Notes: generated by a model not told the origin, from the sequence alone. A DNA stretch of 64,000 nucleotides from a bacterium (GCA_024233545.1 JACKPL010000003.1:64584-128583); one strand, 5' to 3'; positions 1 through 64,000 are shown, counted from the stretch's first letter. Translations and numbers: made by a program.

Positions 1-2
1 AA

Positions 3-161
3 AAGATTCATAAAGGGTTTGTCGATAAGATTAAACAAGTTGAAACAGATATTAAAGAGAATAAAAAGGATGTTGATGACAGCCTTATACAATTTCTCAA
101 TGATTGGCTTGTCAAGCATATTAAAGGACAAGATGTTAAATACGGCAAACATATACATTAA
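3..161 (+). CDS. hemerythrin-like metal-binding protein, C-terminal fragment (N-terminus lies upstream of the window)
   Basis: Frame +3 is open from the window edge and reads ..KIKQVETDIKENKKDVDDSLIQFLNDWLVKHIKGQDVKYGKHIH*. This fits the C-terminal WLxxHIxxxDxxY helix of bacteriohemerythrins. The TAA stop at 159-161 is followed by a strong terminator. Track ORF 19..207 is in another frame and looks spurious. Confidence 0.6.
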   Translation, partial: KIHKGFVDKIKQVETDIKENKKDVDDSLIQFLNDWLVKHIKGQDVKYGKHIH

Positions 162-185
162 GCTGTTATTGCTCAAGAGCATTGT

Positions 186-229
186 GCCAAAAAGAAAACC
201 CGCATAAACTATATGCGGGTTTTCTTTTT
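186..229. terminator. bidirectional rho-independent terminator between convergent genes
   Basis: Perfect 13-bp stem GAAAACCCGCATA (194-206) / TATGCGGGTTTTC (212-224) with a 5-nt loop. An A-run lies upstream and a T-run (225-229) downstream. Confidence 0.8.
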
Positions 230-248
230 AAACTCATATAGCAAACGG

Positions 249-953
249 TTATTTGCCTCTCTTCTTAATTTCAAAAGTACCGTCGGATAAATCCGAACCG
301 CTAAGAGCGGGTGTGCCTGATTGTTCCGTTGCGTCGATGCGAATGCGGTATCCGGTCGTTTTGGGATATGCGTTGAGCCCCCCTTTGGTGTAACTGCCGT
401 TATGAATCAACGATGAGTTGACATTGATTGTTTGCTGTCCAAGATAATACTCTGTTCCTTGGTTTACCAGATAAAACCGTACGTTGATCGGTATTGAGGG
501 GTTATCATCGGTTATCGTGTACGTTATAGTCATGCTGGGAGGGGTTAATACTTCTCCGCCGTTTGGATAGGTTACTGTGCATACCGGTGCAGTATTGGAT
601 GAGGATGATGAACTAATCTCAAAATCGAAGTTGGATTGGTCATAACTGCTCAAATCGTTAGCAGGTATGCCTGATTGTTCCGTTACTTCAATCCGTATTC
701 GGTAGCCGGAAACAAGAGGGTACGCGCTGGCGTTAAGTGAGTAGCTTCCGTTATACGATAATGATGCATTAACAGTAACTGTTTCTTCTCCGAGAAAATA
801 TTCCGTTCCTTGCGTGCTGTTCGCCAAATAAAATTTAACAGCGATAGGCGTTGATGGGTCATCGTCATAGAGTGTATAGGTGATGGTGTCCGTGGAAGTG
901 TTTATTACTTCGCCGCCGTTGGGATAGTTCACATAGCAGACCGGAGCGGTGTT
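249..953 (-). repeat. tandem duplication of a ~115-119-aa domain (coding repeat) at the C-terminus of the 865-aa protein
   Basis: Unit 1 is nt 597-953 and unit 2 is nt 249-596. Both begin NTAPVC(Y/T)V(N/T)YPNGGEV, contain ITYT..DD.PS.PI.V.FYL....GTEY.LG, and end GYRIRI..TEQSG.PA. This resembles Kre9/KNH-like Ig-type domains. Confidence 0.8.
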
Positions 954-2846
954 ATATGTTGGAGTTATCGGCTCTTGCGGTGAGAATATATCTTCTCGCA
1001 ACTGGCGGTAAGATCGTTTTACAACACCGTTGTGAGCCCATACTTCATCATCAGCTTCATAATAATGAATGATATTGTACTCAAGATTTTCATAATAATT
1101 GGGAGAAATCGGATCAAAATATGCATAATCAATCGTAGTGAGCATCCGTTCCAGCGCGTTATTCCCGTTGAACCAGAACGATTCTGTCGGCGATGTATTA
1201 AATGTTTCATATACAATATCTACCGGTTTATTCAGCGAACGGGCATAATTTATCTCATCTCGACAGGTATACACTGCGCCGTGATTGGTGACATAATTCA
1301 TAATCTGTGCTTTATCGATGATATTGAGGATTTGTTGAAATCCCGGTCCGGTATAAGCGTCTGCCGGTACATAATCTTCGTGCCAGAAGTTGCCGATTGC
1401 CGCAGAAAAAGGAATGTTTAAACCGGTACTGGCATTATTCTGGTCGATGACTGACTTGAAGAACGCCATTGTCGGAATGTATTCAGCCCATACCCATGGT
1501 TCCATGCCGGGTTCATTGTCTGTATCGATGGCGTGGGGTTCGATGTCGAATTGGATAGAATCGAACCGTTCTTCAACAGCCGCCTGCTGATTGAAAGTAA
1601 ATATTTTGTTTATGTCGTCAACGCCTATTTGGCGGTTATATTCAAACGACCATTCCGGTTCGCCGGTAACAAAATGGACTTCACAGCCTCGGCTGTGTGC
1701 TTCGGCTATAAATGCGCGGAACAACGGTGATTCTGCCCCGTTTATGTCTTGCGGAAGCGCTATAATGATCGATTCAATTTTATTCGAGCCTGCACCTTTC
1801 GGCGCTGAACAAAAAGAGAAAAAGTCGCGTTGGTTTACGGGATTTGTTGCGACGTTATATCCTTCTTTCCATACATAAATACCTCGTTTGCCGGAAAATA
1901 TCTTGGGCATGCCTCCGGTGTAGTTAAGATTTGAAAGGTCGCAGAACGCGCCGAAATCGCCGGCATCGGTCATGGTAAAAATACCGATGCAGATGCTTGC
2001 TCCGTCAACATTCCACAACACGGTAGGAGATAACCGGAACGTCCATGCAACTTCGAGCGCGGCGGGGTTGGCAAGTTGCGTAGCTGTAACAGAAATTACT
2101 TCTAGTTCAGGAATATTCCACGCTATAGGGGTTGTGTAAGGAGTGGTTTTCTGAAATGTGGCATATCCCGTTCCTTCAGGGCCGCTGAATGCTCGAATAC
2201 CGATAATATTGTTGCGCAGAGCGTTGAGAATGTGTAGTTCAGGATAAAAATAAGGTATCTGCAATGGTTGTCCGTCATATATTGCAAGGTGTTGTGTCGT
2301 TACGGTATAAACAGTGCCGGGATTCAATTCGGCAATCGAATGTTGAATCGGTACAATAAGTGTTCCTATTTTGTCTCCTTCAGTGAGCACTTTGTAATAT
2401 GATTTCGGGTTCTGAGCGGGAGGATCACTCGAAAACCGCGCGAATCCGGGTATTTCAAAGCCAGTCGTACTTCCCATTATCTTGTAGGTGAACGTACGCG
2501 GAAGGTTGTCGTCAAACGGCCCCCACAATATGCATCCTTCCGAATAATCAATGATACCGCCGCCGCTAATATGTGTTGGGTTGATTTCGGCAATGAGGAA
2601 TTCTTTTACAAAATAAGATGTAGTAGAACTGTCAGGAGTAACGGTTACGATAATTTCCGGGTTGATTGTTGCATCGTTAAGGATTTGGCGGGTGATGAGC
2701 GAGTCTGCGGATACATTACTGCACATAAATACTGCCAGCAGTAATAACGAAAATAAGAAAAATTTTTTGGTACTTTTTGTTTTTGTCTTCACCTCACAAC
2801 CCTCCGTAATAAATAATGTGAATGATATTATTTTTGTATATAACAA
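249..2846 (-). CDS. secreted 865-aa protein: signal peptide, possible TIM-barrel glycoside-hydrolase-like core, two tandem C-terminal beta-sandwich-type repeats
   Basis: Long ORF with signal-peptide-like KKFFLFSLLLLAVFMCSNVSA. The central region has alternating beta/alpha character (..GCEVHFVTGEPEW.., ..IQFDIEPH..), which only suggests a glycosidase-like barrel. The C-terminus carries two ~115-aa repeats starting NTAPVC.V.YPNGGEV. Confidence 0.7.
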   Translation of the reverse strand: MLYTKIISFTLFITEGCEVKTKTKSTKKFFLFSLLLLAVFMCSNVSADSLITRQILNDATINPEIIVTVTPDSSTTSYFVKEFLIAEINPTHISGGGIIDYSEGCILWGPFDDNLPRTFTYKIMGSTTGFEIPGFARFSSDPPAQNPKSYYKVLTEGDKIGTLIVPIQHSIAELNPGTVYTVTTQHLAIYDGQPLQIPYFYPELHILNALRNNIIGIRAFSGPEGTGYATFQKTTPYTTPIAWNIPELEVISVTATQLANPAALEVAWTFRLSPTVLWNVDGASICIGIFTMTDAGDFGAFCDLSNLNYTGGMPKIFSGKRGIYVWKEGYNVATNPVNQRDFFSFCSAPKGAGSNKIESIIIALPQDINGAESPLFRAFIAEAHSRGCEVHFVTGEPEWSFEYNRQIGVDDINKIFTFNQQAAVEERFDSIQFDIEPHAIDTDNEPGMEPWVWAEYIPTMAFFKSVIDQNNASTGLNIPFSAAIGNFWHEDYVPADAYTGPGFQQILNIIDKAQIMNYVTNHGAVYTCRDEINYARSLNKPVDIVYETFNTSPTESFWFNGNNALERMLTTIDYAYFDPISPNYYENLEYNIIHYYEADDEVWAHNGVVKRSYRQLREDIFSPQEPITPTYNTAPVCYVNYPNGGEVINTSTDTITYTLYDDDPSTPIAVKFYLANSTQGTEYFLGEETVTVNASLSYNGSYSLNASAYPLVSGYRIRIEVTEQSGIPANDLSSYDQSNFDFEISSSSSSNTAPVCTVTYPNGGEVLTPPSMTITYTITDDNPSIPINVRFYLVNQGTEYYLGQQTINVNSSLIHNGSYTKGGLNAYPKTTGYRIRIDATEQSGTPALSGSDLSDGTFEIKKRGK

Positions 2847-2977
2847 AATGAAAATTTTTCGGTGGTGTATTTCATGGTGTTAATTGAAAATAAAGTATAA
2901 GATATTCATGCAGAGACCACAAGAAAAAACGGTTGGATAGTCAGTGATAAATGAAAGTGTATGAGGCGAGCAAATGT

Positions 2978-3655
2978 TTAGCTATGCTTTATTCTGCCTG
3001 CCGCTATGCATAGAGCAGCCGCTATGAGCAGGAGAAAAGTTGCGGGTTCTGGAACGATTATCGCTTCTTCACCGCCAATAATTGAATCGGTGTCTTCGTC
3101 TCCCGGTATGAGAATATGCCCGAAAACGGAACCGTCGTCTGCCGGATAAAGCAATGCCAGCGGATCGGTATCCGGCGACTTAAAACCGCTATTTGAAACG
3201 GTATTCCATGCCTTGCCGGTTTTCTGTCCGATTGCATAAAAGTCTCCCCATGCAGGGGCGCGGTCGGTAACGATGGTAAACGTGTATTCCGTCTTCTTCT
3301 TTTGAGGAGCGAATTCTATGCCGAATAATGTGTCCGGCTGATTTTCCTCTTCACCGAACATACCGAGCTTAATGAAATCGCTCGTGCCTTCCAGTATATT
3401 CTCTTCCGAAAAGGTTGATGAAGTTTCCAGATATACGTATTGGATGGTTTTTTTATTTACCGAAAGATGATAGTTATATATCCACGCATCGCTAATCTCA
3501 TCGTACGATACATCCCACGAAAAAGACGTTTTAGTATTCCATGAAGAGGTTGCGTTAAGTCCGCCGGAAGAAAGGCTTCCTTCATAAACAGGGTAAGCCG
3601 CAAGCCGAGGTACCCATGAAACAAGCAGGGCAAATACAAAAATAACACTGCGCAT
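2978..3655 (-). CDS. PEP-CTERM sorting-domain protein (225 aa)
   Basis: N-terminal signal peptide MRSVIFVFALLVSWVPRLAA. C-terminus reads ..IVPEPATFLLLIAAALCIAAGRIKHS, i.e. PEP motif, hydrophobic helix and basic tail. Confidence 0.85.
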   Translation of the reverse strand: MRSVIFVFALLVSWVPRLAAYPVYEGSLSSGGLNATSSWNTKTSFSWDVSYDEISDAWIYNYHLSVNKKTIQYVYLETSSTFSEENILEGTSDFIKLGMFGEEENQPDTLFGIEFAPQKKKTEYTFTIVTDRAPAWGDFYAIGQKTGKAWNTVSNSGFKSPDTDPLALLYPADDGSVFGHILIPGDEDTDSIIGGEEAIIVPEPATFLLLIAAALCIAAGRIKHS

Positions 3656-3884
3656 ACGATATCGTTTTTATTATGGTTTAAGTTATTGTCTTAGTAATAG
3701 TTATCGTACAATTTGCTCAAAAAATAAGTGTTTTAAAAAAGGTGATGCAAAACTAATGCGGCGGTTCAATAGCATTGTTAGTTCAAAAAGGTAAAATATA
3801 CATTAAGCATCTTGTTTTTTTTTAATGGTTATGGTAGCGTGATAGTGTGCTCTATAAGGCACATAAAAATAAAGGCAAACACAT

Positions 3885-4158
3885 GGCTGTGCTGGATGGG
3901 GAGTTAGCGGTGCCCTGTAACCTGCAATCCGCTCTAGCAGGGTTTAAAGCCGTTCCGAGGCCATTCAATTTTTCGGCGCGGAACCCAATTGGCGATCGAT
4001 GATAGCCGGGCTCTATGCAATAGGGGCTTACGAACCCCGTCAGGGCCGGAAGGCAGCAGCGGTAAGAAAGTTACCCTATGTGCCGTAGAACTACCTGGCA
4101 GGAGTTTGGCAATTGATGGATGTACTGGAAAATGGGGTCAACGTTCGGTCGCACAGCC
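3885..4158 (+). ncRNA. ffs: signal recognition particle RNA, long (Bacillus-type, Alu-domain-containing) form
   Basis: Domain IV motif GTCAGGGCCGGAAGGCAGCAGC plus ..GTGCCGTAGAACTACCTGGCAGG. The 5' region GGGGAGTTAGCGGTGCCCTGTAACCTGCAATCCGCTCTAGCAGGG is nearly identical to my recollection of the B. subtilis scRNA Alu domain. Ends pair as GGCTGTGC (3885-3892) / GCACAGCC (4151-4158). It sits directly upstream of dnaX, as in Bacillus. Confidence 0.9.
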
Positions 4159-4179
4159 ATTAAATAGCATAAAAGAATT

Positions 4180-5949
4180 ATGATGAGTATTACTAGCGAA
4201 ACAGAATTTCTTGCCAGCGCTCGAAAATGGCGGCCTCTAAAATTTGACGATTTGGTCGGGCAGAGCCATGTAACCACAACGCTCAAGAACGCGATAATAA
4301 AAAACCGCATTGCCCATGCGTATCTGTTTACCGGGTCGCGCGGTGTCGGCAAAACCAGTTTAGCGCGCATTTTTTCTATGGCGCTCAATTGCGTCAACGG
4401 CCCCACAATCGAGCCGTGCGGGCAATGTACAATGTGCGAAGAAATTATTTACGGAAACTGTATGGACGTTATCGAAATAGACGGCGCGTCCAATAACAGC
4501 GTGGAAGATGTGCGCGAACTGCGCGACAGCATCATGTTCGTTCCCGCTCATGCGAAGTACAAAATATACATTATCGACGAAGTGCATATGCTTTCTACTT
4601 CGGCATTCAACGCACTGCTTAAGACTCTTGAAGAACCGCCCGCCCATGCAGTATTTATTTTTGCCACGACAGAAGCGCATAAAGTGCCAGCTACCATACT
4701 TTCCCGTTGCCAGCGATATGATTTCCGCCTTATCAGTCAGGCAATCATAACCAGCAGGCTGAAGGAAATAGCGCAAAACGACGGCATCTCTGTGGATGAT
4801 CCTGCACTGCGAACCATTGCGCGTGCAGGAAACGGCAGTATGCGCGATGCGCAATCGATGTTTGACCAAGTAGTTGCATTTTGCGGCGATGTTGTTTCCC
4901 TCGAACAAGTAACGCAGATTTTAGGCGTCTATGACCGGCAAATATTTTTCGAGTTGATCTCCCATGCATTTCATAATAGGGTTGCAGAGGGCATACAGTT
5001 CCTCGATCAGGTGATTCGCGATGGAAAAAATGTTACCTATTTCGTTGAACAATGGCTTGACCACATGCGTTTGCTTCTGTTAGTCCGGCTTCTCGAAGAG
5101 AAAACCGATGTGCTAGAGTGTACGGAGGAAGAAATCATCCGTTTGCGCGCTCAAGCAGAATTATATACACCCGGAGAATTGGAGTTTGCCGTCCAAATGG
5201 TTGCGGAAGCTGGCGTTAAGATGCGTTATGCGCTTTCTCGGCAAGTGGTACTCGAATTATTGTTTATCAAGTTCTGCCGCTTAAAATCGCTCATTTCTGT
5301 CGACCAAGCCCTTCTCAAATTAGAGGAGATGCAGAAAAACGGTTTTCCGGCAGTATCTGTATCCAATCAGCCAGTTGTTATGCAAAAAATTTCGGATGAA
5401 AAGAACAGTTCTTCGCATCAGCCGGTTCAAAAACAGAATGATCCGGTTATGAAACCTGTGCAAACACCGAGTGTTTTGCCGCAACTTCCGATTGAAAAAC
5501 AGCATGCAGTTATCCAGCCGGAACCTGCCGCCGTTGCGCCGGTTTTGGAATTCACACTTGAAAATGTGCGGGCAGTATGGCGTGAATATGGCGAAAATGC
5601 AACGGGAGCGATGGTTGGGCATATACAGAAGTTACAATTAGTAAGCAGTGATGCGAATGCCATCCGTTTTACGGTCGCAGAAAAATTTTATTTGGATTTA
5701 GTGAAACCGAAATTACGCGAACTGGAAGAGCTGTTCAGTAAACGGTTCGGAAGGAAAGTCGCCGTGAAACTTGAGCTTCATAACGGCGAAAATACGGCTG
5801 GCGGCACAACAGTGCATAACGAAACGGAACATCAGAAACCGGATACGGAAAACATTCGGCCGGAGGATGCTGTGCTTCGCCACGAGCGAATAAAAGATAT
5901 AATCGATACATTTAATGCGAAGGTAATAAGCGTGAGGAGGAAAGAATAA
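4180..5949 (+). CDS. dnaX: DNA polymerase III subunit gamma/tau
   Basis: N-terminus reads ARKWRPLKFDDLVGQSHVTTTLKNAI..NRIAHAYLFTGSRGVGKTSLARIF (clamp-loader AAA+ P-loop). It also has the CxxC..C zinc module, DEVHMLS Walker B and SRCQRYDF sensor. Confidence 0.95.
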   Translation: MMSITSETEFLASARKWRPLKFDDLVGQSHVTTTLKNAIIKNRIAHAYLFTGSRGVGKTSLARIFSMALNCVNGPTIEPCGQCTMCEEIIYGNCMDVIEIDGASNNSVEDVRELRDSIMFVPAHAKYKIYIIDEVHMLSTSAFNALLKTLEEPPAHAVFIFATTEAHKVPATILSRCQRYDFRLISQAIITSRLKEIAQNDGISVDDPALRTIARAGNGSMRDAQSMFDQVVAFCGDVVSLEQVTQILGVYDRQIFFELISHAFHNRVAEGIQFLDQVIRDGKNVTYFVEQWLDHMRLLLLVRLLEEKTDVLECTEEEIIRLRAQAELYTPGELEFAVQMVAEAGVKMRYALSRQVVLELLFIKFCRLKSLISVDQALLKLEEMQKNGFPAVSVSNQPVVMQKISDEKNSSSHQPVQKQNDPVMKPVQTPSVLPQLPIEKQHAVIQPEPAAVAPVLEFTLENVRAVWREYGENATGAMVGHIQKLQLVSSDANAIRFTVAEKFYLDLVKPKLRELEELFSKRFGRKVAVKLELHNGENTAGGTTVHNETEHQKPDTENIRPEDAVLRHERIKDIIDTFNAKVISVRRKE

Positions 5950-6267
5950 ATGGGCATGGGGAAAATCCTTAAACAAGCTCAGAAAATGCAGCGTGAAATG
6001 GAACGTGTTCAGGAAGAACTTGCCGCTAAAGAGTTAGAAGTAACTGCCGGCGGAGGGATGGTAACAATAAAAATAACCGGCGAACAAAAAATAACCGGCA
6101 TAAAGATAAAACCCGAAGTTGTCAAATCCGGCGATATCGAGGACATTGAGGATTTAATTGTTGCCGCCGTCAATCAGGCGATCGACGAATCAAAAAAAAT
6201 GATGTCCGATGAAATGGGAAAAATAACCGGAGGATTGAACATACCGGGATTTGGGCTGGGCATATAA
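5950..6267 (+). CDS. ybaB: YbaB/EbfC family nucleoid-associated protein
   Basis: 105 aa, reading ..ILKQAQKMQREMERVQEELAAKELEVTAGGGMVTIKITGEQKI..I.I.PEVV. The start abuts the dnaX stop, in the conserved dnaX-ybaB-recR order. Confidence 0.9.
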   Translation: MGMGKILKQAQKMQREMERVQEELAAKELEVTAGGGMVTIKITGEQKITGIKIKPEVVKSGDIEDIEDLIVAAVNQAIDESKKMMSDEMGKITGGLNIPGFGLGI

Positions 6268-6285
6268 AATGCAGTACGGTAGGGT

Positions 6286-6885
6286 ATGAGCTGTTATCCT
6301 GATGCAATTGAAACACTAATCAGCTGGTTTTCACGATTACCCGGCGTAGGGTATAAAAGTGCAGAACGAATGGTGATGCATCTCCTTGAAATGCGGGAAG
6401 AAGATATTCAGGATTTTGCCGCTTCAATGACTGAAATGAAACGAACTATACGGAGATGTGCGGTAACAAATGCGCTGACAGACCGCGAAGTGAGCGAGTT
6501 TTATACTGATCCTTCGCGTGACTCTTCTCTCTTATGCGTTGTTGAAACGTCTCGTGATATGTTTGCCGTAGAACGGTCGGGAGTATTCAAAGGACGGTAT
6601 CTCGTATTAGGCGGCAAACTCTCTCCATTGAATGGCATAGGTCCTGATGAACTGGCATTTGATAAATTGCTTCGTATGCTTGATAATGGTTCGTATGGAG
6701 AAATTATCGTTGCCACCGGATCGGATGTGGAAGGCGAAGCGACAGCGGTTTATATTCAGAAACTGCTCCACCATAAAAAAATCCGCATAACACGAATTGC
6801 CTATGGAGTTCCGGTAGGAAGCAGTCTCGATTATACTGATGAAATGACCATAATGCGCGCTCTGCAAGGGCGCCGTGAATATTAA
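6286..6885 (+). CDS. recR: recombination protein RecR (zinc-finger cysteines degenerate)
   Basis: HhH motif LISWFSRLPGVGYKSAERMVMHLL, Toprim region LCVVETSRDMFAVERSGVFKGRYLVLGG..SPL.GIGP and the C-terminal GVPVGSSLDYTDE motif. Confidence 0.9.
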   Translation: MSCYPDAIETLISWFSRLPGVGYKSAERMVMHLLEMREEDIQDFAASMTEMKRTIRRCAVTNALTDREVSEFYTDPSRDSSLLCVVETSRDMFAVERSGVFKGRYLVLGGKLSPLNGIGPDELAFDKLLRMLDNGSYGEIIVATGSDVEGEATAVYIQKLLHHKKIRITRIAYGVPVGSSLDYTDEMTIMRALQGRREY

Positions 6886-6914
6886 GGTTTCCAGTTACTG
6901 AATATGCCGACAAA

Positions 6915-8099
6915 TTATATCTTGTATTTTCGTTTCAAAAAGCTTGCAATACTCAATCCAAGCAAGATAAAAGTTGCCGGTTCGGGAATAGGAACGGGAG
7001 ATGAAACGGAACCGGTAATCACGTCATTTCCGCATACAGCTGTACCGAAAATAAAATCGAATTCATTCCAATCGCTCGATTGATTGGCGCCGGACAAAGT
7101 GATTTCCCATCGATATTGAGCATAAGTTTCTTGATAATGTATAAAAATGTCGTCCGGTATATCCCATCCGATTCCATAAATATCAAAATACCAATCATTC
7201 ATATCTTGCCGGTATTGTTGCCAGTCGTTGGATAGTGTGGTTTGGTAAAGGGGAGAACCGCTAGCGTTATATTGAATGTTCCCTAAACCATCCCGCAAGA
7301 ACGGTTTAAAGCCGGTTGTTTCGATGTAGTTTTTATAGTACAAATCTTCATAGTTTGGCTGTTGTGTTACTTGAACATTGATTGATACTTGAACTCCGGT
7401 GTTTGTTGCATATTGCGTAAAGACAGGGATTGTTTTAGGCGCGGACTCATCGTAATTTTCAGCGCCGCCGCCAGCGATTAAAGTTGTGTCGTACGGTTTG
7501 AGCCATGAATTGACAGAATAGAGCCCTACGGCTAAATCATCATAATCATGGTTATAAACTGTTCCAAGCCGTTGGGTTCCCCATGAATTGATGTGCGCTT
7601 CGGTAACGATATATTCTTGGTGGTCCTGAAGGACAATGCTTTTATCCCATGTCCCGTCTTGATTAAGGTCAATAAAAAAATCGGCAGTATGAAGGATTCC
7701 AAGCCCGGCGTCTTCGTTAGTGAAAGTTGTCGGTACGCCGTTTGACTGCCATTCTGCCGGAGGCGTTCCGCCGATCGCACGGAGCAAATCATACGTATAC
7801 CCAAAATTAGTGTAGTAGCTCAGAGGGGTATTTGTCGATTTATGCCCTTGATTAGTGTTTATGCCGATGATCAAATCCTGCTGATCCCATGTAAAATCGA
7901 CACTATAAGTGTCTTGGAATCCAATTTTCGGTTTCCATCCGAAAAGAGTTGCATTACCTTGGCTATCCCAGTGGACTTCCTGTACTTTTGTCGCATCATC
8001 CGGAATAACTATAGGATTTCCCATAAGCGATGAAGTAAAACTTGCGCAAGTTGTTATGCCAATACATATGCACTGCAGTAGCAATAATGTTCGATTCAT
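6915..8099 (-). CDS. PEP-CTERM sorting-domain protein (394 aa)
   Basis: Signal peptide MNRTLLLLQCICIGITTCASF. C-terminus reads ..SSPVPIPEPATFILLGLSIASFLKRKYKI. Confidence 0.85.
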   Translation of the reverse strand: MNRTLLLLQCICIGITTCASFTSSLMGNPIVIPDDATKVQEVHWDSQGNATLFGWKPKIGFQDTYSVDFTWDQQDLIIGINTNQGHKSTNTPLSYYTNFGYTYDLLRAIGGTPPAEWQSNGVPTTFTNEDAGLGILHTADFFIDLNQDGTWDKSIVLQDHQEYIVTEAHINSWGTQRLGTVYNHDYDDLAVGLYSVNSWLKPYDTTLIAGGGAENYDESAPKTIPVFTQYATNTGVQVSINVQVTQQPNYEDLYYKNYIETTGFKPFLRDGLGNIQYNASGSPLYQTTLSNDWQQYRQDMNDWYFDIYGIGWDIPDDIFIHYQETYAQYRWEITLSGANQSSDWNEFDFIFGTAVCGNDVITGSVSSPVPIPEPATFILLGLSIASFLKRKYKI

Positions 8100-8175
8100 T
8101 TTTCATTCCTTAATTATGTACGTGAAAAGTTAAATAAATATATAGCATATAATATGTTGGCAATCAAGATATTTC

Positions 8176-8195
8176 AAAAAAAAAAAAAAAAAAAA
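8176..8195. repeat. homopolymeric A20/T20 tract in a divergent intergenic region
   Basis: 20 consecutive A on the + strand. It lies 77 nt upstream of the minus-strand PEP-CTERM gene start (8099) and 4 nt upstream of a TTGAAC hexamer (8200-8205). Confidence 0.95.
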
Positions 8196-8339
8196 CTGCT
8201 TGAACAGTAAAGAAATAGTATACAAATAGTATGAAGTATGGTACACTGCCCCCCATTTTTACTATAAGTGCTGTATCAGCGAAATACAGCCACTGTGCAA
8301 GCTGAGAATAACATAACAATTTTTATAAGGGACGTTGGT

Positions 8340-9590
8340 ATGGCAGAAAAAAAAGTAATGAACAGATGGTTTGTTTTGATGGGAAGCCTTGGAATTCAGC
8401 TGTGCCTTGGTTCGCTGTATGCGTGGAGCATTTTCGTGACGCCGCTCAAATCGCAGTATGGGTACACGACAACTCAAGCTCAATCAATTTTTTCAATGAA
8501 CCTCATATTTTTTGCACTGTCAATGTTTTTCGCAGGGCGCCTTCAAGATAAGATCGGGCCACGTATTACTGCGTTGACCGGTTCAATTTTGTTTGCGCTC
8601 GGTTATTTTCTAAGCGGTTACAGCAATGGTTCGTATATAGGGCTTTTGTCAACTATGGGTGTTTTGGCAGGGGTTGGCATAGGGTTTTGCTATGTGTCTC
8701 CCATCGCGGCGCTGGTAAAATGGTTCCCTGAAATGCGCGGTTTGATAACCGGCATTGGTGTTGCCGGATACGGTATCGGCGCCCTTATATTTGCGAAAGT
8801 TGTGACCTATTTTATCGATACAAACGGTGTACAAAGCGCTTTCTTGAATTTGGGAATTATCTTTTTTATTGTATGTATACCGGGCGCCTTATTGTTGTGC
8901 AACCCTCCGGCAGGCTGGGCGCCTAAGGGATGGGTTCCTGCACAAAAGAAAAATGTGAGCGGGGCATATGATTTTTCATGGAAAGAAATGCTTGCTGTTC
9001 GTCAGTTCTGGATGTTGTGGGGTATGTTTATTGCCGGTGCCGCGGCAGGGTTGTTAGTGATTAGCAACCTCAAACCGTTTGGCGTTTATTGCGGGCTTTC
9101 TAAAGAAGCGGCAGTGTCTGCGGTTGGCATACTTGCTATTTTCAATGGTGCCGGCAGGATTGTATGGGGATGGGCATATGACAAACTGGGCAGGCCTGTA
9201 TCCATGGCGCTCATGTTCTTTTTACAGGGGCTGATGATGTTTGTGATTCTCAAAATGGGCTCTCATCCTACCTTGCTTGCGGTTGCCGCGTCTTGGGTAG
9301 GGTTTAACTATGGCGGGATTTTTACCCTGTTCCCTTCATCGACAGCCGATTTCTTCGGCACAAAAAATATGGGCATCAACTACGCATTTGTGTTTAGCGC
9401 ATATGGCATTGCAGGGATTCTTGGACCCCTTGTCGGCGGTAAAATATTCGATGTAACCGGCAGTTACCTCTATGCGTTTATACCTGCCGGGGCGATATGT
9501 CTAGGTGCAGGTGTTGTGGCGCTAATAACAAAACATCCCGAAGACAGGTGTCCGAGCAAAAAAACAGCGGTGGCAAGCTGTCATTCATAA
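8340..9590 (+). CDS. MFS transporter, oxalate/formate antiporter (OFA) family-like
   Basis: Sequence reads MAEKKVMNRWFVLMGSLGIQLCLGSLYAWSIFVTPL.., the G..YAWS.F motif typical of OFA-type MFS. About 12 hydrophobic segments. ATG 8340 with AAGGGA upstream is preferred over the track start 8268. Confidence 0.8.
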   Translation: MAEKKVMNRWFVLMGSLGIQLCLGSLYAWSIFVTPLKSQYGYTTTQAQSIFSMNLIFFALSMFFAGRLQDKIGPRITALTGSILFALGYFLSGYSNGSYIGLLSTMGVLAGVGIGFCYVSPIAALVKWFPEMRGLITGIGVAGYGIGALIFAKVVTYFIDTNGVQSAFLNLGIIFFIVCIPGALLLCNPPAGWAPKGWVPAQKKNVSGAYDFSWKEMLAVRQFWMLWGMFIAGAAAGLLVISNLKPFGVYCGLSKEAAVSAVGILAIFNGAGRIVWGWAYDKLGRPVSMALMFFLQGLMMFVILKMGSHPTLLAVAASWVGFNYGGIFTLFPSSTADFFGTKNMGINYAFVFSAYGIAGILGPLVGGKIFDVTGSYLYAFIPAGAICLGAGVVALITKHPEDRCPSKKTAVASCHS

Positions 9591-9645
9591 TGGGTTCCGA
9601 AAAACATTCTCTATCGTATGTTTTGACAAAAGCGGAAGTGTGCAT

Positions 9646-11070
9646 CTAAAAATAACACGCATTGTTAGGAACCGCTATATTCCAGCCAACCCATACCGTT
9701 TTGAATAAAACGTATGCAGATGCTATTATCAGCCCTGCCTTTACTTTTTTTGACGTTAGTGTTCCGATCCTTTGAATGCAGAGTGCGTCGACAACCGTTA
9801 TAAGCGGAATACACGGGAGAATATAGCGGCATTGCGGGTTTTGCCATATCATCATTGCCGCAAGATAAAGCAAGGCGTATACAGACAACAGAATGACCTC
9901 TGGCTTACACCGGAAAAGGTATCCGGTAAACAGCGTGCAATAGAAAAATAAGTGAACCGGTGCCAGTTCTATGATTCTGAGAATGTAAAAGTACCACGGG
10001 TCATAGTAAAAAAAGCGGGCAGTATCACCGTTTCGCGGAATATGAAAAGGATTAAGAAAAGCAAGAATGTGTTGTCGGCAATAAGCTGAATAGAGGCATA
10101 TGCATATCAGGCAGGAAACAACAATCAGCCTGATATATTTTGCACGAATAAATTTGCAGAAACGATTCCGGAATTTCAAGAGAAAAATCAGTCCGGCAAA
10201 TCCCGTTGCGCAAGGGAAAAACCATTTTTTTGCAAGAACCATGATCTTGGCTATTTCTTCGCAGTGTTCTTCCGAGAAGGCGGCGGTTCCGTACACGCTG
10301 GCTATCCTGTATCCCCACGGTAAAAAAATAAGAAATGCAATGAACAGTGCGGAAAAAATATATTTTCTCCGTTGCGGGAACAGAAACAAACCCGCAACAG
10401 GCAAAGCCAGTGCTATGAATGCGGGATATTTTGTGATGCATGCCAGTCCGAGCGCTATACCTGCATGTATCCAGTATCGGGTATCTTCGATGAGCAAGAT
10501 AAAGTAATATGCAAATATGGTTAGTAAACATGCAAGCATTGTATCAATCCATATTTTCTGAGAGCAAATCCAGAAAACCGGTTCGATTGTTAGGATGCAT
10601 GCGGCAATTAAACCTGTTGAAGGCGATCCGCATTTCTTTGCCGTCAAATAGGTATATAAAATGCACAGAAGCCCCCAGAACAAAGACGGGATCACTCCAT
10701 AGCGGTATATAAGATTTGTCGAGGTATACGTTTGCTGATTATAGCTTGCATGAAAGTATGGTTTCATTGCCGGCTGAAACAGTTCCACGATTTTATATGT
10801 CAGCGCGATGGTTGCCGGATAAAGCGGAGGATGTTTAAACAAAGGGTTATCCAGATAGTCAGGCGGATCGAGGGGACCGGTACACTGCGAAAGAAAATTA
10901 TGCGTATTATAAGAAAATAGCCCTTCGCGCATTTGAAGCGCAAGGCTGACATACAACGGTTCATCAAACGTCAGATTATGCGGTGCGTATGATCCCGGGA
11001 CCCTTATGGCAATCGATAGTATCCCAAGAACTGCCAACGAGAGAAGGTGTATAATCTGTTTTTTATTCAT
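9646..11070 (-). CDS. GT-C fold membrane glycosyltransferase (ArnT/PMT family-like)
   Basis: 474 aa and polytopic. The first loop reads ..HNLTFDEPLYVSLALQM, the DE motif position seen in GT39/GT83-type enzymes. It shows the typical ArnT-like hydrophobicity pattern. Confidence 0.65.
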   Translation of the reverse strand: MNKKQIIHLLSLAVLGILSIAIRVPGSYAPHNLTFDEPLYVSLALQMREGLFSYNTHNFLSQCTGPLDPPDYLDNPLFKHPPLYPATIALTYKIVELFQPAMKPYFHASYNQQTYTSTNLIYRYGVIPSLFWGLLCILYTYLTAKKCGSPSTGLIAACILTIEPVFWICSQKIWIDTMLACLLTIFAYYFILLIEDTRYWIHAGIALGLACITKYPAFIALALPVAGLFLFPQRRKYIFSALFIAFLIFLPWGYRIASVYGTAAFSEEHCEEIAKIMVLAKKWFFPCATGFAGLIFLLKFRNRFCKFIRAKYIRLIVVSCLICICLYSAYCRQHILAFLNPFHIPRNGDTARFFYYDPWYFYILRIIELAPVHLFFYCTLFTGYLFRCKPEVILLSVYALLYLAAMMIWQNPQCRYILPCIPLITVVDALCIQRIGTLTSKKVKAGLIIASAYVLFKTVWVGWNIAVPNNACYF

Positions 11071-11435
11071 ATATAGTTCTTTTCATCATATAAACTCAGT
11101 TAGCTTAAGAGCATTGTCTATTTTTTTATGGTATTTTGCAAGTGTTAAAGGCACTGTTTCAAATGGCAAAATAACCGGAATCGTATGGGGGATAAATTTT
11201 ATTTAAAAATACTATTTATTACCGGATTAAAAATAAAATAAATAATAAAATCCAGCAGAAATTCTTTAGTGTTCAAAATGATGAAATAAGAAAAACTTTT
11301 ACGGTTTAACGTAATGATTGAAAAAAAAGCGGCTATTATCTTTCCTTTAGAAAACCTCTAATATTTTGATAACAATTCTCTGTTATTCTCAAAGCATCAT
11401 AAAACAAAAAGCACACTTCATAACTAGGTAACGTA

Positions 11436-14400
11436 ATGCGCAGAAAAAATAAGAAGTATATAACTATCATTGCTTGGCTTTGTGTTGCGGGAATTTTACA
11501 CGATGATTACCAATGTTACGCATTTGCGGCAAAGAAGGAAAACCCTTCAGCAGAAGCAGTCCAAAACAGTTCGATAGGATTAACCCGCGATAAGAAAGAT
11601 AATGCATATTCTGCTGAAAACGGCGTTAAGCCGACGGTATATCTGGTGCAGGATGCGCATTGCGTTCCGGATATTCAGCACACTATTTATTCGATTCTCA
11701 ATGACCTGCATGCCAACCATGGCGTCAGCCATGTTTTTGTCGAAGGCTGTACCGGCATACAGGATTACGCTTATTTGAGGTTGTACCCTTTAAATGATAA
11801 AAAGAAACGGATTCTCAATGAGTTCTTGCAACGAGGCATTATAAGCGGCGTGGAATATTTTTCTGCTCTCGCTTCAATGGAAAATCAGTTAAATATTGTC
11901 GGATTAGAAACGTTGTCGCTGTACAACCGCAATATTTATGCATTGCGCACCTTATCTGATTCAAAAGCGGAACACGAGGTTCTCTTTGAACTGAAAAGTA
12001 CCATGGTAAAATGGTTTGACGAGCATGGCGTGCGAGAGTTAGCCGCCGCGTTACGGCGCATGGAGCTTGTATCTGCCGCAAAACTAGCAGGAGATATCAT
12101 AGTAGAATGCGAACTTGACGGCAGATCGGAAATACTCGATTCTGTTCCCGATTTAACTGCGTATTATCATGCAGTATGGGCTTTGTCGACTTTGGATATT
12201 AACTGCGTTTTAAGTGAACTGACTGCATTGCAGAACGATACCCAATACCTTAAAAAATTCTCTGCGGTGTCTCCAGAGCAAATTCGTTCAAAAATTCGTT
12301 CTTTATTTGCCGATCCGCTGGCATCGCATACTGCGGATACCGATGTGTTGATGATGATTGAAGGCAAAGAGCCGTATTCAAATGCTGAAGAATGGATCAA
12401 ATGTTCGCGTGAAGTAAATCAATCGAATTTATCGGAAATCAATGCTCAGGTTGATAGGGTGATTCAACTCTATTTGGATGCGCTTTGTGATTCTGAAGAG
12501 CATCGGACAGTACTCCGGTTTTATCGTGATACCGCTCGCCTTCAACAGTTGTTGATGCTGGAATTGTCTGCTTCTGAATCAGCGGCGCTTATGGAAGAAT
12601 CGCTTCTTGAGCACATTCGCGCCGGAGCACAAAATTTACCGCCTGTTTTGCGCACAAAAAGCGTTGCGGTTCTTAGCAGTTTAGATGCGGCAGTAGCGAA
12701 TGCTGTAGATTTTTATTCCTGTGCCGCGGTAAGGGATTGTGCGATGATGAACAATTTTTATGCAGAGTACGAACGCTTGCAGGGACCGTGTGTACTCGTG
12801 TTGGGAGGATTCCATTTAGATTATTTTGTACAGCGGTTTCAGGCGGAAAAAATCCCGTTTATTATTCGTAAACCTGAAACGTCAAATATGGCTGATTCGA
12901 TCGAAAAAAAAAGGTATTTTCAGCATTTCATGACTCGTTTTACCGGCAGTGAATTTATTTATAACGAGAATTCGCTTGCTGTTGAGCCGGTTCTCAGCGC
13001 GTCTGGTTCAGGGCATAGCGGGCCGTCGGCGGTATGGTTTAATGAAGTGCTGGCAGGATTAGTTGATGAAATAAAACCGTATCCGTCATTAGCGGCGCAG
13101 TGGATTGCCGCTTTCCGCAATCACATTGATTTTGCGGCTGATAAAATAAAAAATTTAATCGTTCTCGGCACAATAACGGCAATGCTTGGAATGGGAGGCG
13201 TTGCCGAGGCACAGGAAGGAAACGGTACTCAACTGATAAATCCGCCCGGCGTTGTTGTTCAATTAACCCAAGATCAACTCACACAGCACATTCTTGCTTA
13301 TAGCCGGCCGGTTTCGGTGGAGCAAACTCAAATAACCCAAGACATTTTATCCGGCAACAGCGATTTGCAAAACCGCGCCTTTCATGTGCTGGAAGAACGA
13401 GGCACAACCGGATTGTTATCGGACGTCTTCCTTGGAAATGACAACGACGAGTTGCGCCGCACAATTATCAGCCGTTTGATTGCAACGGATAATTACACTG
13501 TTTTGCAAATACTTTTTCAAAATATTACGGAAAAAAATGCACCTGAACACCTACAAAAAATACGCCCGCTGTTTGATGAAATGATGCTGAGCAGTTTTTC
13601 GGCACGCCCTGAACTTCTCCATAATTTTCAGTCGTCACAAGACAGTAACGCGCGCCATGCTATGCATATTCTTCTGGCGTATTATACGCAGGCATCAACA
13701 GGAAGCCTCCGCGATGCTTTAGCAAGTGTATTAGTCAATTCTTTAGATGAACGCGAACTCGTTGCGTTGTACCTTGGGTATACCGATGGGCTTTCACGCG
13801 GGAATCCTGTATGGCAGGTCATGGAGCCTTCTCAAACGACAGCTTTTTTCCGGCACGGAAGTACAACATTAAAAAATCTTGCATATAAGAAACTGCTTGA
13901 ATCGTCTGTTGTGCCGGCGCTTGAAAAGATCATACGGCTTAATACGAAATCGAAGGGGTTGACTAACTTATTATACAGCGATCTTGTTGAGGATGCGCGC
14001 AGTCTTCTTGTATTGCATCAGGAAAAAAACCCTGCTTTTTTATCGGCTGTCGAAGCGGTCTTCCCCGACATTTATCAAAACAGCATCAATGAAATACAGC
14101 GCGATATGGATCGGATACAGCAAACCATATCCTTTAACGCTCCTCACGAATACCCGCCGTTACAACCGGCAGGAACGCTGAGGGTTCTCCGTACTGCAAA
14201 TGCACAGGACGCTTCACTGGCGATGATTTATCTCGATAGAAACGCTTCAATGGGCGATTGGGCAGACGTCGATGCATTTATTCAGTCCGGCGCAGATTCG
14301 CGGCTCAGAGAAAACGCTTTGCGGCAGTATTACGGTTCTTCAGTTTATAAATTAGTGGCGTGTTATGATAAATTCGACGGAATTGATCCTGTGATGCAGG

Positions 14401-17400
14401 ATGCTGTCGTCTCTGTCCTCGAAAAGCTTTTTACGGCAAACAGCCGGCAGTATTTTCCTCTCGCACAGTATAATGAGTATATAAATAGAGGGCTTATACT
14501 TGTTGCGCGTTCTCAAAGTGCGCAAAATAAAGAACCGTCCGCTTGGGAATACTTATTGCGTTCCACAGAGACAGAATATCAGCTCTATCGCGCTTTGCAC
14601 AACACAACATTTGAAGGTATTACATTGACCGAACAGGAAATCAGCGATGTGCAGAACGAATTGCTCGTCCGGTTTTTACGGACAAGTTTACAGCAACGGT
14701 TGCAAGAACTCAGCTTGTCTACAACGCCGGCATGGTTTAACCCTTCGGAAGACAACCTTTTAGAAATACAGGAAGATTTGGAACTGCTTGATGCGCGCCT
14801 GCTTGAAAATCCACAAACCTTGATTGAAAAACATCGCCTTCACGAGGAGTATACACAATGGCAAAATCGCAGTATCGATATACAAAACCGCACGTATTAC
14901 CGGCCTTCCATTGTTCATAAAATGATTGATGTTGCCAAAATTCCTATTTTAACCATTTTAGGTGTCATCATTACGCTTCTGACCGGATTTAGTTTGGTGC
15001 GCAAAAAGATGAAAGCTGAAAAAACGAATGGAGACTCTGATTCTTTTGCTGGAAAAATGCATAGAGCAGTGACGGTGGTTGAACGATTTATTGAGTTTAG
15101 TGAAGAACAAATTACCCCTGCACATGCCGATGAACTGCAGGAAGCAGTTCATACCCTCAACGGTGACATGAAATACCATGTCAGTTTGGCATCAACCGTC
15201 GAACTTCTTGAAAAAATTGAGGTATTCTATGAAAACACTGAACACTCAAAAGAACTTCGTGAACAACTGGCAAGCATTCATCAAACAATACAGAGATTTC
15301 ATAAAAGCAATAAACATAAGCTTATTCTTTTTGAGGATGAATCAAAGCAGAAAAGCACACAGAAAGCAACGTTTAAAACGCTTATTACCCACATGCTTTC
15401 AATGGGCAACGTCAGGAGCCAGCTTATTAGCGAGATGAAAAAAATAATCAATGTTGAGCAATTCGAAAAAGTATATAAATCGCGGCGATTAAAAATCCAG
15501 CTGTATAAAACGATTGCGCTAACGGCGAAATTTATGTTTTTTGGTATTCTCATCGCTACGCCGTTCTCGACAGTAGTAAGCGGGTTCGGATTTATTCTGA
15601 TGGTGCTTTCCCTGCATGCTTTGGATGTTATGATGTTGTATACACTGAGCCGTAATTACGATGAAATTACAAAATGGTTTGCGTTCCATTTATCCCGTGC
15701 GTCGAAATTCGATTCGCGAGTCGAAGCGCAAATCACCGCAAAATCAATTGCCGACGGCGAGGCGGCATTATGGGCAACTGGGCAAAGTGTCATCAATTTT
15801 ACCGGTGCGGTAGCAACGATGGTGTTTCTCAGCCCGTGGTATATACTTCCTTATGCGGTTTATATGATTTTCGGCATTCTTCGGTGGAGAAGCATGATAA
15901 AACAATCCGACGGGTCGACGAGCGATACGTATTACAGCCCGCTGTATGATATCGAGCACAAGGTGCAGAACCCTGCTGTGGCAGTCGCGTTTGGAGCCGT
16001 TGTCGAAACATTTATCGTAACGCAATTGCTGGAAGCGTTAACGAAAACCGGCAGTTCAAAGTTTGTCAGCGGTTTTCGAAAAGCATACCAGCAAGCCCAA
16101 ATAAGCCTGAATTATCTTACGGGGATTATTGACGACAAAAAAACCGTTACCCGTCAAACATGGGAGGACAACGGAAAAACAGTTATAAGGGCGACAACAG
16201 TTTTTAATCGTTTTAACTACAACCTCATTACCTCAAATATTGTCAATGGAGCACAGCACCCTGTAGTGAGCGATGTCACTTTGTCAATTGGGCGAGGAGA
16301 AATGGTGTATATCGATGCTTTGCCCGGGATGGGCAAAAGTACTCTGGGGCGAATGCTGGCTCTCTACCGCACTCCTCTCTCAGGATCGGTTAGCGTTGAA
16401 ACGGCAGGGCGTGATATCCAAGTAACGCCGCAAACCGTATCGCATCATTTATTGCGCCGTTTTTTTAAATATTTGAAATTCAAAGATATTCCTGTTTTAT
16501 CAGCAAAACAAATACTCCTAGAAGCAGAAAAACCGACAGGCGAATTTATTAAAATCGCCTCAAAATTTATACCCGGATTTAAAGAACGATACATGGACAG
16601 AGACCTTGGCAGTTTGGGATTTAATGAAAAGAAACTGTTGATGCTGGTTCTCTATGCCTATATCAATGACCCGAAATTTTTAGTGCTGGATGATATGTTT
16701 AGCGGCCTGCACATTGATACAGCCGAGTTCATTATGGATTTCCTCGCTTACCTTTCCCGTGAACGCGGGATAACAATTGTTGCGATTGACACCGATATTC
16801 CCAAACAAATCCGCAATCAATTTGATACAAGCTATACGTTGAGTGCAGGAAAGCTGATTTCACAGAAGGATCATAATGAGCTGATGTTGCGCCTCGATCG
16901 GGAAATCGAAGTGGAAGAAAAAAATGGTGCACGGAAAACTCTTGTGCAAACGGTTCAATCTTCCGGTGCTGACAAAAGTTCCCCACTACAGAAACCTGCT
17001 GAGAAACAAGTATCTCCTATGGATTTTTTTGACGATGAATCGCCTCTCTTCACTCAAAAAACTGCGGAAGAGGCGCAGGAATTCTCCGAACCGTTCAAAG
17101 TGTCCGCTACGGTTCCAATAGGCAGTTCCAGTGTTCCAGAACCGGATTTTTTCGATGAAGCGCCTCCTGTCTCTCCACAAAAAGAAGCTGTGGCGGAAAG
17201 GAAAAGCCAATCCAGCGTATTGGACGATTATATAAAACTGCTCCACACGACTGCTCGAAAATCTACGACGGTAGAACGGTTTAACCGGAACACCCCGCAT
17301 GATAATTTGCTTACATTCATCTATGCAGTATTAGAGCAAATCAAAGCGTACGTATCACTGAAAGACCCAAATCAGCGAATGCACATGATTCGGGCATATA

Positions 17401-18308
17401 CACAGGGAACACGCGAGCAGAAAATTGCCGCTCAGATTATGCGCCGTACGCGCAAAGGAACAAAAACGCGGTTTGTTAATGAAATTATCAACTATATTTC
17501 TTACTCAGATTTAGCAGATGATTTTACAGTTGATACGTTAACGAATAACGAAGTGAGAGAATTGGTCAAAACAGAGGTGCTTCAACGCAGATTAGCCCAG
17601 CTATTGGCCGATGTTATTATGTATGTCGATGTTTTTGGCGAAGAAGATATTCCTCACCGTATGAAATTGTGGCGGGATTATTCCCTGCCGGATGCTTCAC
17701 CGGAACAAAAAATCGCGGCGTATATCATTTCCAAAATACTTGAACAGCAAGGCAGTGAATACAATATTACGGGAAAATCGTTTAACGACCGCAAACAAGC
17801 GCTTATCCATGCAGTCCACTACATCACCGGTGAGAAAGATTTGCGCGAACAGTACGATGCGGTTATCAGGCATACACCTGTTTCGGAAATTGTTGATTTA
17901 GTGACGTTAGAATTGCATAACCGCCGTACCGAACTCATTACTGAAATACAACAAAAAGCGCCGGTTATTCATGGCGAAAAAAGCTCCTTTAACCGCTCAG
18001 GGCGGTCGTTATATGAACTATGGGGCATCGTTTCACTGCTCAAGGAGTACGGTGTGAACGATGACTTACTGCCTTTGGCATTACATGGCTTTTCTTTCAA
18101 ACAATTGCGCAATGTGCTATTCGGGCTTCGCGATGCCGGAGTACCGATAACCGAACAAACGCTGAGAATGAATCTTTCGCTTGAAGGAATGCCCCCGCAA
18201 AATTCACCGGTTGCTCCTTCCGATGCAGAGCGGTTAGATGAAGAAAAACAGCCGACACCGCCAAAACCGTTCATGCAGTTTCATCATGTATTCGATTGGG
18301 CGGCATGA
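11436..18308 (+). CDS. giant (2,290 aa) multi-pass membrane protein with internal ABC-type nucleotide-binding domain; function unknown
   Basis: Uninterrupted 6.9-kb ORF. Signal/anchor at aa 8-22, TM segments near aa 571-590 and 1166-1187, and a cluster at 1357-1535. HEAT-like helical repeats occupy aa ~640-1160. P-loop ALPGMGKST at nt 16317-16343 and Walker B FLVLDD at nt 16677-16694. The C-terminus has duplicated helical repeats. Confidence 0.85.
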   Translation: MRRKNKKYITIIAWLCVAGILHDDYQCYAFAAKKENPSAEAVQNSSIGLTRDKKDNAYSAENGVKPTVYLVQDAHCVPDIQHTIYSILNDLHANHGVSHVFVEGCTGIQDYAYLRLYPLNDKKKRILNEFLQRGIISGVEYFSALASMENQLNIVGLETLSLYNRNIYALRTLSDSKAEHEVLFELKSTMVKWFDEHGVRELAAALRRMELVSAAKLAGDIIVECELDGRSEILDSVPDLTAYYHAVWALSTLDINCVLSELTALQNDTQYLKKFSAVSPEQIRSKIRSLFADPLASHTADTDVLMMIEGKEPYSNAEEWIKCSREVNQSNLSEINAQVDRVIQLYLDALCDSEEHRTVLRFYRDTARLQQLLMLELSASESAALMEESLLEHIRAGAQNLPPVLRTKSVAVLSSLDAAVANAVDFYSCAAVRDCAMMNNFYAEYERLQGPCVLVLGGFHLDYFVQRFQAEKIPFIIRKPETSNMADSIEKKRYFQHFMTRFTGSEFIYNENSLAVEPVLSASGSGHSGPSAVWFNEVLAGLVDEIKPYPSLAAQWIAAFRNHIDFAADKIKNLIVLGTITAMLGMGGVAEAQEGNGTQLINPPGVVVQLTQDQLTQHILAYSRPVSVEQTQITQDILSGNSDLQNRAFHVLEERGTTGLLSDVFLGNDNDELRRTIISRLIATDNYTVLQILFQNITEKNAPEHLQKIRPLFDEMMLSSFSARPELLHNFQSSQDSNARHAMHILLAYYTQASTGSLRDALASVLVNSLDERELVALYLGYTDGLSRGNPVWQVMEPSQTTAFFRHGSTTLKNLAYKKLLESSVVPALEKIIRLNTKSKGLTNLLYSDLVEDARSLLVLHQEKNPAFLSAVEAVFPDIYQNSINEIQRDMDRIQQTISFNAPHEYPPLQPAGTLRVLRTANAQDASLAMIYLDRNASMGDWADVDAFIQSGADSRLRENALRQYYGSSVYKLVACYDKFDGIDPVMQDAVVSVLEKLFTANSRQYFPLAQYNEYINRGLILVARSQSAQNKEPSAWEYLLRSTETEYQLYRALHNTTFEGITLTEQEISDVQNELLVRFLRTSLQQRLQELSLSTTPAWFNPSEDNLLEIQEDLELLDARLLENPQTLIEKHRLHEEYTQWQNRSIDIQNRTYYRPSIVHKMIDVAKIPILTILGVIITLLTGFSLVRKKMKAEKTNGDSDSFAGKMHRAVTVVERFIEFSEEQITPAHADELQEAVHTLNGDMKYHVSLASTVELLEKIEVFYENTEHSKELREQLASIHQTIQRFHKSNKHKLILFEDESKQKSTQKATFKTLITHMLSMGNVRSQLISEMKKIINVEQFEKVYKSRRLKIQLYKTIALTAKFMFFGILIATPFSTVVSGFGFILMVLSLHALDVMMLYTLSRNYDEITKWFAFHLSRASKFDSRVEAQITAKSIADGEAALWATGQSVINFTGAVATMVFLSPWYILPYAVYMIFGILRWRSMIKQSDGSTSDTYYSPLYDIEHKVQNPAVAVAFGAVVETFIVTQLLEALTKTGSSKFVSGFRKAYQQAQISLNYLTGIIDDKKTVTRQTWEDNGKTVIRATTVFNRFNYNLITSNIVNGAQHPVVSDVTLSIGRGEMVYIDALPGMGKSTLGRMLALYRTPLSGSVSVETAGRDIQVTPQTVSHHLLRRFFKYLKFKDIPVLSAKQILLEAEKPTGEFIKIASKFIPGFKERYMDRDLGSLGFNEKKLLMLVLYAYINDPKFLVLDDMFSGLHIDTAEFIMDFLAYLSRERGITIVAIDTDIPKQIRNQFDTSYTLSAGKLISQKDHNELMLRLDREIEVEEKNGARKTLVQTVQSSGADKSSPLQKPAEKQVSPMDFFDDESPLFTQKTAEEAQEFSEPFKVSATVPIGSSSVPEPDFFDEAPPVSPQKEAVAERKSQSSVLDDYIKLLHTTARKSTTVERFNRNTPHDNLLTFIYAVLEQIKAYVSLKDPNQRMHMIRAYTQGTREQKIAAQIMRRTRKGTKTRFVNEIINYISYSDLADDFTVDTLTNNEVRELVKTEVLQRRLAQLLADVIMYVDVFGEEDIPHRMKLWRDYSLPDASPEQKIAAYIISKILEQQGSEYNITGKSFNDRKQALIHAVHYITGEKDLREQYDAVIRHTPVSEIVDLVTLELHNRRTELITEIQQKAPVIHGEKSSFNRSGRSLYELWGIVSLLKEYGVNDDLLPLALHGFSFKQLRNVLFGLRDAGVPITEQTLRMNLSLEGMPPQNSPVAPSDAERLDEEKQPTPPKPFMQFHHVFDWAA

Positions 18309-18332
18309 CAGTATTCACCTCATTTTTTACAG

Positions 18333-19442
18333 CTAAGGCACTGTGGGGAAAACAACTGCTTCGCTGATACAAAGATTCACTGCTACGCGAGTATTGAGTT
18401 CCCAATTGCACTCAGGCGGCATGTCTGATAAAACCGTTTGTTTGGAAGGCAGGCTGATAGTATAACGAAACGTTGAACCTAAGAATTGTTTTTTTATAAG
18501 CACGCCGATTCCTGCTGTATGTTGCTGTACGGATAGATCGCATGGTTTTAGCATAACTTCCAGTACGGGAATCTGTCTGTATTGCATAGGGCACGGAAGG
18601 GTGCCGATTTCAGTAACAATATGGTTGCCGGAAACGTGTCCTTGTAGAAACGATGCATTTCCTATGAAGGCGGCAATGAACTTGGTTTTCGGATGCCGGT
18701 ATAAGTCCCATGGCGTATCGAATTGTTCAATGATCCCGTTGTTCATCACCAGTACGCGGTCGGCAGTATCAAGCGCTTCGTTTAGGTCGTGAGTTACCCA
18801 GACCGCTGTTGTTTTTGTTTGCTGAATAATGCTTTTCAGTTCTTGAGCAAGGTTGTTGCGCAATTCAGCATCGATATTGCTCAACGGCTCATCCAGCAAA
18901 AGAATTTTCGGATTTGGCGCTAAACTGCGCGCCAGTGCAACTCTCTGCTGTTGCCCGCCGGATAATTCATAGGGGTATCTATTCAGGAAATTTTGAATTC
19001 CAAGCATGTCTGTCAATTCGTGAAGCCTATTGGTTTGGAATTTTTTATCCATTTTTTTTATACCGAACAGAATATTTTTTTTGACGGTTAAATGCGGGAA
19101 CAAAGCATGGTCTTGAAATACCATACCGATTTTTCTCTTTTCAGGAGGGATAAAACTGTTTTTATCGAATAAAACCGAACCATTCACTCTGCACATTCCG
19201 AAGGATGTCCGTTCGAGACCTGATATCAACCGCAAAAGCGTGGTTTTGCCCGAGCCGCTCTGTCCGATAACAACGATGATTTCGCCCTTTTTTATCGCTA
19301 GAGTAACCGGCCCGAATGTGAAAGGCGGTTTATCGCATGCCGGTATCCGGTATGTATGAGCGACATCGTGCAGTTGAACATATGGTTCTGTTGTGCGGTT
19401 AACCATGGTTTCGGATAGTGTGTCTATTGCATTAAGGTTCAT
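18333..19442 (-). CDS. ABC transporter ATP-binding protein, Fe3+/polyamine (FbpC/PotA) type
   Basis: Walker A GQSGSGKTTLLRLISGLE, signature LSGGQQQRVALARSL, Walker B ILLLDEPLSNID and a C-terminal TOBE-like regulatory domain. Confidence 0.9.
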   Translation of the reverse strand: MNLNAIDTLSETMVNRTTEPYVQLHDVAHTYRIPACDKPPFTFGPVTLAIKKGEIIVVIGQSGSGKTTLLRLISGLERTSFGMCRVNGSVLFDKNSFIPPEKRKIGMVFQDHALFPHLTVKKNILFGIKKMDKKFQTNRLHELTDMLGIQNFLNRYPYELSGGQQQRVALARSLAPNPKILLLDEPLSNIDAELRNNLAQELKSIIQQTKTTAVWVTHDLNEALDTADRVLVMNNGIIEQFDTPWDLYRHPKTKFIAAFIGNASFLQGHVSGNHIVTEIGTLPCPMQYRQIPVLEVMLKPCDLSVQQHTAGIGVLIKKQFLGSTFRYTISLPSKQTVLSDMPPECNWELNTRVAVNLCISEAVVFPTVP

Positions 19443-21031
19443 GTCGCCCCTTTGTGTTGGTGGTGCATGATAGAGTATGCTAACGGCAGAGATGCCGCAA
19501 TTAGCAGTAATGCCGGTGCGGCGGCTTGTTCATAAAACCCTTCGCTTGCGGCAAGCCAAACCTTGACGGTCAGAGAATCGAATCCGGCAGGACGAAGCAA
19601 TAGTGATGCAGGGAGTTCACGCATCGAACTTAAAAACACAATGAGCCACGCACTGAAAAGAGCAGGCCTTATCAAGCGCAGGATGATGTATCCAAAGGTT
19701 TTTAATGATGAAAATCCGAGCAGACGAGCTCCTTCCTCCAATCGGCGTGAAACCTGATTTATGCCTGCACTGATCATTTGAAAACCCTGTGAAAAAAAAT
19801 GTGTCATCAATGCAATGACAATGGCGGCAATGCTGAAATTGAGCGTCGGAACAATAAAACGGAAAACCAAAGATACACCGAGTGCAACCAGTATGCCGGG
19901 CAATGCGAAGCCGAACTGTGCAACCCATGCCGAAATCCTTATCATCCGATTGTTTTTTTCACGGACGCTCAAGTAGGCAACCGGCAATGATAGAGCAACA
20001 CATGCAGTTGCGGTAACCGTTGCAATCAATACACTGTTCAGGCCTGATTGAATGAGACTATCCCAAGAGAATGCCCAGATGCTCAGTGTGCTGGCGGCAT
20101 GCGAAGCCGAGTAACTCCAATACATCAATGTTCCTATCGGCAGAACAAGTCCGGCAATGATAATGGCAATTACAAAACAGGCGGCGGGAATTCTGGCATA
20201 TTTGAGATTGATTATCGATTTGGGACGAAGATGGTTCTTTGCCGATACAAATAACCTCCTTCCGGTAAGCGTATCCTGAATATAAAGCAAGAGAAAGGTA
20301 AACAGCATCAAGAAACAACTCAGCGCATTTGCAATGGAATAATTATAACTTCCGTTTATTTCATGGTATATTGCGCTGACGAATGTCGGGTATCGCAATA
20401 AACTTACCACACCAAAGTCTGAAAGCGCGTACAATCCGGTCAATACACTTCCTGCGGTAATCGCAGGTAGCAGAAGCGGCAACGAAACGGATACCATCCG
20501 TTGCCGACGCCCCATGCCCAAACATTGTGCGGCTTCAGTGAATGTCAGGTCTATGTTATGTATTGATGCGCGGATAATAGTGTATACATAGGGATAAGAA
20601 CCGAGGATAAGTATAAATGCCGCACCGCTAAACCCATATATGGCGGGCAGTGTAACCGGTAAACCGAGAAACGAGAAAAGTTTTTCGCCCACTCCTTTGT
20701 TGCCGAAAAAGTTTACATAACACAGCGCGAGTATATAACACGGTATGATCAACGGCGTTACTAAAGCTGGCGCGAAAAATTTTTTCAACGGCAAATCTGT
20801 GCGTTCGACAAGAAATGCCAGCACGCCTCCTAATACCAATGCACCGCAGGTGACAGTCAAAGCAAGTATGACGGAGTTCACCATAAGATAAGGCACATAC
20901 CGCGTTACGGTACGGTACCAAACGGAAAAATCGACATTGGCGGCGCCGTAAATCACACAGATACACGGCAATGCCATGATACAGGCAACAATCAAACTTA
21001 TGCCGTATTTTACCGGCAGTTTTAGCGCCAT
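19439..21031 (-). CDS. iron(III) ABC transporter permease, duplicated two-domain (FbpB-like)
   Basis: 530 aa with ~12 TM and two BPD-type permease halves. One EAA-like loop reads TEAAQCLGMGRRQRMVSVSLPLL and the second EEGARLLGFSSLKTFGYIILRLIRPA. Overlaps the downstream ATPase gene by 4 nt. Confidence 0.85.
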   Translation of the reverse strand: MALKLPVKYGISLIVACIMALPCICVIYGAANVDFSVWYRTVTRYVPYLMVNSVILALTVTCGALVLGGVLAFLVERTDLPLKKFFAPALVTPLIIPCYILALCYVNFFGNKGVGEKLFSFLGLPVTLPAIYGFSGAAFILILGSYPYVYTIIRASIHNIDLTFTEAAQCLGMGRRQRMVSVSLPLLLPAITAGSVLTGLYALSDFGVVSLLRYPTFVSAIYHEINGSYNYSIANALSCFLMLFTFLLLYIQDTLTGRRLFVSAKNHLRPKSIINLKYARIPAACFVIAIIIAGLVLPIGTLMYWSYSASHAASTLSIWAFSWDSLIQSGLNSVLIATVTATACVALSLPVAYLSVREKNNRMIRISAWVAQFGFALPGILVALGVSLVFRFIVPTLNFSIAAIVIALMTHFFSQGFQMISAGINQVSRRLEEGARLLGFSSLKTFGYIILRLIRPALFSAWLIVFLSSMRELPASLLLRPAGFDSLTVKVWLAASEGFYEQAAAPALLLIAASLPLAYSIMHHQHKGAT

Positions 21032-22065
21032 TGAACTTCTTCCAAAAGGGCACGTGTTTTTTCCAGTTCTGCACCAAGCCGGTCTATTTCGATTTCCATG
21101 ATGCGAACCGCTTCTAATGCGGATGTTCCCGGAGCATTGAGTGATTCCAGCACTTCAGGGTGAGTCTCAACTGCGGGAAGCAAAGGGTATTCGAAATTAA
21201 CTTCCGCAAACAATTTTTGAGCATCAGGAGATACAAGAAAATCAATGAATTGTTCGGCATTACGCCGGTTTGCCGCATTTTTAATAATGCCGGCGCCGCA
21301 GACATTAACAATCTCTCCTCGTCCGCCGGGTTGTTGGTCGAGGTATACAATGCCTACATTCCGTAATGACGGGTCGGTTTCATTCTTTTGGAGATGATAG
21401 TAATAGTGGTTGATAAGTCCCATGGCGTATTCTCCGCGTCCCACAGCCTTGCGCACATCAGTGTGGCTGTCTGACAAAAGGGCTATATCATTATTTTTGA
21501 GTTTCAGGAGAATATCTTTGGTTTTTTCATCGCCCAACTTTATACGCAGTGCACTTACCCATGCTACCAGAGATTCGTTACCGCTGTTTACCGCGGCTAT
21601 TTTTCCGGCATATTTTGTATCGGTTAACGCATCCAGTGTTTTCGGTACAGCGGATTCATCGATCAAATCTTTGTTATAGATAATAGCGCGCGATCTGCCT
21701 GAAATACCAATCCATGATCCGTCTTGAGCTTTGAAATAGGAAGGTATTTTTGCTGTCGCTTCGGATGAATACGACGCAAAAGCTCCGTTCGATTGCAGGT
21801 ATTCCAGCGCGCCAGATTCTTTGGCTATAAATACGTCTGCTGATGGAGCAGTCAACTCGTGCAGAATCTGTTGTGCAAGCGCGCCAGATTTTCCCGCTTT
21901 TAAGACTACTTTGACACCGGTTTGCTGTTCGAAAAGCGAAATTACCGGTTCTATAAGCGGTTGTTTTCGCGCAGAAAACACAACAAGTGTATTATCTTCT
22001 GCCGCGCAATACCGTGCACAAGCAAACTGTAAAAGCACAAGAATAAGCAATAACCATTTTTTCAT
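21022..22065 (-). CDS. periplasmic Fe3+-binding protein of ABC transporter (FbpA/AfuA-like)
   Basis: Signal peptide MKKWLLLILVLLQFACARYCAA. The mature part, ..LVVFSARKQPLIEPVISLFEQQTGVKVVLKAGKSG.., is typical of family-1 solute-binding proteins for iron. Overlaps the permease gene. Confidence 0.8.
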   Translation of the reverse strand: MKKWLLLILVLLQFACARYCAAEDNTLVVFSARKQPLIEPVISLFEQQTGVKVVLKAGKSGALAQQILHELTAPSADVFIAKESGALEYLQSNGAFASYSSEATAKIPSYFKAQDGSWIGISGRSRAIIYNKDLIDESAVPKTLDALTDTKYAGKIAAVNSGNESLVAWVSALRIKLGDEKTKDILLKLKNNDIALLSDSHTDVRKAVGRGEYAMGLINHYYYHLQKNETDPSLRNVGIVYLDQQPGGRGEIVNVCGAGIIKNAANRRNAEQFIDFLVSPDAQKLFAEVNFEYPLLPAVETHPEVLESLNAPGTSALEAVRIMEIEIDRLGAELEKTRALLEEVQWR

Positions 22066-22081
22066 AATGAAACTCTCCTTA

Positions 22082-22933
22082 TTAGTTTAATTTGTAGACT
22101 ATGTCCACAGTCATTGTTAACGTTTTAGAATCAATATCTGAGGGGAATGCAGGGAACGGAGATGCTTTTTTCACCGATTGCTGAGCCGATTCATTGAGTA
22201 TTTTATAGGGGCACGGTTCTTTTACCCTCACAAAGTGCAATGCGCCTGAGGGCAATAAAGCAAACTCCAGTTTTACAACTCCTTGCAGACGCATGCGCCG
22301 TGCGGAAGAAGGGTACTTTTGAGCCGATTGTATATACTGTTTGACAGTATCTTCATAACGCATTACCATTTCGCTATGGATATCGGATACCTGTGCTTTC
22401 TGCGTTGACCGATCATCAGGAGTTTCCTGTTTTTCTTGTTTGATAGACGGTACGGCAGGATTCTCTTGTTCTTTTATAAGCGGTTCGGCCGTTTCCTCTA
22501 CAGGCAGTATCGGTTCTTCTTCAGCCGGTTCCATCGGAGCTTCGTTTGCGTCTTGTTTTGGCAGATCGGCAGTTGTTGTATTTTCGAGAACCGGTTCGGC
22601 AGATTCTTCCTTAGGAATATTGTCGGTGTCTTGAATCGGTATCTCTTCGGATTCCACTGGAATTGCAGACAGTTCTTCTGTGTCTACCGGTGTAGGTTCC
22701 GGCAGTTCGATGGGTTTTTCCAGAGGAACAAACTGTGTCTGTTCGGAGACCTGTTCAAGTTTCGGCAAAAGAGGGGGGGATTCAAATTGAATTTCCAATT
22801 CGATGTCCTCTTTTTTTGTTATGTCTTGTATTTCAAAAAAATTAAAGCTTGATAATCCTACAGCGCCTCCATGAATAAACAAGGATAGCCCAAGGCTGAT
22901 ACCTAAACCATAATTTTCCAGAAATTGTTTCAT
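22082..22933 (-). CDS. tonB: energy transducer TonB
   Basis: N-terminal anchor, a long Glu/Pro-rich spacer (EPTPVDTEELSAIPVESEEIP..) and a C-terminal TonB domain ..YPSSARRMRLQGVVKLEFALLPSGAL..V.V.. Confidence 0.85.
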   Translation of the reverse strand: MKQFLENYGLGISLGLSLFIHGGAVGLSSFNFFEIQDITKKEDIELEIQFESPPLLPKLEQVSEQTQFVPLEKPIELPEPTPVDTEELSAIPVESEEIPIQDTDNIPKEESAEPVLENTTTADLPKQDANEAPMEPAEEEPILPVEETAEPLIKEQENPAVPSIKQEKQETPDDRSTQKAQVSDIHSEMVMRYEDTVKQYIQSAQKYPSSARRMRLQGVVKLEFALLPSGALHFVRVKEPCPYKILNESAQQSVKKASPFPAFPSDIDSKTLTMTVDIVYKLN

Positions 22934-23331
22934 TGCACGGCTCCTTTTTGAGCGGCAATAATAAAATTGTTGGAACCGGCTCGTTTAGCCGTATCAATAA
23001 CCTGAACAGCCAATCCGAAATCGATATGTTCATCGGCGTTCAAAATGACTTTCTTGTGCGGCGAAAGGGAGTTCTTAAGCAATCCGAAGAGTTCGCTGAT
23101 ATCTATTTTCGTATCATTAAAATATAATTCGTTATATTGGTTTATATATATTGTCAGTTCTTGTTGTTCCTGCGGTACGGCGCTCTGTGCTTTGGGCAGT
23201 GAAATAGACAAACCGGGGTTTATTATGAAATTTGCCGTAAGCATAAAGAAAATCAGCAGGAGAAATACGATATCAATTAAAGGAGCGATATTCAATTGGC
23301 AACCGGGACGTTTTGTTCTATCAAAGTCCAT
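22930..23331 (-). CDS. exbD: biopolymer transport protein ExbD/TolR
   Basis: 133 aa, reading ..LNIAPLIDIVFLLLIFFMLTANF.., the conserved TM Asp motif, plus a periplasmic domain. Has a 4-nt overlap with tonB. Confidence 0.9.
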   Translation of the reverse strand: MDFDRTKRPGCQLNIAPLIDIVFLLLIFFMLTANFIINPGLSISLPKAQSAVPQEQQELTIYINQYNELYFNDTKIDISELFGLLKNSLSPHKKVILNADEHIDFGLAVQVIDTAKRAGSNNFIIAAQKGAVQ

Positions 23332-24010
23332 GAGTTTCTACCTTATTTTTTTTGTTTTGGATTGAAACGGCAATCGGATTGCTTATCTGTTCTATGCCGG
23401 TTTTCCGGTATTCTTTACACCATTCTAAAACAGTCGATGCCGCTTCCTTCATGTGTGCGGCGGCGGTATCGATTTTCCCTTCGAAATGATGGTAGAAAAT
23501 CATTGCGGGAATTGCCGCGACAAGACTGGCGGCGGTGGTCATCAGCGCTTCCCAAATACCGCCGGCAAGTACAGATGCGTCAACGTTGCCGCTCAGTTCC
23601 TGAATTTTCATAAATGCCTTTATCATTCCTGTGACGGTGCCGAGCAATCCGAGCAGGGGAGATATATGGGCAATTAAACTGAGTGCACGAAGATGTTTTT
23701 CCATGCGCCGCAATTCCTTGGTTCCTTCAAGATGAATAATTTTCTCCTGTGTTTCTTTTGAACGGTTTTTTGCTTCAATACATTTTTTTACGATATGAGC
23801 AACCGGCCCGGCAGAACGTGCCGCAAGGCCGGATGCCGCATCGAAGTCGCCTGATTGTATAGCGCGTTTTATCGCTTCAAAAAAAGGTTCCTTATTGATA
23901 TGTGCCCGTTTGAGATGAAACATCCGTTCTAAAACAATGGCTCCAACCACAATAGAGCACGCAATGATCGGATACATAAAAAAACCGCCGCGCATTACGA
24001 AATCAAGCAT
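23321..24010 (-). CDS. exbB: MotA/TolQ/ExbB proton channel protein
   Basis: ..ISPLLGLLGTVTGMIKAF..LAGGIWEALMTTAASLVAAIPAMIFYHHF is a classic ExbB signature. ATG at 24010 (MLDFVMRGGFFMYPII..) is preferred over the track start 24109. Confidence 0.9.
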   Translation of the reverse strand: MLDFVMRGGFFMYPIIACSIVVGAIVLERMFHLKRAHINKEPFFEAIKRAIQSGDFDAASGLAARSAGPVAHIVKKCIEAKNRSKETQEKIIHLEGTKELRRMEKHLRALSLIAHISPLLGLLGTVTGMIKAFMKIQELSGNVDASVLAGGIWEALMTTAASLVAAIPAMIFYHHFEGKIDTAAAHMKEAASTVLEWCKEYRKTGIEQISNPIAVSIQNKKNKVETHGL

Positions 24011-24158
24011 ATGTGTGTCCTTGTTACTTAATCCATTAGACTGATCCATTCCATTTTGACAGCATTTCAATAATGAGAATAAGCCAGTATAGTTCCTTAG
24101 TTCTTGCACCCTGAGTGGGGTGTATTTCTTTTTCCTTCATACTAACCGAAACCTTTTA

Positions 24159-26258
24159 TCAGAATTTAAACGTACATGACCCCCCGACTACAAAATTTCT
24201 GGCGATGCCATGAAAATTAGTGAGGGGCTCGCGGTAATTTTTATTGAAAATATTTTCAACCGCCGCATGCACTTTAAATCCTTTGATATACGGTATATCG
24301 CAACCGACGCGAACATCCCATAATCCATATCCGGGAGTATGGAGGCTGCTATCGGCTATACGCTCATTGTCGTGAACGAATTCTCCTTCAACTTCGCAGA
24401 ACAAGTTCCATAGTGTATCTTGAGGTACTTGATAACGCACGCCGGTATGGACTTCTGCCGGTGTGATTGAATTGAGGAATACATCGGTGTCTTTGTCAAA
24501 CCCTTCGGTGATTTCCAGTGTTGCGAAGGTTGAAATACCGTTCCATATATCAATTTCGATAAATCCTTCGAGCCCGTATATCTCCGCATCGGAAACATTG
24601 CGTGCTGTTGTGGTGCCGCCGGGAGGGCCGAATGGCCCAAACGGAAAAGTAACGTCTACATCAAGGTCGATGAAATCTTTGGCGTCTATATAGAAGAAAA
24701 CCAGTTCGGCTTGTATCCTGTCGTGGTCGAGGCGTGCTCCTGCTTCCATACTTTTTGCCTTTTCAGGCCTTAAGTCGGGATTGGGAACAAATGTATTAAA
24801 GGCAAAATGGGTGCCGGTTGTGTATAATTCCAGCAAACTGGGCGATCGGAATCCATGTCCGTAATTTGCAAATAGGCTGAATTCGTCAGTAACTTTAAGT
24901 ACCGTAGCGATTTTCGGATTGAACCGGCCTTCTTCATTTTCGTCTTCGCCGGATGCCTGAGAGCGGTATTTATCCCAGCGAACGCCGGGGATAATGCTTA
25001 ACCTGCCGTCAAAAAAAGTAATCTCATTTTGGATATATACACCGAGGCTTTCAAAGTCGCCGGCGGGAAAACTGCCCAGCGGCGCACTGCCGGAACCGCT
25101 GGCAGTGCGGTTGCCTTCTGCGCTGTCTTGATAATATTCTATTCCGTATGTCAGGAGGTTCTCTATACCCGCTAATTCGAAAGCGCTGGTATTTTTAAAT
25201 TCGAGGCCGTAGGTATCAATGTCGCGGTCGTCTTTGATACCTTCCGAGGAGCGGTCATGTTGTATTTCAGTTAATTGGTAATAGAAATTCCCTTTGAAAT
25301 CGGCAAATAACCCGTAACCTTCGGCATGGGATAGTTCCAAGTTTAAAAGGTTGCGGCGTGTTGTCCGGTCGGTAAGAGTATTGGAAGTACTCAACGCGGT
25401 TGAGGGGTTGACGGGAACAATCGATTTTTCGTCATACAACGTGTTGCTGATAGTAAATTTGGTTATATCCGACGGGTTGAAAACAATTTTTGAAAATAAA
25501 TTGTTGCCGGATTGTTCCGAATCGCGCAGGCGGTCGCCGTTGCTTAATTTGATGCTGTCGCCGGTATCCCAATAGGTATATGAAATAAGGTATTCCAGAT
25601 AGTCGGTGATAGTGCCGAAGATTCGTTCGGTCTGGCGGAATTCCTGATTGGCTGAATTGAAAAGAGTCCGCGTCCCGATGCCGAAGGTTTCGTTGTCGAT
25701 AAGCATGTCGCTCGGGTCTTTGGTAATAATATTGATTACCCCGCCGATGGCATCGGAGCCATAGAGCGCTGACGCCGAACCGCGCAGAACCTCAATACGC
25801 TCTATGTCGTCGATATTGAGGAATAACCGTCCTTGATGGCCGCTGAAGAAATTCATGCGTGAATCATCCTGCCGGATTTGAACGCGCCTGCCGCCCAAAC
25901 CGCGAATGGTAGGCGATTGTCCAACTTGACGAGGCCCGGAGTTTATTTGCACACCGGGAATATCTTCCAGAATATCGCCGACATCTTTTGCGCCTTTTGA
26001 GAATATTTCCTCAGAGGTTGCCACGCCGACTGATTGCGGCGAATCAAGCAATGCACGGCGGGTTTTTGTGCCGGCGTACACAACTGTTCCAAGATCGTAC
26101 CGTCCGATGTTTGCAGGCAATGGCGGTGCGGGTGTTTGCTCATTTTTCGATTCGGCATTTTCCGCAAAGAGCGGTTGATAAGAAAATGCCGTCAATGCCA
26201 TTGCTATTAGAGCAACCAACTTCTTGTGAGCGGTGCAGTTAGATGTTACTGTATTCAC
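24159..26258 (-). CDS. TonB-dependent outer-membrane receptor (possible haem/tetrapyrrole or iron-complex receptor)
   Basis: GTG start with GGAGGA 9 nt upstream. Contains a signal peptide, a plug region (..GAKDVGDILEDIPGVQI..), a barrel and a terminal ..GGSCTFKF. An FRSP..H..NPDL region is present. Confidence 0.9.
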   Translation of the reverse strand: MNTVTSNCTAHKKLVALIAMALTAFSYQPLFAENAESKNEQTPAPPLPANIGRYDLGTVVYAGTKTRRALLDSPQSVGVATSEEIFSKGAKDVGDILEDIPGVQINSGPRQVGQSPTIRGLGGRRVQIRQDDSRMNFFSGHQGRLFLNIDDIERIEVLRGSASALYGSDAIGGVINIITKDPSDMLIDNETFGIGTRTLFNSANQEFRQTERIFGTITDYLEYLISYTYWDTGDSIKLSNGDRLRDSEQSGNNLFSKIVFNPSDITKFTISNTLYDEKSIVPVNPSTALSTSNTLTDRTTRRNLLNLELSHAEGYGLFADFKGNFYYQLTEIQHDRSSEGIKDDRDIDTYGLEFKNTSAFELAGIENLLTYGIEYYQDSAEGNRTASGSGSAPLGSFPAGDFESLGVYIQNEITFFDGRLSIIPGVRWDKYRSQASGEDENEEGRFNPKIATVLKVTDEFSLFANYGHGFRSPSLLELYTTGTHFAFNTFVPNPDLRPEKAKSMEAGARLDHDRIQAELVFFYIDAKDFIDLDVDVTFPFGPFGPPGGTTTARNVSDAEIYGLEGFIEIDIWNGISTFATLEITEGFDKDTDVFLNSITPAEVHTGVRYQVPQDTLWNLFCEVEGEFVHDNERIADSSLHTPGYGLWDVRVGCDIPYIKGFKVHAAVENIFNKNYREPLTNFHGIARNFVVGGSCTFKF

Positions 26259-26261
26259 TGA

Positions 26262-26501
26262 CTATAATCCTCCATCACGAACAACGCCGGTTGACCGGTA
26301 GAGCGCGTGTTTTCTGCTGTTGATGCAAACTCCACAAATATGGTCGTTTTGGATGTTAAACCGTTTCTTTTCATTCTTTTCCAACTGAACAACCGTTCCG
26401 TTATGAATTTTTATAATCACTTCGCCGAATGAGATTGTTTCTATCGCACTGATAATTTCATCAAGGATGCAAGGCGCTATTTTTTCTTTGTGTATGCTCA
26501 T
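26262..26501 (-). CDS. DUF2292 (YezD-like) small protein with extra Cys-containing tail
   Basis: 79 aa. ..ISAIETISFGEVIIKIHNGTVVQLEKNEKKRF matches my recollection of the YezD/DUF2292 core. The tail is ..NDHICGVCINSRKH.. Its start overlaps the CobN-like stop by 1 nt. Confidence 0.6.
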   Translation of the reverse strand: MSIHKEKIAPCILDEIISAIETISFGEVIIKIHNGTVVQLEKNEKKRFNIQNDHICGVCINSRKHALYRSTGVVRDGGL

Positions 26502-29500
26502 TATGCGGTTAGCCTCCTGCGGCGTATTCCTAAAATAACTGTTATGATGAATACACAGATTATACCTAACACTATCAATGCGGCGGATAAACTGTCCTTA
26601 ATCATTTCTTTTACTTTTTCAACAGTGACGGTTTCTTCTTTTAATGTCATGCCTTCCTGTTGCTGAGAAGCGGAGGAAAACGTAGTTTCGTTGATTTTCT
26701 CTGTATACTGCTGAGCTAGGGTAGGATCGGCAATGTTTGCGATCATTTGCTGAAGTTTGATATTGTCGCAGACAAACCCACTGCACCCTGCTTGGTATTC
26801 GCTGACAAGAGAAGTATGCAGATTTGCGATAGTTTTAATCATTTCCTCCGATGGTTTCCAGTATCCTTTGCGTACTGTTTCGAGCATAACCGCTGTCATT
26901 TCCTGCAAGGCATAGGGATTAACGTCCTTAAACCGGTCGATAATATTGAGCTCATGAATATCATCGATGTATACGTCATACAGAGTATTCCACAGCGCTT
27001 CATCGACTGCCGATGGTTTCATCACGTTCCATCCGAAAGTATTGCGGAATGTTTCAGCGAATTCTTCTGCGCCCGAGGCGCCTTCTTTGAGCATTTCGTC
27101 GATGAAAACAGGATTGTAAATAGTGGAACGCGCTTCGATCCAAATTGCTTGGGTTACTCCCTGTACCGTTGCGTTATATTTGTTGCGCAGGTCGCTGAAA
27201 TATGATGCAGGGTCATTGCCGGTAACCGAACGTATTGCGGCATTAAGCCCGCCCATAAATTCATAGGTATGGTCGAGCGACAAGGGGCCGGTCATGTTGC
27301 TCGAACGAGGGTGCATGACGGTGTCAGTATGCTGAAGAGCGGCTTCAAACATACCCGGCGCGTAAACGCTCCAGCGGCCTTTAGTGTACATTGCGCCCAT
27401 ATTTTCTATGTATTGTGTAGCGATTTGGCTGTCGTTTTCCCATGCGTCGCCGTCTTCAACCAGCGGCATAATGCCGGTGCCGTATTGCCCGTTGATGCCG
27501 CCGAACACTCGAACGGTAGAAAAGGTGCGGGCTTCTTCGGGAGAAAACCCTTTTTGTTTGAGCACTTTTTCTGCGGCACCGGTTCCTCTGCGCACATAGT
27601 TTGGAAATGATTCCGTTCCCTGTGCTTCTGAGGCAATCCGAATAGCTTTTTCGATCAGGTAAATGCGCGATGCGGCAAGGTCGCGGAATTGCCCTGATGT
27701 TTGGACAAACACGTCGATGCGCGGCCTGCCGAGAGTTTCTGTAGGAATAAGCCTTACATCATATACCCTGCCGCGAGAGTTCCATACCGGTTCAACGCCC
27801 AGCAGATAGAGTATCTGAGCAATATTAACTCCCTCGCCGCGTATAAATTCGCCGCCCCACAGGCTGAATGCCACTTTTTCAGGGTAATTCCCTTTAGAAT
27901 ACAGCGATGATTCAAAAAGTTGCCCGACGAGTTTCTGTGCCGTTTTCCATGCTTCTTTTGTCGGAGTTCGTTCGGCATCGATGGAATAGATATTTTTACC
28001 GGTTGGAATAGCCGACGGGTTGATAATGGCGTCGCCGCCGGATGAAGGAGCAGTATATCCGCCGTTAAGTCCGTTCAACAACGCTTGAAGCTCCATCGCC
28101 GCTGAGCCCTGCAAATCGGCAACATATTGCTTTACCGATCGTAATGCGTCGCGATAGGTGCGGATTGCTTGTGCGCGTTCTGCTTCTTTTCCGCGTATTT
28201 CTGCAATGCGAGCCCGAGCGCCATTGATTGTATTTTTAATAAAACTGGTAGCTTGATCGCTTCTTAAAATTGCGCCGACGGCTTTTGCGTTGCCCGTGCC
28301 GGTTTGCGTTATCGCATCGGCAAGAGCGGTATTCCCGATGTAAGATTCCAAATGTCCGGCAAATGTTTCCAGTGTTTGCGTATCCCATTGGTTCAAAGCA
28401 GTTTTAAGTTTTTCCGGCTGTTGCGTAAGGAAAAGATCGGAAGTGTAGGGTTCTGAAAGTAATTGTGCCGTCAGTTCACGTTCTTTCTGTTGTTTTTCTG
28501 CTTGTATGCGTGCCTCGAAATGTGTGTCTTTAAGAAGTTCAAAAGTATATTCCCGTGCCTGTGTATTCTGCATTGTTTCAAGAAGGCTCATCATATCAGG
28601 CTGGACGAGCAAATCGATCTGCTTTTTCATTGCCGGTATCAATTGAGCAATTTTTTGTGTTTTGTCGCGGGTAACCGGATCGAGTAGCGCGGAACTTTTA
28701 TTGAATTTTGTTTCATTTTGCATTTCAAGTACGGCTTTTTTCTTTTCAGGGTCGGATGCGATGGCGAGAACCAGCGATGCAACGTGTTCTTTCTGAAATG
28801 GTTGTTCTGCTTGTGCTTGCTTCTCGTTGCCTGTCCCGAGCTGAAACATGCTTAACAGCCATTCTTCTTCAGACAATGTTTTGTTTTCTTGTTCCCATTT
28901 TTCAAGGAACGCTGAGTCTGCCGGATCGATCAACGAATCGGGTTGTGCCGTGCCTTGGAGAATTGCATTCAGGTATTCGCGGGCGTGTGTCCCATATAGA
29001 GCGTTAAACTCATGGGCGTTCTCATAGGCCGCATCAGTGGTTTTCCCTGTGAGGATGTCCATGGCGGCCATGCTGTACATAACCGGGTCAAGTGCCATGA
29101 GCAAGGCAGTTTCGTATATATCAGTTTGATCATATGGTGTGCCGAATGTATGGAAGCCTCGTATGACTTTTTCCGCTTCAACGGCATGAATATGATTATG
29201 CAGTTTCATGATCCCTTCTTCAGAAAACCGTAAGTATTGTGATGAGAGAATACCGGACGCTTCGGCAACGGTTTTATTGGCGGAAATGTATTCCAGCAGA
29301 TTTTTTTCAGATTGAAACTGCTGTTCGGCGGCCGGCGCATTAACGACGCTTTGTTGCAATGCTGTTAGCTGAGCATCAGGAATAGTTCGGCTGTATTCTG
29401 TTATTCTCTCAACCCCTTCTTGAGTTAAACGCGTAAAACGGCGGTCAATGAGTGACAAGTCGATATGAACGTCAGTTTTAATTGCCAGATCGAACAGAGA

Positions 29501-31405
29501 TTTTTCATGTTCTTCTTTGAGCATTTTGTCTTCAACATTCAAAAGCGCATGAAGCTTGTCGTGCAGAAGAGAAAAATCACCGTATAGTTCTGTTTTCATA
29601 AACGGCGGCGTGAGATGCGAAATCATGGTTGCATATATTCTTCGTTTTGCCATCATTGCTTCGCCGACATTATTTATCACATAGACATAGTGGTGCGGTA
29701 TGTCGCCGATGAGGTTATCAGCCCAATCATAATGAGAGAGCGCAACTTGTTTGCCGGGAGTAAACTCAAGGCTTCCATGTGTGCCGAAATGGATGATGGC
29801 ATCGGCATTAAAACGGTGCCTGCTCCAGAGATATGACGCTATATAGGTGTGAGTTGCGGCTTTATTTGCTCCATGGAGAAGATTGTATTCGTTTTCGCCA
29901 TATGCCGGCGGCAGAATGGGCAACAGGACAACATTGCCGAATTGAACACGAGGGATAGCAAGGTATTGTGCACCGTTGCGCGTCACATTCAGGTATTTCC
30001 CGGGAGGCGGCCCGTAGGTGTCGATTACCTCATTGAGGCGTTCTGCAGGGATATCGCTGTAAAACCATTGTTTGTATTCATCAACGGTAATGAGTTCAGG
30101 ATTCCCTTCGTTGATAAATTTTTCGATAGTGCCTTGTGCATAAATGCCCAATACCGGCCCTTCTTTGTTTATCCGTGCGGAAAATTCTTCGGCGGTTTGC
30201 GGCAGTTCGCCGGTAGTATAACCGGCATCTTTGAGCGATCGAAGCACGTTGAGCAGTGAATCGGCAACGTTCATGCCTCCGGCAACAAGCGAATTGAGCC
30301 CCGGCGCTTTGATATAATAAATTGCCACTTTTTTTTCTGCGTTGGGTTTGGTTTGCAGTGTCAACCAGTTATGAACCAATGAAACACATTTTTCCAGCCG
30401 GTCGGTAATGGCTTTAAATACATATAATCCGTTTTCATTTTTAAACTGAGCGGTGAGTACCCGCGGGTTCGTGGATCCGTCGAGTTCGGGAACCACGATG
30501 TTTTGCCCCATTTCGCCTCCTATCATTCCGCGCTGGTCAGCCATCCAATCTTCGTAGGGAACGAGAATATTCAGCGGTGCTATCAAAGGAATGTTTTGCT
30601 CTTTGAGCCATGCTACCGCTTCATCTCCTCTGCCGATTGCTAAACGGCCGTGTGGAAAATAGATAACAAGATTTGGATTTATCTCCTTAAGAAAATCAAG
30701 CCGTTTCAAAAAACCGTCTATGGGATATACGTTGATCTCCTTGTTTTCTAGCGCGGAAATCAATGCGTCAATATGTTCGCGGTTTGAGTTGCGCGGACCG
30801 GCGGTGGATGTGATAACCGCGACGCGCGGGGCATTTTCTTTATATAATCCGCTCTGCACATAAAATTGCTGGTATTGTTCATATGATTCAAAATAGTTCT
30901 CGTCACTGATGTGAAAAAAGGTGTCGTCGGGGATTGTGTGCGGTTCGCTAACGGTACTGGTAAACAGTTTTTTCCCATCGAGTGTGCGGCGTGTATAATT
31001 GAGAAGGTTTTTATAATTCTTTAATCCGCCGTACGACAAATAGTTTTTTACCGATTTCAGCTGATTGCCGGTTAAACTGGTTATGTCATTCTCATCGCTT
31101 GTTGCGGCGTGAGAGTAAACCGGCACCCCATTTTTTATGGCATTTTTTATATGTCCGCGCTGTTCTTCCGATAACGTTTTCCCATGAGCAAAAATGTACA
31201 CTGCATCGAACCGTTTCACCGAGTGCAGTTTATCTAAAGGAATACTTGATAACCGTATAAAAGGGTTTGTGTTGGCTTGTAAAAATTTTGCGTATTGGTA
31301 ATCGGCAAAATTCACCAATGCAATCCGTGTTGGGGCGAGGTATTTCTCATAGCCAATCCAACAGGCGAATATAAGAAGGCTAATAAGCAAGATTTTCTTT
31401 TTCAA
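26501..31405 (-). CDS. CobN/Mg-chelatase family protein, HmuS-like, 1,634 aa, membrane-anchored at both ends
   Basis: Hallmark CobN motifs IIHFGTHGSLEFTPGKQ (nt ~29765-29794) and IPTGKNIYSIDAERTPT (nt ~27983-28009). N-terminal TM KKKILLISLLIFACWIGY and C-terminal TM LSAALIVLGIICVFIITVILGIRRRR. Confidence 0.9.
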   Translation of the reverse strand: MKKKILLISLLIFACWIGYEKYLAPTRIALVNFADYQYAKFLQANTNPFIRLSSIPLDKLHSVKRFDAVYIFAHGKTLSEEQRGHIKNAIKNGVPVYSHAATSDENDITSLTGNQLKSVKNYLSYGGLKNYKNLLNYTRRTLDGKKLFTSTVSEPHTIPDDTFFHISDENYFESYEQYQQFYVQSGLYKENAPRVAVITSTAGPRNSNREHIDALISALENKEINVYPIDGFLKRLDFLKEINPNLVIYFPHGRLAIGRGDEAVAWLKEQNIPLIAPLNILVPYEDWMADQRGMIGGEMGQNIVVPELDGSTNPRVLTAQFKNENGLYVFKAITDRLEKCVSLVHNWLTLQTKPNAEKKVAIYYIKAPGLNSLVAGGMNVADSLLNVLRSLKDAGYTTGELPQTAEEFSARINKEGPVLGIYAQGTIEKFINEGNPELITVDEYKQWFYSDIPAERLNEVIDTYGPPPGKYLNVTRNGAQYLAIPRVQFGNVVLLPILPPAYGENEYNLLHGANKAATHTYIASYLWSRHRFNADAIIHFGTHGSLEFTPGKQVALSHYDWADNLIGDIPHHYVYVINNVGEAMMAKRRIYATMISHLTPPFMKTELYGDFSLLHDKLHALLNVEDKMLKEEHEKSLFDLAIKTDVHIDLSLIDRRFTRLTQEGVERITEYSRTIPDAQLTALQQSVVNAPAAEQQFQSEKNLLEYISANKTVAEASGILSSQYLRFSEEGIMKLHNHIHAVEAEKVIRGFHTFGTPYDQTDIYETALLMALDPVMYSMAAMDILTGKTTDAAYENAHEFNALYGTHAREYLNAILQGTAQPDSLIDPADSAFLEKWEQENKTLSEEEWLLSMFQLGTGNEKQAQAEQPFQKEHVASLVLAIASDPEKKKAVLEMQNETKFNKSSALLDPVTRDKTQKIAQLIPAMKKQIDLLVQPDMMSLLETMQNTQAREYTFELLKDTHFEARIQAEKQQKERELTAQLLSEPYTSDLFLTQQPEKLKTALNQWDTQTLETFAGHLESYIGNTALADAITQTGTGNAKAVGAILRSDQATSFIKNTINGARARIAEIRGKEAERAQAIRTYRDALRSVKQYVADLQGSAAMELQALLNGLNGGYTAPSSGGDAIINPSAIPTGKNIYSIDAERTPTKEAWKTAQKLVGQLFESSLYSKGNYPEKVAFSLWGGEFIRGEGVNIAQILYLLGVEPVWNSRGRVYDVRLIPTETLGRPRIDVFVQTSGQFRDLAASRIYLIEKAIRIASEAQGTESFPNYVRRGTGAAEKVLKQKGFSPEEARTFSTVRVFGGINGQYGTGIMPLVEDGDAWENDSQIATQYIENMGAMYTKGRWSVYAPGMFEAALQHTDTVMHPRSSNMTGPLSLDHTYEFMGGLNAAIRSVTGNDPASYFSDLRNKYNATVQGVTQAIWIEARSTIYNPVFIDEMLKEGASGAEEFAETFRNTFGWNVMKPSAVDEALWNTLYDVYIDDIHELNIIDRFKDVNPYALQEMTAVMLETVRKGYWKPSEEMIKTIANLHTSLVSEYQAGCSGFVCDNIKLQQMIANIADPTLAQQYTEKINETTFSSASQQQEGMTLKEETVTVEKVKEMIKDSLSAALIVLGIICVFIITVILGIRRRRLTA

Positions 31406-31427
31406 TGGATTATACTCCTTAGTTGTG

Positions 31428-31760
31428 TTATTCGGGGATATAAATTATTTCACCATTTTCCAGCTGATACGCAGTGCCGACTTTTTTTCCCCTGCCGCGC
31501 CCCGTTCCTTCGGCGGCTTTATATTTCGTGATCTTTTCCCCTCGTTTCATAATAATTTCCATATCATCTTTACCGGGATTTTTTACCATCGTCATTTCAT
31601 CGTGAGTGAAAAGTTCTGTTAAGTTCAAATGTGTAACGAGAGCGACCATCAAAGCGACGGCGAAAACCATGCCTAGATCGAATAGGTTAGCCATACCTGC
31701 TAAGGGATCATTGTCGAATTCGTCTGTCAGTATTAAATGATGTTTGCTGTAGTTTCGCAT
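31428..31760 (-). CDS. DUF2149-like single-pass protein (ExbD/TolR-like topology)
   Basis: 110 aa. ..DNDPLAGMANLFDLGMVFAVALMVALV.. is a single TM with an Asp at its cytoplasmic edge, followed by a small soluble domain. It is encoded directly after a MotA/ExbB-like gene with a 28-nt overlap. Confidence 0.6.
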   Translation of the reverse strand: MRNYSKHHLILTDEFDNDPLAGMANLFDLGMVFAVALMVALVTHLNLTELFTHDEMTMVKNPGKDDMEIIMKRGEKITKYKAAEGTGRGRGKKVGTAYQLENGEIIYIPE

Positions 31761-32359
31761 GTCTTTCCTATTTCGTGTTGAGCAAGTTGCAGGATATAGC
31801 GCAAATGTGAAATATCTTCAACAAACCATCGCTTTTTTATCAAATGGGTAATGAATCCGACTGCGCCGACAAAAATCCCTACGACTGTGGTAGAGAAGGC
31901 TACCTGCATATTAACCGCCATCGATGCGATGTTGCCCACCGCCAATCCGACAAGAGCTGGCCCCATGGGTATCAGTGTTCCCATCAATCCGAGCATAGGG
32001 CCGAGCCGGACAAGCGTTTGGGACGATTCAAGCGATTTTGCGCCGGCTATCTCATAATCATCGATGATTTTATCTGCGTGCGGTGATTGCCAGCGGACAC
32101 GTTTCATGTTTGCCAGCGGCAGAGATAAGTGGTTTTCTGCTGAGAGCTCAGATTCGAAAACAATTGATTGTACCGGTGTATGCCGGAGTGTTTCCAGCAG
32201 GTCGGAAAATTTTTTCCCGTTCGAAAGGCGATGCATATAAATTCCGTAAAATGAACCTGCCATAAATAATGCCCAAATGAAACACCACAATAGCGCAATG
32301 ATGACTGGAATAAGGAGTCCGGAAGAAATCCAAAACAAACTGTTTGTTAATATGCTCAT
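31733..32359 (-). CDS. MotA/TolQ/ExbB-family proton-channel-like protein (second copy, divergent)
   Basis: 208 aa. ..LVRLGPMLGLMGTLIPMGPALVGL..MQVAFSTTVVGIFVGAVGFI resembles the ExbB/TolQ channel helices. Overlaps both neighbours. Confidence 0.7.
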   Translation of the reverse strand: MSILTNSLFWISSGLLIPVIIALLWCFIWALFMAGSFYGIYMHRLSNGKKFSDLLETLRHTPVQSIVFESELSAENHLSLPLANMKRVRWQSPHADKIIDDYEIAGAKSLESSQTLVRLGPMLGLMGTLIPMGPALVGLAVGNIASMAVNMQVAFSTTVVGIFVGAVGFITHLIKKRWFVEDISHLRYILQLAQHEIGKTCETTANII

Positions 32360-33042
32360 TCTGTCCCCTTCGATTGTTTATAGGCTGTTATAAGATATCC
32401 TGTGCCGGCGATTACTCCCATGCCGAACAGTAGTAATACAGTATTGAAAAGGCTTGTCTGCGTGGAAATGTTCACCATAGGCAATCCACTTATTACCATA
32501 GGGGAAAACATTGCAATGAGCATCTGAGCGAAAACGATAAGCGCTTTCAATTCCACTCGCCATTCCCAGCGGGGCAGAAGGTGTTTGAACAACCATGCTC
32601 CACCGAAAAGAAGGATAAACAGCCCGAAAGAGATAAAAAAAGAAATAAACGAATACGAGTATCCTTGGATTAGGTTGAACATCATGGTTTGAGCGCATAA
32701 AATTCCCAAAAGAAAAATTCCGGAAGGAAATAAGCTTAAATACTCTATTCGCCGTGATTTGGCCTGCAGGCATCGGGTGTGTATCAAAGCGAATGCCGTT
32801 GCCATTACGACAATTGCCTCACCTATTTGATAAGCACAGAATCCCGTTATCATTTCGTAATTCATAAACCATTGGTGTAACAGCCTCAGGCGTATCCTTG
32901 CTGAAAGAAACGCAAATGAAAAGTTAAAAATAGAAATCCCTAAACACATCAGAAAATGCCCTCTTGTTGTTTTTGTCAGGGAAATATTTATGAGGGTATG
33001 AATAAGCCCTACAATAATGAGTGCCGTAAATAATAACCACAT
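32356..33042 (-). CDS. polytopic membrane protein, first gene of the operon (DUF2162-like position; unassigned)
   Basis: 228 aa with 6-7 hydrophobic segments. ATG at 33040-33042 and a 4-nt overlap with the next gene. I recognise no motif with confidence. Confidence 0.6.
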   Translation of the reverse strand: MWLLFTALIIVGLIHTLINISLTKTTRGHFLMCLGISIFNFSFAFLSARIRLRLLHQWFMNYEMITGFCAYQIGEAIVVMATAFALIHTRCLQAKSRRIEYLSLFPSGIFLLGILCAQTMMFNLIQGYSYSFISFFISFGLFILLFGGAWLFKHLLPRWEWRVELKALIVFAQMLIAMFSPMVISGLPMVNISTQTSLFNTVLLLFGMGVIAGTGYLITAYKQSKGTE

Positions 33043-33080
33043 GTCCTTGCCTAAAAAGGAAATTTATAAAAAACAAATTA

Positions 33081-33109
33081 GATATATCAAACATTATTGG
33101 TCTAGTCAA
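33081..33109 (-). promoter_or_regulatory. candidate sigma70-type promoter of the 12-gene operon
   Basis: On the minus strand, TTGACT (complement of 33104-33109), a 17-nt spacer, then TATATC (complement of 33081-33086), about 40 nt upstream of ATG 33042. An AT-rich GATAAATATTATTTGAC segment overlapping the -35 resembles a Fur box only weakly (about 10/19). Confidence 0.35.
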
Positions 33110-33178
33110 ATAATATTTATCTATACATAGTTTTTTTGAGAGGATGAATAGCTTTTAAAAAAACCTTTATTCAACTAT

Positions 33179-33213
33179 GCGCGGAATGGCGTGGAAAAGC
33201 GCGGAATACCGTG
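33179..33213. promoter_or_regulatory. GC-rich 15-nt direct repeat (x2, 20-bp phasing) in the divergent control region
   Basis: GCGCGGAATGGCGTG (33179-33193) and GCGCGGAATACCGTG (33199-33213), a 13/15 match. They are followed by inverted repeat GCTTTA-N8-TAAAGC (33213-33232). The repeat stands out in an otherwise AT-rich spacer. Confidence 0.4.
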
Positions 33214-33439
33214 CTTTAGAGATGCGTAAAGCATTGCAAAAAAACAATTTGAAAGTCATATCTATCTTCTGAAAAGCAGGATAGATTATTTGCTTTTAGG
33301 TGGGAACAAGAATTGCGTATCCCTTGATGAATAATCATGAAATAAAAATACATTGTATTGGTCACAGAAACTTTTAAAATTTGATTTTTTTTTCAAAAGA
33401 GAAGAATTTTTATATAAATCCATATTTAAAAGGAGAAAT

Positions 33440-36400
33440 ATGATGAATACAGTAGGTGGTACAAGGGGTGGATATCCGCCTATAGTGAAATCTGTTTATT
33501 GTCTTTCTTTTTTCCTCTTGCTTATCCTTTCAGCTTCCTCCGTTTTCCCCATTGATTTAAGCGTAACAGGAACCACAACTTCAATCGATTCGGTACGTTC
33601 ACAGGTACAAGGTACTAATACTGCGGGAACAAGTTCGGTCAGCGTAGCCAATGGATCGTTATTTACTGTTGGCGCACAGGTGTTTATCATCACGATGCAG
33701 GGCAGTTCCATCGGTGAATATGAGTTCAATACAATAGCCGGCATCTCTTCCAATACGTTGAATTTGCAGAATGTCCTCTCCCACACCTATGGAACAAGCG
33801 CTCAGGTAATCCAAGTAACGGAATACGGAACGGTAACTGTTTCCAACAGCGGTATTCTGACCTGCTCAGATTGGGATGGTTCGACTGGCGGTGTCTTAGT
33901 GATAAAAGCCTCTGGTGTGGTAGTTGATTCAACGAGTTTTATAGATACTTCAGCAAAAGGTTTTCTCTCTACAACAGGCACGGGTGCAGGAACTTCCGCT
34001 ACAAGTAGCAATGGCGCCGGCGGCGGAGCGTACGGCGGCGATGGCGGTGACGGTTACAGCGGGTATGCAGGCGGTACGGGCTATGGATTGATTCATCAGC
34101 CGGCCTGCATGGGGTCTGCCGGCGGACGTAATACGACATACAGCAATAACGGCGGCGACGGCGGTGGAATCGTTTTTATCGAAGCGAGCGGGACAGTGAC
34201 GGTCAACGGTGTTATCCGGAGCAATGGGCAGAATTCTCCAAACAGCCATTCTTATAACGGCGGTGCCGGAGCCGGCGGGTCGATTTTCATTTCTGCCGCT
34301 TCCATAACGGGTACCAATGGGGCGTCATATATGGAAGCATCCGGTGGATCGAATAATTCGACAAGCTATCGCGGCGGCGGTGGCGGCGGCGGGCGTATTG
34401 CCATCCATTGTGCCGCAGGGTCATATTCTTATTCCGGAGAACTCAAAGCATTTGGCGGTAGCGGGTACAACGGTTTTTACGGTGGTGCCGGAACCATTTA
34501 TACAAAAAAAGGCACGGATGAAAATATCGATATCGTCAACATCGATTATAACTGCGATTATACACAATTGGCTCATGATGGCACGGATATTTCAGTCAAT
34601 GTTATGTACGTCGAATGGGCTCGGTTGAATTATGTCAATTTTGAAGGGTGTACCATCCTCGATGTGCGTAACAGTGATTTGACTCTGAACCCTTCTTCAG
34701 ATGCTGAATTCGACACAGTTGTTTTTGCGGTCGACTTGTCAGGAACCCGAACGCTTGCCCTCGCTCAAAATGTGACAGTTAATACGGTTACCGTTGCAGG
34801 ATTGAACGAATCGAACCATGCAAATCTCACGCTTTCGGGCGGAACCAATATTACTGATAAAATCAACTTGAACGGCTATACATCGCTGACAAATAGTACC
34901 GACATGGCGGTTCCGGTAAAAATTTATTTAAGCAATAATGATAATGATATTACGAATAATGCGGGCAACCATTTGCGGTTTGCTAACTTTGAACTCGGAA
35001 ATAATTCCAATTGCACTAATAATGGCACGATAGAAGTATTAAATGACCTGATTTCTGTTCCAAACGGCAGTATCATTCAAGGTTCCGGTTCGTTTTATGA
35101 TAACGACAATAACCTTATTGTATATTCAGGCGGAACATATGTGTCTCAAACAGCTGATGCCGAATACTTTAATAATATAGAATTTCAGTCCGGCGCAACA
35201 GTATATCATCTTGGTAACTCGACGGCGGAGTCGTATAAACTTCATTTTGTATGTAGCGGCAACTTTACTATTCAGGACGGGGTAACCATTGATCTTACCG
35301 GTAAAGGATATCGGTACGCAAGCGGTCCCGGTGCAGGAAACGATGCATTGTATTATTCCGGATGCGTATACAATCATTATTCATACAATTATTATTACAA
35401 TGGCGGCGGCGGCGCGGCTCACGGCGGAAATGGTTCTGATGCCTACCAGCTCAGCGGGAACTATGGAAAAGGCGGAGACCAATATGGTGATATTTCCAAC
35501 CCTGTTAATATCGGTTCAGGCGGTGGAAACGGTAAATATACTTATCTTGGATATGCGTACTATGCCTGCTATTCTGTAACCACATATCAGGGCGGTTACG
35601 GCGGTGGTGCGTTCATTGCTGATATTGCTGGGACATTTACCTTAAACGGAACGATTAAAGTCAACGGGACAAACGGCACTTCCGGTTCAGGTAATGCATC
35701 AGGCGGCGGCGGCGCAGGCGGATCGGTGAATATTTCATGTAATGATTTTATCGGTACGAATGTATCGGCGAGTATTGAAGCCAACGGCGGTAGCCGGTAT
35801 TCCGGACAATACGGCGGCGGTGGTGCCGGCGGACGCATTTCAATAAAAGCCGATTCATCGTATTCTTTTGCCGGTTCTTTATCCTCTTACGGCGGTAACG
35901 GCAAAGGAACGAGCTCTTCTTCAAGCTATACTGTATACGGCGGCGCAGGAACGATCTATGTAAAAAATGGTTCGCAAGATTCATTGACAGTCAAAAATGC
36001 AATTACCCAAACGGACTTTATTACCAGCGATTTAACCACGATTAACGACTCGGAAATTCTCCAAGACGGAACCGTGCTTGATCTTCAAGGTGTTAATGTC
36101 GATATGACGGTTGGGATGTCTGTCAATACGGTGAGCATCATCGATTCCCAAGTAAACGCCGCAACAGCATCTGATATTACCATCAATACGGTTACGGTTT
36201 CTACCCCATCCACCCGCAACAGCACCTTCCATTTAGGAAGTGTTACGGGAAATGTTTCGATTACCACCATGAACGTTACCGGCTACAATGCTTCATACCG
36301 CGGGCAATCTACCGTGCCGGAAAACAGCATACTTATGTATTTGGAACTCAACGGATATACAACAATATATAATTACGGCACTATTGCAACCGCTGTTCTT

Positions 36401-39400
36401 AACAATACCGATAACGACATTTATAACTATTCAAGCGGTTCCATAGGATTTCCCGTTTTGATTATCACAAACGGGAGTACATTTTTCAATGCTGGGATTT
36501 TTGCCGTCGGCGATAACAACCTGACAGTAGAAAGCGGCGGTACATTTCAATCTCAAACCGCCGCCCCCATGACGTTCAATACGGTATGGATTAAAAACGG
36601 CGCGACGGTTACACAATCCGCATCAACGGCATCCAACGAGTATAAAATATATTTTATATGTACAGATTTTACCTTGGAACAAGGCGCAACAATCAACGCA
36701 AGTTTTAAAGGTTATCCGAACACACAAGGACCGGGTAAAGGTATGTCTACCTCGTCATCCAGTTACGGTGCCGCGGGCGGTTCGTATGGCGGTAACGGAA
36801 GCAACGGATATAATGTTGAAGTAGAATGCGAGGGATACGGTTTAATAACTGATCCGGTATATGTCGGTTCGGGCGGCGGCGACAATACCTATAGTTCCCT
36901 TTCCCGCGGCGGATACGGCGGCGGCGCAGTAATTCTTGAAGTAGCAAACACGGCGGTTATCAATGGATATATCTATGTAAACGGAGAACCTGCATCAAGC
37001 GGCGGGACTTCGCGCCATGGCGGCGGCGGTTCAGGCGGTGCAGTTAATATCGAAGCCGCAAATATCTCACTCGGTTCGACAGCACGGTTGGAAGCAAAAG
37101 GCGGTAGCCGCTATTCGTCATATAACGGCGGCGGCGGCGGCGGCGGGCGTATTGCGTTGAAAGCTTCCTCGAGCATGACAATCGATCCGAGTTCGGTTGT
37201 TGAATATTACGGCGGGCAAGGATACAACTCGATTTACGGCGGCGCAGGGACATACTATACGAAACTTGGATCGGTTGAAAAACTCTTTATTCAAGGAACA
37301 AATCAAAATCGCGCTCAGACAATAATAGACGATACTGCCGAACCGATTAACCTTACGTTGCTCTCTTTGAATCAAGCTACCGTCGATCTCCTTTCGCTGA
37401 CTGGATGTACTGAATTGCAGGTAGTCAACACCGACCTTATGTTTCTGCCGACAAACGCTATAACGATTGATACCGTAGCTATTTCCCTCGTTTCGTCTGC
37501 GTTGAATAATAGGCGTTCAACATTCGGCGCTTTGGTTGATATGGCTAATGTTACTGTCCAAGGATACAATGCTTCCCGCCATGCTGAACTTGAACTGGTA
37601 AACGGCGCTGATATTACAGCAAGCCTGCAGACAAACGGATACACAACAGTATACAATAATACTTCGATAAACCTTCCCGCAACATTTACTATGTCGGGGA
37701 CAGACAACGATATATATAATTATTCTTCAGGAATTATCATATTGCCGACATTTGTCGTATCTGCCAACTCCTATGTTCAGGATTTCGGAACGATTACGCC
37801 CGTTGACACTAATCTCACTATCAATAGCGGCGGAATATATGATATCGCAAAAAATGCAACTCTAACATATACCAATGTAATAGTGAGCGGAACCCTGACG
37901 CATACTCAGGATACTGCAAACAACTGCGATATCGACATAATTTGTACAGGCAACCTTACCGTTTCCGGAACGATCGATGCTTCCGGCAGGGGATATGTGC
38001 AGGATGACGGCGCAGGCAAAGGGACAAGCACCTCAAACAGTAGTTACGGCGGCGGCGGCGCAGGGCACGGCGGACGCGGTTCCGAAGCATATAGCGCAAT
38101 AAGCGGCGGTTCTCAATACGGAGTCATAAAACATCCCGTTACTTACGGTTCAGGCGGCGGTTCAAATACCTATTACAATTATCTCGGCGGTTCGGGCGGC
38201 GGGCGAGTCAAGCTTGTTGTTGCGGGGACTGCTACTGTTCAAGGTACTATCAAGACAAATGGAATAAGCGCACCGAATGGCGGTAGTTCGCGTTCGGGCG
38301 GCGGCGGATCGGGCGGAAGTATCTGGATTGATACTTCAGTTTTAACCGGAACCGGTTCTATACAATCCAACGGAGGCGACAACTATTCTTCTTCATCATA
38401 TTATGGCGGCGGCGGCGCGGGCGGGCGGATAGCAATCTATACAAGTTCCAGCAACTCTTTCAATGACAGTCAATATATCGCTTCAGGCGGTAGAGGGTAT
38501 AATAATTTCTACGGAGCCGCCGGAACAATTTATGTCAATAATAACGCAGTTGAAAGTCTCATCGTGAAAAACAGTTCTACTTCTCAAAGAGAATTGACTG
38601 TTATAGAGAATGACAACGAAACCCCGTCTGATCTCGAAATATTTAAAATCCAAAATGCAAATATCCAGATTGATAAACTGGCAACTGTATCGATGATGGA
38701 TGTTGACGATTCCGATGTCAATCTTAACCTTTCTGCGGCATGTAGTATTAACCAACTTGATTTTGTTGTAGGCGTTGCGGTAAGCAATAGAACACTTACC
38801 GTGCCGGCAATGGCTGATATCGTATCGCTTATGTTCGATGGGCATAATTCATCGTACCGCGCTATTGTTACCCTTGCGGACGGTGTCGATATCACAAATT
38901 CAATTACTTTGAACGGTTATACGACACTTCATAATTATACGGTCATAAACCTGCCGTATGGTTTCCATATGAATAATACGGATAACATTATTTATAACTA
39001 TGGCACCGGCCATATTACTTTTGCATCCTTAATCATAAGCGGCACGGCGATTCATAATGATGGGACAATCGTGAGCCAAGATAAAACAATCACAATCAAT
39101 AGCGGCAGTACTTTCTACGTCAACAGCCAGATGCCCTTACCCGACTATGATTTGATTGTGAATTCCGGCGGAACATATTTCTGCCAGACTGCTGTACCGA
39201 TTCAATTCCGTCACGTCACCGTTAATACCGGCGGAATAATGACGCATGATTCGAATACGAATACGCCTGCATATAAATTAGCATTTGACTGTTCAGGAAA
39301 CTTCACGCTCAATACCGGCGGTTTAATAGATGTGAACGGCAAAGGATATACGTATGATCAAGGCCCCGGCAAAGGCACTCAGCCGACAAACAGCTCCTAT

Positions 39401-42400
39401 GGCGGCGGCGGAGCCGGATACGGCGGCGACGGAAGCGATGCCTATAACAACACTGTTTCTGCCGGGCAAGGCGGCAGTGCATTCGGACAACTCAACAATT
39501 CTACCGAACTCGGATCGGGCGGAGGAAGCACCTACAATGGAACCTATGGCAACGGGAGCGCTGGCGGCGGCGCAGTTATACTTGACATCGCCGGAACACT
39601 AACTCTTGACGGTACAATCAGGGCAAATGCGGCTGATGTAACGTCCGGTTCAAGCAGTCGATGCGGCGGCGGAGGAGCTGGCGGTTCGGTGCATATGCAG
39701 GCATCGGTTATTACTGGAACAAATACCTCTGCGATAATCGAGTCAAAAGGCGGAAAACGGTATTCAAGTTACTATGGCGGCGGCGGAGCTGGCGGGCGTA
39801 TTGCGTTGATCTGCACAACCTATTCGTATTCAGGAGATTTTAATGCCGCCGGCGGACAAGGTTATTACAAAAACGGCGGTACTGGAACCGTATATATCGA
39901 AGACAGCGCCGTAAAACATGTTAAAGTTATTGGAAGCTTGCCTTCATCATCTTCAATCCCTGAATATGAGTTAACTCCAATAAAAGATAACGATTCCGTT
40001 CCGTCAATTGTAGCGACGTATGAAATCGATTCGGCAAATGTGGAAATCAACAAACTGCAAACCTGTGAAACAATGACGTTGATTGATGCAGATGTGAATA
40101 TCAATACATCCTCAACATGCACAATCAATACGGCAACGCATACCGTTCATAATAACACCTATAAACATCGGCGAATAACCTGCCAACCGAATACAGTGAT
40201 TAAAGATTTTACCGCTCAGGGAACCGTTACTTCCTATCATGCGGAATTAGAGCTGATAAACGGTTCGTCGATCAAAGACCATCTTGCAACAAACGGGTAT
40301 ACGACCCTGTACAATTATACAACGATAACTCTTCCTTCCGCTCCGAATGATTTTTCTCGCAGTGGAACGGATAACGATATTTACAATTATGAAACAGGGA
40401 ACATAACCCTCCCTACTCTGGTTGTTACGCAATATTCGTATATTCAGGATTTCGGCGTCATCACTCCGGTCGATACCGATCTTACGATCGACAATGGCGG
40501 AACCTATGACATTGCAAAAAATGCCGCCCTTACTTTTACTGATGTCATTGTGAACGGTACGCTCACCCATACGCAAAATACAACATCGGGATATAAAATT
40601 AAGCTTGTTGTCACCAATGGATGTACCGTCGGTGCCACAGGATTGATTGATGCAGTAGGAAAAGGGTATGGTTCCGAACAGGGGCCCGGAGCCGGCGCCA
40701 ACCAGAATGTATCGAACAGTTCATATGCCGGCGGCGGCGGCGCGTATGGCGGTTGGGGCGGAAAATCATATAATAACCTTGCGAATACCAATCCGCCTTA
40801 TGGCTCTCTCACTAATCCGGTTGATTACGGTTCGGGCGGCGGGCGAAACACATATTACAGTTTTCCGGCAGGGTCAGGCGGCGGCATTGTCGATATCACT
40901 GTTGCCGGTTCTTTAACTGTCTCCGGAACGATTCGATGCGACGGTTCAAACAGCGATCAGAAAGGCGGCGGCGGGTCAGGAGGATCCATTAAACTTGTTA
41001 CTAATATTTTGACCGGAACTTCGACGGGAATGATAGCCAGCAACGGCGGAAATAAGTATACCTATGGCGGCGGCGGTTCAGGAGGAAGAATTGCGGTATA
41101 TTGTAATTCAAACAGTTATGCCGGCCAGTTCCAAGCGTCCGGCGGAGACGGCTATAATCATTCCACAAACCGGTATGGCGGAGCAGGAACCGTTTATATT
41201 GATGCAAACGGCTCAAAAACCATACAAGTTAAAAATACCTATAGCGGATATAAGGCGCCAACCATTATTGATAACGATGCCGCTATTCCGGCAACAGTTG
41301 AGAACTATATAATCGAAAATGCCGATCTGACTGTAAAAAAACTTACCGGCTGTACATCAATGTCTGTAAAAGATTCAATAATAGTATTTGACAATATCGG
41401 CGTTGCGAATATTACGAATATGACCGTTCAGGGTTCGAATACATCTTACGGTAAGTCGGTTGTCACTATTCCTGCCAGTATGTCGATTACCAATCAAATG
41501 ATACTGAACGGATATTCACTGTTGAATAATTATGGGCAAATCAATCTTCTGCAGTTAAATAACAATTACAATGATGTCTACAATTATACCGGCGCTGTTG
41601 CGGCGGCGCCAACCTTAGATTTGCACCAGTACTCTAATTTTGCGAATTACGGCGCGTTTTCGATTCAGGACGGAAATCTGGTAATTGGAAATGCAAGCAC
41701 CTATACGGTAACGGATAAAACACAACTTACATTTAACAATGTGACTATTCAGTCTGGAGGCATTTTAACACATCTGCCGAATACCAATCAGGAATTATAT
41801 AAGGTCAATATATATTGTACAGGGAATTTTGATATTCAGTCCGGCGGCAAAATAGATGTAAGTGCGAAAGGCTATTCTGCCAGCGAAGGCCCCGGTGCAG
41901 GCAGTGACATATCGACTTCGAGCTATGGCGGCGGCGGCGCATCGTATGGCGGGTTAGGGTCGCAAGGATATTCAAACGTTGCGGCGGGTGTGTCATACGG
42001 TTCCATAAGTAACCCGACCGACCTTGGTTCAGGCGGCGGCACCAACACTTATCAGAATTATCAAGGCGGCGCGGGCGGCGGCGCGGTGATTCTTGATGTT
42101 GACGGGACATTCACAATCAACGGATATATTTATGCAGACGGTGGAACTCCATCTACTTTGACAACCTACAATGGCGGCGGCGGGTCGGGAGGATCGGTTA
42201 ACATTACAGCTACAACGCTTAATGGTTCCGGATACATCTATGCAAAAGGGGCGTATAACGGAAGTACCGGATATTACGGCGGCGGAGGAGGCGGCGGGCG
42301 TATTGCTATTTCTTGTGCCGCCAATAATCATTCCTATCCCGATCGGTTTCAAGCCTATGGAAATTATGGAAGGTCTACCGGCACCTATTACCGAGGCGGC

Positions 42401-45400
42401 GCCGGAACAGTCTATATTAAGGTAGGCGGCAACGAACAATTACGGATTGTCAACGATTCCAATTATTACCAAGCTCCTACCCCTCTCGAGGTTCCTTTGA
42501 ACATTGATATGCTGTGGCTCGATAGAGCGGTTGTAATTCTTGATAATGAAGGAATGGCATTCGATACTGTTTCGGTATTAAATTCGCAATTGACTATCGA
42601 TACCGTCGGCAATACTTCTATTTCCGATCTGAACATAACTCAAAACACCACGCAGTACAATAGTTACCATACAACATTAGGCGAAAATGTGACAGTGCAG
42701 AATGCAACGACATATAGTACGAGCACCTCATATTATGCATATTTTACACTAGAAGAAGGTGCGGCGGTTGCAAATAACCTTACTATGGGCGGCAACTCAT
42801 ATGTTTATAACCACGGTTCTATCGGAGGCTTAACAAGGACTGCCGGACGGACATACAATTTACTCTATAACTATGATACTTCCACCATAACCGCAGCAAA
42901 CCTTAATCTCAATTCATACGATTATTTTCTTTATGACGGAACTGTAACGGTTGTCGATGCATCTCTTATGGATTTGCAGTCATACAGCACACTGGAATTT
43001 GCTTCAACCAGCCAGCTTGTTATCGATTCGGTGAGGGTTCGAGGCAACGCGCTCATAACCCATACCGCTAATGATAATTCAATAGAATCAATGGTTAATA
43101 TCCTCTGTTCCGGCGATTTCCAAATCGACCAGAACGGTAAGGTAGACGTTACCGCAAAAGGATATGCCGCAGGCAACGGGCCCGGACAAGGAACCGATGC
43201 TGAAACCGGTTTTAGCAACACGGGCGGCGGCGGCGGCGCATACGGCGGAAATGGCGGGCATCCGTACCGGTTTGCCAATGAAGGCGGTGAACGAGGCATT
43301 GCCTATGACAATGATTCTGTTAAAAATCCCCTTAATTTCGGATCAGGCGGCGGCGCAGGGTACCGTACCGCAACACCTTACTATGGAGGCGCTGGCGGCG
43401 GATTGATAAAATTGAACATCGGCGGAGCATTAAAATTAGACCGCAATTCATATATCCTTGCAGATGGCGCCAGTGCCACAACCGGTTCTTCCAGTACGTG
43501 CGGCGGCGGCGGTGCGGGTGGCGGAATCAATATCACGACGGCAACGCTCAGCTTTATCGGTACATCCGGGCAAGCATATATTGAAGCGGACGGTGGAAAC
43601 AGGTATTCGAGCTTCTACGGCGGCGGCGGCGGCGGCGGAAGAATTCATATCGGTTATCAAGCGTTCCCTGCTCCTGCGAGTTTCAGCATTCATGCGACAA
43701 AAGGAACAGGGTACTATACCGATGCGGCAAACGGCCCTGCAAACGGTACCGTCGATATCGCGGCAGACCCTGCCGGTACAATTACCGTTCTTGCTAGCCC
43801 TTCAACACTGCATGCCAACAGCAACGAAGTATCACATATAACAGCCGGCCCAGTGCGCGATTTTGTTGGACAGACAGTTGGCGACGGCACGGAAATTACA
43901 ATTGGCGCTACAAACGGTACAATTCTAAATGCCGCAGATATAAATCTTATTGAGCCGGGAATCCAATTATATACTGTCAGCGGATATGTCTATTTTGATC
44001 TGAAAGCGACTATCGGCACCCAGGCAGGAACCATTACGGTGAGCGCTGATTCCGTAGTCGGTTCAGCGGCAGGCGAGACAATGGTTTCCGTTGTTGTCGG
44101 CAATCCGACAGGAACGATTACCCTTACTCCAACACCTGCGCAAATTACAGCGGACGGATCGACGACGGCAATCATAACCAGCAACGCCTTGCATGATGAG
44201 TTCGGCAATACAATTCCTGCCGGACAATATGTTACGGTAAGCACTAACCGCGGCACAATTACAACTCCAGATGCGACAGGCACTATTGCCGGAAAACAAG
44301 TTGCTGTTCTCGCTGACGGAACGATTTCTTTTGTAATACAGAGCAGTACTAATGCCGGCAATGCGCTCATTTCAGCCGACTCACATCTCGGCGATGCGTA
44401 TGGTGAAGTTACGGTAAGCATGATACCCGGAGAACTGGATAAATTGATTGTGCTTATGCCGGGAGAATCATACAGTAAACCTGCGGGTTCGGGGAAAACC
44501 GGTGTTCCGTCGAACCGAACTGCAGGGTCAAGTTATATCGTAACTATAATGGCAGTCGATGAATACAATAATATTATCACTTCCAATACAGATACAGTAG
44601 AGCTTATCTCCAACCAAGAATTTTCAAATGTGTCTCCTTCTCAGCAAACATTCAACGGTATCAGCGGGCAAATGACTTTTTCTGTTACCGAATACATTGC
44701 CGATAGCGGAGTTATGCTTACCGTCAACAATATTTCAAATAGCGCGTTCAATACAACAAGCAGTGCGTATACTATCGGTAATGCGGTGCCTGCAAAACTG
44801 CAAATTCTGATGCCGGGTGAAACACTCTATTCCGGTTCGCCGACGGGTAAAACAGGCACGGCTGTCCATCAACGCGCCGGCCAGCCGTTTAACATTTATA
44901 TCAATATGGTTGATGCTTTTTTTAATATTGTTCAAGGGAGAAACGATACGGTAACACTTACTTCAAATGGCCCGAATGCTGTTTTGCCGGCAGTACAACT
45001 TGTTAACGGTACAGATTACGTCACCGTAACCGAAAACGATTTGAGCGGCGGTTTGACACGGCAGTTATCCGCATCGGTAACCGACCCGCAGATTAGCGAT
45101 GCCCAAAGCGTATTGTTCGGCGTGTTCAATTCTATTCCGAGTATCGTTTCGGTTGTTCCCAATGAATCTCGTCCGGGAATTACCAAAATTCTCACTGTTT
45201 CAGGTACGGAGTTCAGCAATGGCGCAACCGTCGAGTTTATCGGCGGAGGAATAGATGTGAACGACGTTACTTTTGTAGGCAACAGCGAATTGACGGTAAC
45301 TGTCTATGTTCAGCCTTCAGCGGCGGTTGGATATCGTGACGTTCGCATAATAAATCCCGATATGGCGGATGATGTCGGTTCCGCTATGTTCCGCGTGTGG

Positions 45401-48400
45401 GACAACGAATCGCCAGCCATTGCCAATCTTTCCGTGCCCTCAGGTGCGACAACTGGCGATACGGTCGTTGTTTCTTTTGACGTAAACGAATTGTTGGCGG
45501 CGAATCCTGTGGTTACAATAGACGGAAATACTATTGGCGCTCCAACACAGATCAGCAACGGAGGATTAACCTACACCTATGAATACATGGTGAACGGTTC
45601 TGAAAACACAGGATATGTGGAAGTTATTGTAACAGCGCAGGATTTTGTCGGAAATACCAGTCAGGCAAAAACGCATGTTATTTTCGATTTCAACGATCCG
45701 TCTCTCAGCAACAAAGTAATCGATCCTGTAACAATATCTCCTGACGGGGATTTTGTGAATGATGCGGCAAATATTGCGTTCAACATCGTCGATGAAAGTT
45801 CCTATTTTGATGTCACGGTAACCATCCAGAGCGGATTGACTCCTATCCGTCAACTTTGGGATGGGCAAGTTAACGGCAGGTATTTTACGAGAACATGGGA
45901 TGGCAAAGACGATTTCGGCAGTTCTGTGCCGGACGGCATCTATCTCGTTAAAGTTACCGTTACCGACCCTGCAAATAATTTTGTAGAGGAAAATATCGGA
46001 TCGATTACTGTAGATTATACCGCTGACCAACAGCCGTATATTGTGTTTGTCGAAGAAGTTCAGTTTGCTAACGTCGGCAACGGAGTGTTCAGCCTTCCTA
46101 TCTCCTTGATAAATAATGACTTGATTGACGCACACACGCTTACTGTTCTTGATGTAATCAATACGGATATGTCGGTGGATGTACATTTCACTACAAATCC
46201 CGGTGGTGTAACAATACCTGCAATGCTCGATAACGATGTACTGTTATATGTAGATTCATCAAACCCTGATTATGACCGTGTTGATGTCCAGCTGAAACTG
46301 GTTAACGAAATGGCAGACCAAATAGATTACGCAAATCTGAGAATCTACATGAATCCGGTTCCGAAACCTGATTTAGTGGTTACTGCGCAGGATGTAACAT
46401 TTAATCCCGTCAATCCGGGGGCGGGGGTCAATACGACGGTGTCGGTTACTGTTAGAAACGTAGGCAATGAAACAGCTTCGAACATCGTTGTTGCATTATC
46501 CAGTTTCGGTTCGCCAATCGGTTCCGGAACGATAATTATATCATCGTTGGCAGGCGGTGAAGACATAACGATAAATGATACTATTGTTTTTGCATCTGAA
46601 GGGCTGAAACTAGTGAATATCCAAATTGACCCTTCCGATGCGATAGATGAACTCGACGAATTTAATAACGAAGTAAATAAAATCATCCATGTCGGCATAG
46701 TTCCTTTGGTTTCGGGCGGTATTCGCGTTTTGGCGGACGTTCCTCAGCAGTCTTTAGCAAATAGCGTTATAACTGTTTCGGGAAGAGCTGATTATGCCTT
46801 GCTGATAAATGATGTCCCGAATTATGATTATCCTGTAAAAGGAGCGACAATTTATCTCCAAGTAAAAAATACCGACGGCGATGTTCTGCTCAGCCAAACC
46901 GGTTGGTTTACAACAGTTACCGGCGATTTCGATTTGTCATTCAAACTCCCTCCGGATTTCAGCGCCGGAGAATATGCGCTTGTGAGAATTACCGTTACGG
47001 ATCATACATTTGTTGGGGTGACGCAAGTTGCAACCTACATTTATGAATTGCTAACACCCACTGCGCTGGAACCGGATTCGCCTGATGTAGATAATGACGG
47101 AATTATGAATATCAACGACCCTGATATAGACGGTGACGGTATTCCCAATGAAACCGATCCTGATATAGACGGCGACGGTATTCCCAATGAACATGATATT
47201 GTTGTATATGGGCCTATTGCAGGCGATCCCGACAGGGACGGCGACGGCATCCCAAATTATTATGATGATGATATAGACGGTGACGGCATTCCGAACGGAA
47301 GCGACCCAAGCCCATACGGAAGCGGCGGGTTCGGAGGATACGGGACCGGATATGGCGGCGGTTTTGGAAGCGGTAGCGGTAGCGGATACGGCGGTGGGTT
47401 TTCCGGAAGCGGCGGGTTCGGCGGATTCGGCGGCGGAAACGGTTTTGGCGGCGGCGGAGCAGGGTTCAGTATACCTCAGGGCGGGAAAGTCGTTACCGGT
47501 ACTGGTGAGAGTTCCGGAGGGTATTCCGGCGATCCTATAACAGTCACCCCGTCTCTTTATGATGCCTATGTACATTCAAGAGATATTGCATTCAGCAACG
47601 AAAATCCGCAAGTTGGCGAGGAAATAACAATCAGTACTGTTGTGTGGGCGGAAGGGTATGGATACAAAGATCTCATTCCCGTTTCGTTCTACGAAATATA
47701 CCCGACGTACAGCGAAACGCGCATTGGCTTTGAACACTATATTTCACGGTTGTATGCCGGAGCAAATAAATCTCTCGCGACATCATGGACAAACTTTGCT
47801 GAAGGCGTATACATTATTGAAGTTCGGATGGATCAAACATATACCGATGCATGCAATGAAAATAACGAAGCGTCACGGGCAATTATAGTCGGCGAACTCA
47901 ATCAACTGCTTGATGTAATCATCAATCTGCCGGTTGACGGTATGACGTATCATTGTATGCGGGATGTGATAACGATAAAATTCGAAGTGCTGAACGGATT
48001 TACAAAGCTTGCGCCGCAAGACCTCGATACTCTTGTCCTTAAATTCAGCGATTCCATGGCGTTGGTTTCGGATATTATTGTGGTGCAGGGAGGAATATTG
48101 AAGGCAGGAACGTTTAATCCCTCTAATTATGTATATACAGTATCTATTCAGGCGCCTGTTCCGTTGACCGCACCGATCGGCAATCTTTATCCGGGAACGA
48201 TAGAGGCTATTGCTCAGGTGGTTGATAATGATACGGTTCTTAACGGTTCGGACAGTGTCGGCATCAATCTTACGGCAGGTGCGGTTCCTCCCGGTTCAAT
48301 TGATGTATTTGCAACAAGTTATGCTGTTCAAATTACATGGCCTGAAGAAACAGGTATCACTGAATATAATGTATACCGCAATGATTCGACACTTGCTACG

Positions 48401-48568
48401 GTCGAAGAAACGCAGTTCCAAGGGACATTCACCTTCATTGATTATTATGTGACGATGCTCCAAACCTATGAGTATTTCTGTACTTCTATCGATACCATGA
48501 CTGGCAAAGAAGGAATCATTTCGTCTCCCATTATCAATAAAACGGTTCCGGTAAGGAGGAGACGATAA
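33440..48568 (+). CDS. giant (~5,040 aa) secreted/surface protein: eight glycine-rich beta-helix-like modules plus an Ig-like, IPT, FlgD-Ig-like, CARDB, TSP3-like and Fn3-like tail
   Basis: Uninterrupted 15.1-kb ORF. ATG 33440 is preceded by AGGAG (33431-33435); the track start 33353 is less likely. Signal peptide SVYCLSFFLLLILSASSVFP. Domain motifs are listed under the findings. Confidence 0.9.
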   Translation: MMNTVGGTRGGYPPIVKSVYCLSFFLLLILSASSVFPIDLSVTGTTTSIDSVRSQVQGTNTAGTSSVSVANGSLFTVGAQVFIITMQGSSIGEYEFNTIAGISSNTLNLQNVLSHTYGTSAQVIQVTEYGTVTVSNSGILTCSDWDGSTGGVLVIKASGVVVDSTSFIDTSAKGFLSTTGTGAGTSATSSNGAGGGAYGGDGGDGYSGYAGGTGYGLIHQPACMGSAGGRNTTYSNNGGDGGGIVFIEASGTVTVNGVIRSNGQNSPNSHSYNGGAGAGGSIFISAASITGTNGASYMEASGGSNNSTSYRGGGGGGGRIAIHCAAGSYSYSGELKAFGGSGYNGFYGGAGTIYTKKGTDENIDIVNIDYNCDYTQLAHDGTDISVNVMYVEWARLNYVNFEGCTILDVRNSDLTLNPSSDAEFDTVVFAVDLSGTRTLALAQNVTVNTVTVAGLNESNHANLTLSGGTNITDKINLNGYTSLTNSTDMAVPVKIYLSNNDNDITNNAGNHLRFANFELGNNSNCTNNGTIEVLNDLISVPNGSIIQGSGSFYDNDNNLIVYSGGTYVSQTADAEYFNNIEFQSGATVYHLGNSTAESYKLHFVCSGNFTIQDGVTIDLTGKGYRYASGPGAGNDALYYSGCVYNHYSYNYYYNGGGGAAHGGNGSDAYQLSGNYGKGGDQYGDISNPVNIGSGGGNGKYTYLGYAYYACYSVTTYQGGYGGGAFIADIAGTFTLNGTIKVNGTNGTSGSGNASGGGGAGGSVNISCNDFIGTNVSASIEANGGSRYSGQYGGGGAGGRISIKADSSYSFAGSLSSYGGNGKGTSSSSSYTVYGGAGTIYVKNGSQDSLTVKNAITQTDFITSDLTTINDSEILQDGTVLDLQGVNVDMTVGMSVNTVSIIDSQVNAATASDITINTVTVSTPSTRNSTFHLGSVTGNVSITTMNVTGYNASYRGQSTVPENSILMYLELNGYTTIYNYGTIATAVLNNTDNDIYNYSSGSIGFPVLIITNGSTFFNAGIFAVGDNNLTVESGGTFQSQTAAPMTFNTVWIKNGATVTQSASTASNEYKIYFICTDFTLEQGATINASFKGYPNTQGPGKGMSTSSSSYGAAGGSYGGNGSNGYNVEVECEGYGLITDPVYVGSGGGDNTYSSLSRGGYGGGAVILEVANTAVINGYIYVNGEPASSGGTSRHGGGGSGGAVNIEAANISLGSTARLEAKGGSRYSSYNGGGGGGGRIALKASSSMTIDPSSVVEYYGGQGYNSIYGGAGTYYTKLGSVEKLFIQGTNQNRAQTIIDDTAEPINLTLLSLNQATVDLLSLTGCTELQVVNTDLMFLPTNAITIDTVAISLVSSALNNRRSTFGALVDMANVTVQGYNASRHAELELVNGADITASLQTNGYTTVYNNTSINLPATFTMSGTDNDIYNYSSGIIILPTFVVSANSYVQDFGTITPVDTNLTINSGGIYDIAKNATLTYTNVIVSGTLTHTQDTANNCDIDIICTGNLTVSGTIDASGRGYVQDDGAGKGTSTSNSSYGGGGAGHGGRGSEAYSAISGGSQYGVIKHPVTYGSGGGSNTYYNYLGGSGGGRVKLVVAGTATVQGTIKTNGISAPNGGSSRSGGGGSGGSIWIDTSVLTGTGSIQSNGGDNYSSSSYYGGGGAGGRIAIYTSSSNSFNDSQYIASGGRGYNNFYGAAGTIYVNNNAVESLIVKNSSTSQRELTVIENDNETPSDLEIFKIQNANIQIDKLATVSMMDVDDSDVNLNLSAACSINQLDFVVGVAVSNRTLTVPAMADIVSLMFDGHNSSYRAIVTLADGVDITNSITLNGYTTLHNYTVINLPYGFHMNNTDNIIYNYGTGHITFASLIISGTAIHNDGTIVSQDKTITINSGSTFYVNSQMPLPDYDLIVNSGGTYFCQTAVPIQFRHVTVNTGGIMTHDSNTNTPAYKLAFDCSGNFTLNTGGLIDVNGKGYTYDQGPGKGTQPTNSSYGGGGAGYGGDGSDAYNNTVSAGQGGSAFGQLNNSTELGSGGGSTYNGTYGNGSAGGGAVILDIAGTLTLDGTIRANAADVTSGSSSRCGGGGAGGSVHMQASVITGTNTSAIIESKGGKRYSSYYGGGGAGGRIALICTTYSYSGDFNAAGGQGYYKNGGTGTVYIEDSAVKHVKVIGSLPSSSSIPEYELTPIKDNDSVPSIVATYEIDSANVEINKLQTCETMTLIDADVNINTSSTCTINTATHTVHNNTYKHRRITCQPNTVIKDFTAQGTVTSYHAELELINGSSIKDHLATNGYTTLYNYTTITLPSAPNDFSRSGTDNDIYNYETGNITLPTLVVTQYSYIQDFGVITPVDTDLTIDNGGTYDIAKNAALTFTDVIVNGTLTHTQNTTSGYKIKLVVTNGCTVGATGLIDAVGKGYGSEQGPGAGANQNVSNSSYAGGGGAYGGWGGKSYNNLANTNPPYGSLTNPVDYGSGGGRNTYYSFPAGSGGGIVDITVAGSLTVSGTIRCDGSNSDQKGGGGSGGSIKLVTNILTGTSTGMIASNGGNKYTYGGGGSGGRIAVYCNSNSYAGQFQASGGDGYNHSTNRYGGAGTVYIDANGSKTIQVKNTYSGYKAPTIIDNDAAIPATVENYIIENADLTVKKLTGCTSMSVKDSIIVFDNIGVANITNMTVQGSNTSYGKSVVTIPASMSITNQMILNGYSLLNNYGQINLLQLNNNYNDVYNYTGAVAAAPTLDLHQYSNFANYGAFSIQDGNLVIGNASTYTVTDKTQLTFNNVTIQSGGILTHLPNTNQELYKVNIYCTGNFDIQSGGKIDVSAKGYSASEGPGAGSDISTSSYGGGGASYGGLGSQGYSNVAAGVSYGSISNPTDLGSGGGTNTYQNYQGGAGGGAVILDVDGTFTINGYIYADGGTPSTLTTYNGGGGSGGSVNITATTLNGSGYIYAKGAYNGSTGYYGGGGGGGRIAISCAANNHSYPDRFQAYGNYGRSTGTYYRGGAGTVYIKVGGNEQLRIVNDSNYYQAPTPLEVPLNIDMLWLDRAVVILDNEGMAFDTVSVLNSQLTIDTVGNTSISDLNITQNTTQYNSYHTTLGENVTVQNATTYSTSTSYYAYFTLEEGAAVANNLTMGGNSYVYNHGSIGGLTRTAGRTYNLLYNYDTSTITAANLNLNSYDYFLYDGTVTVVDASLMDLQSYSTLEFASTSQLVIDSVRVRGNALITHTANDNSIESMVNILCSGDFQIDQNGKVDVTAKGYAAGNGPGQGTDAETGFSNTGGGGGAYGGNGGHPYRFANEGGERGIAYDNDSVKNPLNFGSGGGAGYRTATPYYGGAGGGLIKLNIGGALKLDRNSYILADGASATTGSSSTCGGGGAGGGINITTATLSFIGTSGQAYIEADGGNRYSSFYGGGGGGGRIHIGYQAFPAPASFSIHATKGTGYYTDAANGPANGTVDIAADPAGTITVLASPSTLHANSNEVSHITAGPVRDFVGQTVGDGTEITIGATNGTILNAADINLIEPGIQLYTVSGYVYFDLKATIGTQAGTITVSADSVVGSAAGETMVSVVVGNPTGTITLTPTPAQITADGSTTAIITSNALHDEFGNTIPAGQYVTVSTNRGTITTPDATGTIAGKQVAVLADGTISFVIQSSTNAGNALISADSHLGDAYGEVTVSMIPGELDKLIVLMPGESYSKPAGSGKTGVPSNRTAGSSYIVTIMAVDEYNNIITSNTDTVELISNQEFSNVSPSQQTFNGISGQMTFSVTEYIADSGVMLTVNNISNSAFNTTSSAYTIGNAVPAKLQILMPGETLYSGSPTGKTGTAVHQRAGQPFNIYINMVDAFFNIVQGRNDTVTLTSNGPNAVLPAVQLVNGTDYVTVTENDLSGGLTRQLSASVTDPQISDAQSVLFGVFNSIPSIVSVVPNESRPGITKILTVSGTEFSNGATVEFIGGGIDVNDVTFVGNSELTVTVYVQPSAAVGYRDVRIINPDMADDVGSAMFRVWDNESPAIANLSVPSGATTGDTVVVSFDVNELLAANPVVTIDGNTIGAPTQISNGGLTYTYEYMVNGSENTGYVEVIVTAQDFVGNTSQAKTHVIFDFNDPSLSNKVIDPVTISPDGDFVNDAANIAFNIVDESSYFDVTVTIQSGLTPIRQLWDGQVNGRYFTRTWDGKDDFGSSVPDGIYLVKVTVTDPANNFVEENIGSITVDYTADQQPYIVFVEEVQFANVGNGVFSLPISLINNDLIDAHTLTVLDVINTDMSVDVHFTTNPGGVTIPAMLDNDVLLYVDSSNPDYDRVDVQLKLVNEMADQIDYANLRIYMNPVPKPDLVVTAQDVTFNPVNPGAGVNTTVSVTVRNVGNETASNIVVALSSFGSPIGSGTIIISSLAGGEDITINDTIVFASEGLKLVNIQIDPSDAIDELDEFNNEVNKIIHVGIVPLVSGGIRVLADVPQQSLANSVITVSGRADYALLINDVPNYDYPVKGATIYLQVKNTDGDVLLSQTGWFTTVTGDFDLSFKLPPDFSAGEYALVRITVTDHTFVGVTQVATYIYELLTPTALEPDSPDVDNDGIMNINDPDIDGDGIPNETDPDIDGDGIPNEHDIVVYGPIAGDPDRDGDGIPNYYDDDIDGDGIPNGSDPSPYGSGGFGGYGTGYGGGFGSGSGSGYGGGFSGSGGFGGFGGGNGFGGGGAGFSIPQGGKVVTGTGESSGGYSGDPITVTPSLYDAYVHSRDIAFSNENPQVGEEITISTVVWAEGYGYKDLIPVSFYEIYPTYSETRIGFEHYISRLYAGANKSLATSWTNFAEGVYIIEVRMDQTYTDACNENNEASRAIIVGELNQLLDVIINLPVDGMTYHCMRDVITIKFEVLNGFTKLAPQDLDTLVLKFSDSMALVSDIIVVQGGILKAGTFNPSNYVYTVSIQAPVPLTAPIGNLYPGTIEAIAQVVDNDTVLNGSDSVGINLTAGAVPPGSIDVFATSYAVQITWPEETGITEYNVYRNDSTLATVEETQFQGTFTFIDYYVTMLQTYEYFCTSIDTMTGKEGIISSPIINKTVPVRRRR
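33560..43770 (+). repeat. array of eight divergent ~1.2-1.44-kb coding modules inside the giant gene
   Basis: The GGGG(A/G/S)GGRI(A/S/H) motif recurs at nt ~34391, 35831, 37144, 38425, 39793, 41083, 42296 and 43638. Each copy has the same ordered flanking motifs (..C.G.F....G..ID..GKGY...GPG.G; GGGGAGGS(V/I); GGAGT(I/V)Y). Confidence 0.85.
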
Positions 48569-49656
48569 TGAATACATTATACCCCAAATATAAAACACCT
48601 GCACTTATTGAAACATATAAACAAAGGAGCATGAAACAAATGGATGGCAGAGGAGAAAAATATATCCTATTAAACATAGGGCTGTTTGCCATATGTTTTA
48701 TGATGATGTATTCAAATGCACATGCCGCGCCGGTTATGGAAGCAACGTTTGGTTCGAAAGGTGAATCGGGTATTTGGTTTGACCCGAGTTATAATGTGAT
48801 GTCGCCTCTTGCTCAAAAATCAACACCGGGTGTAAACTTTGCCGGTGCCGGCGGCATCAATGCAGAGCTTGCACAGGTGCATGAATTTGATGCGGCGGTT
48901 TCAACAACCGAAACCGGCGGCGCAGGATATTTCCTGACTGAAAGCGCGTTTGGTTCGGTTGTGCCGCTTACTGTTACGCCGACGTATACCGATGTCTCAC
49001 CTGCGCAAACCGGATTAACCTACATTATTCAGCATTATCTTATAGAGAACCTTACTGCGGCATCTGTTAATGATATATGGTTTATGAGTTATCTGAATGC
49101 CGATTTGTTTAGGGCAAACAACCTTGTTCCGGCGCAAAGAGTAGGGTTGCTCAACGATGAAAAAGTTACTGCCTCAACGCTGGCAGGCAGTGCGGCAGAT
49201 AACCTTATCTTTCGACAATATCAAAACGATGGAACCGAAATTTATTTTCATGGGATGCTTTACAGAAACGGTGTTCTGGCAGGCGCTGACAGCTTTTTGG
49301 TTGAGGGGCCGGGCACGCCGAGCGGCGGTGGCGATGCGCTGTATGATGAAATATATTATAATGGCGCTGTCAATTTTAGCAGTGCTCAAACACTTTATGC
49401 GTCCGGAGTGCCTATCGAATACTCAATACAAGCAGAATATGCTCAATCTATCGGATTTGATATCGGGACGCTTTTACCCGGGGAAGTGGTTGAGGTTGCA
49501 ATTGCGCTTTCAACGGAATATGGGTTATTTGTTCAGGATTTTTTCTATAACAGATACCTTGAAACATTTGTAATACCTGAACCATTGTCGGTTTTCATGC
49601 TTTTTAGTGCGGTGATAGGATTATTTGTGAAAAAATCCAAAAAATTACCGAAATAA
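48568..49656 (+). CDS. PEP-CTERM sorting-domain protein (362 aa), translationally coupled to the giant gene
   Basis: ATG 48568-48570 overlaps the giant-gene TAA (48566-48568), with AGGAGG at 48554-48559. Hydrophobic signal segment YILLNIGLFAICFMMMYSNAHA. C-terminus reads ..FVIPEPLSVFMLFSAVIGLFVKKSKKLPK. Alternative internal starts are at 48631 and 48640. Confidence 0.85.
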   Translation: MNTLYPKYKTPALIETYKQRSMKQMDGRGEKYILLNIGLFAICFMMMYSNAHAAPVMEATFGSKGESGIWFDPSYNVMSPLAQKSTPGVNFAGAGGINAELAQVHEFDAAVSTTETGGAGYFLTESAFGSVVPLTVTPTYTDVSPAQTGLTYIIQHYLIENLTAASVNDIWFMSYLNADLFRANNLVPAQRVGLLNDEKVTASTLAGSAADNLIFRQYQNDGTEIYFHGMLYRNGVLAGADSFLVEGPGTPSGGGDALYDEIYYNGAVNFSSAQTLYASGVPIEYSIQAEYAQSIGFDIGTLLPGEVVEVAIALSTEYGLFVQDFFYNRYLETFVIPEPLSVFMLFSAVIGLFVKKSKKLPK

Positions 49657-49720
49657 TAAGTGGCGAAATTCATTATAATGATAGATGGAATATGACGGAA
49701 AGTTAAATAGAGAAAATTCA

Positions 49721-49747
49721 AAGGCATGATACCGGTCTGCCTTTTTT
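49721..49747 (+). terminator. probable rho-independent terminator after the PEP-CTERM gene
   Basis: AAGGCA (49721-49726) pairs with TGCCTT (49738-49743) around an 11-nt loop that has 2 extra internal pairs, followed by a T-run. The stem is moderate. Confidence 0.5.
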
Positions 49748-49814
49748 ATCTTTTATTCGTTTTTTGTGTAATCTGATACTTTTTAACCATGCAAAATCTG
49801 TTTGGTGAGCGCAT

Positions 49815-52800
49815 ATGGATGTAATGAACCGTCGTATAGTTTTGATAATACTGTATATACTCCTGAATGTGCAGGCCAGCTTTGCGGCGCTTACTAACGG
49901 CTCAATCAGCGGTAAGGTTACAGTTGCCGGATATAATGAGGGAGTTGCCGGATTTGCCATTGAGGCAGTTACCGGCAGTGAAGCAGTACTAATATCGGCC
50001 ATAACCAATGCTGACGGTTCATATACTTTGTCTGGTATAACAGCATCTCAGGTGTATGTTCGTGTTCCGGCCCAGTCCGGCTATGAAAAACGGTTCTATA
50101 ATGGTGCATCGACAGTGGCTTTGGCAACCGCTATTTCTCAGAGTTCCGCATCAATTGATATTCAGCTTGAAGAATCAATCGCACAGCCTGATTCCGATTC
50201 TGATGGCATCAAAGACGCCGAAGAAGTAATACTCGGCTTGGATGGATTTCGCACCAATCCTGCCGACAATGATTCGGATAACGATTTCTTATCCGATTCC
50301 GAAGAAGTAACGCTTGGCGCAGACGGATTTTTCACCGACCCGAATCGCGCCGACACCGATAACGATGGTTTTTCGGACAATGCCGACGCAATTCCCGTTC
50401 CGGCATATGTGTTTCTCTCTGTTGCCGATGGGGTACTGGCAAACGAAAGCGCCGCTGTATCGGCAGAGGTTCGCGATTTGTATCATAACCTCATTGTGAA
50501 GGATGGAATCCAATTTACCCTGCATTGTACTGGAGCGGCGGTATTTGCTATGTCTGCCAATACGGGGATTCTAATAAGCGGCGGCGGCACTCAATCCGTT
50601 GTCATGCAGACTATCGGAGGAGTAGCGAGCATTGACGTTTCAAGTGCAGTGATTGAGAATGTGGATATATCAGCAACGGATAACTCTGGATTGAACCTTA
50701 TGGTCTTTTCACGAACCGCGCCGTTTCAGACTGCACAGTTCCCCATATCCGAAATGATGGGGGATATACACGATACCGGCATTCAGTTTATCGATTTTTT
50801 TTCTCAAGGCATACCGATAGGTTTTACGTTTTATCATTTCGGAATTCCGCATTCTACGATAAACATCCATTCAAACGGATTTCTTACTTTCGAGACCTAT
50901 CAAGGCATACCGACAGAACCGTTTTTCGCAGAATTGTATACAAACGACCCTATTCCGAACGTATCTATCCCCAACGATTTTATTGCGCCATATTGGGATG
51001 ACCTCGATATCGAATCACATGGGACGGGAAGCATAAAGTATGTCAACCGCATAACCGCGGCCGGCGAAGTATTCCGTGTGCGCTGGAAAGACCATGCGAT
51101 TTACGATTCGCGCGAGGCGGTTAACTCACTCCTGACATTTAATGTTCAACTCTATAAAGCAAGCGGTTTGATTGAATTTTCCTACGAAACATTGCAGAAC
51201 GGAACGTCACGCATGGCAAATGGAAGCAGTGCAACAATTGGAGCAGAAAACAGCTCAGGTTCGGGAGGATTGGTTTTTTCATATAATACCGCTTCGGTCA
51301 CTGAGGGGCTTACCATACTGTTTTCAACTCATTTCCCTATTGCGTATTTTCTCTCCGCATCGGGCGATTTTGATAATGACGGACTAACTAATCAAGAAGA
51401 GAGAACGCAATCGTTTACCAGCCCGTTGAGCCCCGATACGGATGGCGATACGTTGCCCGATAAATGGGAGTACGATTATGGTTTGAACCCGAACTCCAAC
51501 GCAGGTGAAAATGGTGCAGACGGTGATTTTGATAACGATGGTTTGAGCAACATAGAAGAATTATCATTGCAAACAATCCCCAATGACAATGATTCCGACA
51601 ATGACGGTTTGGCAGATGGCGATGAAGTATACGAATATATGACCTCTCCTTTGCTTACTGATACGGATAACGATACTCTAGCTGACGGTGAAGAAATTAC
51701 CTTCGGTGCAGATGGGTTTCGTACCGATCCATTGCTTGTCGATAGTGACGAAGACGGTGTTTCGGATGCGGTGGATACTATACCGGTTTTTGCGCGGTTA
51801 ATAATAAAAGAACCGTCAGATGTGCTTGTCGGCAACCCCGAACCTGATGCCGTCCGGTTTCAATTATGGTCGATGGAAGGGGATTTGCTTGAACCTGTAA
51901 ATGATTTTATATTTACCGCTCAGGTGTCCGGATCGGCTTTTTTTGTACCAAACCCTCTGAAGGGGACGCTTCTCAGCGGAGCAGGAACAAACACTGTTTC
52001 TATTCAGCTTGAAAATGGGGAAGCGCATGTGCGTGTGAGAGATTTTACTGCGGAGAAAGTCTTTTTTACTGCCGCTGACCCCTTTTCTTCAGGCGTGAGA
52101 ATGCCGATGCAGTCTGCTGGATTTGACGTTATCCCCAATAATTTTATCGATATTGCACAACTGCCGAACCGGCTTGCGTTGGTTGGCGATGATGCGGCAG
52201 TCAACATTACGTTGCCGTCAGGGTTTTTCCTACGCTTTTTTGATTCGCTGTATTCCAGCGCTATACCTATGAAGGCCAGTACAAATGGATATGTGACATT
52301 CGGCAGTTTCGGTTCGGCTCTTTCTAACAAACCCATACCGTTTCATGGTTCGAATGATCCGGATGCATTCATTGCGCCGTTTTGGGATGACTTGATAGTA
52401 TCTGCGGGATCAGTCTATGCCGTATCGATCGGTTCAGCGCCGTCGCGCAGATTTATTATCCAGTGGAATAATGTTGCTTTAGCGGTATCTCCTTCAGTAT
52501 CGTTGACATTCCAAATAATTTTTTATGAACAGGACTCGCTCATCGAGTTTCACTATGGGGCCATGGGAAATTTAGGAACGTCAGCAACAATCGGTATTGA
52601 AAACGAAACAGGAACAGCGGGTGTTTCAATCGGATACAATACATCGGTTTTAGCGTCGTTTACGGGATATGCTCTTTTTGACGGAGATGTTCCTGCGATG
52701 TCGTTCATCAACGGCGATTATGACGGTGACCAGTTAAGCGATATCGATGAACTCGATAATTATGGCACCGATCCGGCAGTAAGGGATTCCGATAATGACG

Positions 52801-53249
52801 GGCTCGGTGACGGCGAAGAAGTATTGACGCATTTGACCGACCCCACTAATTCCGATCCTGATAATGACGGTTTGACCGATATGCAGGAAATATTTGATTA
52901 TTCCAGCGATCCTTTTGATGCAAATAGCGATGACGACCCGTTCAGCGACGGCGAAGAAGCTTTAGCCGGCACCGATCTCAACGATCCTGCCTCATACCTC
53001 CATATAATAGAATTGTATGAAGATGCGGATACCGGCGATGTTGTTATTATATGGAGCAGTGTGAACGGCAAGAAATACGATATCTATTATTCTCCTGATT
53101 TGAACCCCGGCAATTTCCAACTCATGGGCACCAATGTTCAATCATCCTCGGACGAATCGTTATTTGTAGATCAGGGGGATGTTCTTAACAACATTCCGCA
53201 TCCTCATTCTGTACCGGCACGGATGTACCGAATTTCAGTATCGCAGTAG
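49815..53249 (+). CDS. secreted 1,144-aa protein: CarboxypepD_reg-like domain, three TSP3-like Ca-binding repeat blocks, two Ig-like plus NIDO-like units, C-terminal beta-sandwich
   Basis: Signal peptide MDVMNRRIVLIILYILLNVQASFA. SGKVTVAG..ITNADGSYTLSGI is carboxypeptidase-regulatory-like. D.D.DG..D runs are present. NIDO-like motifs are ..IHSNGFLTFE..FIAPYWDDLDI.. and ..ASTNGYVTFG..FIAPFWDDLIV.. Confidence 0.85.
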   Translation: MDVMNRRIVLIILYILLNVQASFAALTNGSISGKVTVAGYNEGVAGFAIEAVTGSEAVLISAITNADGSYTLSGITASQVYVRVPAQSGYEKRFYNGASTVALATAISQSSASIDIQLEESIAQPDSDSDGIKDAEEVILGLDGFRTNPADNDSDNDFLSDSEEVTLGADGFFTDPNRADTDNDGFSDNADAIPVPAYVFLSVADGVLANESAAVSAEVRDLYHNLIVKDGIQFTLHCTGAAVFAMSANTGILISGGGTQSVVMQTIGGVASIDVSSAVIENVDISATDNSGLNLMVFSRTAPFQTAQFPISEMMGDIHDTGIQFIDFFSQGIPIGFTFYHFGIPHSTINIHSNGFLTFETYQGIPTEPFFAELYTNDPIPNVSIPNDFIAPYWDDLDIESHGTGSIKYVNRITAAGEVFRVRWKDHAIYDSREAVNSLLTFNVQLYKASGLIEFSYETLQNGTSRMANGSSATIGAENSSGSGGLVFSYNTASVTEGLTILFSTHFPIAYFLSASGDFDNDGLTNQEERTQSFTSPLSPDTDGDTLPDKWEYDYGLNPNSNAGENGADGDFDNDGLSNIEELSLQTIPNDNDSDNDGLADGDEVYEYMTSPLLTDTDNDTLADGEEITFGADGFRTDPLLVDSDEDGVSDAVDTIPVFARLIIKEPSDVLVGNPEPDAVRFQLWSMEGDLLEPVNDFIFTAQVSGSAFFVPNPLKGTLLSGAGTNTVSIQLENGEAHVRVRDFTAEKVFFTAADPFSSGVRMPMQSAGFDVIPNNFIDIAQLPNRLALVGDDAAVNITLPSGFFLRFFDSLYSSAIPMKASTNGYVTFGSFGSALSNKPIPFHGSNDPDAFIAPFWDDLIVSAGSVYAVSIGSAPSRRFIIQWNNVALAVSPSVSLTFQIIFYEQDSLIEFHYGAMGNLGTSATIGIENETGTAGVSIGYNTSVLASFTGYALFDGDVPAMSFINGDYDGDQLSDIDELDNYGTDPAVRDSDNDGLGDGEEVLTHLTDPTNSDPDNDGLTDMQEIFDYSSDPFDANSDDDPFSDGEEALAGTDLNDPASYLHIIELYEDADTGDVVIIWSSVNGKKYDIYYSPDLNPGNFQLMGTNVQSSSDESLFVDQGDVLNNIPHPHSVPARMYRISVSQ

Positions 53250-53288
53250 AAATTTTATTGTTTATGTGTAGTGCAGGCACTGGCAGAC

Positions 53289-54854
53289 TCATTTTTTGAG
53301 AAAGAAAATCCGAATGTGCTCTTTCCCTTCGTTCAAAGAGATTGAGTGGAGCGTTGACAGAAAATGTTCCGTATCGGTTTCGTTTCCAAAAGAGAGAAAA
53401 TAATCGATAGCATGATCTTTCAACTGTGTTTCCAAACCGGTGTTTTTTTGCGGTATTCCGTAAAAGGCATTGCCAGAGAAGAAACAGAGAGAAAGGGCAG
53501 TGTTATAACGGCTGTCAGCCGCAATAGTCCCTTGAGTAATTGATGCGTCTTTCAGCTGGTTAGCAAGAATAGAAACCTCTTTTCCCGTATTGATTTTATT
53601 TATGAGACGATAGGCAGGGATAATAGTAAACCCGGCTGAAAACATAAGTATAATCAGCCTACGTGAAAGTTTATTTATCTGAACGTGTTGATATAAAACC
53701 GTTAATAAACAGCCGCAAACGATCATGATCAGAAAATATATTCCCCAAAGGTATCGAGAGAGCACTCGCACAAAACAGTATCCGGCAATATAGATGAAAA
53801 TTGTGATGGCGCAATACATGATGAAAGAGTGAGTGAGCGGCCACTGTATTTTTTTTCTCTGAACAAAAATACAGCTTGCGAGAACAAAAATACAGCACCA
53901 TGCAAAAGCGAGCTTCCGAATGGCGACAAGGCAATTTACACAGAAATGACGTGCGAAATACAACAAATCGTGCCAGCTTGCGAACGGGTTCCATGGTGTG
54001 AAAATATGATATGACGGGTCTTCCCATGCGCTTAATGCCGTTGCGTTGGATGGTGCCATGAGCCCTCCATATTTTATCGGAATGCCCGGTGAATCAGGGG
54101 CAAACTCAGCCAGATTGTATGCGCCGGCGGTGCTAACGGTAATGCCGCCGTACTTAGCGCTCAATACAAAAATCCAGCAACCGGATATTATTAAAAACGA
54201 TAAGATTCCTGCAATGAAGTTGCGCGCAATACTTTTTCTATGGGCGATATCATTATTCATGTAAAAAAATAAGATGTTAATCGTCAGAAAATGAACCGCA
54301 AAAAAATAGAAAATATATGCTTTGGAAAAATATCCTAATGCGCCGAGTATACCGCACGCTGTTCCGTATGAAAGTTTTTCGAGATAACGGGCATTGAAAA
54401 GTATTCCCCAGTACCAGCATAAAATTCCCGCCGACAGCATATCGGGAGAAATGACGTAAAGAACTCCATATAATACGAGTGGAATAAGAGAAATGAAAAT
54501 CGCTCTTTTTATTTCATCAGAAATAGTAAAACAGCGCCATAAACTATGTACTCCAATGAATACCACTATTCCCGAAAACAGCAAACATATTTTCATCGCG
54601 ACAATATCATTTAACCCGATAAGGTAAAACGGAATGCTCATCCAAACCAACAGGGGGCTCCAATAGGCGTTAACTGCGTGAGCATAATCGCCTGAGACAT
54701 ACTTTTGGGCGAGAGATATATATGATATGCCGTCAGGGTTAATTTGAAACCGGTAGAAGTACAAAAAAAGCATTCCTGCAGAAAAATATACAAATACTAC
54801 TAGTATCAGGAATTTTTTTTGTGAAGGTACGGGCATTTTCAAAATGCTCGGCAT
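53289..54854 (-). CDS. polytopic membrane protein, GT-C-like glycosyltransferase candidate (521 aa)
   Basis: More than 10 TM segments. The first loop reads ..QINPDGISYISLAQKYVSGDY.. and there is a C-terminal soluble domain. It is the last gene of the glycan cluster. Confidence 0.6.
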   Translation of the reverse strand: MPSILKMPVPSQKKFLILVVFVYFSAGMLFLYFYRFQINPDGISYISLAQKYVSGDYAHAVNAYWSPLLVWMSIPFYLIGLNDIVAMKICLLFSGIVVFIGVHSLWRCFTISDEIKRAIFISLIPLVLYGVLYVISPDMLSAGILCWYWGILFNARYLEKLSYGTACGILGALGYFSKAYIFYFFAVHFLTINILFFYMNNDIAHRKSIARNFIAGILSFLIISGCWIFVLSAKYGGITVSTAGAYNLAEFAPDSPGIPIKYGGLMAPSNATALSAWEDPSYHIFTPWNPFASWHDLLYFARHFCVNCLVAIRKLAFAWCCIFVLASCIFVQRKKIQWPLTHSFIMYCAITIFIYIAGYCFVRVLSRYLWGIYFLIMIVCGCLLTVLYQHVQINKLSRRLIILMFSAGFTIIPAYRLINKINTGKEVSILANQLKDASITQGTIAADSRYNTALSLCFFSGNAFYGIPQKNTGLETQLKDHAIDYFLSFGNETDTEHFLSTLHSISLNEGKEHIRIFFLKK

Positions 54855-54897
54855 TTGTCTATTCCCTATTTACTTTTAATGGGATTGTACTTTCGGT

Positions 54898-56995
54898 TTA
54901 TCGTACCATGTCATACAATTTTTCTGATATGTGCAGTGTCCTGAGCGATATTTTTTTGACGGTGAAGGATACTCCGGGGAAAAAGGAAAAGGTTTTGAAA
55001 TGTAATCGTATCGTTTCGCTCCTTACAACGAGGGGAAATGTCACGTTGTTTTTATATGGCGGCAGTGAAACAGGTTGCGGAAACCGTGAATCATCAATTT
55101 CGGAACGGTGGTCGAAGTATGTCCCGTCAAATATTTCGGGTATTACGAAGAAACGGGGTGTTTTTCCGAAGAAAGGAATTTTTTTCATCGGATTAGTTAT
55201 TGAATAATCAATTTGAACAAGAAGCATGGTATTGCCTTTTGGAATCCATTCTCTAGGGATGTTGAAGATTTCACTGTTTGCATCAGGCTCAAACGATATA
55301 TAATTGTTGGCGGCATTTTCCCATGGAGTATTTTTGCGTTTCCAAAGCATGCCGTGAAACGGTATGGCAAGAAGATCATAGTTTTTAAACAGTTCCTCAT
55401 AAAATTCCCATGTAGTTGTTTGGAGCCATTCTTCATAAGGAAAATACGAACGTTTGATGGTTTCGACGAATTCCGGTTGAACGGTTTTAAAAGTATCAAT
55501 GTATGCCGTTCTCTTTTCAGGACCCAATGCATGAATAATATAATCCTCCGCCGGATTGAAAATACCGTAATGATCGTGTATTAAGCCGGAGTATGTCGAC
55601 CAGAGCGAAACCGGCTCGTTTTTATCGCGCCGATTGGTTTCAATGGAGTCAATGATGCTTTTTGTATATTCAGACCAGTACTGAGATAACCGAAGCGGTG
55701 TGCCTGCTTTGTTTTTTTTAAGCAAAAATATCTTTTCCCGCAATCCGGGAACGTCAATATAGTTTGAGTAACATAATCCGGCTATTACCGCGATGGCGGT
55801 AAAAAACATTATTTTAGGAGATATTATTCGATAGATATAATAGAGAACTCTGTCGCCTGCTTTGAATATCACCATGGATGCAATAAGAACCAGCATGAGC
55901 CTGAAGGGCAAAAGATATTGAGTGGTAAAAATACCAAGACAGCTCAAACTCGATGCAACTCCATACATCAGCATGATTGCAATGGTTATGATTCCGTTTT
56001 TGGGAAACATCGTTCGCGATGCAAATAATTTGAGTACCGCAATGACTGCGATAAGTTCCGAGCAGATACGAAATGTCAGTTTCCGTACGTTCGAGTCTGT
56101 GGAAAGCTGTTCAAAACTCGCGAAAAGTTTGTTAGGCGGAACGCCGAAATACCAGAACTGGTCTTTTCCGACGGTTACGATATTAAATTTTAATGCGCTG
56201 ATAAAAGGGTCAATCCCCTTAATGAACATATACAACAGCAGGGCTATTCCGCTCGAAAGTACCGTAAAAAAAATATAAATATGACACTGCTTATCATAAG
56301 GGCGGTAAAAGAACGGAAATACGATGCCGGTAACAAGAAACGCCGCGCCAAGCGCTAATCCCTGTTCCGTACCGCACAAAAAAAGAGAGCGACAGAAACA
56401 CTCCGGACAGTATTGATTTGAGCATCATAGGGGTTGAAAGAAGCTGTATTCCGATGAAAAAAATCGGCAATATCATTCGGACATTTTTTAAACTGCCGCG
56501 GGGTTCGAACAAGTTGTCATCTAATTTTGTAATAATGCTCAGTAGCATTATTACGCCGAAAAACAAAAATGCTTTATTCCATTTTTTCGTAAAAACGAAA
56601 GAGAAAAACAATAAAGCGGCAAACATCATAACGGTAGCAGTTATATGCCGCGACAATTCGGATGCGTAAATAGTTTTTCCGAACAGCATGTACAGCGGGT
56701 AGAACAAATACGGTATCGATTGGCCGTGAAAATAATGAAAATCTTTTCCCAAAACCTGGCCGTCTGCAATGCGCCTCAAAGGGTTGAATACCTGAAATGC
56801 GCCGTTGGCAAAATCTCCGTCGAAACAGATACTTTCCAGTATGCCGATAGCCAAAAATTTGATTACCATAACAAGAGACATTACTTGCAGGAACCGAGCA
56901 AAAAAAACAGTCATTTTAGTTTTGGGGCTGACATCATTCATGGAGAAATATCTCAGTGTTATGTGTTGCCGTATTTTTGAAAAGCGGTTAAACAA
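54898..56995 (-). pseudogene. polytopic membrane protein (GT-C-like, paralog of 57354..59261) split into two ORFs by a frameshift at a 7-nt homopolymer
   Basis: ORFs 56294..56995 and 54898..56379 overlap by 86 nt in different frames. The switch point is the T7 run (A7 at 56378-56384 on the + strand). With 6 T the reading ..LSLSF-LCGTEQGLALGAAFLVTG.. is continuous through a TM helix. Confidence 0.6.
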
Positions 56996-57353
56996 ATGGC
57001 AATTGGCAAAAAATAATTCTGTTTCACGGATTCATCTTTTTGAAACCATCAATCAAGAAAAGAGCTGTCTCTTCCTGAATAGTTATTGGAATATAGAGCG
57101 AATAGCCGATATGACAAAATCTGAACCCGTGTGGTATATATCGTGAGTAGCTGAATCGCATTGCCGATCAATTAAAACTCCCCACCGACAAAAAATCATG
57201 AAAAAAAGACTTTCCCTGCGTATGGTAAAAGCTTACCAATATGAGATATCACGAAAGGGAAAAATTTACAATAAAATTCGTTATTACACAAGAAATAGTC
57301 CGGTGTTTTTGAGGCAAAAAACAAGGTAACGGCATCATATCTTCACACATAAC

Positions 57354-59261
57354 TTATTCAGAACGCTTTATCCATAGTTCCTGATCGTCTATCTGTTTAT
57401 AGAACCGATAATGATTGTGAATATAGTTAAACACAATCGGATGCCGTTTTTTACTGCTAATCCGGTCGATATGGTTTGCCCAATGATTGCTGGAGTAGAG
57501 GATCATGCGGGTATTGCACTGTTTTAGGTCTGCTACAACCGCTCGTTGAAAATCTTCTGTCGCCGCATACCAGAGCACGGGAAACCGCGATGGCGATGGT
57601 CTGTCGAGAAAATAATACCAGGCCGCCTCTGAAGTCAAGGTATAAAAACTGTCATTCTCTTTCAGGTTTTCCTGCAGAAACGTTATGGTTCTTTTATAAT
57701 TTTCGGGTATAAAGGCAGAATCTGATTGTGCGGCAGGAAAACTGTCGGGCAGGATAATCGGGTATCGGCAGAACATATACGCGCACCAAATAACTCCGTA
57801 TGTAATTATGCTGTACAGCCCGTATAAAATTGCCGTATTCATAGACCGAAACTTTTCGCAAAGAGCCGGAAAAAAATATTTGCTGACAATAACTCCGGAT
57901 AAAAAACACGATAAAGGGAAAGATGCCGCTACGTGCTCTATATCCGAGCGTCCGAGAGCAGTGCGGAAAAAGAAAACTCCCATCAGAGCCAATGAAAATT
58001 CTGCCAAATATTTTTCAAAAAAAGACGCGCATGCATCCTTAAAGTGTCTCCGATGCGCATGAAACTCCCTCAAAAATTGAAGCGCTATCCAGTAGGTGTT
58101 CATTGCAATAATGAGGCAGGGTACATAAAAAAGTATATTGGAAATCGGATAAACAAATCCGTCCATCAGTTCTTTATACTGCGGCAGTTGGATAAAGTTA
58201 AAGAGGAAGAAATCTTTAATGCCGCCTCTAAGCAGAATGAACAGCAGGAAAAAAGCGGTTGATATACCCGCAAGAGCGCTCACAGCTGATACCGTCCGGG
58301 CGGTTCTTTGTTTTATAAGAAACAGAAAAAAAATCGGTGCAGTAATACAAAAACTTGCTGTCAAATAAAATGCTCTGTCAAGGGAATAGATGAATGCGCC
58401 GAACGGCAGGAAACCGAACAGGAAACTGCCTAAGCATAGCACCCATATGTTCTTCCGGAGAGAAGGCATGGCGCATACGATACTGATATACGAGAATGTA
58501 AGTACATCTCGTTGAGGAATAATGAAGAAATGCGGAATATTCAGCAGACGGTTCTTATTACATGCTATGCCGATCACAATTATTGCCGCAAAAGCATACA
58601 GAAAGTTTCTTTTAAATATAATCAACAGCATAATTCCTAAAGCAACAAATGCTAAAATCTGATGGAGTGAAAGAGATGTACGATGCGCTCCTATTGATTT
58701 TCCAAAAAGTTTGAATGCAAGGAGCGGGCGCAGAGGTTCATAATACACGCCGTGGAGGAATATAAAATCTTTATAGGGAACTTTGCCAGCCGCATATGAA
58801 ACGGCAGTGCCCAAACATTCCCCTTCATGAAAGGTATCGGTGTAGCGCATGTTTGCATGGAATGTCGGCGTAATAATCGCAAAAAATACAGAAAGCATAA
58901 TAAGAAGGAATATGCAGAGACAAACTTTTCTGCCGGACGCGTTTTCAGGCAGGCTTTCCTTTAAATGTGTTGAGGCAAAGAGAGAAGGCACTTTTTTATA
59001 AAGAAAAATATACAGCAGTATCAGAAAAAAAATAGGAACGGTAATATAAACAAGAAATCTCAGGACATCATTAGCCGGATTATACCTTATTATGCTGAGT
59101 GTTCCGACAATGCCTAAAGGATTCTTAAACGGCAGAACTATCTTATCCCACGCGAATGTGCCTAAAGCAATTCCGCACAGTAAGGGAATAGATATAAAAA
59201 GTGTTCGGTACCGCATAGTAATGCCGTTCATAAAATTCCATCGGTATGGTTCAATTCTCAT
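57354..59261 (-). CDS. polytopic membrane protein with C-terminal soluble domain (GT-C-like, 635 aa)
   Basis: More than 12 TM segments. The loop motif ..AAGKVPYKDFIFLHGVYYEPLRPLLAFKLFGKSI.. is shared with the neighbouring split gene (..ADGQVLGKDFHYFHGQSIPYLFYPLYMLFGKTI..). The start may be a downstream Met (59231 or 59216). Confidence 0.7.
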   Translation of the reverse strand: MRIEPYRWNFMNGITMRYRTLFISIPLLCGIALGTFAWDKIVLPFKNPLGIVGTLSIIRYNPANDVLRFLVYITVPIFFLILLYIFLYKKVPSLFASTHLKESLPENASGRKVCLCIFLLIMLSVFFAIITPTFHANMRYTDTFHEGECLGTAVSYAAGKVPYKDFIFLHGVYYEPLRPLLAFKLFGKSIGAHRTSLSLHQILAFVALGIMLLIIFKRNFLYAFAAIIVIGIACNKNRLLNIPHFFIIPQRDVLTFSYISIVCAMPSLRKNIWVLCLGSFLFGFLPFGAFIYSLDRAFYLTASFCITAPIFFLFLIKQRTARTVSAVSALAGISTAFFLLFILLRGGIKDFFLFNFIQLPQYKELMDGFVYPISNILFYVPCLIIAMNTYWIALQFLREFHAHRRHFKDACASFFEKYLAEFSLALMGVFFFRTALGRSDIEHVAASFPLSCFLSGVIVSKYFFPALCEKFRSMNTAILYGLYSIITYGVIWCAYMFCRYPIILPDSFPAAQSDSAFIPENYKRTITFLQENLKENDSFYTLTSEAAWYYFLDRPSPSRFPVLWYAATEDFQRAVVADLKQCNTRMILYSSNHWANHIDRISSKKRHPIVFNYIHNHYRFYKQIDDQELWIKRSE

Positions 59262-59275
59262 TGAATATGAGAGAG

Positions 59276-60103
59276 TTATCTGTCAAAAAGCTTTTTAACC
59301 GATTCAACCGCCTGCCGTATGCTTTCGATGTCAAAAGGAGAATTCTGCTCTTTCATTTCGATTGATATCCAGTGCGGGTAATCTACTTTTTTCAGTGCGG
59401 ATGTAAAACGTGGTAAATCTACCCCGCCGTTGCCGACTTGCCCAAGATACGGTTCGCTGACATGAAAATGTTTCATGTACGGAGCGCCTTGCGAGATAAC
59501 GGCTTCGACGTCATCACCGCTGAGTGTCATACAGGCGGTATCGAGATGCAGTCCGAATCCGGGTGAGCCGACCATTTTTACTAGTTCTACCGCATCATGC
59601 CCATTGGTAATAAAATCGCTGTTGTATTCTTTCGGGTTGGGTTCAATGCACAGATAGACGCCGTTTTTCGATGCAATTGAACCGATGCGGGAGAAAAAGC
59701 CGCGGCTGATTTTTTCGACTTCATCTTTAGCGAGGTTGCCGATCAGTCTGTTTTTAGGCGAGCCGAACACAAGAACCTGTGCACCGAGTTTTTTTGCAAG
59801 GTGAATGATCTTTGTTAGATAAGCGATTGTCGCATCGCGCGTGGTTTGGTTCTCGAAAATTGTCAGTTCCGGATGCCCGAAGAGCACTGCTTGAAACGCA
59901 ACAATCTGAAAACCGCGCTGTTCCCAGAACTTTTTATATTCATTCACTTCTCTCTCAGGCACATCTATAGGGTTCTGCCATACTTTTGTAGGGGCAATTT
60001 CTATGCCGGATACGCCGTATTCTTTTAATACACTTGCCACGTTTTTATCTTCGCTGAGCGGCCATGCGATGTTTGAAATTGCGAGCTTTTTCATCTTTGC
60101 CAC
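59276..60103 (-). CDS. sugar phosphate isomerase/epimerase (xylose-isomerase-like TIM barrel)
   Basis: ..KLAISNIAWPLSEDKNVASVLKEYGVSGIEIAPTKVW.., ..GVYLCIEPNPKEY.. and ..HLDTACM.. are typical AP-endonuclease-2/XylA-like TIM-barrel motifs. The likely true start is ATG 60094, giving an ATGA overlap with the upstream gene. Confidence 0.75.
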   Translation of the reverse strand: MAKMKKLAISNIAWPLSEDKNVASVLKEYGVSGIEIAPTKVWQNPIDVPEREVNEYKKFWEQRGFQIVAFQAVLFGHPELTIFENQTTRDATIAYLTKIIHLAKKLGAQVLVFGSPKNRLIGNLAKDEVEKISRGFFSRIGSIASKNGVYLCIEPNPKEYNSDFITNGHDAVELVKMVGSPGFGLHLDTACMTLSGDDVEAVISQGAPYMKHFHVSEPYLGQVGNGGVDLPRFTSALKKVDYPHWISIEMKEQNSPFDIESIRQAVESVKKLFDR

Positions 60104-60855
60104 CCTTCGGACACAACGTATTCGTTCAGTGACGCAAGGATTTGTTCTTTAGAGTAGATATATCCGTTTTTACCTTTATATAATGCAGAATATTTTGTCT
60201 TAAAATCATACGAAGCGGGCGGATATGATGGTTCGTTGGTAAAATCTATGCCGAATGCGTGTGCGGCTACTTCTTTTATGCTTACCGGTTCGGTTGCAAA
60301 ATTTACCAGCGGCAATTTTGCATTCTGTGCAATGGCAATATCTTTCCATAAGTTTTTCAAGTAATAAAACTGATAGACGCTGTGTGCGTGTATCTTGTCA
60401 ATCTGGTTATTGTGCAGAAAATCGTAGACGGCATTTTTTTTCAGCCCGGTTCCGAATAATCCCGGCAGGCGTATTATGAGAGAATCGAATGTAGTGTTCA
60501 CAAATCGTTCCAATATAAAGCGGTTTTTCCCGTACGCATGGTTCTCTGGCGGTATAGGGGTGTCTTCGTCGACGTTGAACGGATGCGGGTATACATCTAT
60601 GGTTGAAATGAGAATACAGCGAGCCGCTTTCGTTTGTTTTAGGCAGTCAATGAGGAGCTGGGTGTTTTTAAGGTCGTTTTCAGGGTTTTGGTTGGCGATC
60701 CATTTTTCGGCGCGTGCTCCACTGCATACAACCAGTTCGTATTCTTTTCCGCGTATAGTTTCGATGTTTTTTGAATTATACAGATCATCAAATGAGTATT
60801 GCGCATTCAAATTGCTTCCGACAAATCCGGTGTATCCGATAAGCGCTGTGGGCAT
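60091..60855 (-). CDS. NAD(P)-binding Rossmann-fold protein, short epimerase/reductase (RmlD-like) family
   Basis: N-terminal MPTALIGYTGFVGSNL (GxxGxxG). Active-site region ..NHAYGKNRFILE.. AAGGAG lies 10 nt upstream of ATG 60855. Confidence 0.7.
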   Translation of the reverse strand: MPTALIGYTGFVGSNLNAQYSFDDLYNSKNIETIRGKEYELVVCSGARAEKWIANQNPENDLKNTQLLIDCLKQTKAARCILISTIDVYPHPFNVDEDTPIPPENHAYGKNRFILERFVNTTFDSLIIRLPGLFGTGLKKNAVYDFLHNNQIDKIHAHSVYQFYYLKNLWKDIAIAQNAKLPLVNFATEPVSIKEVAAHAFGIDFTNEPSYPPASYDFKTKYSALYKGKNGYIYSKEQILASLNEYVVSEGWQR

Positions 60856-60872
60856 ATGCTGTAATCTCCTTA

Positions 60873-61676
60873 TTATGGATTAAACCGTCCGGCGCACGCG
60901 GCAAACAGAGTGCGCAGTACGAGAAAGTTTCCCTTTAACGGGCTGATTTTTGTTGGGATAGGGCCGTCAGATGGGTACTGGCGGGTAACGGGCAGTTCTT
61001 TTACTTTAAACCCTAACCGTGCCGCCCGTATTGCCATGTAGTAATGCAGTTCGTAGTGGGAGAAAATGTCTCTAAACGGCGCGACGTTTTTATCGAGCAG
61101 GAGCTGTTTGCTGTATGCACGGAACCCGTTAGTCGTGTCAGTGTAGCGGAACCGCGAAGCGATTGATATCAGCGGCGCGTGAATAAAAGTAATGCCGAAC
61201 CACCGGCTGAACGGTAAATTGACCGATTTTCCTCCGGGGATAAACCGTGATCCTTGAATGTGGTCGAATCCGTCGTCAAGCGCTTTGACGAAATCGGGAA
61301 TTGCAGACGGGTCGTCTTTGCCGTTGCCGTCAATGGTGATAACGCCGTCATAGCCTTGCTTCATCGCATAGGCAAACGCCATTCTCATCTGCGCGCTTAG
61401 TTTGCCCGGGCCGGTTTTGGTGAGCAGTGTGTGTACGCCGAGCGGTTTGATTATTTCAGGAGCAAGCGATCCGTCGGTGCTTCCGCCATCGGCGATGATG
61501 ACGTCGATTGTTTTTGAAAGTTCCTGCATGTTGCGCAGTTGTTTTTTGATTTTTTCGCCTTCGTTGATTACAAAAATACAGACGCAGTATCTGCTTTGTT
61601 TCGGGCGAAAAGCGTTAACGGCATATGCAGGCACCTGCCAGTCTGCGGTGCCGTGTGCATCGTGTGTGGTACTCAT
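60873..61676 (-). CDS. glycosyltransferase family 2 (soluble, DPM1-like)
   Basis: ..CVCIFVINEGEKIKKQL..IDVIIADGGSTDGS.. and ..VITIDGNGKDDP.. (DxD-type) are GT-A/GT2 motifs. ATGA overlap with the upstream gene. Confidence 0.8.
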   Translation of the reverse strand: MSTTHDAHGTADWQVPAYAVNAFRPKQSRYCVCIFVINEGEKIKKQLRNMQELSKTIDVIIADGGSTDGSLAPEIIKPLGVHTLLTKTGPGKLSAQMRMAFAYAMKQGYDGVITIDGNGKDDPSAIPDFVKALDDGFDHIQGSRFIPGGKSVNLPFSRWFGITFIHAPLISIASRFRYTDTTNGFRAYSKQLLLDKNVAPFRDIFSHYELHYYMAIRAARLGFKVKELPVTRQYPSDGPIPTKISPLKGNFLVLRTLFAACAGRFNP

Positions 61677-62692
61677 AATGGTGTCTCCTTGTTGCCGGTT
61701 GATGAGGACGTTGATCTATCCATGACATTTCTGCGGGTTTCATCGGCGATAAGTACGGAACTGCTTTTTTCTTCCATAACATAATATAATGGGCGTTGTT
61801 TGGATTCTTCCAATATCTGCCCCACGTATTCGCAAATAACGCTGAGAATAAGGAAATGGATGAAAAACAAGCCGGTAATTTGAAACGACATAGTTGTCCA
61901 CCCTTCGACGACATCTTTTTTAAGGATGTTGATGACAATGATATATAAAATGTACACCATGGTAAGGATACTGCCGATTATTCCCAAAAGCCCCACAAAC
62001 CGCAATGGAGCCATTGAATTTGATATAATCATTGCAAGGGCTAACCGCAATGAATCAATGCCGCTCATTTTTTGATGAATGCCTGACCGGTTGATTTGAT
62101 TATAATGATAAAGCACAGGATTAAAGCCGACATTTAAAGCAAGCACTCTAAAATACCGTCCTTTCTGCCTCACGCGGGTGATTCCATTTACCGCCTGCCT
62201 GCTTAATGCCTGAAAAAAAGTGGCGTTTCTTGGAAAATGTATTCCGGAGAATGTACAGAGCTTATAAAAGAACGGTTCGAATATTTTGACGAACGAACTG
62301 CGTTTTGTGCGCCGTTCGGCAATGCCGATAACAACACCGTTGTTTGCCCGAGCAAGATTGACGATCTGCGGAATTTCTGCCGGCGGATCGCTGTTTGGTT
62401 CAACCACGACAACATAGTCGCCGATGGATGTGTCGAGACCGGCGGTAATAGCTATTTCTATTCCGAAGTGGCGTGAAAGGCGAATCAATCGAATGCATTT
62501 AAGCTGTTGCAATAACGGATTGAGCGAAGCGGCGATACTTTCCGTTAAGTGATCGTCTACAAGAATCAGCTCGTAGTTGGCATAATTCGTTTTGAGAATG
62601 TCAATTACTTCCTGTACAAACTCTTTTAAATACAAAGAAGCATTTTTTTCCAGCGGGACAACAACCGAAACAAAACAGTCGCTTATTTTCAT
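61673..62692 (-). CDS. polyprenyl-phosphate glycosyltransferase (GT2 with C-terminal TM helices; GtrB/ArnC/DPM1-type)
   Basis: ..VSVVVPLEKNASLYLKEFVQEVIDIL..YELILVDDH.. is a GT2 catalytic domain. It is followed by two TM helices (..LRFVGLLGIIGSILTMVYILYIIVINIL.. and ..FQITGLFFIHFLILSVICEYVG..). Confidence 0.8.
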   Translation of the reverse strand: MKISDCFVSVVVPLEKNASLYLKEFVQEVIDILKTNYANYELILVDDHLTESIAASLNPLLQQLKCIRLIRLSRHFGIEIAITAGLDTSIGDYVVVVEPNSDPPAEIPQIVNLARANNGVVIGIAERRTKRSSFVKIFEPFFYKLCTFSGIHFPRNATFFQALSRQAVNGITRVRQKGRYFRVLALNVGFNPVLYHYNQINRSGIHQKMSGIDSLRLALAMIISNSMAPLRFVGLLGIIGSILTMVYILYIIVINILKKDVVEGWTTMSFQITGLFFIHFLILSVICEYVGQILEESKQRPLYYVMEEKSSSVLIADETRRNVMDRSTSSSTGNKETPL

Positions 62693-63846
62693 CCTTTATC
62701 ATTTTCTCCTGAAAGCATGATAGTGATTTCGTCGGTTACGTCGTACACATTATCAATTTTTCCCCCCATAAGTGAATGAAAATTTTTCAGCCCTGCATCT
62801 TTGCGGAATAATATGGGGCGGCTGTCATCAACTTCGCTAAGCGGCAGGACCGTTTTAACTTCCCAAAGCGAGTCGACATATGCGCATTCTTTCAATAAGG
62901 GAACATACCGCTGAGCGTCGCGGATCATGTAAGAATAATTCGTTTGTTTGGGGATCGAGTCGAAATATGCATGAGCATCCATATAGTGTTCCGGGTTATC
63001 ATGCCAGTAATGATGCGGGGTATACCGTACATGGCTCAAAGTGTGCAGATTGCGCGGCGGAAAAGGCATAATGGAAAAAAACGGCCCGCACATCACGGTT
63101 ATGCCGATACTTTTGATGCTGTCAGGCACCTCTACCAAAGCCATTTCGGTCAACTCGTGTTTGAGAGGTATTATGGGCAAACCAGCGTTGTGTGGAACAA
63201 AGTTAAGCTGAGAATATGTACAGTTAAAAACATGATGCGACAATACGGAATGTTCGCCGTCGGGTGTTTGAATCGTTGCTTTAAGTGCGCCTGATTGAAG
63301 AGGGTTTACTGTTGTCACTTTTGCGTTAAGTTTCAGCGAAATATTTTTCGCTTCAGCAATCTTATTCAGCATGAGCTTCTTAAGTTTAGCGGAGTCAAAC
63401 GCAAATTCTTCAACAAGAAAAACATCTTCGATTAACTCAGCGTCGAACAATTTTTTCAGCGCGGCAGGAGCAGGGGCAATCGGCGCCTTGATGCGTGACA
63501 TGAAAAGTTGAAACTGAGTAGCCGAAACCTTGGAGAAAGTATGGGGAATCGCATAGAGTTTTGTAAAAGAACGGTCGATGCAGGCATTAAAATCATGGAC
63601 AAATTTCGGAAAATTCTCTTTCGACCTCAATGCGGTCAATATGCTTCGCGGATAATGATAACCTTGATGTACCCGCGCTTGGTTGACATACGATGCGCGT
63701 TGCATGGCGTCGGCTTCTTTTTCACAAATGGTGACCTGCCTGAAATGGCCGCTCAAATATAATCCGATGTACAGCCCAAAAAAACCGCCGCCGATTATGA
63801 GAATATCAGAATGCTTATCCACAGAACTGTTTCCTGTCCGATTCAA
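62689..63846 (-). CDS. FAD-dependent oxidoreductase
   Basis: N-terminal dinucleotide fold ..SDILIIGGGFFGLYIGLYLS..VTICEKE. The track start is TTG; an in-frame GTG at 63822 (VDKHSDILIIGGG) is more plausible. It is the first gene of the cluster. Confidence 0.8.
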   Translation of the reverse strand: MNRTGNSSVDKHSDILIIGGGFFGLYIGLYLSGHFRQVTICEKEADAMQRASYVNQARVHQGYHYPRSILTALRSKENFPKFVHDFNACIDRSFTKLYAIPHTFSKVSATQFQLFMSRIKAPIAPAPAALKKLFDAELIEDVFLVEEFAFDSAKLKKLMLNKIAEAKNISLKLNAKVTTVNPLQSGALKATIQTPDGEHSVLSHHVFNCTYSQLNFVPHNAGLPIIPLKHELTEMALVEVPDSIKSIGITVMCGPFFSIMPFPPRNLHTLSHVRYTPHHYWHDNPEHYMDAHAYFDSIPKQTNYSYMIRDAQRYVPLLKECAYVDSLWEVKTVLPLSEVDDSRPILFRKDAGLKNFHSLMGGKIDNVYDVTDEITIMLSGENDKG

Positions 63847-64000
63847 TAAAGCGCCGTGATTGTTGAAGTGAATATTTTTAAAATGTATTTTGTATCATAA
63901 AAAGTGATTGTTCACAACGAACAATTAGTATTTAGGTTTTAATTCCATACTCCTGCGGTATTCTTGAAATAATTTTTATTGGTGGTGCACGAATACGGTG

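What the first reader, a model, noticed from the sequence alone, without database searches (positions are those of the whole stretch)
33440..48568. 15-kb gene for a ~5,040-aa surface protein built from eight copies of an unassigned ~430-aa glycine-rich module
After a signal peptide, the protein repeats one complex module eight times, with a period of 1.21-1.44 kb. Each module has the same ordered motifs:
- An Asn/Thr-rich strand-like segment (NGYT.L.N.., TDNDIYNY..).
- YK(I/L).F.C(S/T)GNF(T/D)(I/L)..G..ID..GKGY...GPG.G.
- YGGGGA.(G)G.G.
- P...GSGGG.
- GG.GGGA(V/I)IL(D/E)(V/I)..T..(V/I)NG.I..NG.
- GGGG(A/S)GGS(V/I).
- GG.RYS..YGGGGAGGRIA(I/L).
- YSG...A.GG.GY...GGAGT(I/V)Y.

What it is not, and what it weakly resembles:
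- It is not RTX (no GGxGxD nonapeptides), collagen-like or PE_PGRS-like.
- The recurring GGA(V/I) resembles Pmp-type beta-helix repeats only weakly.
- The first module begins with a ..VFIITMQGSS.GEYEF...I......L.L...L...Y......IQVTEYG.VTV.. segment that I recall from other large bacterial surface proteins.

The tail (43.8-48.6 kb) strings together Ig-like domains, two KL..LMPGE..G.GKTG domains, an IPT/TIG domain, a FlgD-Ig-like domain, two CARDB-like domains, TSP3-like repeats and an Fn3-like end.

The module has a conserved Cys and a very regular Gly pattern. This suggests a defined fold, possibly a wide beta-helix, rather than low-complexity sequence.
Basis: partly seen in the sequence, partly recalled or inferred. 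Interest (0 to 1): 0.7.

Follow-up and report, generated by a model that had tools for sequence, protein, structure and literature searches.

The report
Giant glycine-rich beta-helix surface protein
This is a real 5,042-residue secreted protein from an uncultured bacterium; its eight repeated modules are predicted to fold into one long beta-helix rod, built around a very widespread glycine-rich domain that has no Pfam entry, no solved structure and no known function.

Summary
The ORF at 33440-48568 is intact and encodes 5,042 aa with a signal peptide and eight diverged modules (30-50% identity, 404-480 aa). A profile built only from foreign homologues finds exactly eight copies and none in locally shuffled controls. 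DNA repeats are short and diverged, and other assemblies carry collinear parts of the locus at over 99% identity, so it is not an assembly artefact.

AlphaFold2 models of module 5 (pLDDT 90, pTM 0.83) and module 1 (85, 0.84) are beta-solenoids. Each module has a narrow Asn/Thr-rich helix followed by a ~255-aa glycine-rich core with turns of about 33-39 residues. Module 1 replaces the spacer with a small beta-barrel cap, as in phage tailspikes.

The ~255-aa core is the true evolutionary unit:
- It matches 18,497 cluster representatives across many bacterial phyla and some archaea.
- It has no Pfam model and no detectable relative of solved structure.
- Its only named relative is NCBIfam's Myxococcus AgmC N-terminal domain, matched far below cutoff.

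A 52%-identical orthologue keeps all eight modules one-to-one. It also keeps two neighbours: a PEP-CTERM protein and a NIDO/TSP3 protein.

The best reading is an extracellular adhesive or cohesive fibre of a Candidatus Auribacterota-like bacterium. The function is inferred, not shown.

The parts
33430..33435 (+). Shine-Dalgarno sequence AAGGAG upstream of the ATG at 33440
   Evidence: Read directly from the sequence.
33440..48568 (+). Giant gene: 5,042 codons plus stop
   Evidence: The same gene is called with a 5,041-aa product on an independent 49-kb contig. A full-length 52%-identical orthologue, P0134, exists.
33440..33547 (+). N-terminal Sec-type signal peptide (aa 1 to about 36)
   Evidence: The sequence has a basic n-region followed by the hydrophobic stretch VYCLSFFLLLILSASSVF. 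The orthologue has a canonical ..FFCGNALA/ADLQ site. No predictor tool was available, so this is inferred.
33557..33859 (+). Head: small beta-barrel cap (aa ~40-140; 'VFIITMQGSS.GEYEF...IQVTEYG' segment)
   Evidence: - The AF2 model of module 1 places strands at aa 55-134.
- Foldseek matches of 76-82 columns at rmsd 2.5-3.5 A hit beta-barrel domains of phage tail-tube and tail-tip proteins and of V/F-ATPase subunits.
- The sequence profile weakly hits the same 9n71 and 4ru4 entries.
- The segment aligns to positions 97-191 of NF047640 AgmC_N.
- It is present in orthologues L006-L010 and L017.
33887..34522 (+). Gly-rich core domain, copy 1 (aa ~150-361)
   Evidence: external profile, 156 bits.
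34523..35203 (+). Module 2 Asn/Thr-rich beta-helix spacer (aa 362-588)
   Evidence: N+T+S 33%, Gly 7%.
35204..35962 (+). Gly-rich core domain, copy 2 (aa 589-841)
   Evidence: 147 bits.
35963..36517 (+). Module 3 spacer (aa 842-1026)
36518..37276 (+). Gly-rich core domain, copy 3 (aa 1027-1279)
   Evidence: 162 bits.
37277..37795 (+). Module 4 spacer (aa 1280-1452)
37796..38554 (+). Gly-rich core domain, copy 4 (aa 1453-1705)
   Evidence: 195 bits.
38555..39166 (+). Module 5 spacer (aa 1706-1909)
   Evidence: The AF2 model of module 5 shows strands recurring with starts 17-25 residues apart and pLDDT mostly 81-96. The exception is a module-specific insertion at model residues ~160-200, where pLDDT is 60-78.
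39167..39925 (+). Gly-rich core domain, copy 5 (aa 1910-2162)
   Evidence: In the AF2 model, three-strand turns start at model residues 340, 378, 415 and 445. A strand-free Gly-rich stretch at residues 260-339 has pLDDT 89-98. The external profile scores 197 bits.
39926..40456 (+). Module 6 spacer (aa 2163-2339)
40457..41215 (+). Gly-rich core domain, copy 6 (aa 2340-2592)
   Evidence: 188 bits.
41216..41668 (+). Module 7 spacer (aa 2593-2743)
41669..42427 (+). Gly-rich core domain, copy 7 (aa 2744-2996)
   Evidence: 210 bits.
42428..43009 (+). Module 8 spacer (aa 2997-3190)
43010..43768 (+). Gly-rich core domain, copy 8 (aa 3191-3443), the most diverged copy
   Evidence: 147 bits.
43769..48565 (+). 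C-terminal tail of 1,599 aa, made of Ig-like and Ca-binding domains:
- Invasin_D3-like, ~44111-44377
- two 'LMPGE..GKTG' domains, ~44417-45133
- TIG / CoaZ-repeat, ~45137-45349
- FlgD_ig-like, ~45731-45967
- CARDB, 46364-46678
- four or five TSP3 DxDxDGxPN repeats, 47084-47314
- Gly/Phe/Ser low-complexity linker, 47315-47479
- weak second CARDB, ~47591-47869
- Fn3-like end with an Arg-rich terminus, ~48272-48565
   Evidence: - Pfam hits:
  - CARDB, 54.8 bits.
  - TIG (18.3) and Qn_am_d_aIII (22.4), about at cutoff.
  - TSP_3, 25.7 bits against a cutoff of 25.
  - Invasin_D3, FlgD_ig and a second CARDB, below cutoff.
- NCBIfam CoaZ_rpt_PGGG scores 31.1 against a cutoff of 30.
- PDB FlgD matches at E=0.004.
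48568..49656 (+). Downstream 362-aa protein with a signal peptide and a PEP-CTERM-type C-terminus (..VIPEP-LSVFMLFSAVIGLFV-KKSKK). Its ATG overlaps the giant gene's stop codon. It is a conserved partner.
   Evidence: One search gives the sequence. A 55%-identical 331-aa gene lies 31 nt downstream of the orthologous giant gene and has the same IPEP+TM+basic end. The NCBIfam PEP_CTERM model itself did not score on this protein, so the motif is read by eye. It matches the annotated PEP-CTERM protein at 6915-8099.
49815..53249 (+). Conserved partner of 1,144 aa, with CarboxypepD_reg-like, NIDO and bacterial TSP3 repeats
   Evidence: Pfam hits are. A 44%-identical 1,127-aa gene sits next to the orthologous giant gene, upstream there. 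It also weakly hits the CglD model: 49.9 bits against a cutoff of 400.

Best explanation
**What it is.** The gene encodes a Sec-exported, fibre-like extracellular protein of an uncultured diderm bacterium, most likely Candidatus Auribacterota (PVC group).

**How it is built.**
- After signal-peptide removal, a small N-terminal beta-barrel caps a very long beta-solenoid rod of about 3,400 residues.
- The rod consists of eight modules. Each module is a narrow Asn/Thr-rich beta-helix stretch followed by a wider ~255-aa glycine-rich beta-helix domain.
- In that domain each turn has three short strands plus a glycine-only arc (GGGGxGG). Small residues pack where side chains would not fit.
- The rod is followed by a 1,600-residue stalk of Ig-like, CARDB, Ca2+-binding TSP3 and Fn3-like domains.

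**How it likely works.**
- The protein has no membrane anchor of its own.
- I infer that it is held on the cell surface through two co-inherited partners. One is a PEP-CTERM (exosortase-sorted) protein encoded immediately downstream. The other is a NIDO/TSP3 protein.
- I infer that it acts as a long adhesive or cohesive fibre: cell to substrate, cell to cell, or matrix scaffolding.
- It does not look like an enzyme, because the family conserves almost only Gly and core-packing residues.

**Shown here.** Gene integrity, the eight-fold architecture, the predicted fold, the size of the family, the lack of family assignment, and conserved synteny.

**Inferred.** Export, surface retention through the partners, and the adhesive role.
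For: **Gene and repeats.** The ORF is intact and has an RBS. An external-only profile finds eight modules and no hits in shuffled controls.

**Fold.**
- AF2 models of module 5 (pLDDT 90.3, pTM 0.83) and module 1 (85.4, 0.84) are all-beta with short, regularly spaced strands.
- Strands reach both ends of the module 5 model, which is consistent with a continuous solenoid.
- The nearest PDB folds are right-handed beta-helix adhesins (Ag43, TibA, EtpA, tapirin, Fap2) and 'beta-barrel plus beta-helix' tailspikes.

**Conservation pattern.** Across the family, 49 conserved Gly columns stand against 19 other conserved columns. Those 19 are aliphatic residues, Ala, Ser, Thr, Tyr, Pro and one Arg. No acidic column is conserved in the core.

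**Family.**
- It has 18,497 representatives at E<=1e-3.
- The 150 best-scoring representatives are 1,200-7,100 aa long and carry 4-12 tandem copies, most often 5-8, which start near the N-terminus in many.

**Orthologue.** P0134 is 52% identical in one collinear alignment over 5,050 columns, with one-to-one module correspondence. The length and order of the array are therefore under selection.

**Partners and cell type.**
- The conserved trio with the PEP-CTERM protein and the NIDO/TSP3 protein sits in otherwise different neighbourhoods.
- TonB, ExbB and a TonB-dependent receptor nearby indicate a diderm cell.

**Tail.** It contains Ig-like, CARDB and TSP3 domains typical of surface proteins.

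**Named relative.** The only one is the N-terminal domain of a Myxococcus adventurous-gliding protein, AgmC.
Against: - There is no experimental evidence of any kind.
- Localisation rests on a signal peptide judged by eye.
- No recognised anchor or secretion signal is present. There is no T9SS CTD, autotransporter barrel, TPS domain, LPXTG or PEP-CTERM on the giant protein itself.
- No exosortase gene is in the window.
- Model coordinates could not be inspected, so handedness, continuity between modules and the conformation of the Gly arcs are not verified.
- Foldseek TM-scores to known beta-helices are low (0.2-0.38), so 'adhesin-like' is an analogy of class only.
- The best structural E-values are to enzymes (tailspike depolymerases).
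Confidence: 0.6

Rival explanations
1. The beta-helix array is catalytic. On this reading the protein is a giant secreted polysaccharide depolymerase or lyase of the tailspike / CASH (pectate-lyase-fold) type, used to degrade capsule, EPS or algal glycans.
For: - The module 1 model's best PDB matches are phage tailspike depolymerases (LKA1 gp49, K64-1 S2-4, P560, AP22 gp54, KP34p57; E 7e-6 to 6e-4) and GH110 glycosidases. These share the 'small beta-barrel then beta-helix' layout.
- PL6 alginate lyases and chondroitinase B appear among the weak hits for module 5.
- A published ~6,000-aa Auribacterota-related protein was interpreted as carbohydrate-degrading because of its CASH domains (PMC12057145).
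Against: - No acidic or other plausible catalytic residue is conserved in the core. Of the conserved columns, 49 are Gly, and the others are core-packing residues plus one Arg.
- There is no Pfam, NCBIfam or CAZy-type hit to Beta_helix, pectate-lyase, PL or GH families, even at E<=10.
- TM-scores are about 0.2.
- Eight tandem copies of one domain are more typical of a structural rod than of an enzyme.
Confidence: 0.12
2. It is a functional counterpart of the Myxococcus adventurous-gliding surface proteins. On this reading the protein is an AgmC-like substratum adhesin that works with a CglD-like Ca2+-binding partner to give traction for surface motility.
For: - NF047640 (AgmC N-terminal domain) matches module 1 at E=1.9e-22 over both head and core, and matches 16 of 52 family members.
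- The co-conserved 1,144-aa neighbour hits the CglD model through its TSP3 region (E=1.1e-13).
- CglD is described as a Ca2+-dependent adhesin at focal adhesions (bioRxiv 10.1101/2023.10.19.562135).
- MotA/ExbB-family genes lie nearby.
Against: - Both hits are far below the equivalog cutoffs (79.8 against 275 bits; 49.9 against 400 bits).
- The CglD similarity lies in generic TSP3 repeats.
- The nearby ExbB, TonB, TonB-receptor and CobN genes form an ordinary uptake cluster, which is absent from the orthologous locus.
- No Glt/Agl machinery was seen in the window.
- Nothing on AgmC's mechanism could be found in the held literature.
- Motility of Auribacterota is unknown.
Confidence: 0.1
3. The flat, side-chain-poor Gly arcs and the Thr/Asn ladders bind a periodic surface such as ice, mineral or crystalline polysaccharide. 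Alternatively they zip rods together into a coat or sheath. On this reading the protein is a surface-lattice or crystal-binding protein rather than a point adhesin.
For: - The spacers contain regular Asn/Thr-rich strands (N+T+S 30-37%).
- Highly regular Gly runs recur every 33-39 residues.
- One weak Foldseek hit is to an ice-binding protein, and there are hits to self-associating Ag43/TibA.
Against: - There is no specific similarity to any ice-binding, S-layer or curli family. Those hits have E>2 or are generic.
- The surface geometry could not be inspected.
- The taxonomic spread shows no obvious restriction to one kind of organism, but habitats were not examined.
Confidence: 0.06
4. It is not a real feature. 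On this reading the ORF is a low-complexity or mis-assembled repeat region, or a pseudogene.
For: The source is a short-read MAG. The sequence is Gly-rich (14% overall, 22-27% in the cores).
Against: - The 15-kb frame contains no stops.
- The DNA repeats are at most 83 nt long and 60-85% identical.
- Other assemblies agree over the parts of the gene they cover.
- A 52%-identical orthologue is collinear end to end.
- Shuffled controls give no hits.
- The AF2 models are confident.
Confidence: 0.01

Closest known systems
N-terminal domain of Myxococcus xanthus adventurous gliding motility protein AgmC (NCBIfam NF047640, gliding_AgmC_N, 412 positions)
   Same: It is homologous at the sequence level. 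Module 1 matches in two stretches, the best one aligning the head to model positions 97-191, at E=1.9e-22. Module 5's core aligns to positions 243-400. In total 16 of 52 family members hit the model. It is the only curated model that touches this domain.
   Different: The score is 79.8 bits against an equivalog cutoff of 275, so this protein is not AgmC. Here the core is repeated eight times, interleaved with Asn/Thr spacers, and followed by a 1,600-aa Ig-like tail. I could find no structure or mechanism for AgmC in the held literature.
Passenger beta-helices of self-associating autotransporters and TpsA adhesins (Ag43 7kob/7ko9, TibA 4q1q, EtpA 8cpk)
   Same: These are the best PDB fold matches for a whole module.
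   Different: The matches are weak (E 3.5e-3 or worse, TM 0.24-0.38, about 10-13% identity). This protein has no autotransporter barrel or TPS domain. Its Gly-rich turns are about 33-39 residues long, each with a strand-free Gly arc.
Phage tailspike depolymerases (e.g. LKA1 gp49, 4ru4) and GH110 glycosidases
   Same: They share the 'small beta-barrel followed by a right-handed beta-helix' layout of module 1 (E 7e-6 to 6e-4, prob 0.9-1.0). The head profile also weakly hits 4ru4 and tail-tube 9n71 by sequence.
   Different: TM is about 0.2. No catalytic residues are conserved. There is no evidence of trimerisation. tblastn found no match in 50,697 phage genomes, with the low-complexity filter on.
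Chlamydial polymorphic membrane protein (Pmp) repeats, GGA(I/L/V) and FxxN
   Same: Both are Gly-initiated beta-helix rungs. In this module, GG(A/S/R)(V/I) starts four strands.
   Different: Pfam Chlam_PMP gives no hit at E<=10. There are only 5 GGA[ILV] and 11 FxxN motifs in 5,042 aa, and they do not alternate. The rung length also differs.
ALK/LTK-type glycine-rich domain (Pfam PF12810; polyglycine-II lattice) and other PGII proteins
   Same: Both have long runs of Gly (GGGGxGG) that are confidently modelled yet carry no DSSP strand or helix (model residues 260-339, pLDDT 89-98). This was my own lead from memory.
   Different: It was tested and not met. There is no Pfam hit, no ALK/LTK chain in the profile-versus-PDB search at E<=10, and none in either Foldseek PDB search.
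RTX / PE_PGRS beta-roll repeats (GGxGxD nonapeptides)
   Same: Both are glycine-rich beta-solenoids.
   Different: There are only three isolated GGxGxD motifs and no tandem nonapeptides. No Asp is conserved in the core.

Membership tests
AgmC (NCBIfam NF047640 gliding_AgmC_N, equivalog domain) | Score at or above the curated cutoff of 275 bits for the 412-position N-terminal domain model | tested here: not met
   The best score is 79.8 bits (module 1). Module 5 scores 17.3 bits. This indicates a homologous domain, not an equivalog.
AgmC (NCBIfam NF047640 gliding_AgmC_N, equivalog domain) | Role in adventurous gliding motility, with Glt/Agl machinery present | not testable with these tools
   Only 64 kb of an uncultured MAG is available. 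No Glt/Agl genes were seen in the window.
Unnamed ~255-aa Gly-rich beta-solenoid domain family (defined here by profile A2) | Ordered motifs GKGY..GPGxG / YGGGGxGYGG / YG..P...GSGGG / GGxGGGA(V/I)xL / NG..GGGGxGGS(I/V) / GGGGxGGRIA / GGAGT(I/V)Y over about 255 aa | tested here: met
   All eight copies match a profile built without window sequences, at 147-210 bits each. The family has 18,497 representatives at E<=1e-3.
Unnamed ~255-aa Gly-rich beta-solenoid domain family (defined here by profile A2) | Tandem arrays near the N-terminus of large secreted proteins | tested here: met
   There are eight copies here. The 150 best-scoring representatives carry 4-12 copies, and the array starts near residue 1-40 in many of those inspected. 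The ~430-aa spacing is atypical: about half of the measured periods are 240-280 aa.
Right-handed parallel beta-helix / pectate-lyase-like (CASH, PbH1) superfamily | Sequence match to Beta_helix, PbH1, pectate-lyase, PL or GH28-type models | tested here: not met
   No Pfam hit at E<=10 for 4 modules or at E<=1 for 52 family members.
Right-handed parallel beta-helix / pectate-lyase-like (CASH, PbH1) superfamily | Three-stranded solenoid fold superposable on known members | tested here: inconclusive
   Foldseek's top hits are all beta-helix proteins, but with TM 0.2-0.38. No PDB hit reaches E<=1e-3 for module 5, and 10 do for module 1.
Chlamydial Pmp repeat proteins (PF02415) | Alternating GGA(I/L/V) and FxxN tetrapeptides, and a Pfam match | tested here: not met
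RTX / beta-roll | Tandem GGxGxDxUx nonapeptides with a conserved Asp | tested here: not met
   There are three isolated motifs and no conserved acidic column in the core.
ALK/LTK-like glycine-rich domain (PF12810) | Pfam match, or sequence or fold similarity to ALK/LTK GRD structures | tested here: not met
Autotransporter / two-partner-secretion adhesins | C-terminal beta-barrel translocator, or N-terminal TPS domain | tested here: not met
   No such Pfam or NCBIfam hit anywhere in the protein. The C-terminus is an Fn3-like domain that ends ..VPVRRRR.
PEP-CTERM / exosortase substrates | C-terminal PEP motif, then a TM helix, then a basic tail, on the protein itself | tested here: not met
   The motif is absent from the giant protein. 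It is present by eye on the gene immediately downstream and on the gene at 6915-8099. TIGR02595 scores only on the latter.

The most novel reading that the evidence does not exclude
The ~255-aa glycine-rich core may be a structurally new class of beta-solenoid. One side of each 33-39-residue turn would be a side-chain-free, polyglycine-like arc, stacked turn upon turn, and 70-80 consecutive residues would form ordered coils with no regular beta or alpha structure. If so, it defines a large unrecognised domain superfamily of more than 18,000 sequence clusters in bacteria and some archaea, with possible structural relatives in giant viruses. The Gly face would be the working surface, either for homotypic zippering of fibres or for binding a periodic substrate. 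Together with the co-inherited PEP-CTERM and NIDO/TSP3 partners, it would form a previously undescribed cell-surface fibre system.
Probability: 0.3. Interest if true: 0.7.

Novelty: new variant of a known kind. Interest (0 to 1): 0.5.

Why it matters
Giant beta-helical surface proteins are common, so the gene as such is not surprising. What is useful is the domain.

- A ~255-aa glycine-rich beta-solenoid unit matches about 18,500 sequence clusters.
- It occurs in many bacterial phyla (PVC group, Desulfobacterota, Myxococcota, Bdellovibrionota, CPR and others) and in some archaeal MAGs.
- The 150 best-scoring family proteins carry 4-12 tandem copies, most often 5-8.
- It has no Pfam model, no solved structure and no assigned function.

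Defining this domain would:
- annotate thousands of 'hypothetical' giant proteins;
- link them to the little-studied Myxococcus AgmC;
- give structural biologists a compact target with an unusual, confidently predicted non-alpha, non-beta Gly-rich segment.

The conserved trio (giant protein, PEP-CTERM protein, NIDO/TSP3 protein) is a testable hypothesis for how anchor-less giant proteins are held on the surface. Cultured carriers of the domain exist (Microbulbifer sp. SA54 and Gilvimarinus algae), so experiments are possible.

Tried and rejected
**Hypotheses tested and rejected.**
- ALK/LTK glycine-rich domain or polyglycine-II lattice (my own recollection). There is no Pfam hit, no PDB profile hit and no Foldseek hit.
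- Pmp, RTX and collagen-like readings, rejected by motif counts and Pfam.
- Catalytic beta-helix. I looked for conserved acidic columns across 52 family members and found none in the core.
- Assembly artefact, rejected by DNA repeat analysis and independent contigs.

**Searches that led nowhere.**
- PDB sequence search with module 5, and with the 52-sequence profile, gave nothing meaningful.
- The word-indexed homologue search with the head alone found nothing. With a 10-sequence head alignment it found only 8 short fragments. In all three word-indexed searches the listed hits were at most 840 aa, so this tool missed the giant relatives. The unindexed representative search was needed to find them.
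- The search for related loci with the 52-sequence alignment failed for lack of a conserved stretch. The eight-module alignment worked.
- tblastn of a core domain against phage and plasmid collections gave no match, but the low-complexity filter probably masks the query, so this is weak evidence.
- Literature searches for AgmC found nothing relevant. The Auribacterota papers I read do not mention this protein.

**Technical limits.**
- Model coordinates are not exposed. Handedness, rod length and the geometry of the Gly arcs could not be measured.

Full report
**1. The observation**

The window holds one uninterrupted + strand ORF from 33353 (first TTG) to 48568. The ATG at 33440 follows an AAGGAG Shine-Dalgarno sequence at 33430-35 and gives 5,042 aa.

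The motif GGGGxGGRI recurs at aa 312, 792, 1230, 1656, 2113, 2543, 2947 and 3394. This cuts the first 3,443 residues into one module of 361 aa and seven of 404-480 aa, a period of 1.21-1.44 kb. Pairwise identities are 30-50%.

A profile built only from 44 foreign homologues finds exactly eight significant domains in the protein (147-210 bits, iE 1e-46 to 4e-65). It finds none in 20 shuffles that preserve local composition. So this is neither chance nor low-complexity sequence.

At the DNA level the longest direct repeats in the gene are 83 nt or less and 60-85% identical. Four other contigs are collinear with the window at 99.4-99.9% identity. One covers the last 10 kb of the gene plus 11 kb downstream, and the others cover its last 2-3.8 kb. 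On the first of these, a 49-kb contig, the gene is called with a 5,041-aa product. An assembly artefact is therefore excluded for practical purposes.

**2. Source and surroundings**

Exact look-ups place the window on a 257.7-kb contig of an NCBI MAG labelled only 'bacterium' (locus tags H7A34_*). The closest relatives of a whole module (47-68% identity over 457 aa) are in Candidatus Auribacter fodinae, a Candidatus Auribacterota MAG and unclassified MAGs. A member of that PVC-group phylum is the likely source.

The window is chromosomal, since it carries dnaX and recR. The upstream genes on the opposite strand are an ordinary uptake cluster: two MotA/ExbB-family proteins, DUF2149, a 1,634-aa CobN chelatase, a TonB-dependent receptor, TonB and an ABC importer. 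This implies a diderm cell.

Downstream on the same strand lie two further genes.
- A 362-aa gene has an ATG that overlaps the giant gene's stop codon. Its C-terminus (..VIPEP, hydrophobic helix, KKSKK) has the PEP-CTERM pattern.
- A 1,144-aa protein carries CarboxypepD_reg-like, NIDO and bacterial TSP3 repeats.

**3. Family search**

No Pfam model matches any module, even at E<=10. None covers the core in 52 family members. Only G8 touches the flanks of three of them.

NCBIfam gives one lead, NF047640, the N-terminal domain of Myxococcus adventurous gliding motility protein AgmC.
- It matches module 1 at E=1.9e-22 (79.8 bits against a cutoff of 275) and module 5 at E=0.0017.
- It matches 16 of 52 family members.
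- This shows homology, not equivalence.

A profile of the eight modules retrieves hundreds of 'hypothetical' proteins. It runs from about 'GGxLTH..YK..F.CsGNF' to 'GGAGTVY', and in most relatives it is repeated back to back with a 250-280-aa period. The Asn/Thr-rich ~180-aa part is a spacer typical of the Auribacterota-like clade and a minority of others.

An exhaustive HMMER search of 1.84 billion cluster representatives finds 18,497 proteins at E<=1e-3 and 6,405 at E<=1e-30. The 150 best-scoring ones carry 4-12 copies in proteins of 1,200-7,100 aa.

A scan of species-representative genomes shows the domain in many groups:
- Planctomycetota, Verrucomicrobiota, Lentisphaerota and Elusimicrobiota;
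- Desulfobacterota, Myxococcota and Bdellovibrionota;
- Armatimonadota, Chloroflexota, and Patescibacteria/Saccharibacteria;
- two cultured gammaproteobacteria, Microbulbifer sp. SA54 and Gilvimarinus algae;
- a few archaeal MAGs.

**4. Structure**

*Module 5.* AlphaFold2 on module 5 (aa 1706-2162) with a 52-row alignment gives mean pLDDT 90.3 and pTM 0.83.
- The model is all-beta with short strands throughout, that is, a solenoid.
- In the spacer, strand starts recur about 17-25 residues apart.
- In the core, three-strand turns start at model residues 340, 378, 415 and 445. This gives 30-38 residues per turn, matching the 33-39-residue spacing of Gly runs in all modules.
- Model residues 260-339 contain the motifs GKGY..GPG, YGGGGAGYGG and GSGGG. 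They have no DSSP strand or helix, yet pLDDT is 89-98.
- Strands reach both termini of the model, consistent with a continuous rod across module borders.

*Module 1.* A second model (aa 36-361, 35 rows) gives pLDDT 85.4 and pTM 0.84 and reproduces the core pattern.

*Fold comparisons.*
- Module 5 against the PDB has no hit at E<=1e-3. The best hits are generic right-handed beta-helix adhesins (Ag43, TibA, EtpA, tapirin, Fap2) with TM 0.24-0.38.
- Against viral predicted structures, five hits reach E<=1e-3. They include giant-virus 'collagen-like' proteins at probability 1.0 but TM of 0.3 or less.
- Module 1 against the PDB hits phage tailspike depolymerases and GH110 enzymes (E 7e-6 to 6e-4; TM about 0.2).
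- The head also gives tight 76-82-residue matches (rmsd 2.5-3.5 A) to small beta-barrel domains of phage tail-tube and tail-tip proteins and of V/F-ATPase subunits.
- The head's sequence profile independently ranks the same tail-tube (9n71) and LKA1 gp49 (4ru4) entries first, though weakly.
- The head is therefore a beta-barrel cap preceding the helix, as in tailspikes.
- No solved structure shares detectable sequence similarity with the core profile.

**5. Conservation pattern**

Across 52 family members, 49 conserved columns are Gly. The other 19 conserved columns are aliphatic residues, Ala, Ser, Thr, Tyr and Pro, plus one Arg (the R of GGRIA). No acidic column is conserved in the core. This is the signature of a fold-determining scaffold, not of an active site or a Ca2+-binding beta-roll. 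The 'conserved Cys' is present in 6 of 8 modules but not in the wider family.

**6. Evolutionary stability and partners**

P0134 is a 4,985-aa protein from 'Bacterium isolate R3-B46' and a JGI metagenome. It aligns with the window protein in a single collinear BLASTP segment of 5,050 columns at 52% identity. Wherever P0134's modules could be delimited, module i best matches module i (372-514 bits on the diagonal against 146-358 off it). Two modules remained merged and one was not delimited, but the overall collinear alignment and the matching domain spacing cover all eight. An Auribacterota MAG orthologue shows the same eight-copy spacing, and that MAG also holds a paralogue with a ~375-aa period. 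The array is therefore old, and its length and order are maintained.

The orthologous locus sits in a completely different neighbourhood of arsenic and thioredoxin genes. It nevertheless keeps a 331-aa gene directly downstream. That gene is 55% identical to the window's 362-aa gene and has the same IPEP+TM+basic end. The locus also keeps a 1,127-aa NIDO/TSP3 protein (44% identical), there upstream. The three genes thus form a conserved set.

**7. Tail**

The last 1,599 aa hold the following:
- one strong CARDB domain;
- TIG/Qn_am_d_aIII, TSP_3 and 'choice-of-anchor Z repeat' matches at about cutoff;
- sub-threshold Invasin_D3, FlgD_ig and second-CARDB matches;
- four or five DxDxDGxPN repeats;
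- a Gly/Phe/Ser low-complexity linker.

The Fn3-like end is not confirmed by Pfam. No anchor or secretion signal is recognisable. Both orthologues end in an Arg-rich tail.

**8. Interpretation**

*Shown:*
- a real, conserved giant gene;
- an N-terminal signal peptide, judged by eye here and canonical in the orthologue;
- a beta-barrel cap;
- eight beta-solenoid modules, each a narrow Asn/Thr helix plus a wide Gly-rich helix;
- an Ig-like and Ca-binding tail;
- two co-inherited partners.

*Inferred:*
- The protein is exported by Sec.
- It forms a rigid rod plus a flexible stalk.
- It is retained on the surface through the PEP-CTERM and NIDO/TSP3 partners.
- It works as an adhesive or cohesive fibre.

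I give this reading about 0.6.

*Rivals:*
- a tailspike-like glycan depolymerase (0.12), supported by the fold hits but weakened by the absence of any conserved catalytic residue;
- an AgmC/CglD-like gliding adhesin pair (0.10), resting on two far-sub-threshold model hits;
- a lattice or crystal-binding coat protein (0.06);
- an artefact (0.01).

**9. Comparison with known families and novelty**

The protein works like the long beta-helical surface adhesins, but it fails the membership tests for autotransporters and TPS proteins, Pmp, RTX, ALK-type glycine-rich domains and CASH/PbH1 sequence families. It shares a domain with AgmC without being AgmC.

The kind of protein, a giant beta-solenoid surface protein, is known. 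The Gly-rich core is an unassigned, very large domain family with an unusual predicted turn architecture. I therefore rate it a new variant of a known kind, with moderate interest (0.5).

The most novel reading still open (p about 0.3) is that the core is a structurally new solenoid class with an exposed polyglycine-like face, and that it forms an undescribed surface-fibre system with its two partners.

The main limitation is that model coordinates could not be inspected and nothing here is experimental.

Noticed in passing
window 48568-49656 (+): This 362-aa gene has an ATG that overlaps the giant gene's stop codon. It encodes a signal peptide and a PEP-CTERM-like C-terminus (VIPEP, then a TM helix, then KKSKK). 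A 55%-identical gene lies 31 nt downstream of the orthologous giant gene in a different neighbourhood. The NCBIfam PEP_CTERM model did not score on it, and no exosortase gene is in the window.
   Followed up: partly
window 49815-53249 (+): This 1,144-aa protein has CarboxypepD_reg-like, NIDO and bacterial TSP3 repeats and is co-conserved with the giant gene (44% identical copy in L080). It weakly hits the Myxococcus CglD model (49.9 bits against a cutoff of 400), while the giant protein hits AgmC_N. Both models are named after adventurous-gliding proteins.
   Followed up: partly
window 54898-56379 (-) and 56294-56995 (-): These two overlapping ORFs (493 and 233 aa) correspond to a single 680-aa gene on the independent contig L001 (16331-18373). 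The two sequences differ by 2 gapped bases in this stretch, so the window carries a frameshift, which may be a sequencing error, a strain variant or a pseudogene. The gene has no Pfam or NCBIfam assignment.
   Followed up: partly
window 11436-18308 (+): This 2,290-aa ORF's only recognisable domain is a single ABC-transporter ATPase at aa ~1600-1820, with weak HlyB-like similarity. The remaining ~2,000 aa are unassigned.
   Followed up: no
window 48530-48565 (C-terminus of the giant protein); P0134 C-terminus: Both orthologues end, after the Fn3-like domain, in a short Arg-rich tail (..TVPVRRRR and ..TIPTRDRR). No known sorting signal matches it, so it could be a retention or recognition tag.
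   Followed up: no
L006 and L010 (same contig CAXXKF010000010.1, Candidatus Auribacterota MAG): One genome carries two paralogous giant genes with the same beta-barrel head. One has the eight-module ~430-aa spacing, and the other has at least 6 copies at ~375-aa spacing.
   Followed up: partly
L031, L039, L073, L079 (archaeal MAGs); L030 (Microbulbifer sp. SA54); L047 (Gilvimarinus algae): The Gly-rich core domain also occurs in Methanosarcinales, DPANN-type and Aenigmatarchaeota MAGs, and in two cultured marine gammaproteobacteria. In L030 there are six core copies, the first starting at about aa 214 of a partial ORF of at least 2,364 aa. The cultured strains could serve as experimental hosts.
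   Followed up: partly
Foldseek against BFVD with the module 5 model: 'Collagen-like' proteins of Pandoravirus and Orpheovirus and a Bathycoccus virus PA14 protein match at probability 1.0 over ~310 columns (17-21% identity, TM of 0.3 or less). This hints that giant viruses carry related Gly-rich beta-helix domains.
   Followed up: no
window 22082-33042 (-): This is a TonB-dependent uptake cluster containing two MotA/ExbB-family genes (23321-24109 and 31733-32359), DUF2149, an unusually long 1,634-aa CobN-type chelatase, a TonB-dependent receptor, TonB and an ABC importer. It is not conserved next to the orthologous giant gene, so it is probably unrelated to it.
   Followed up: partly
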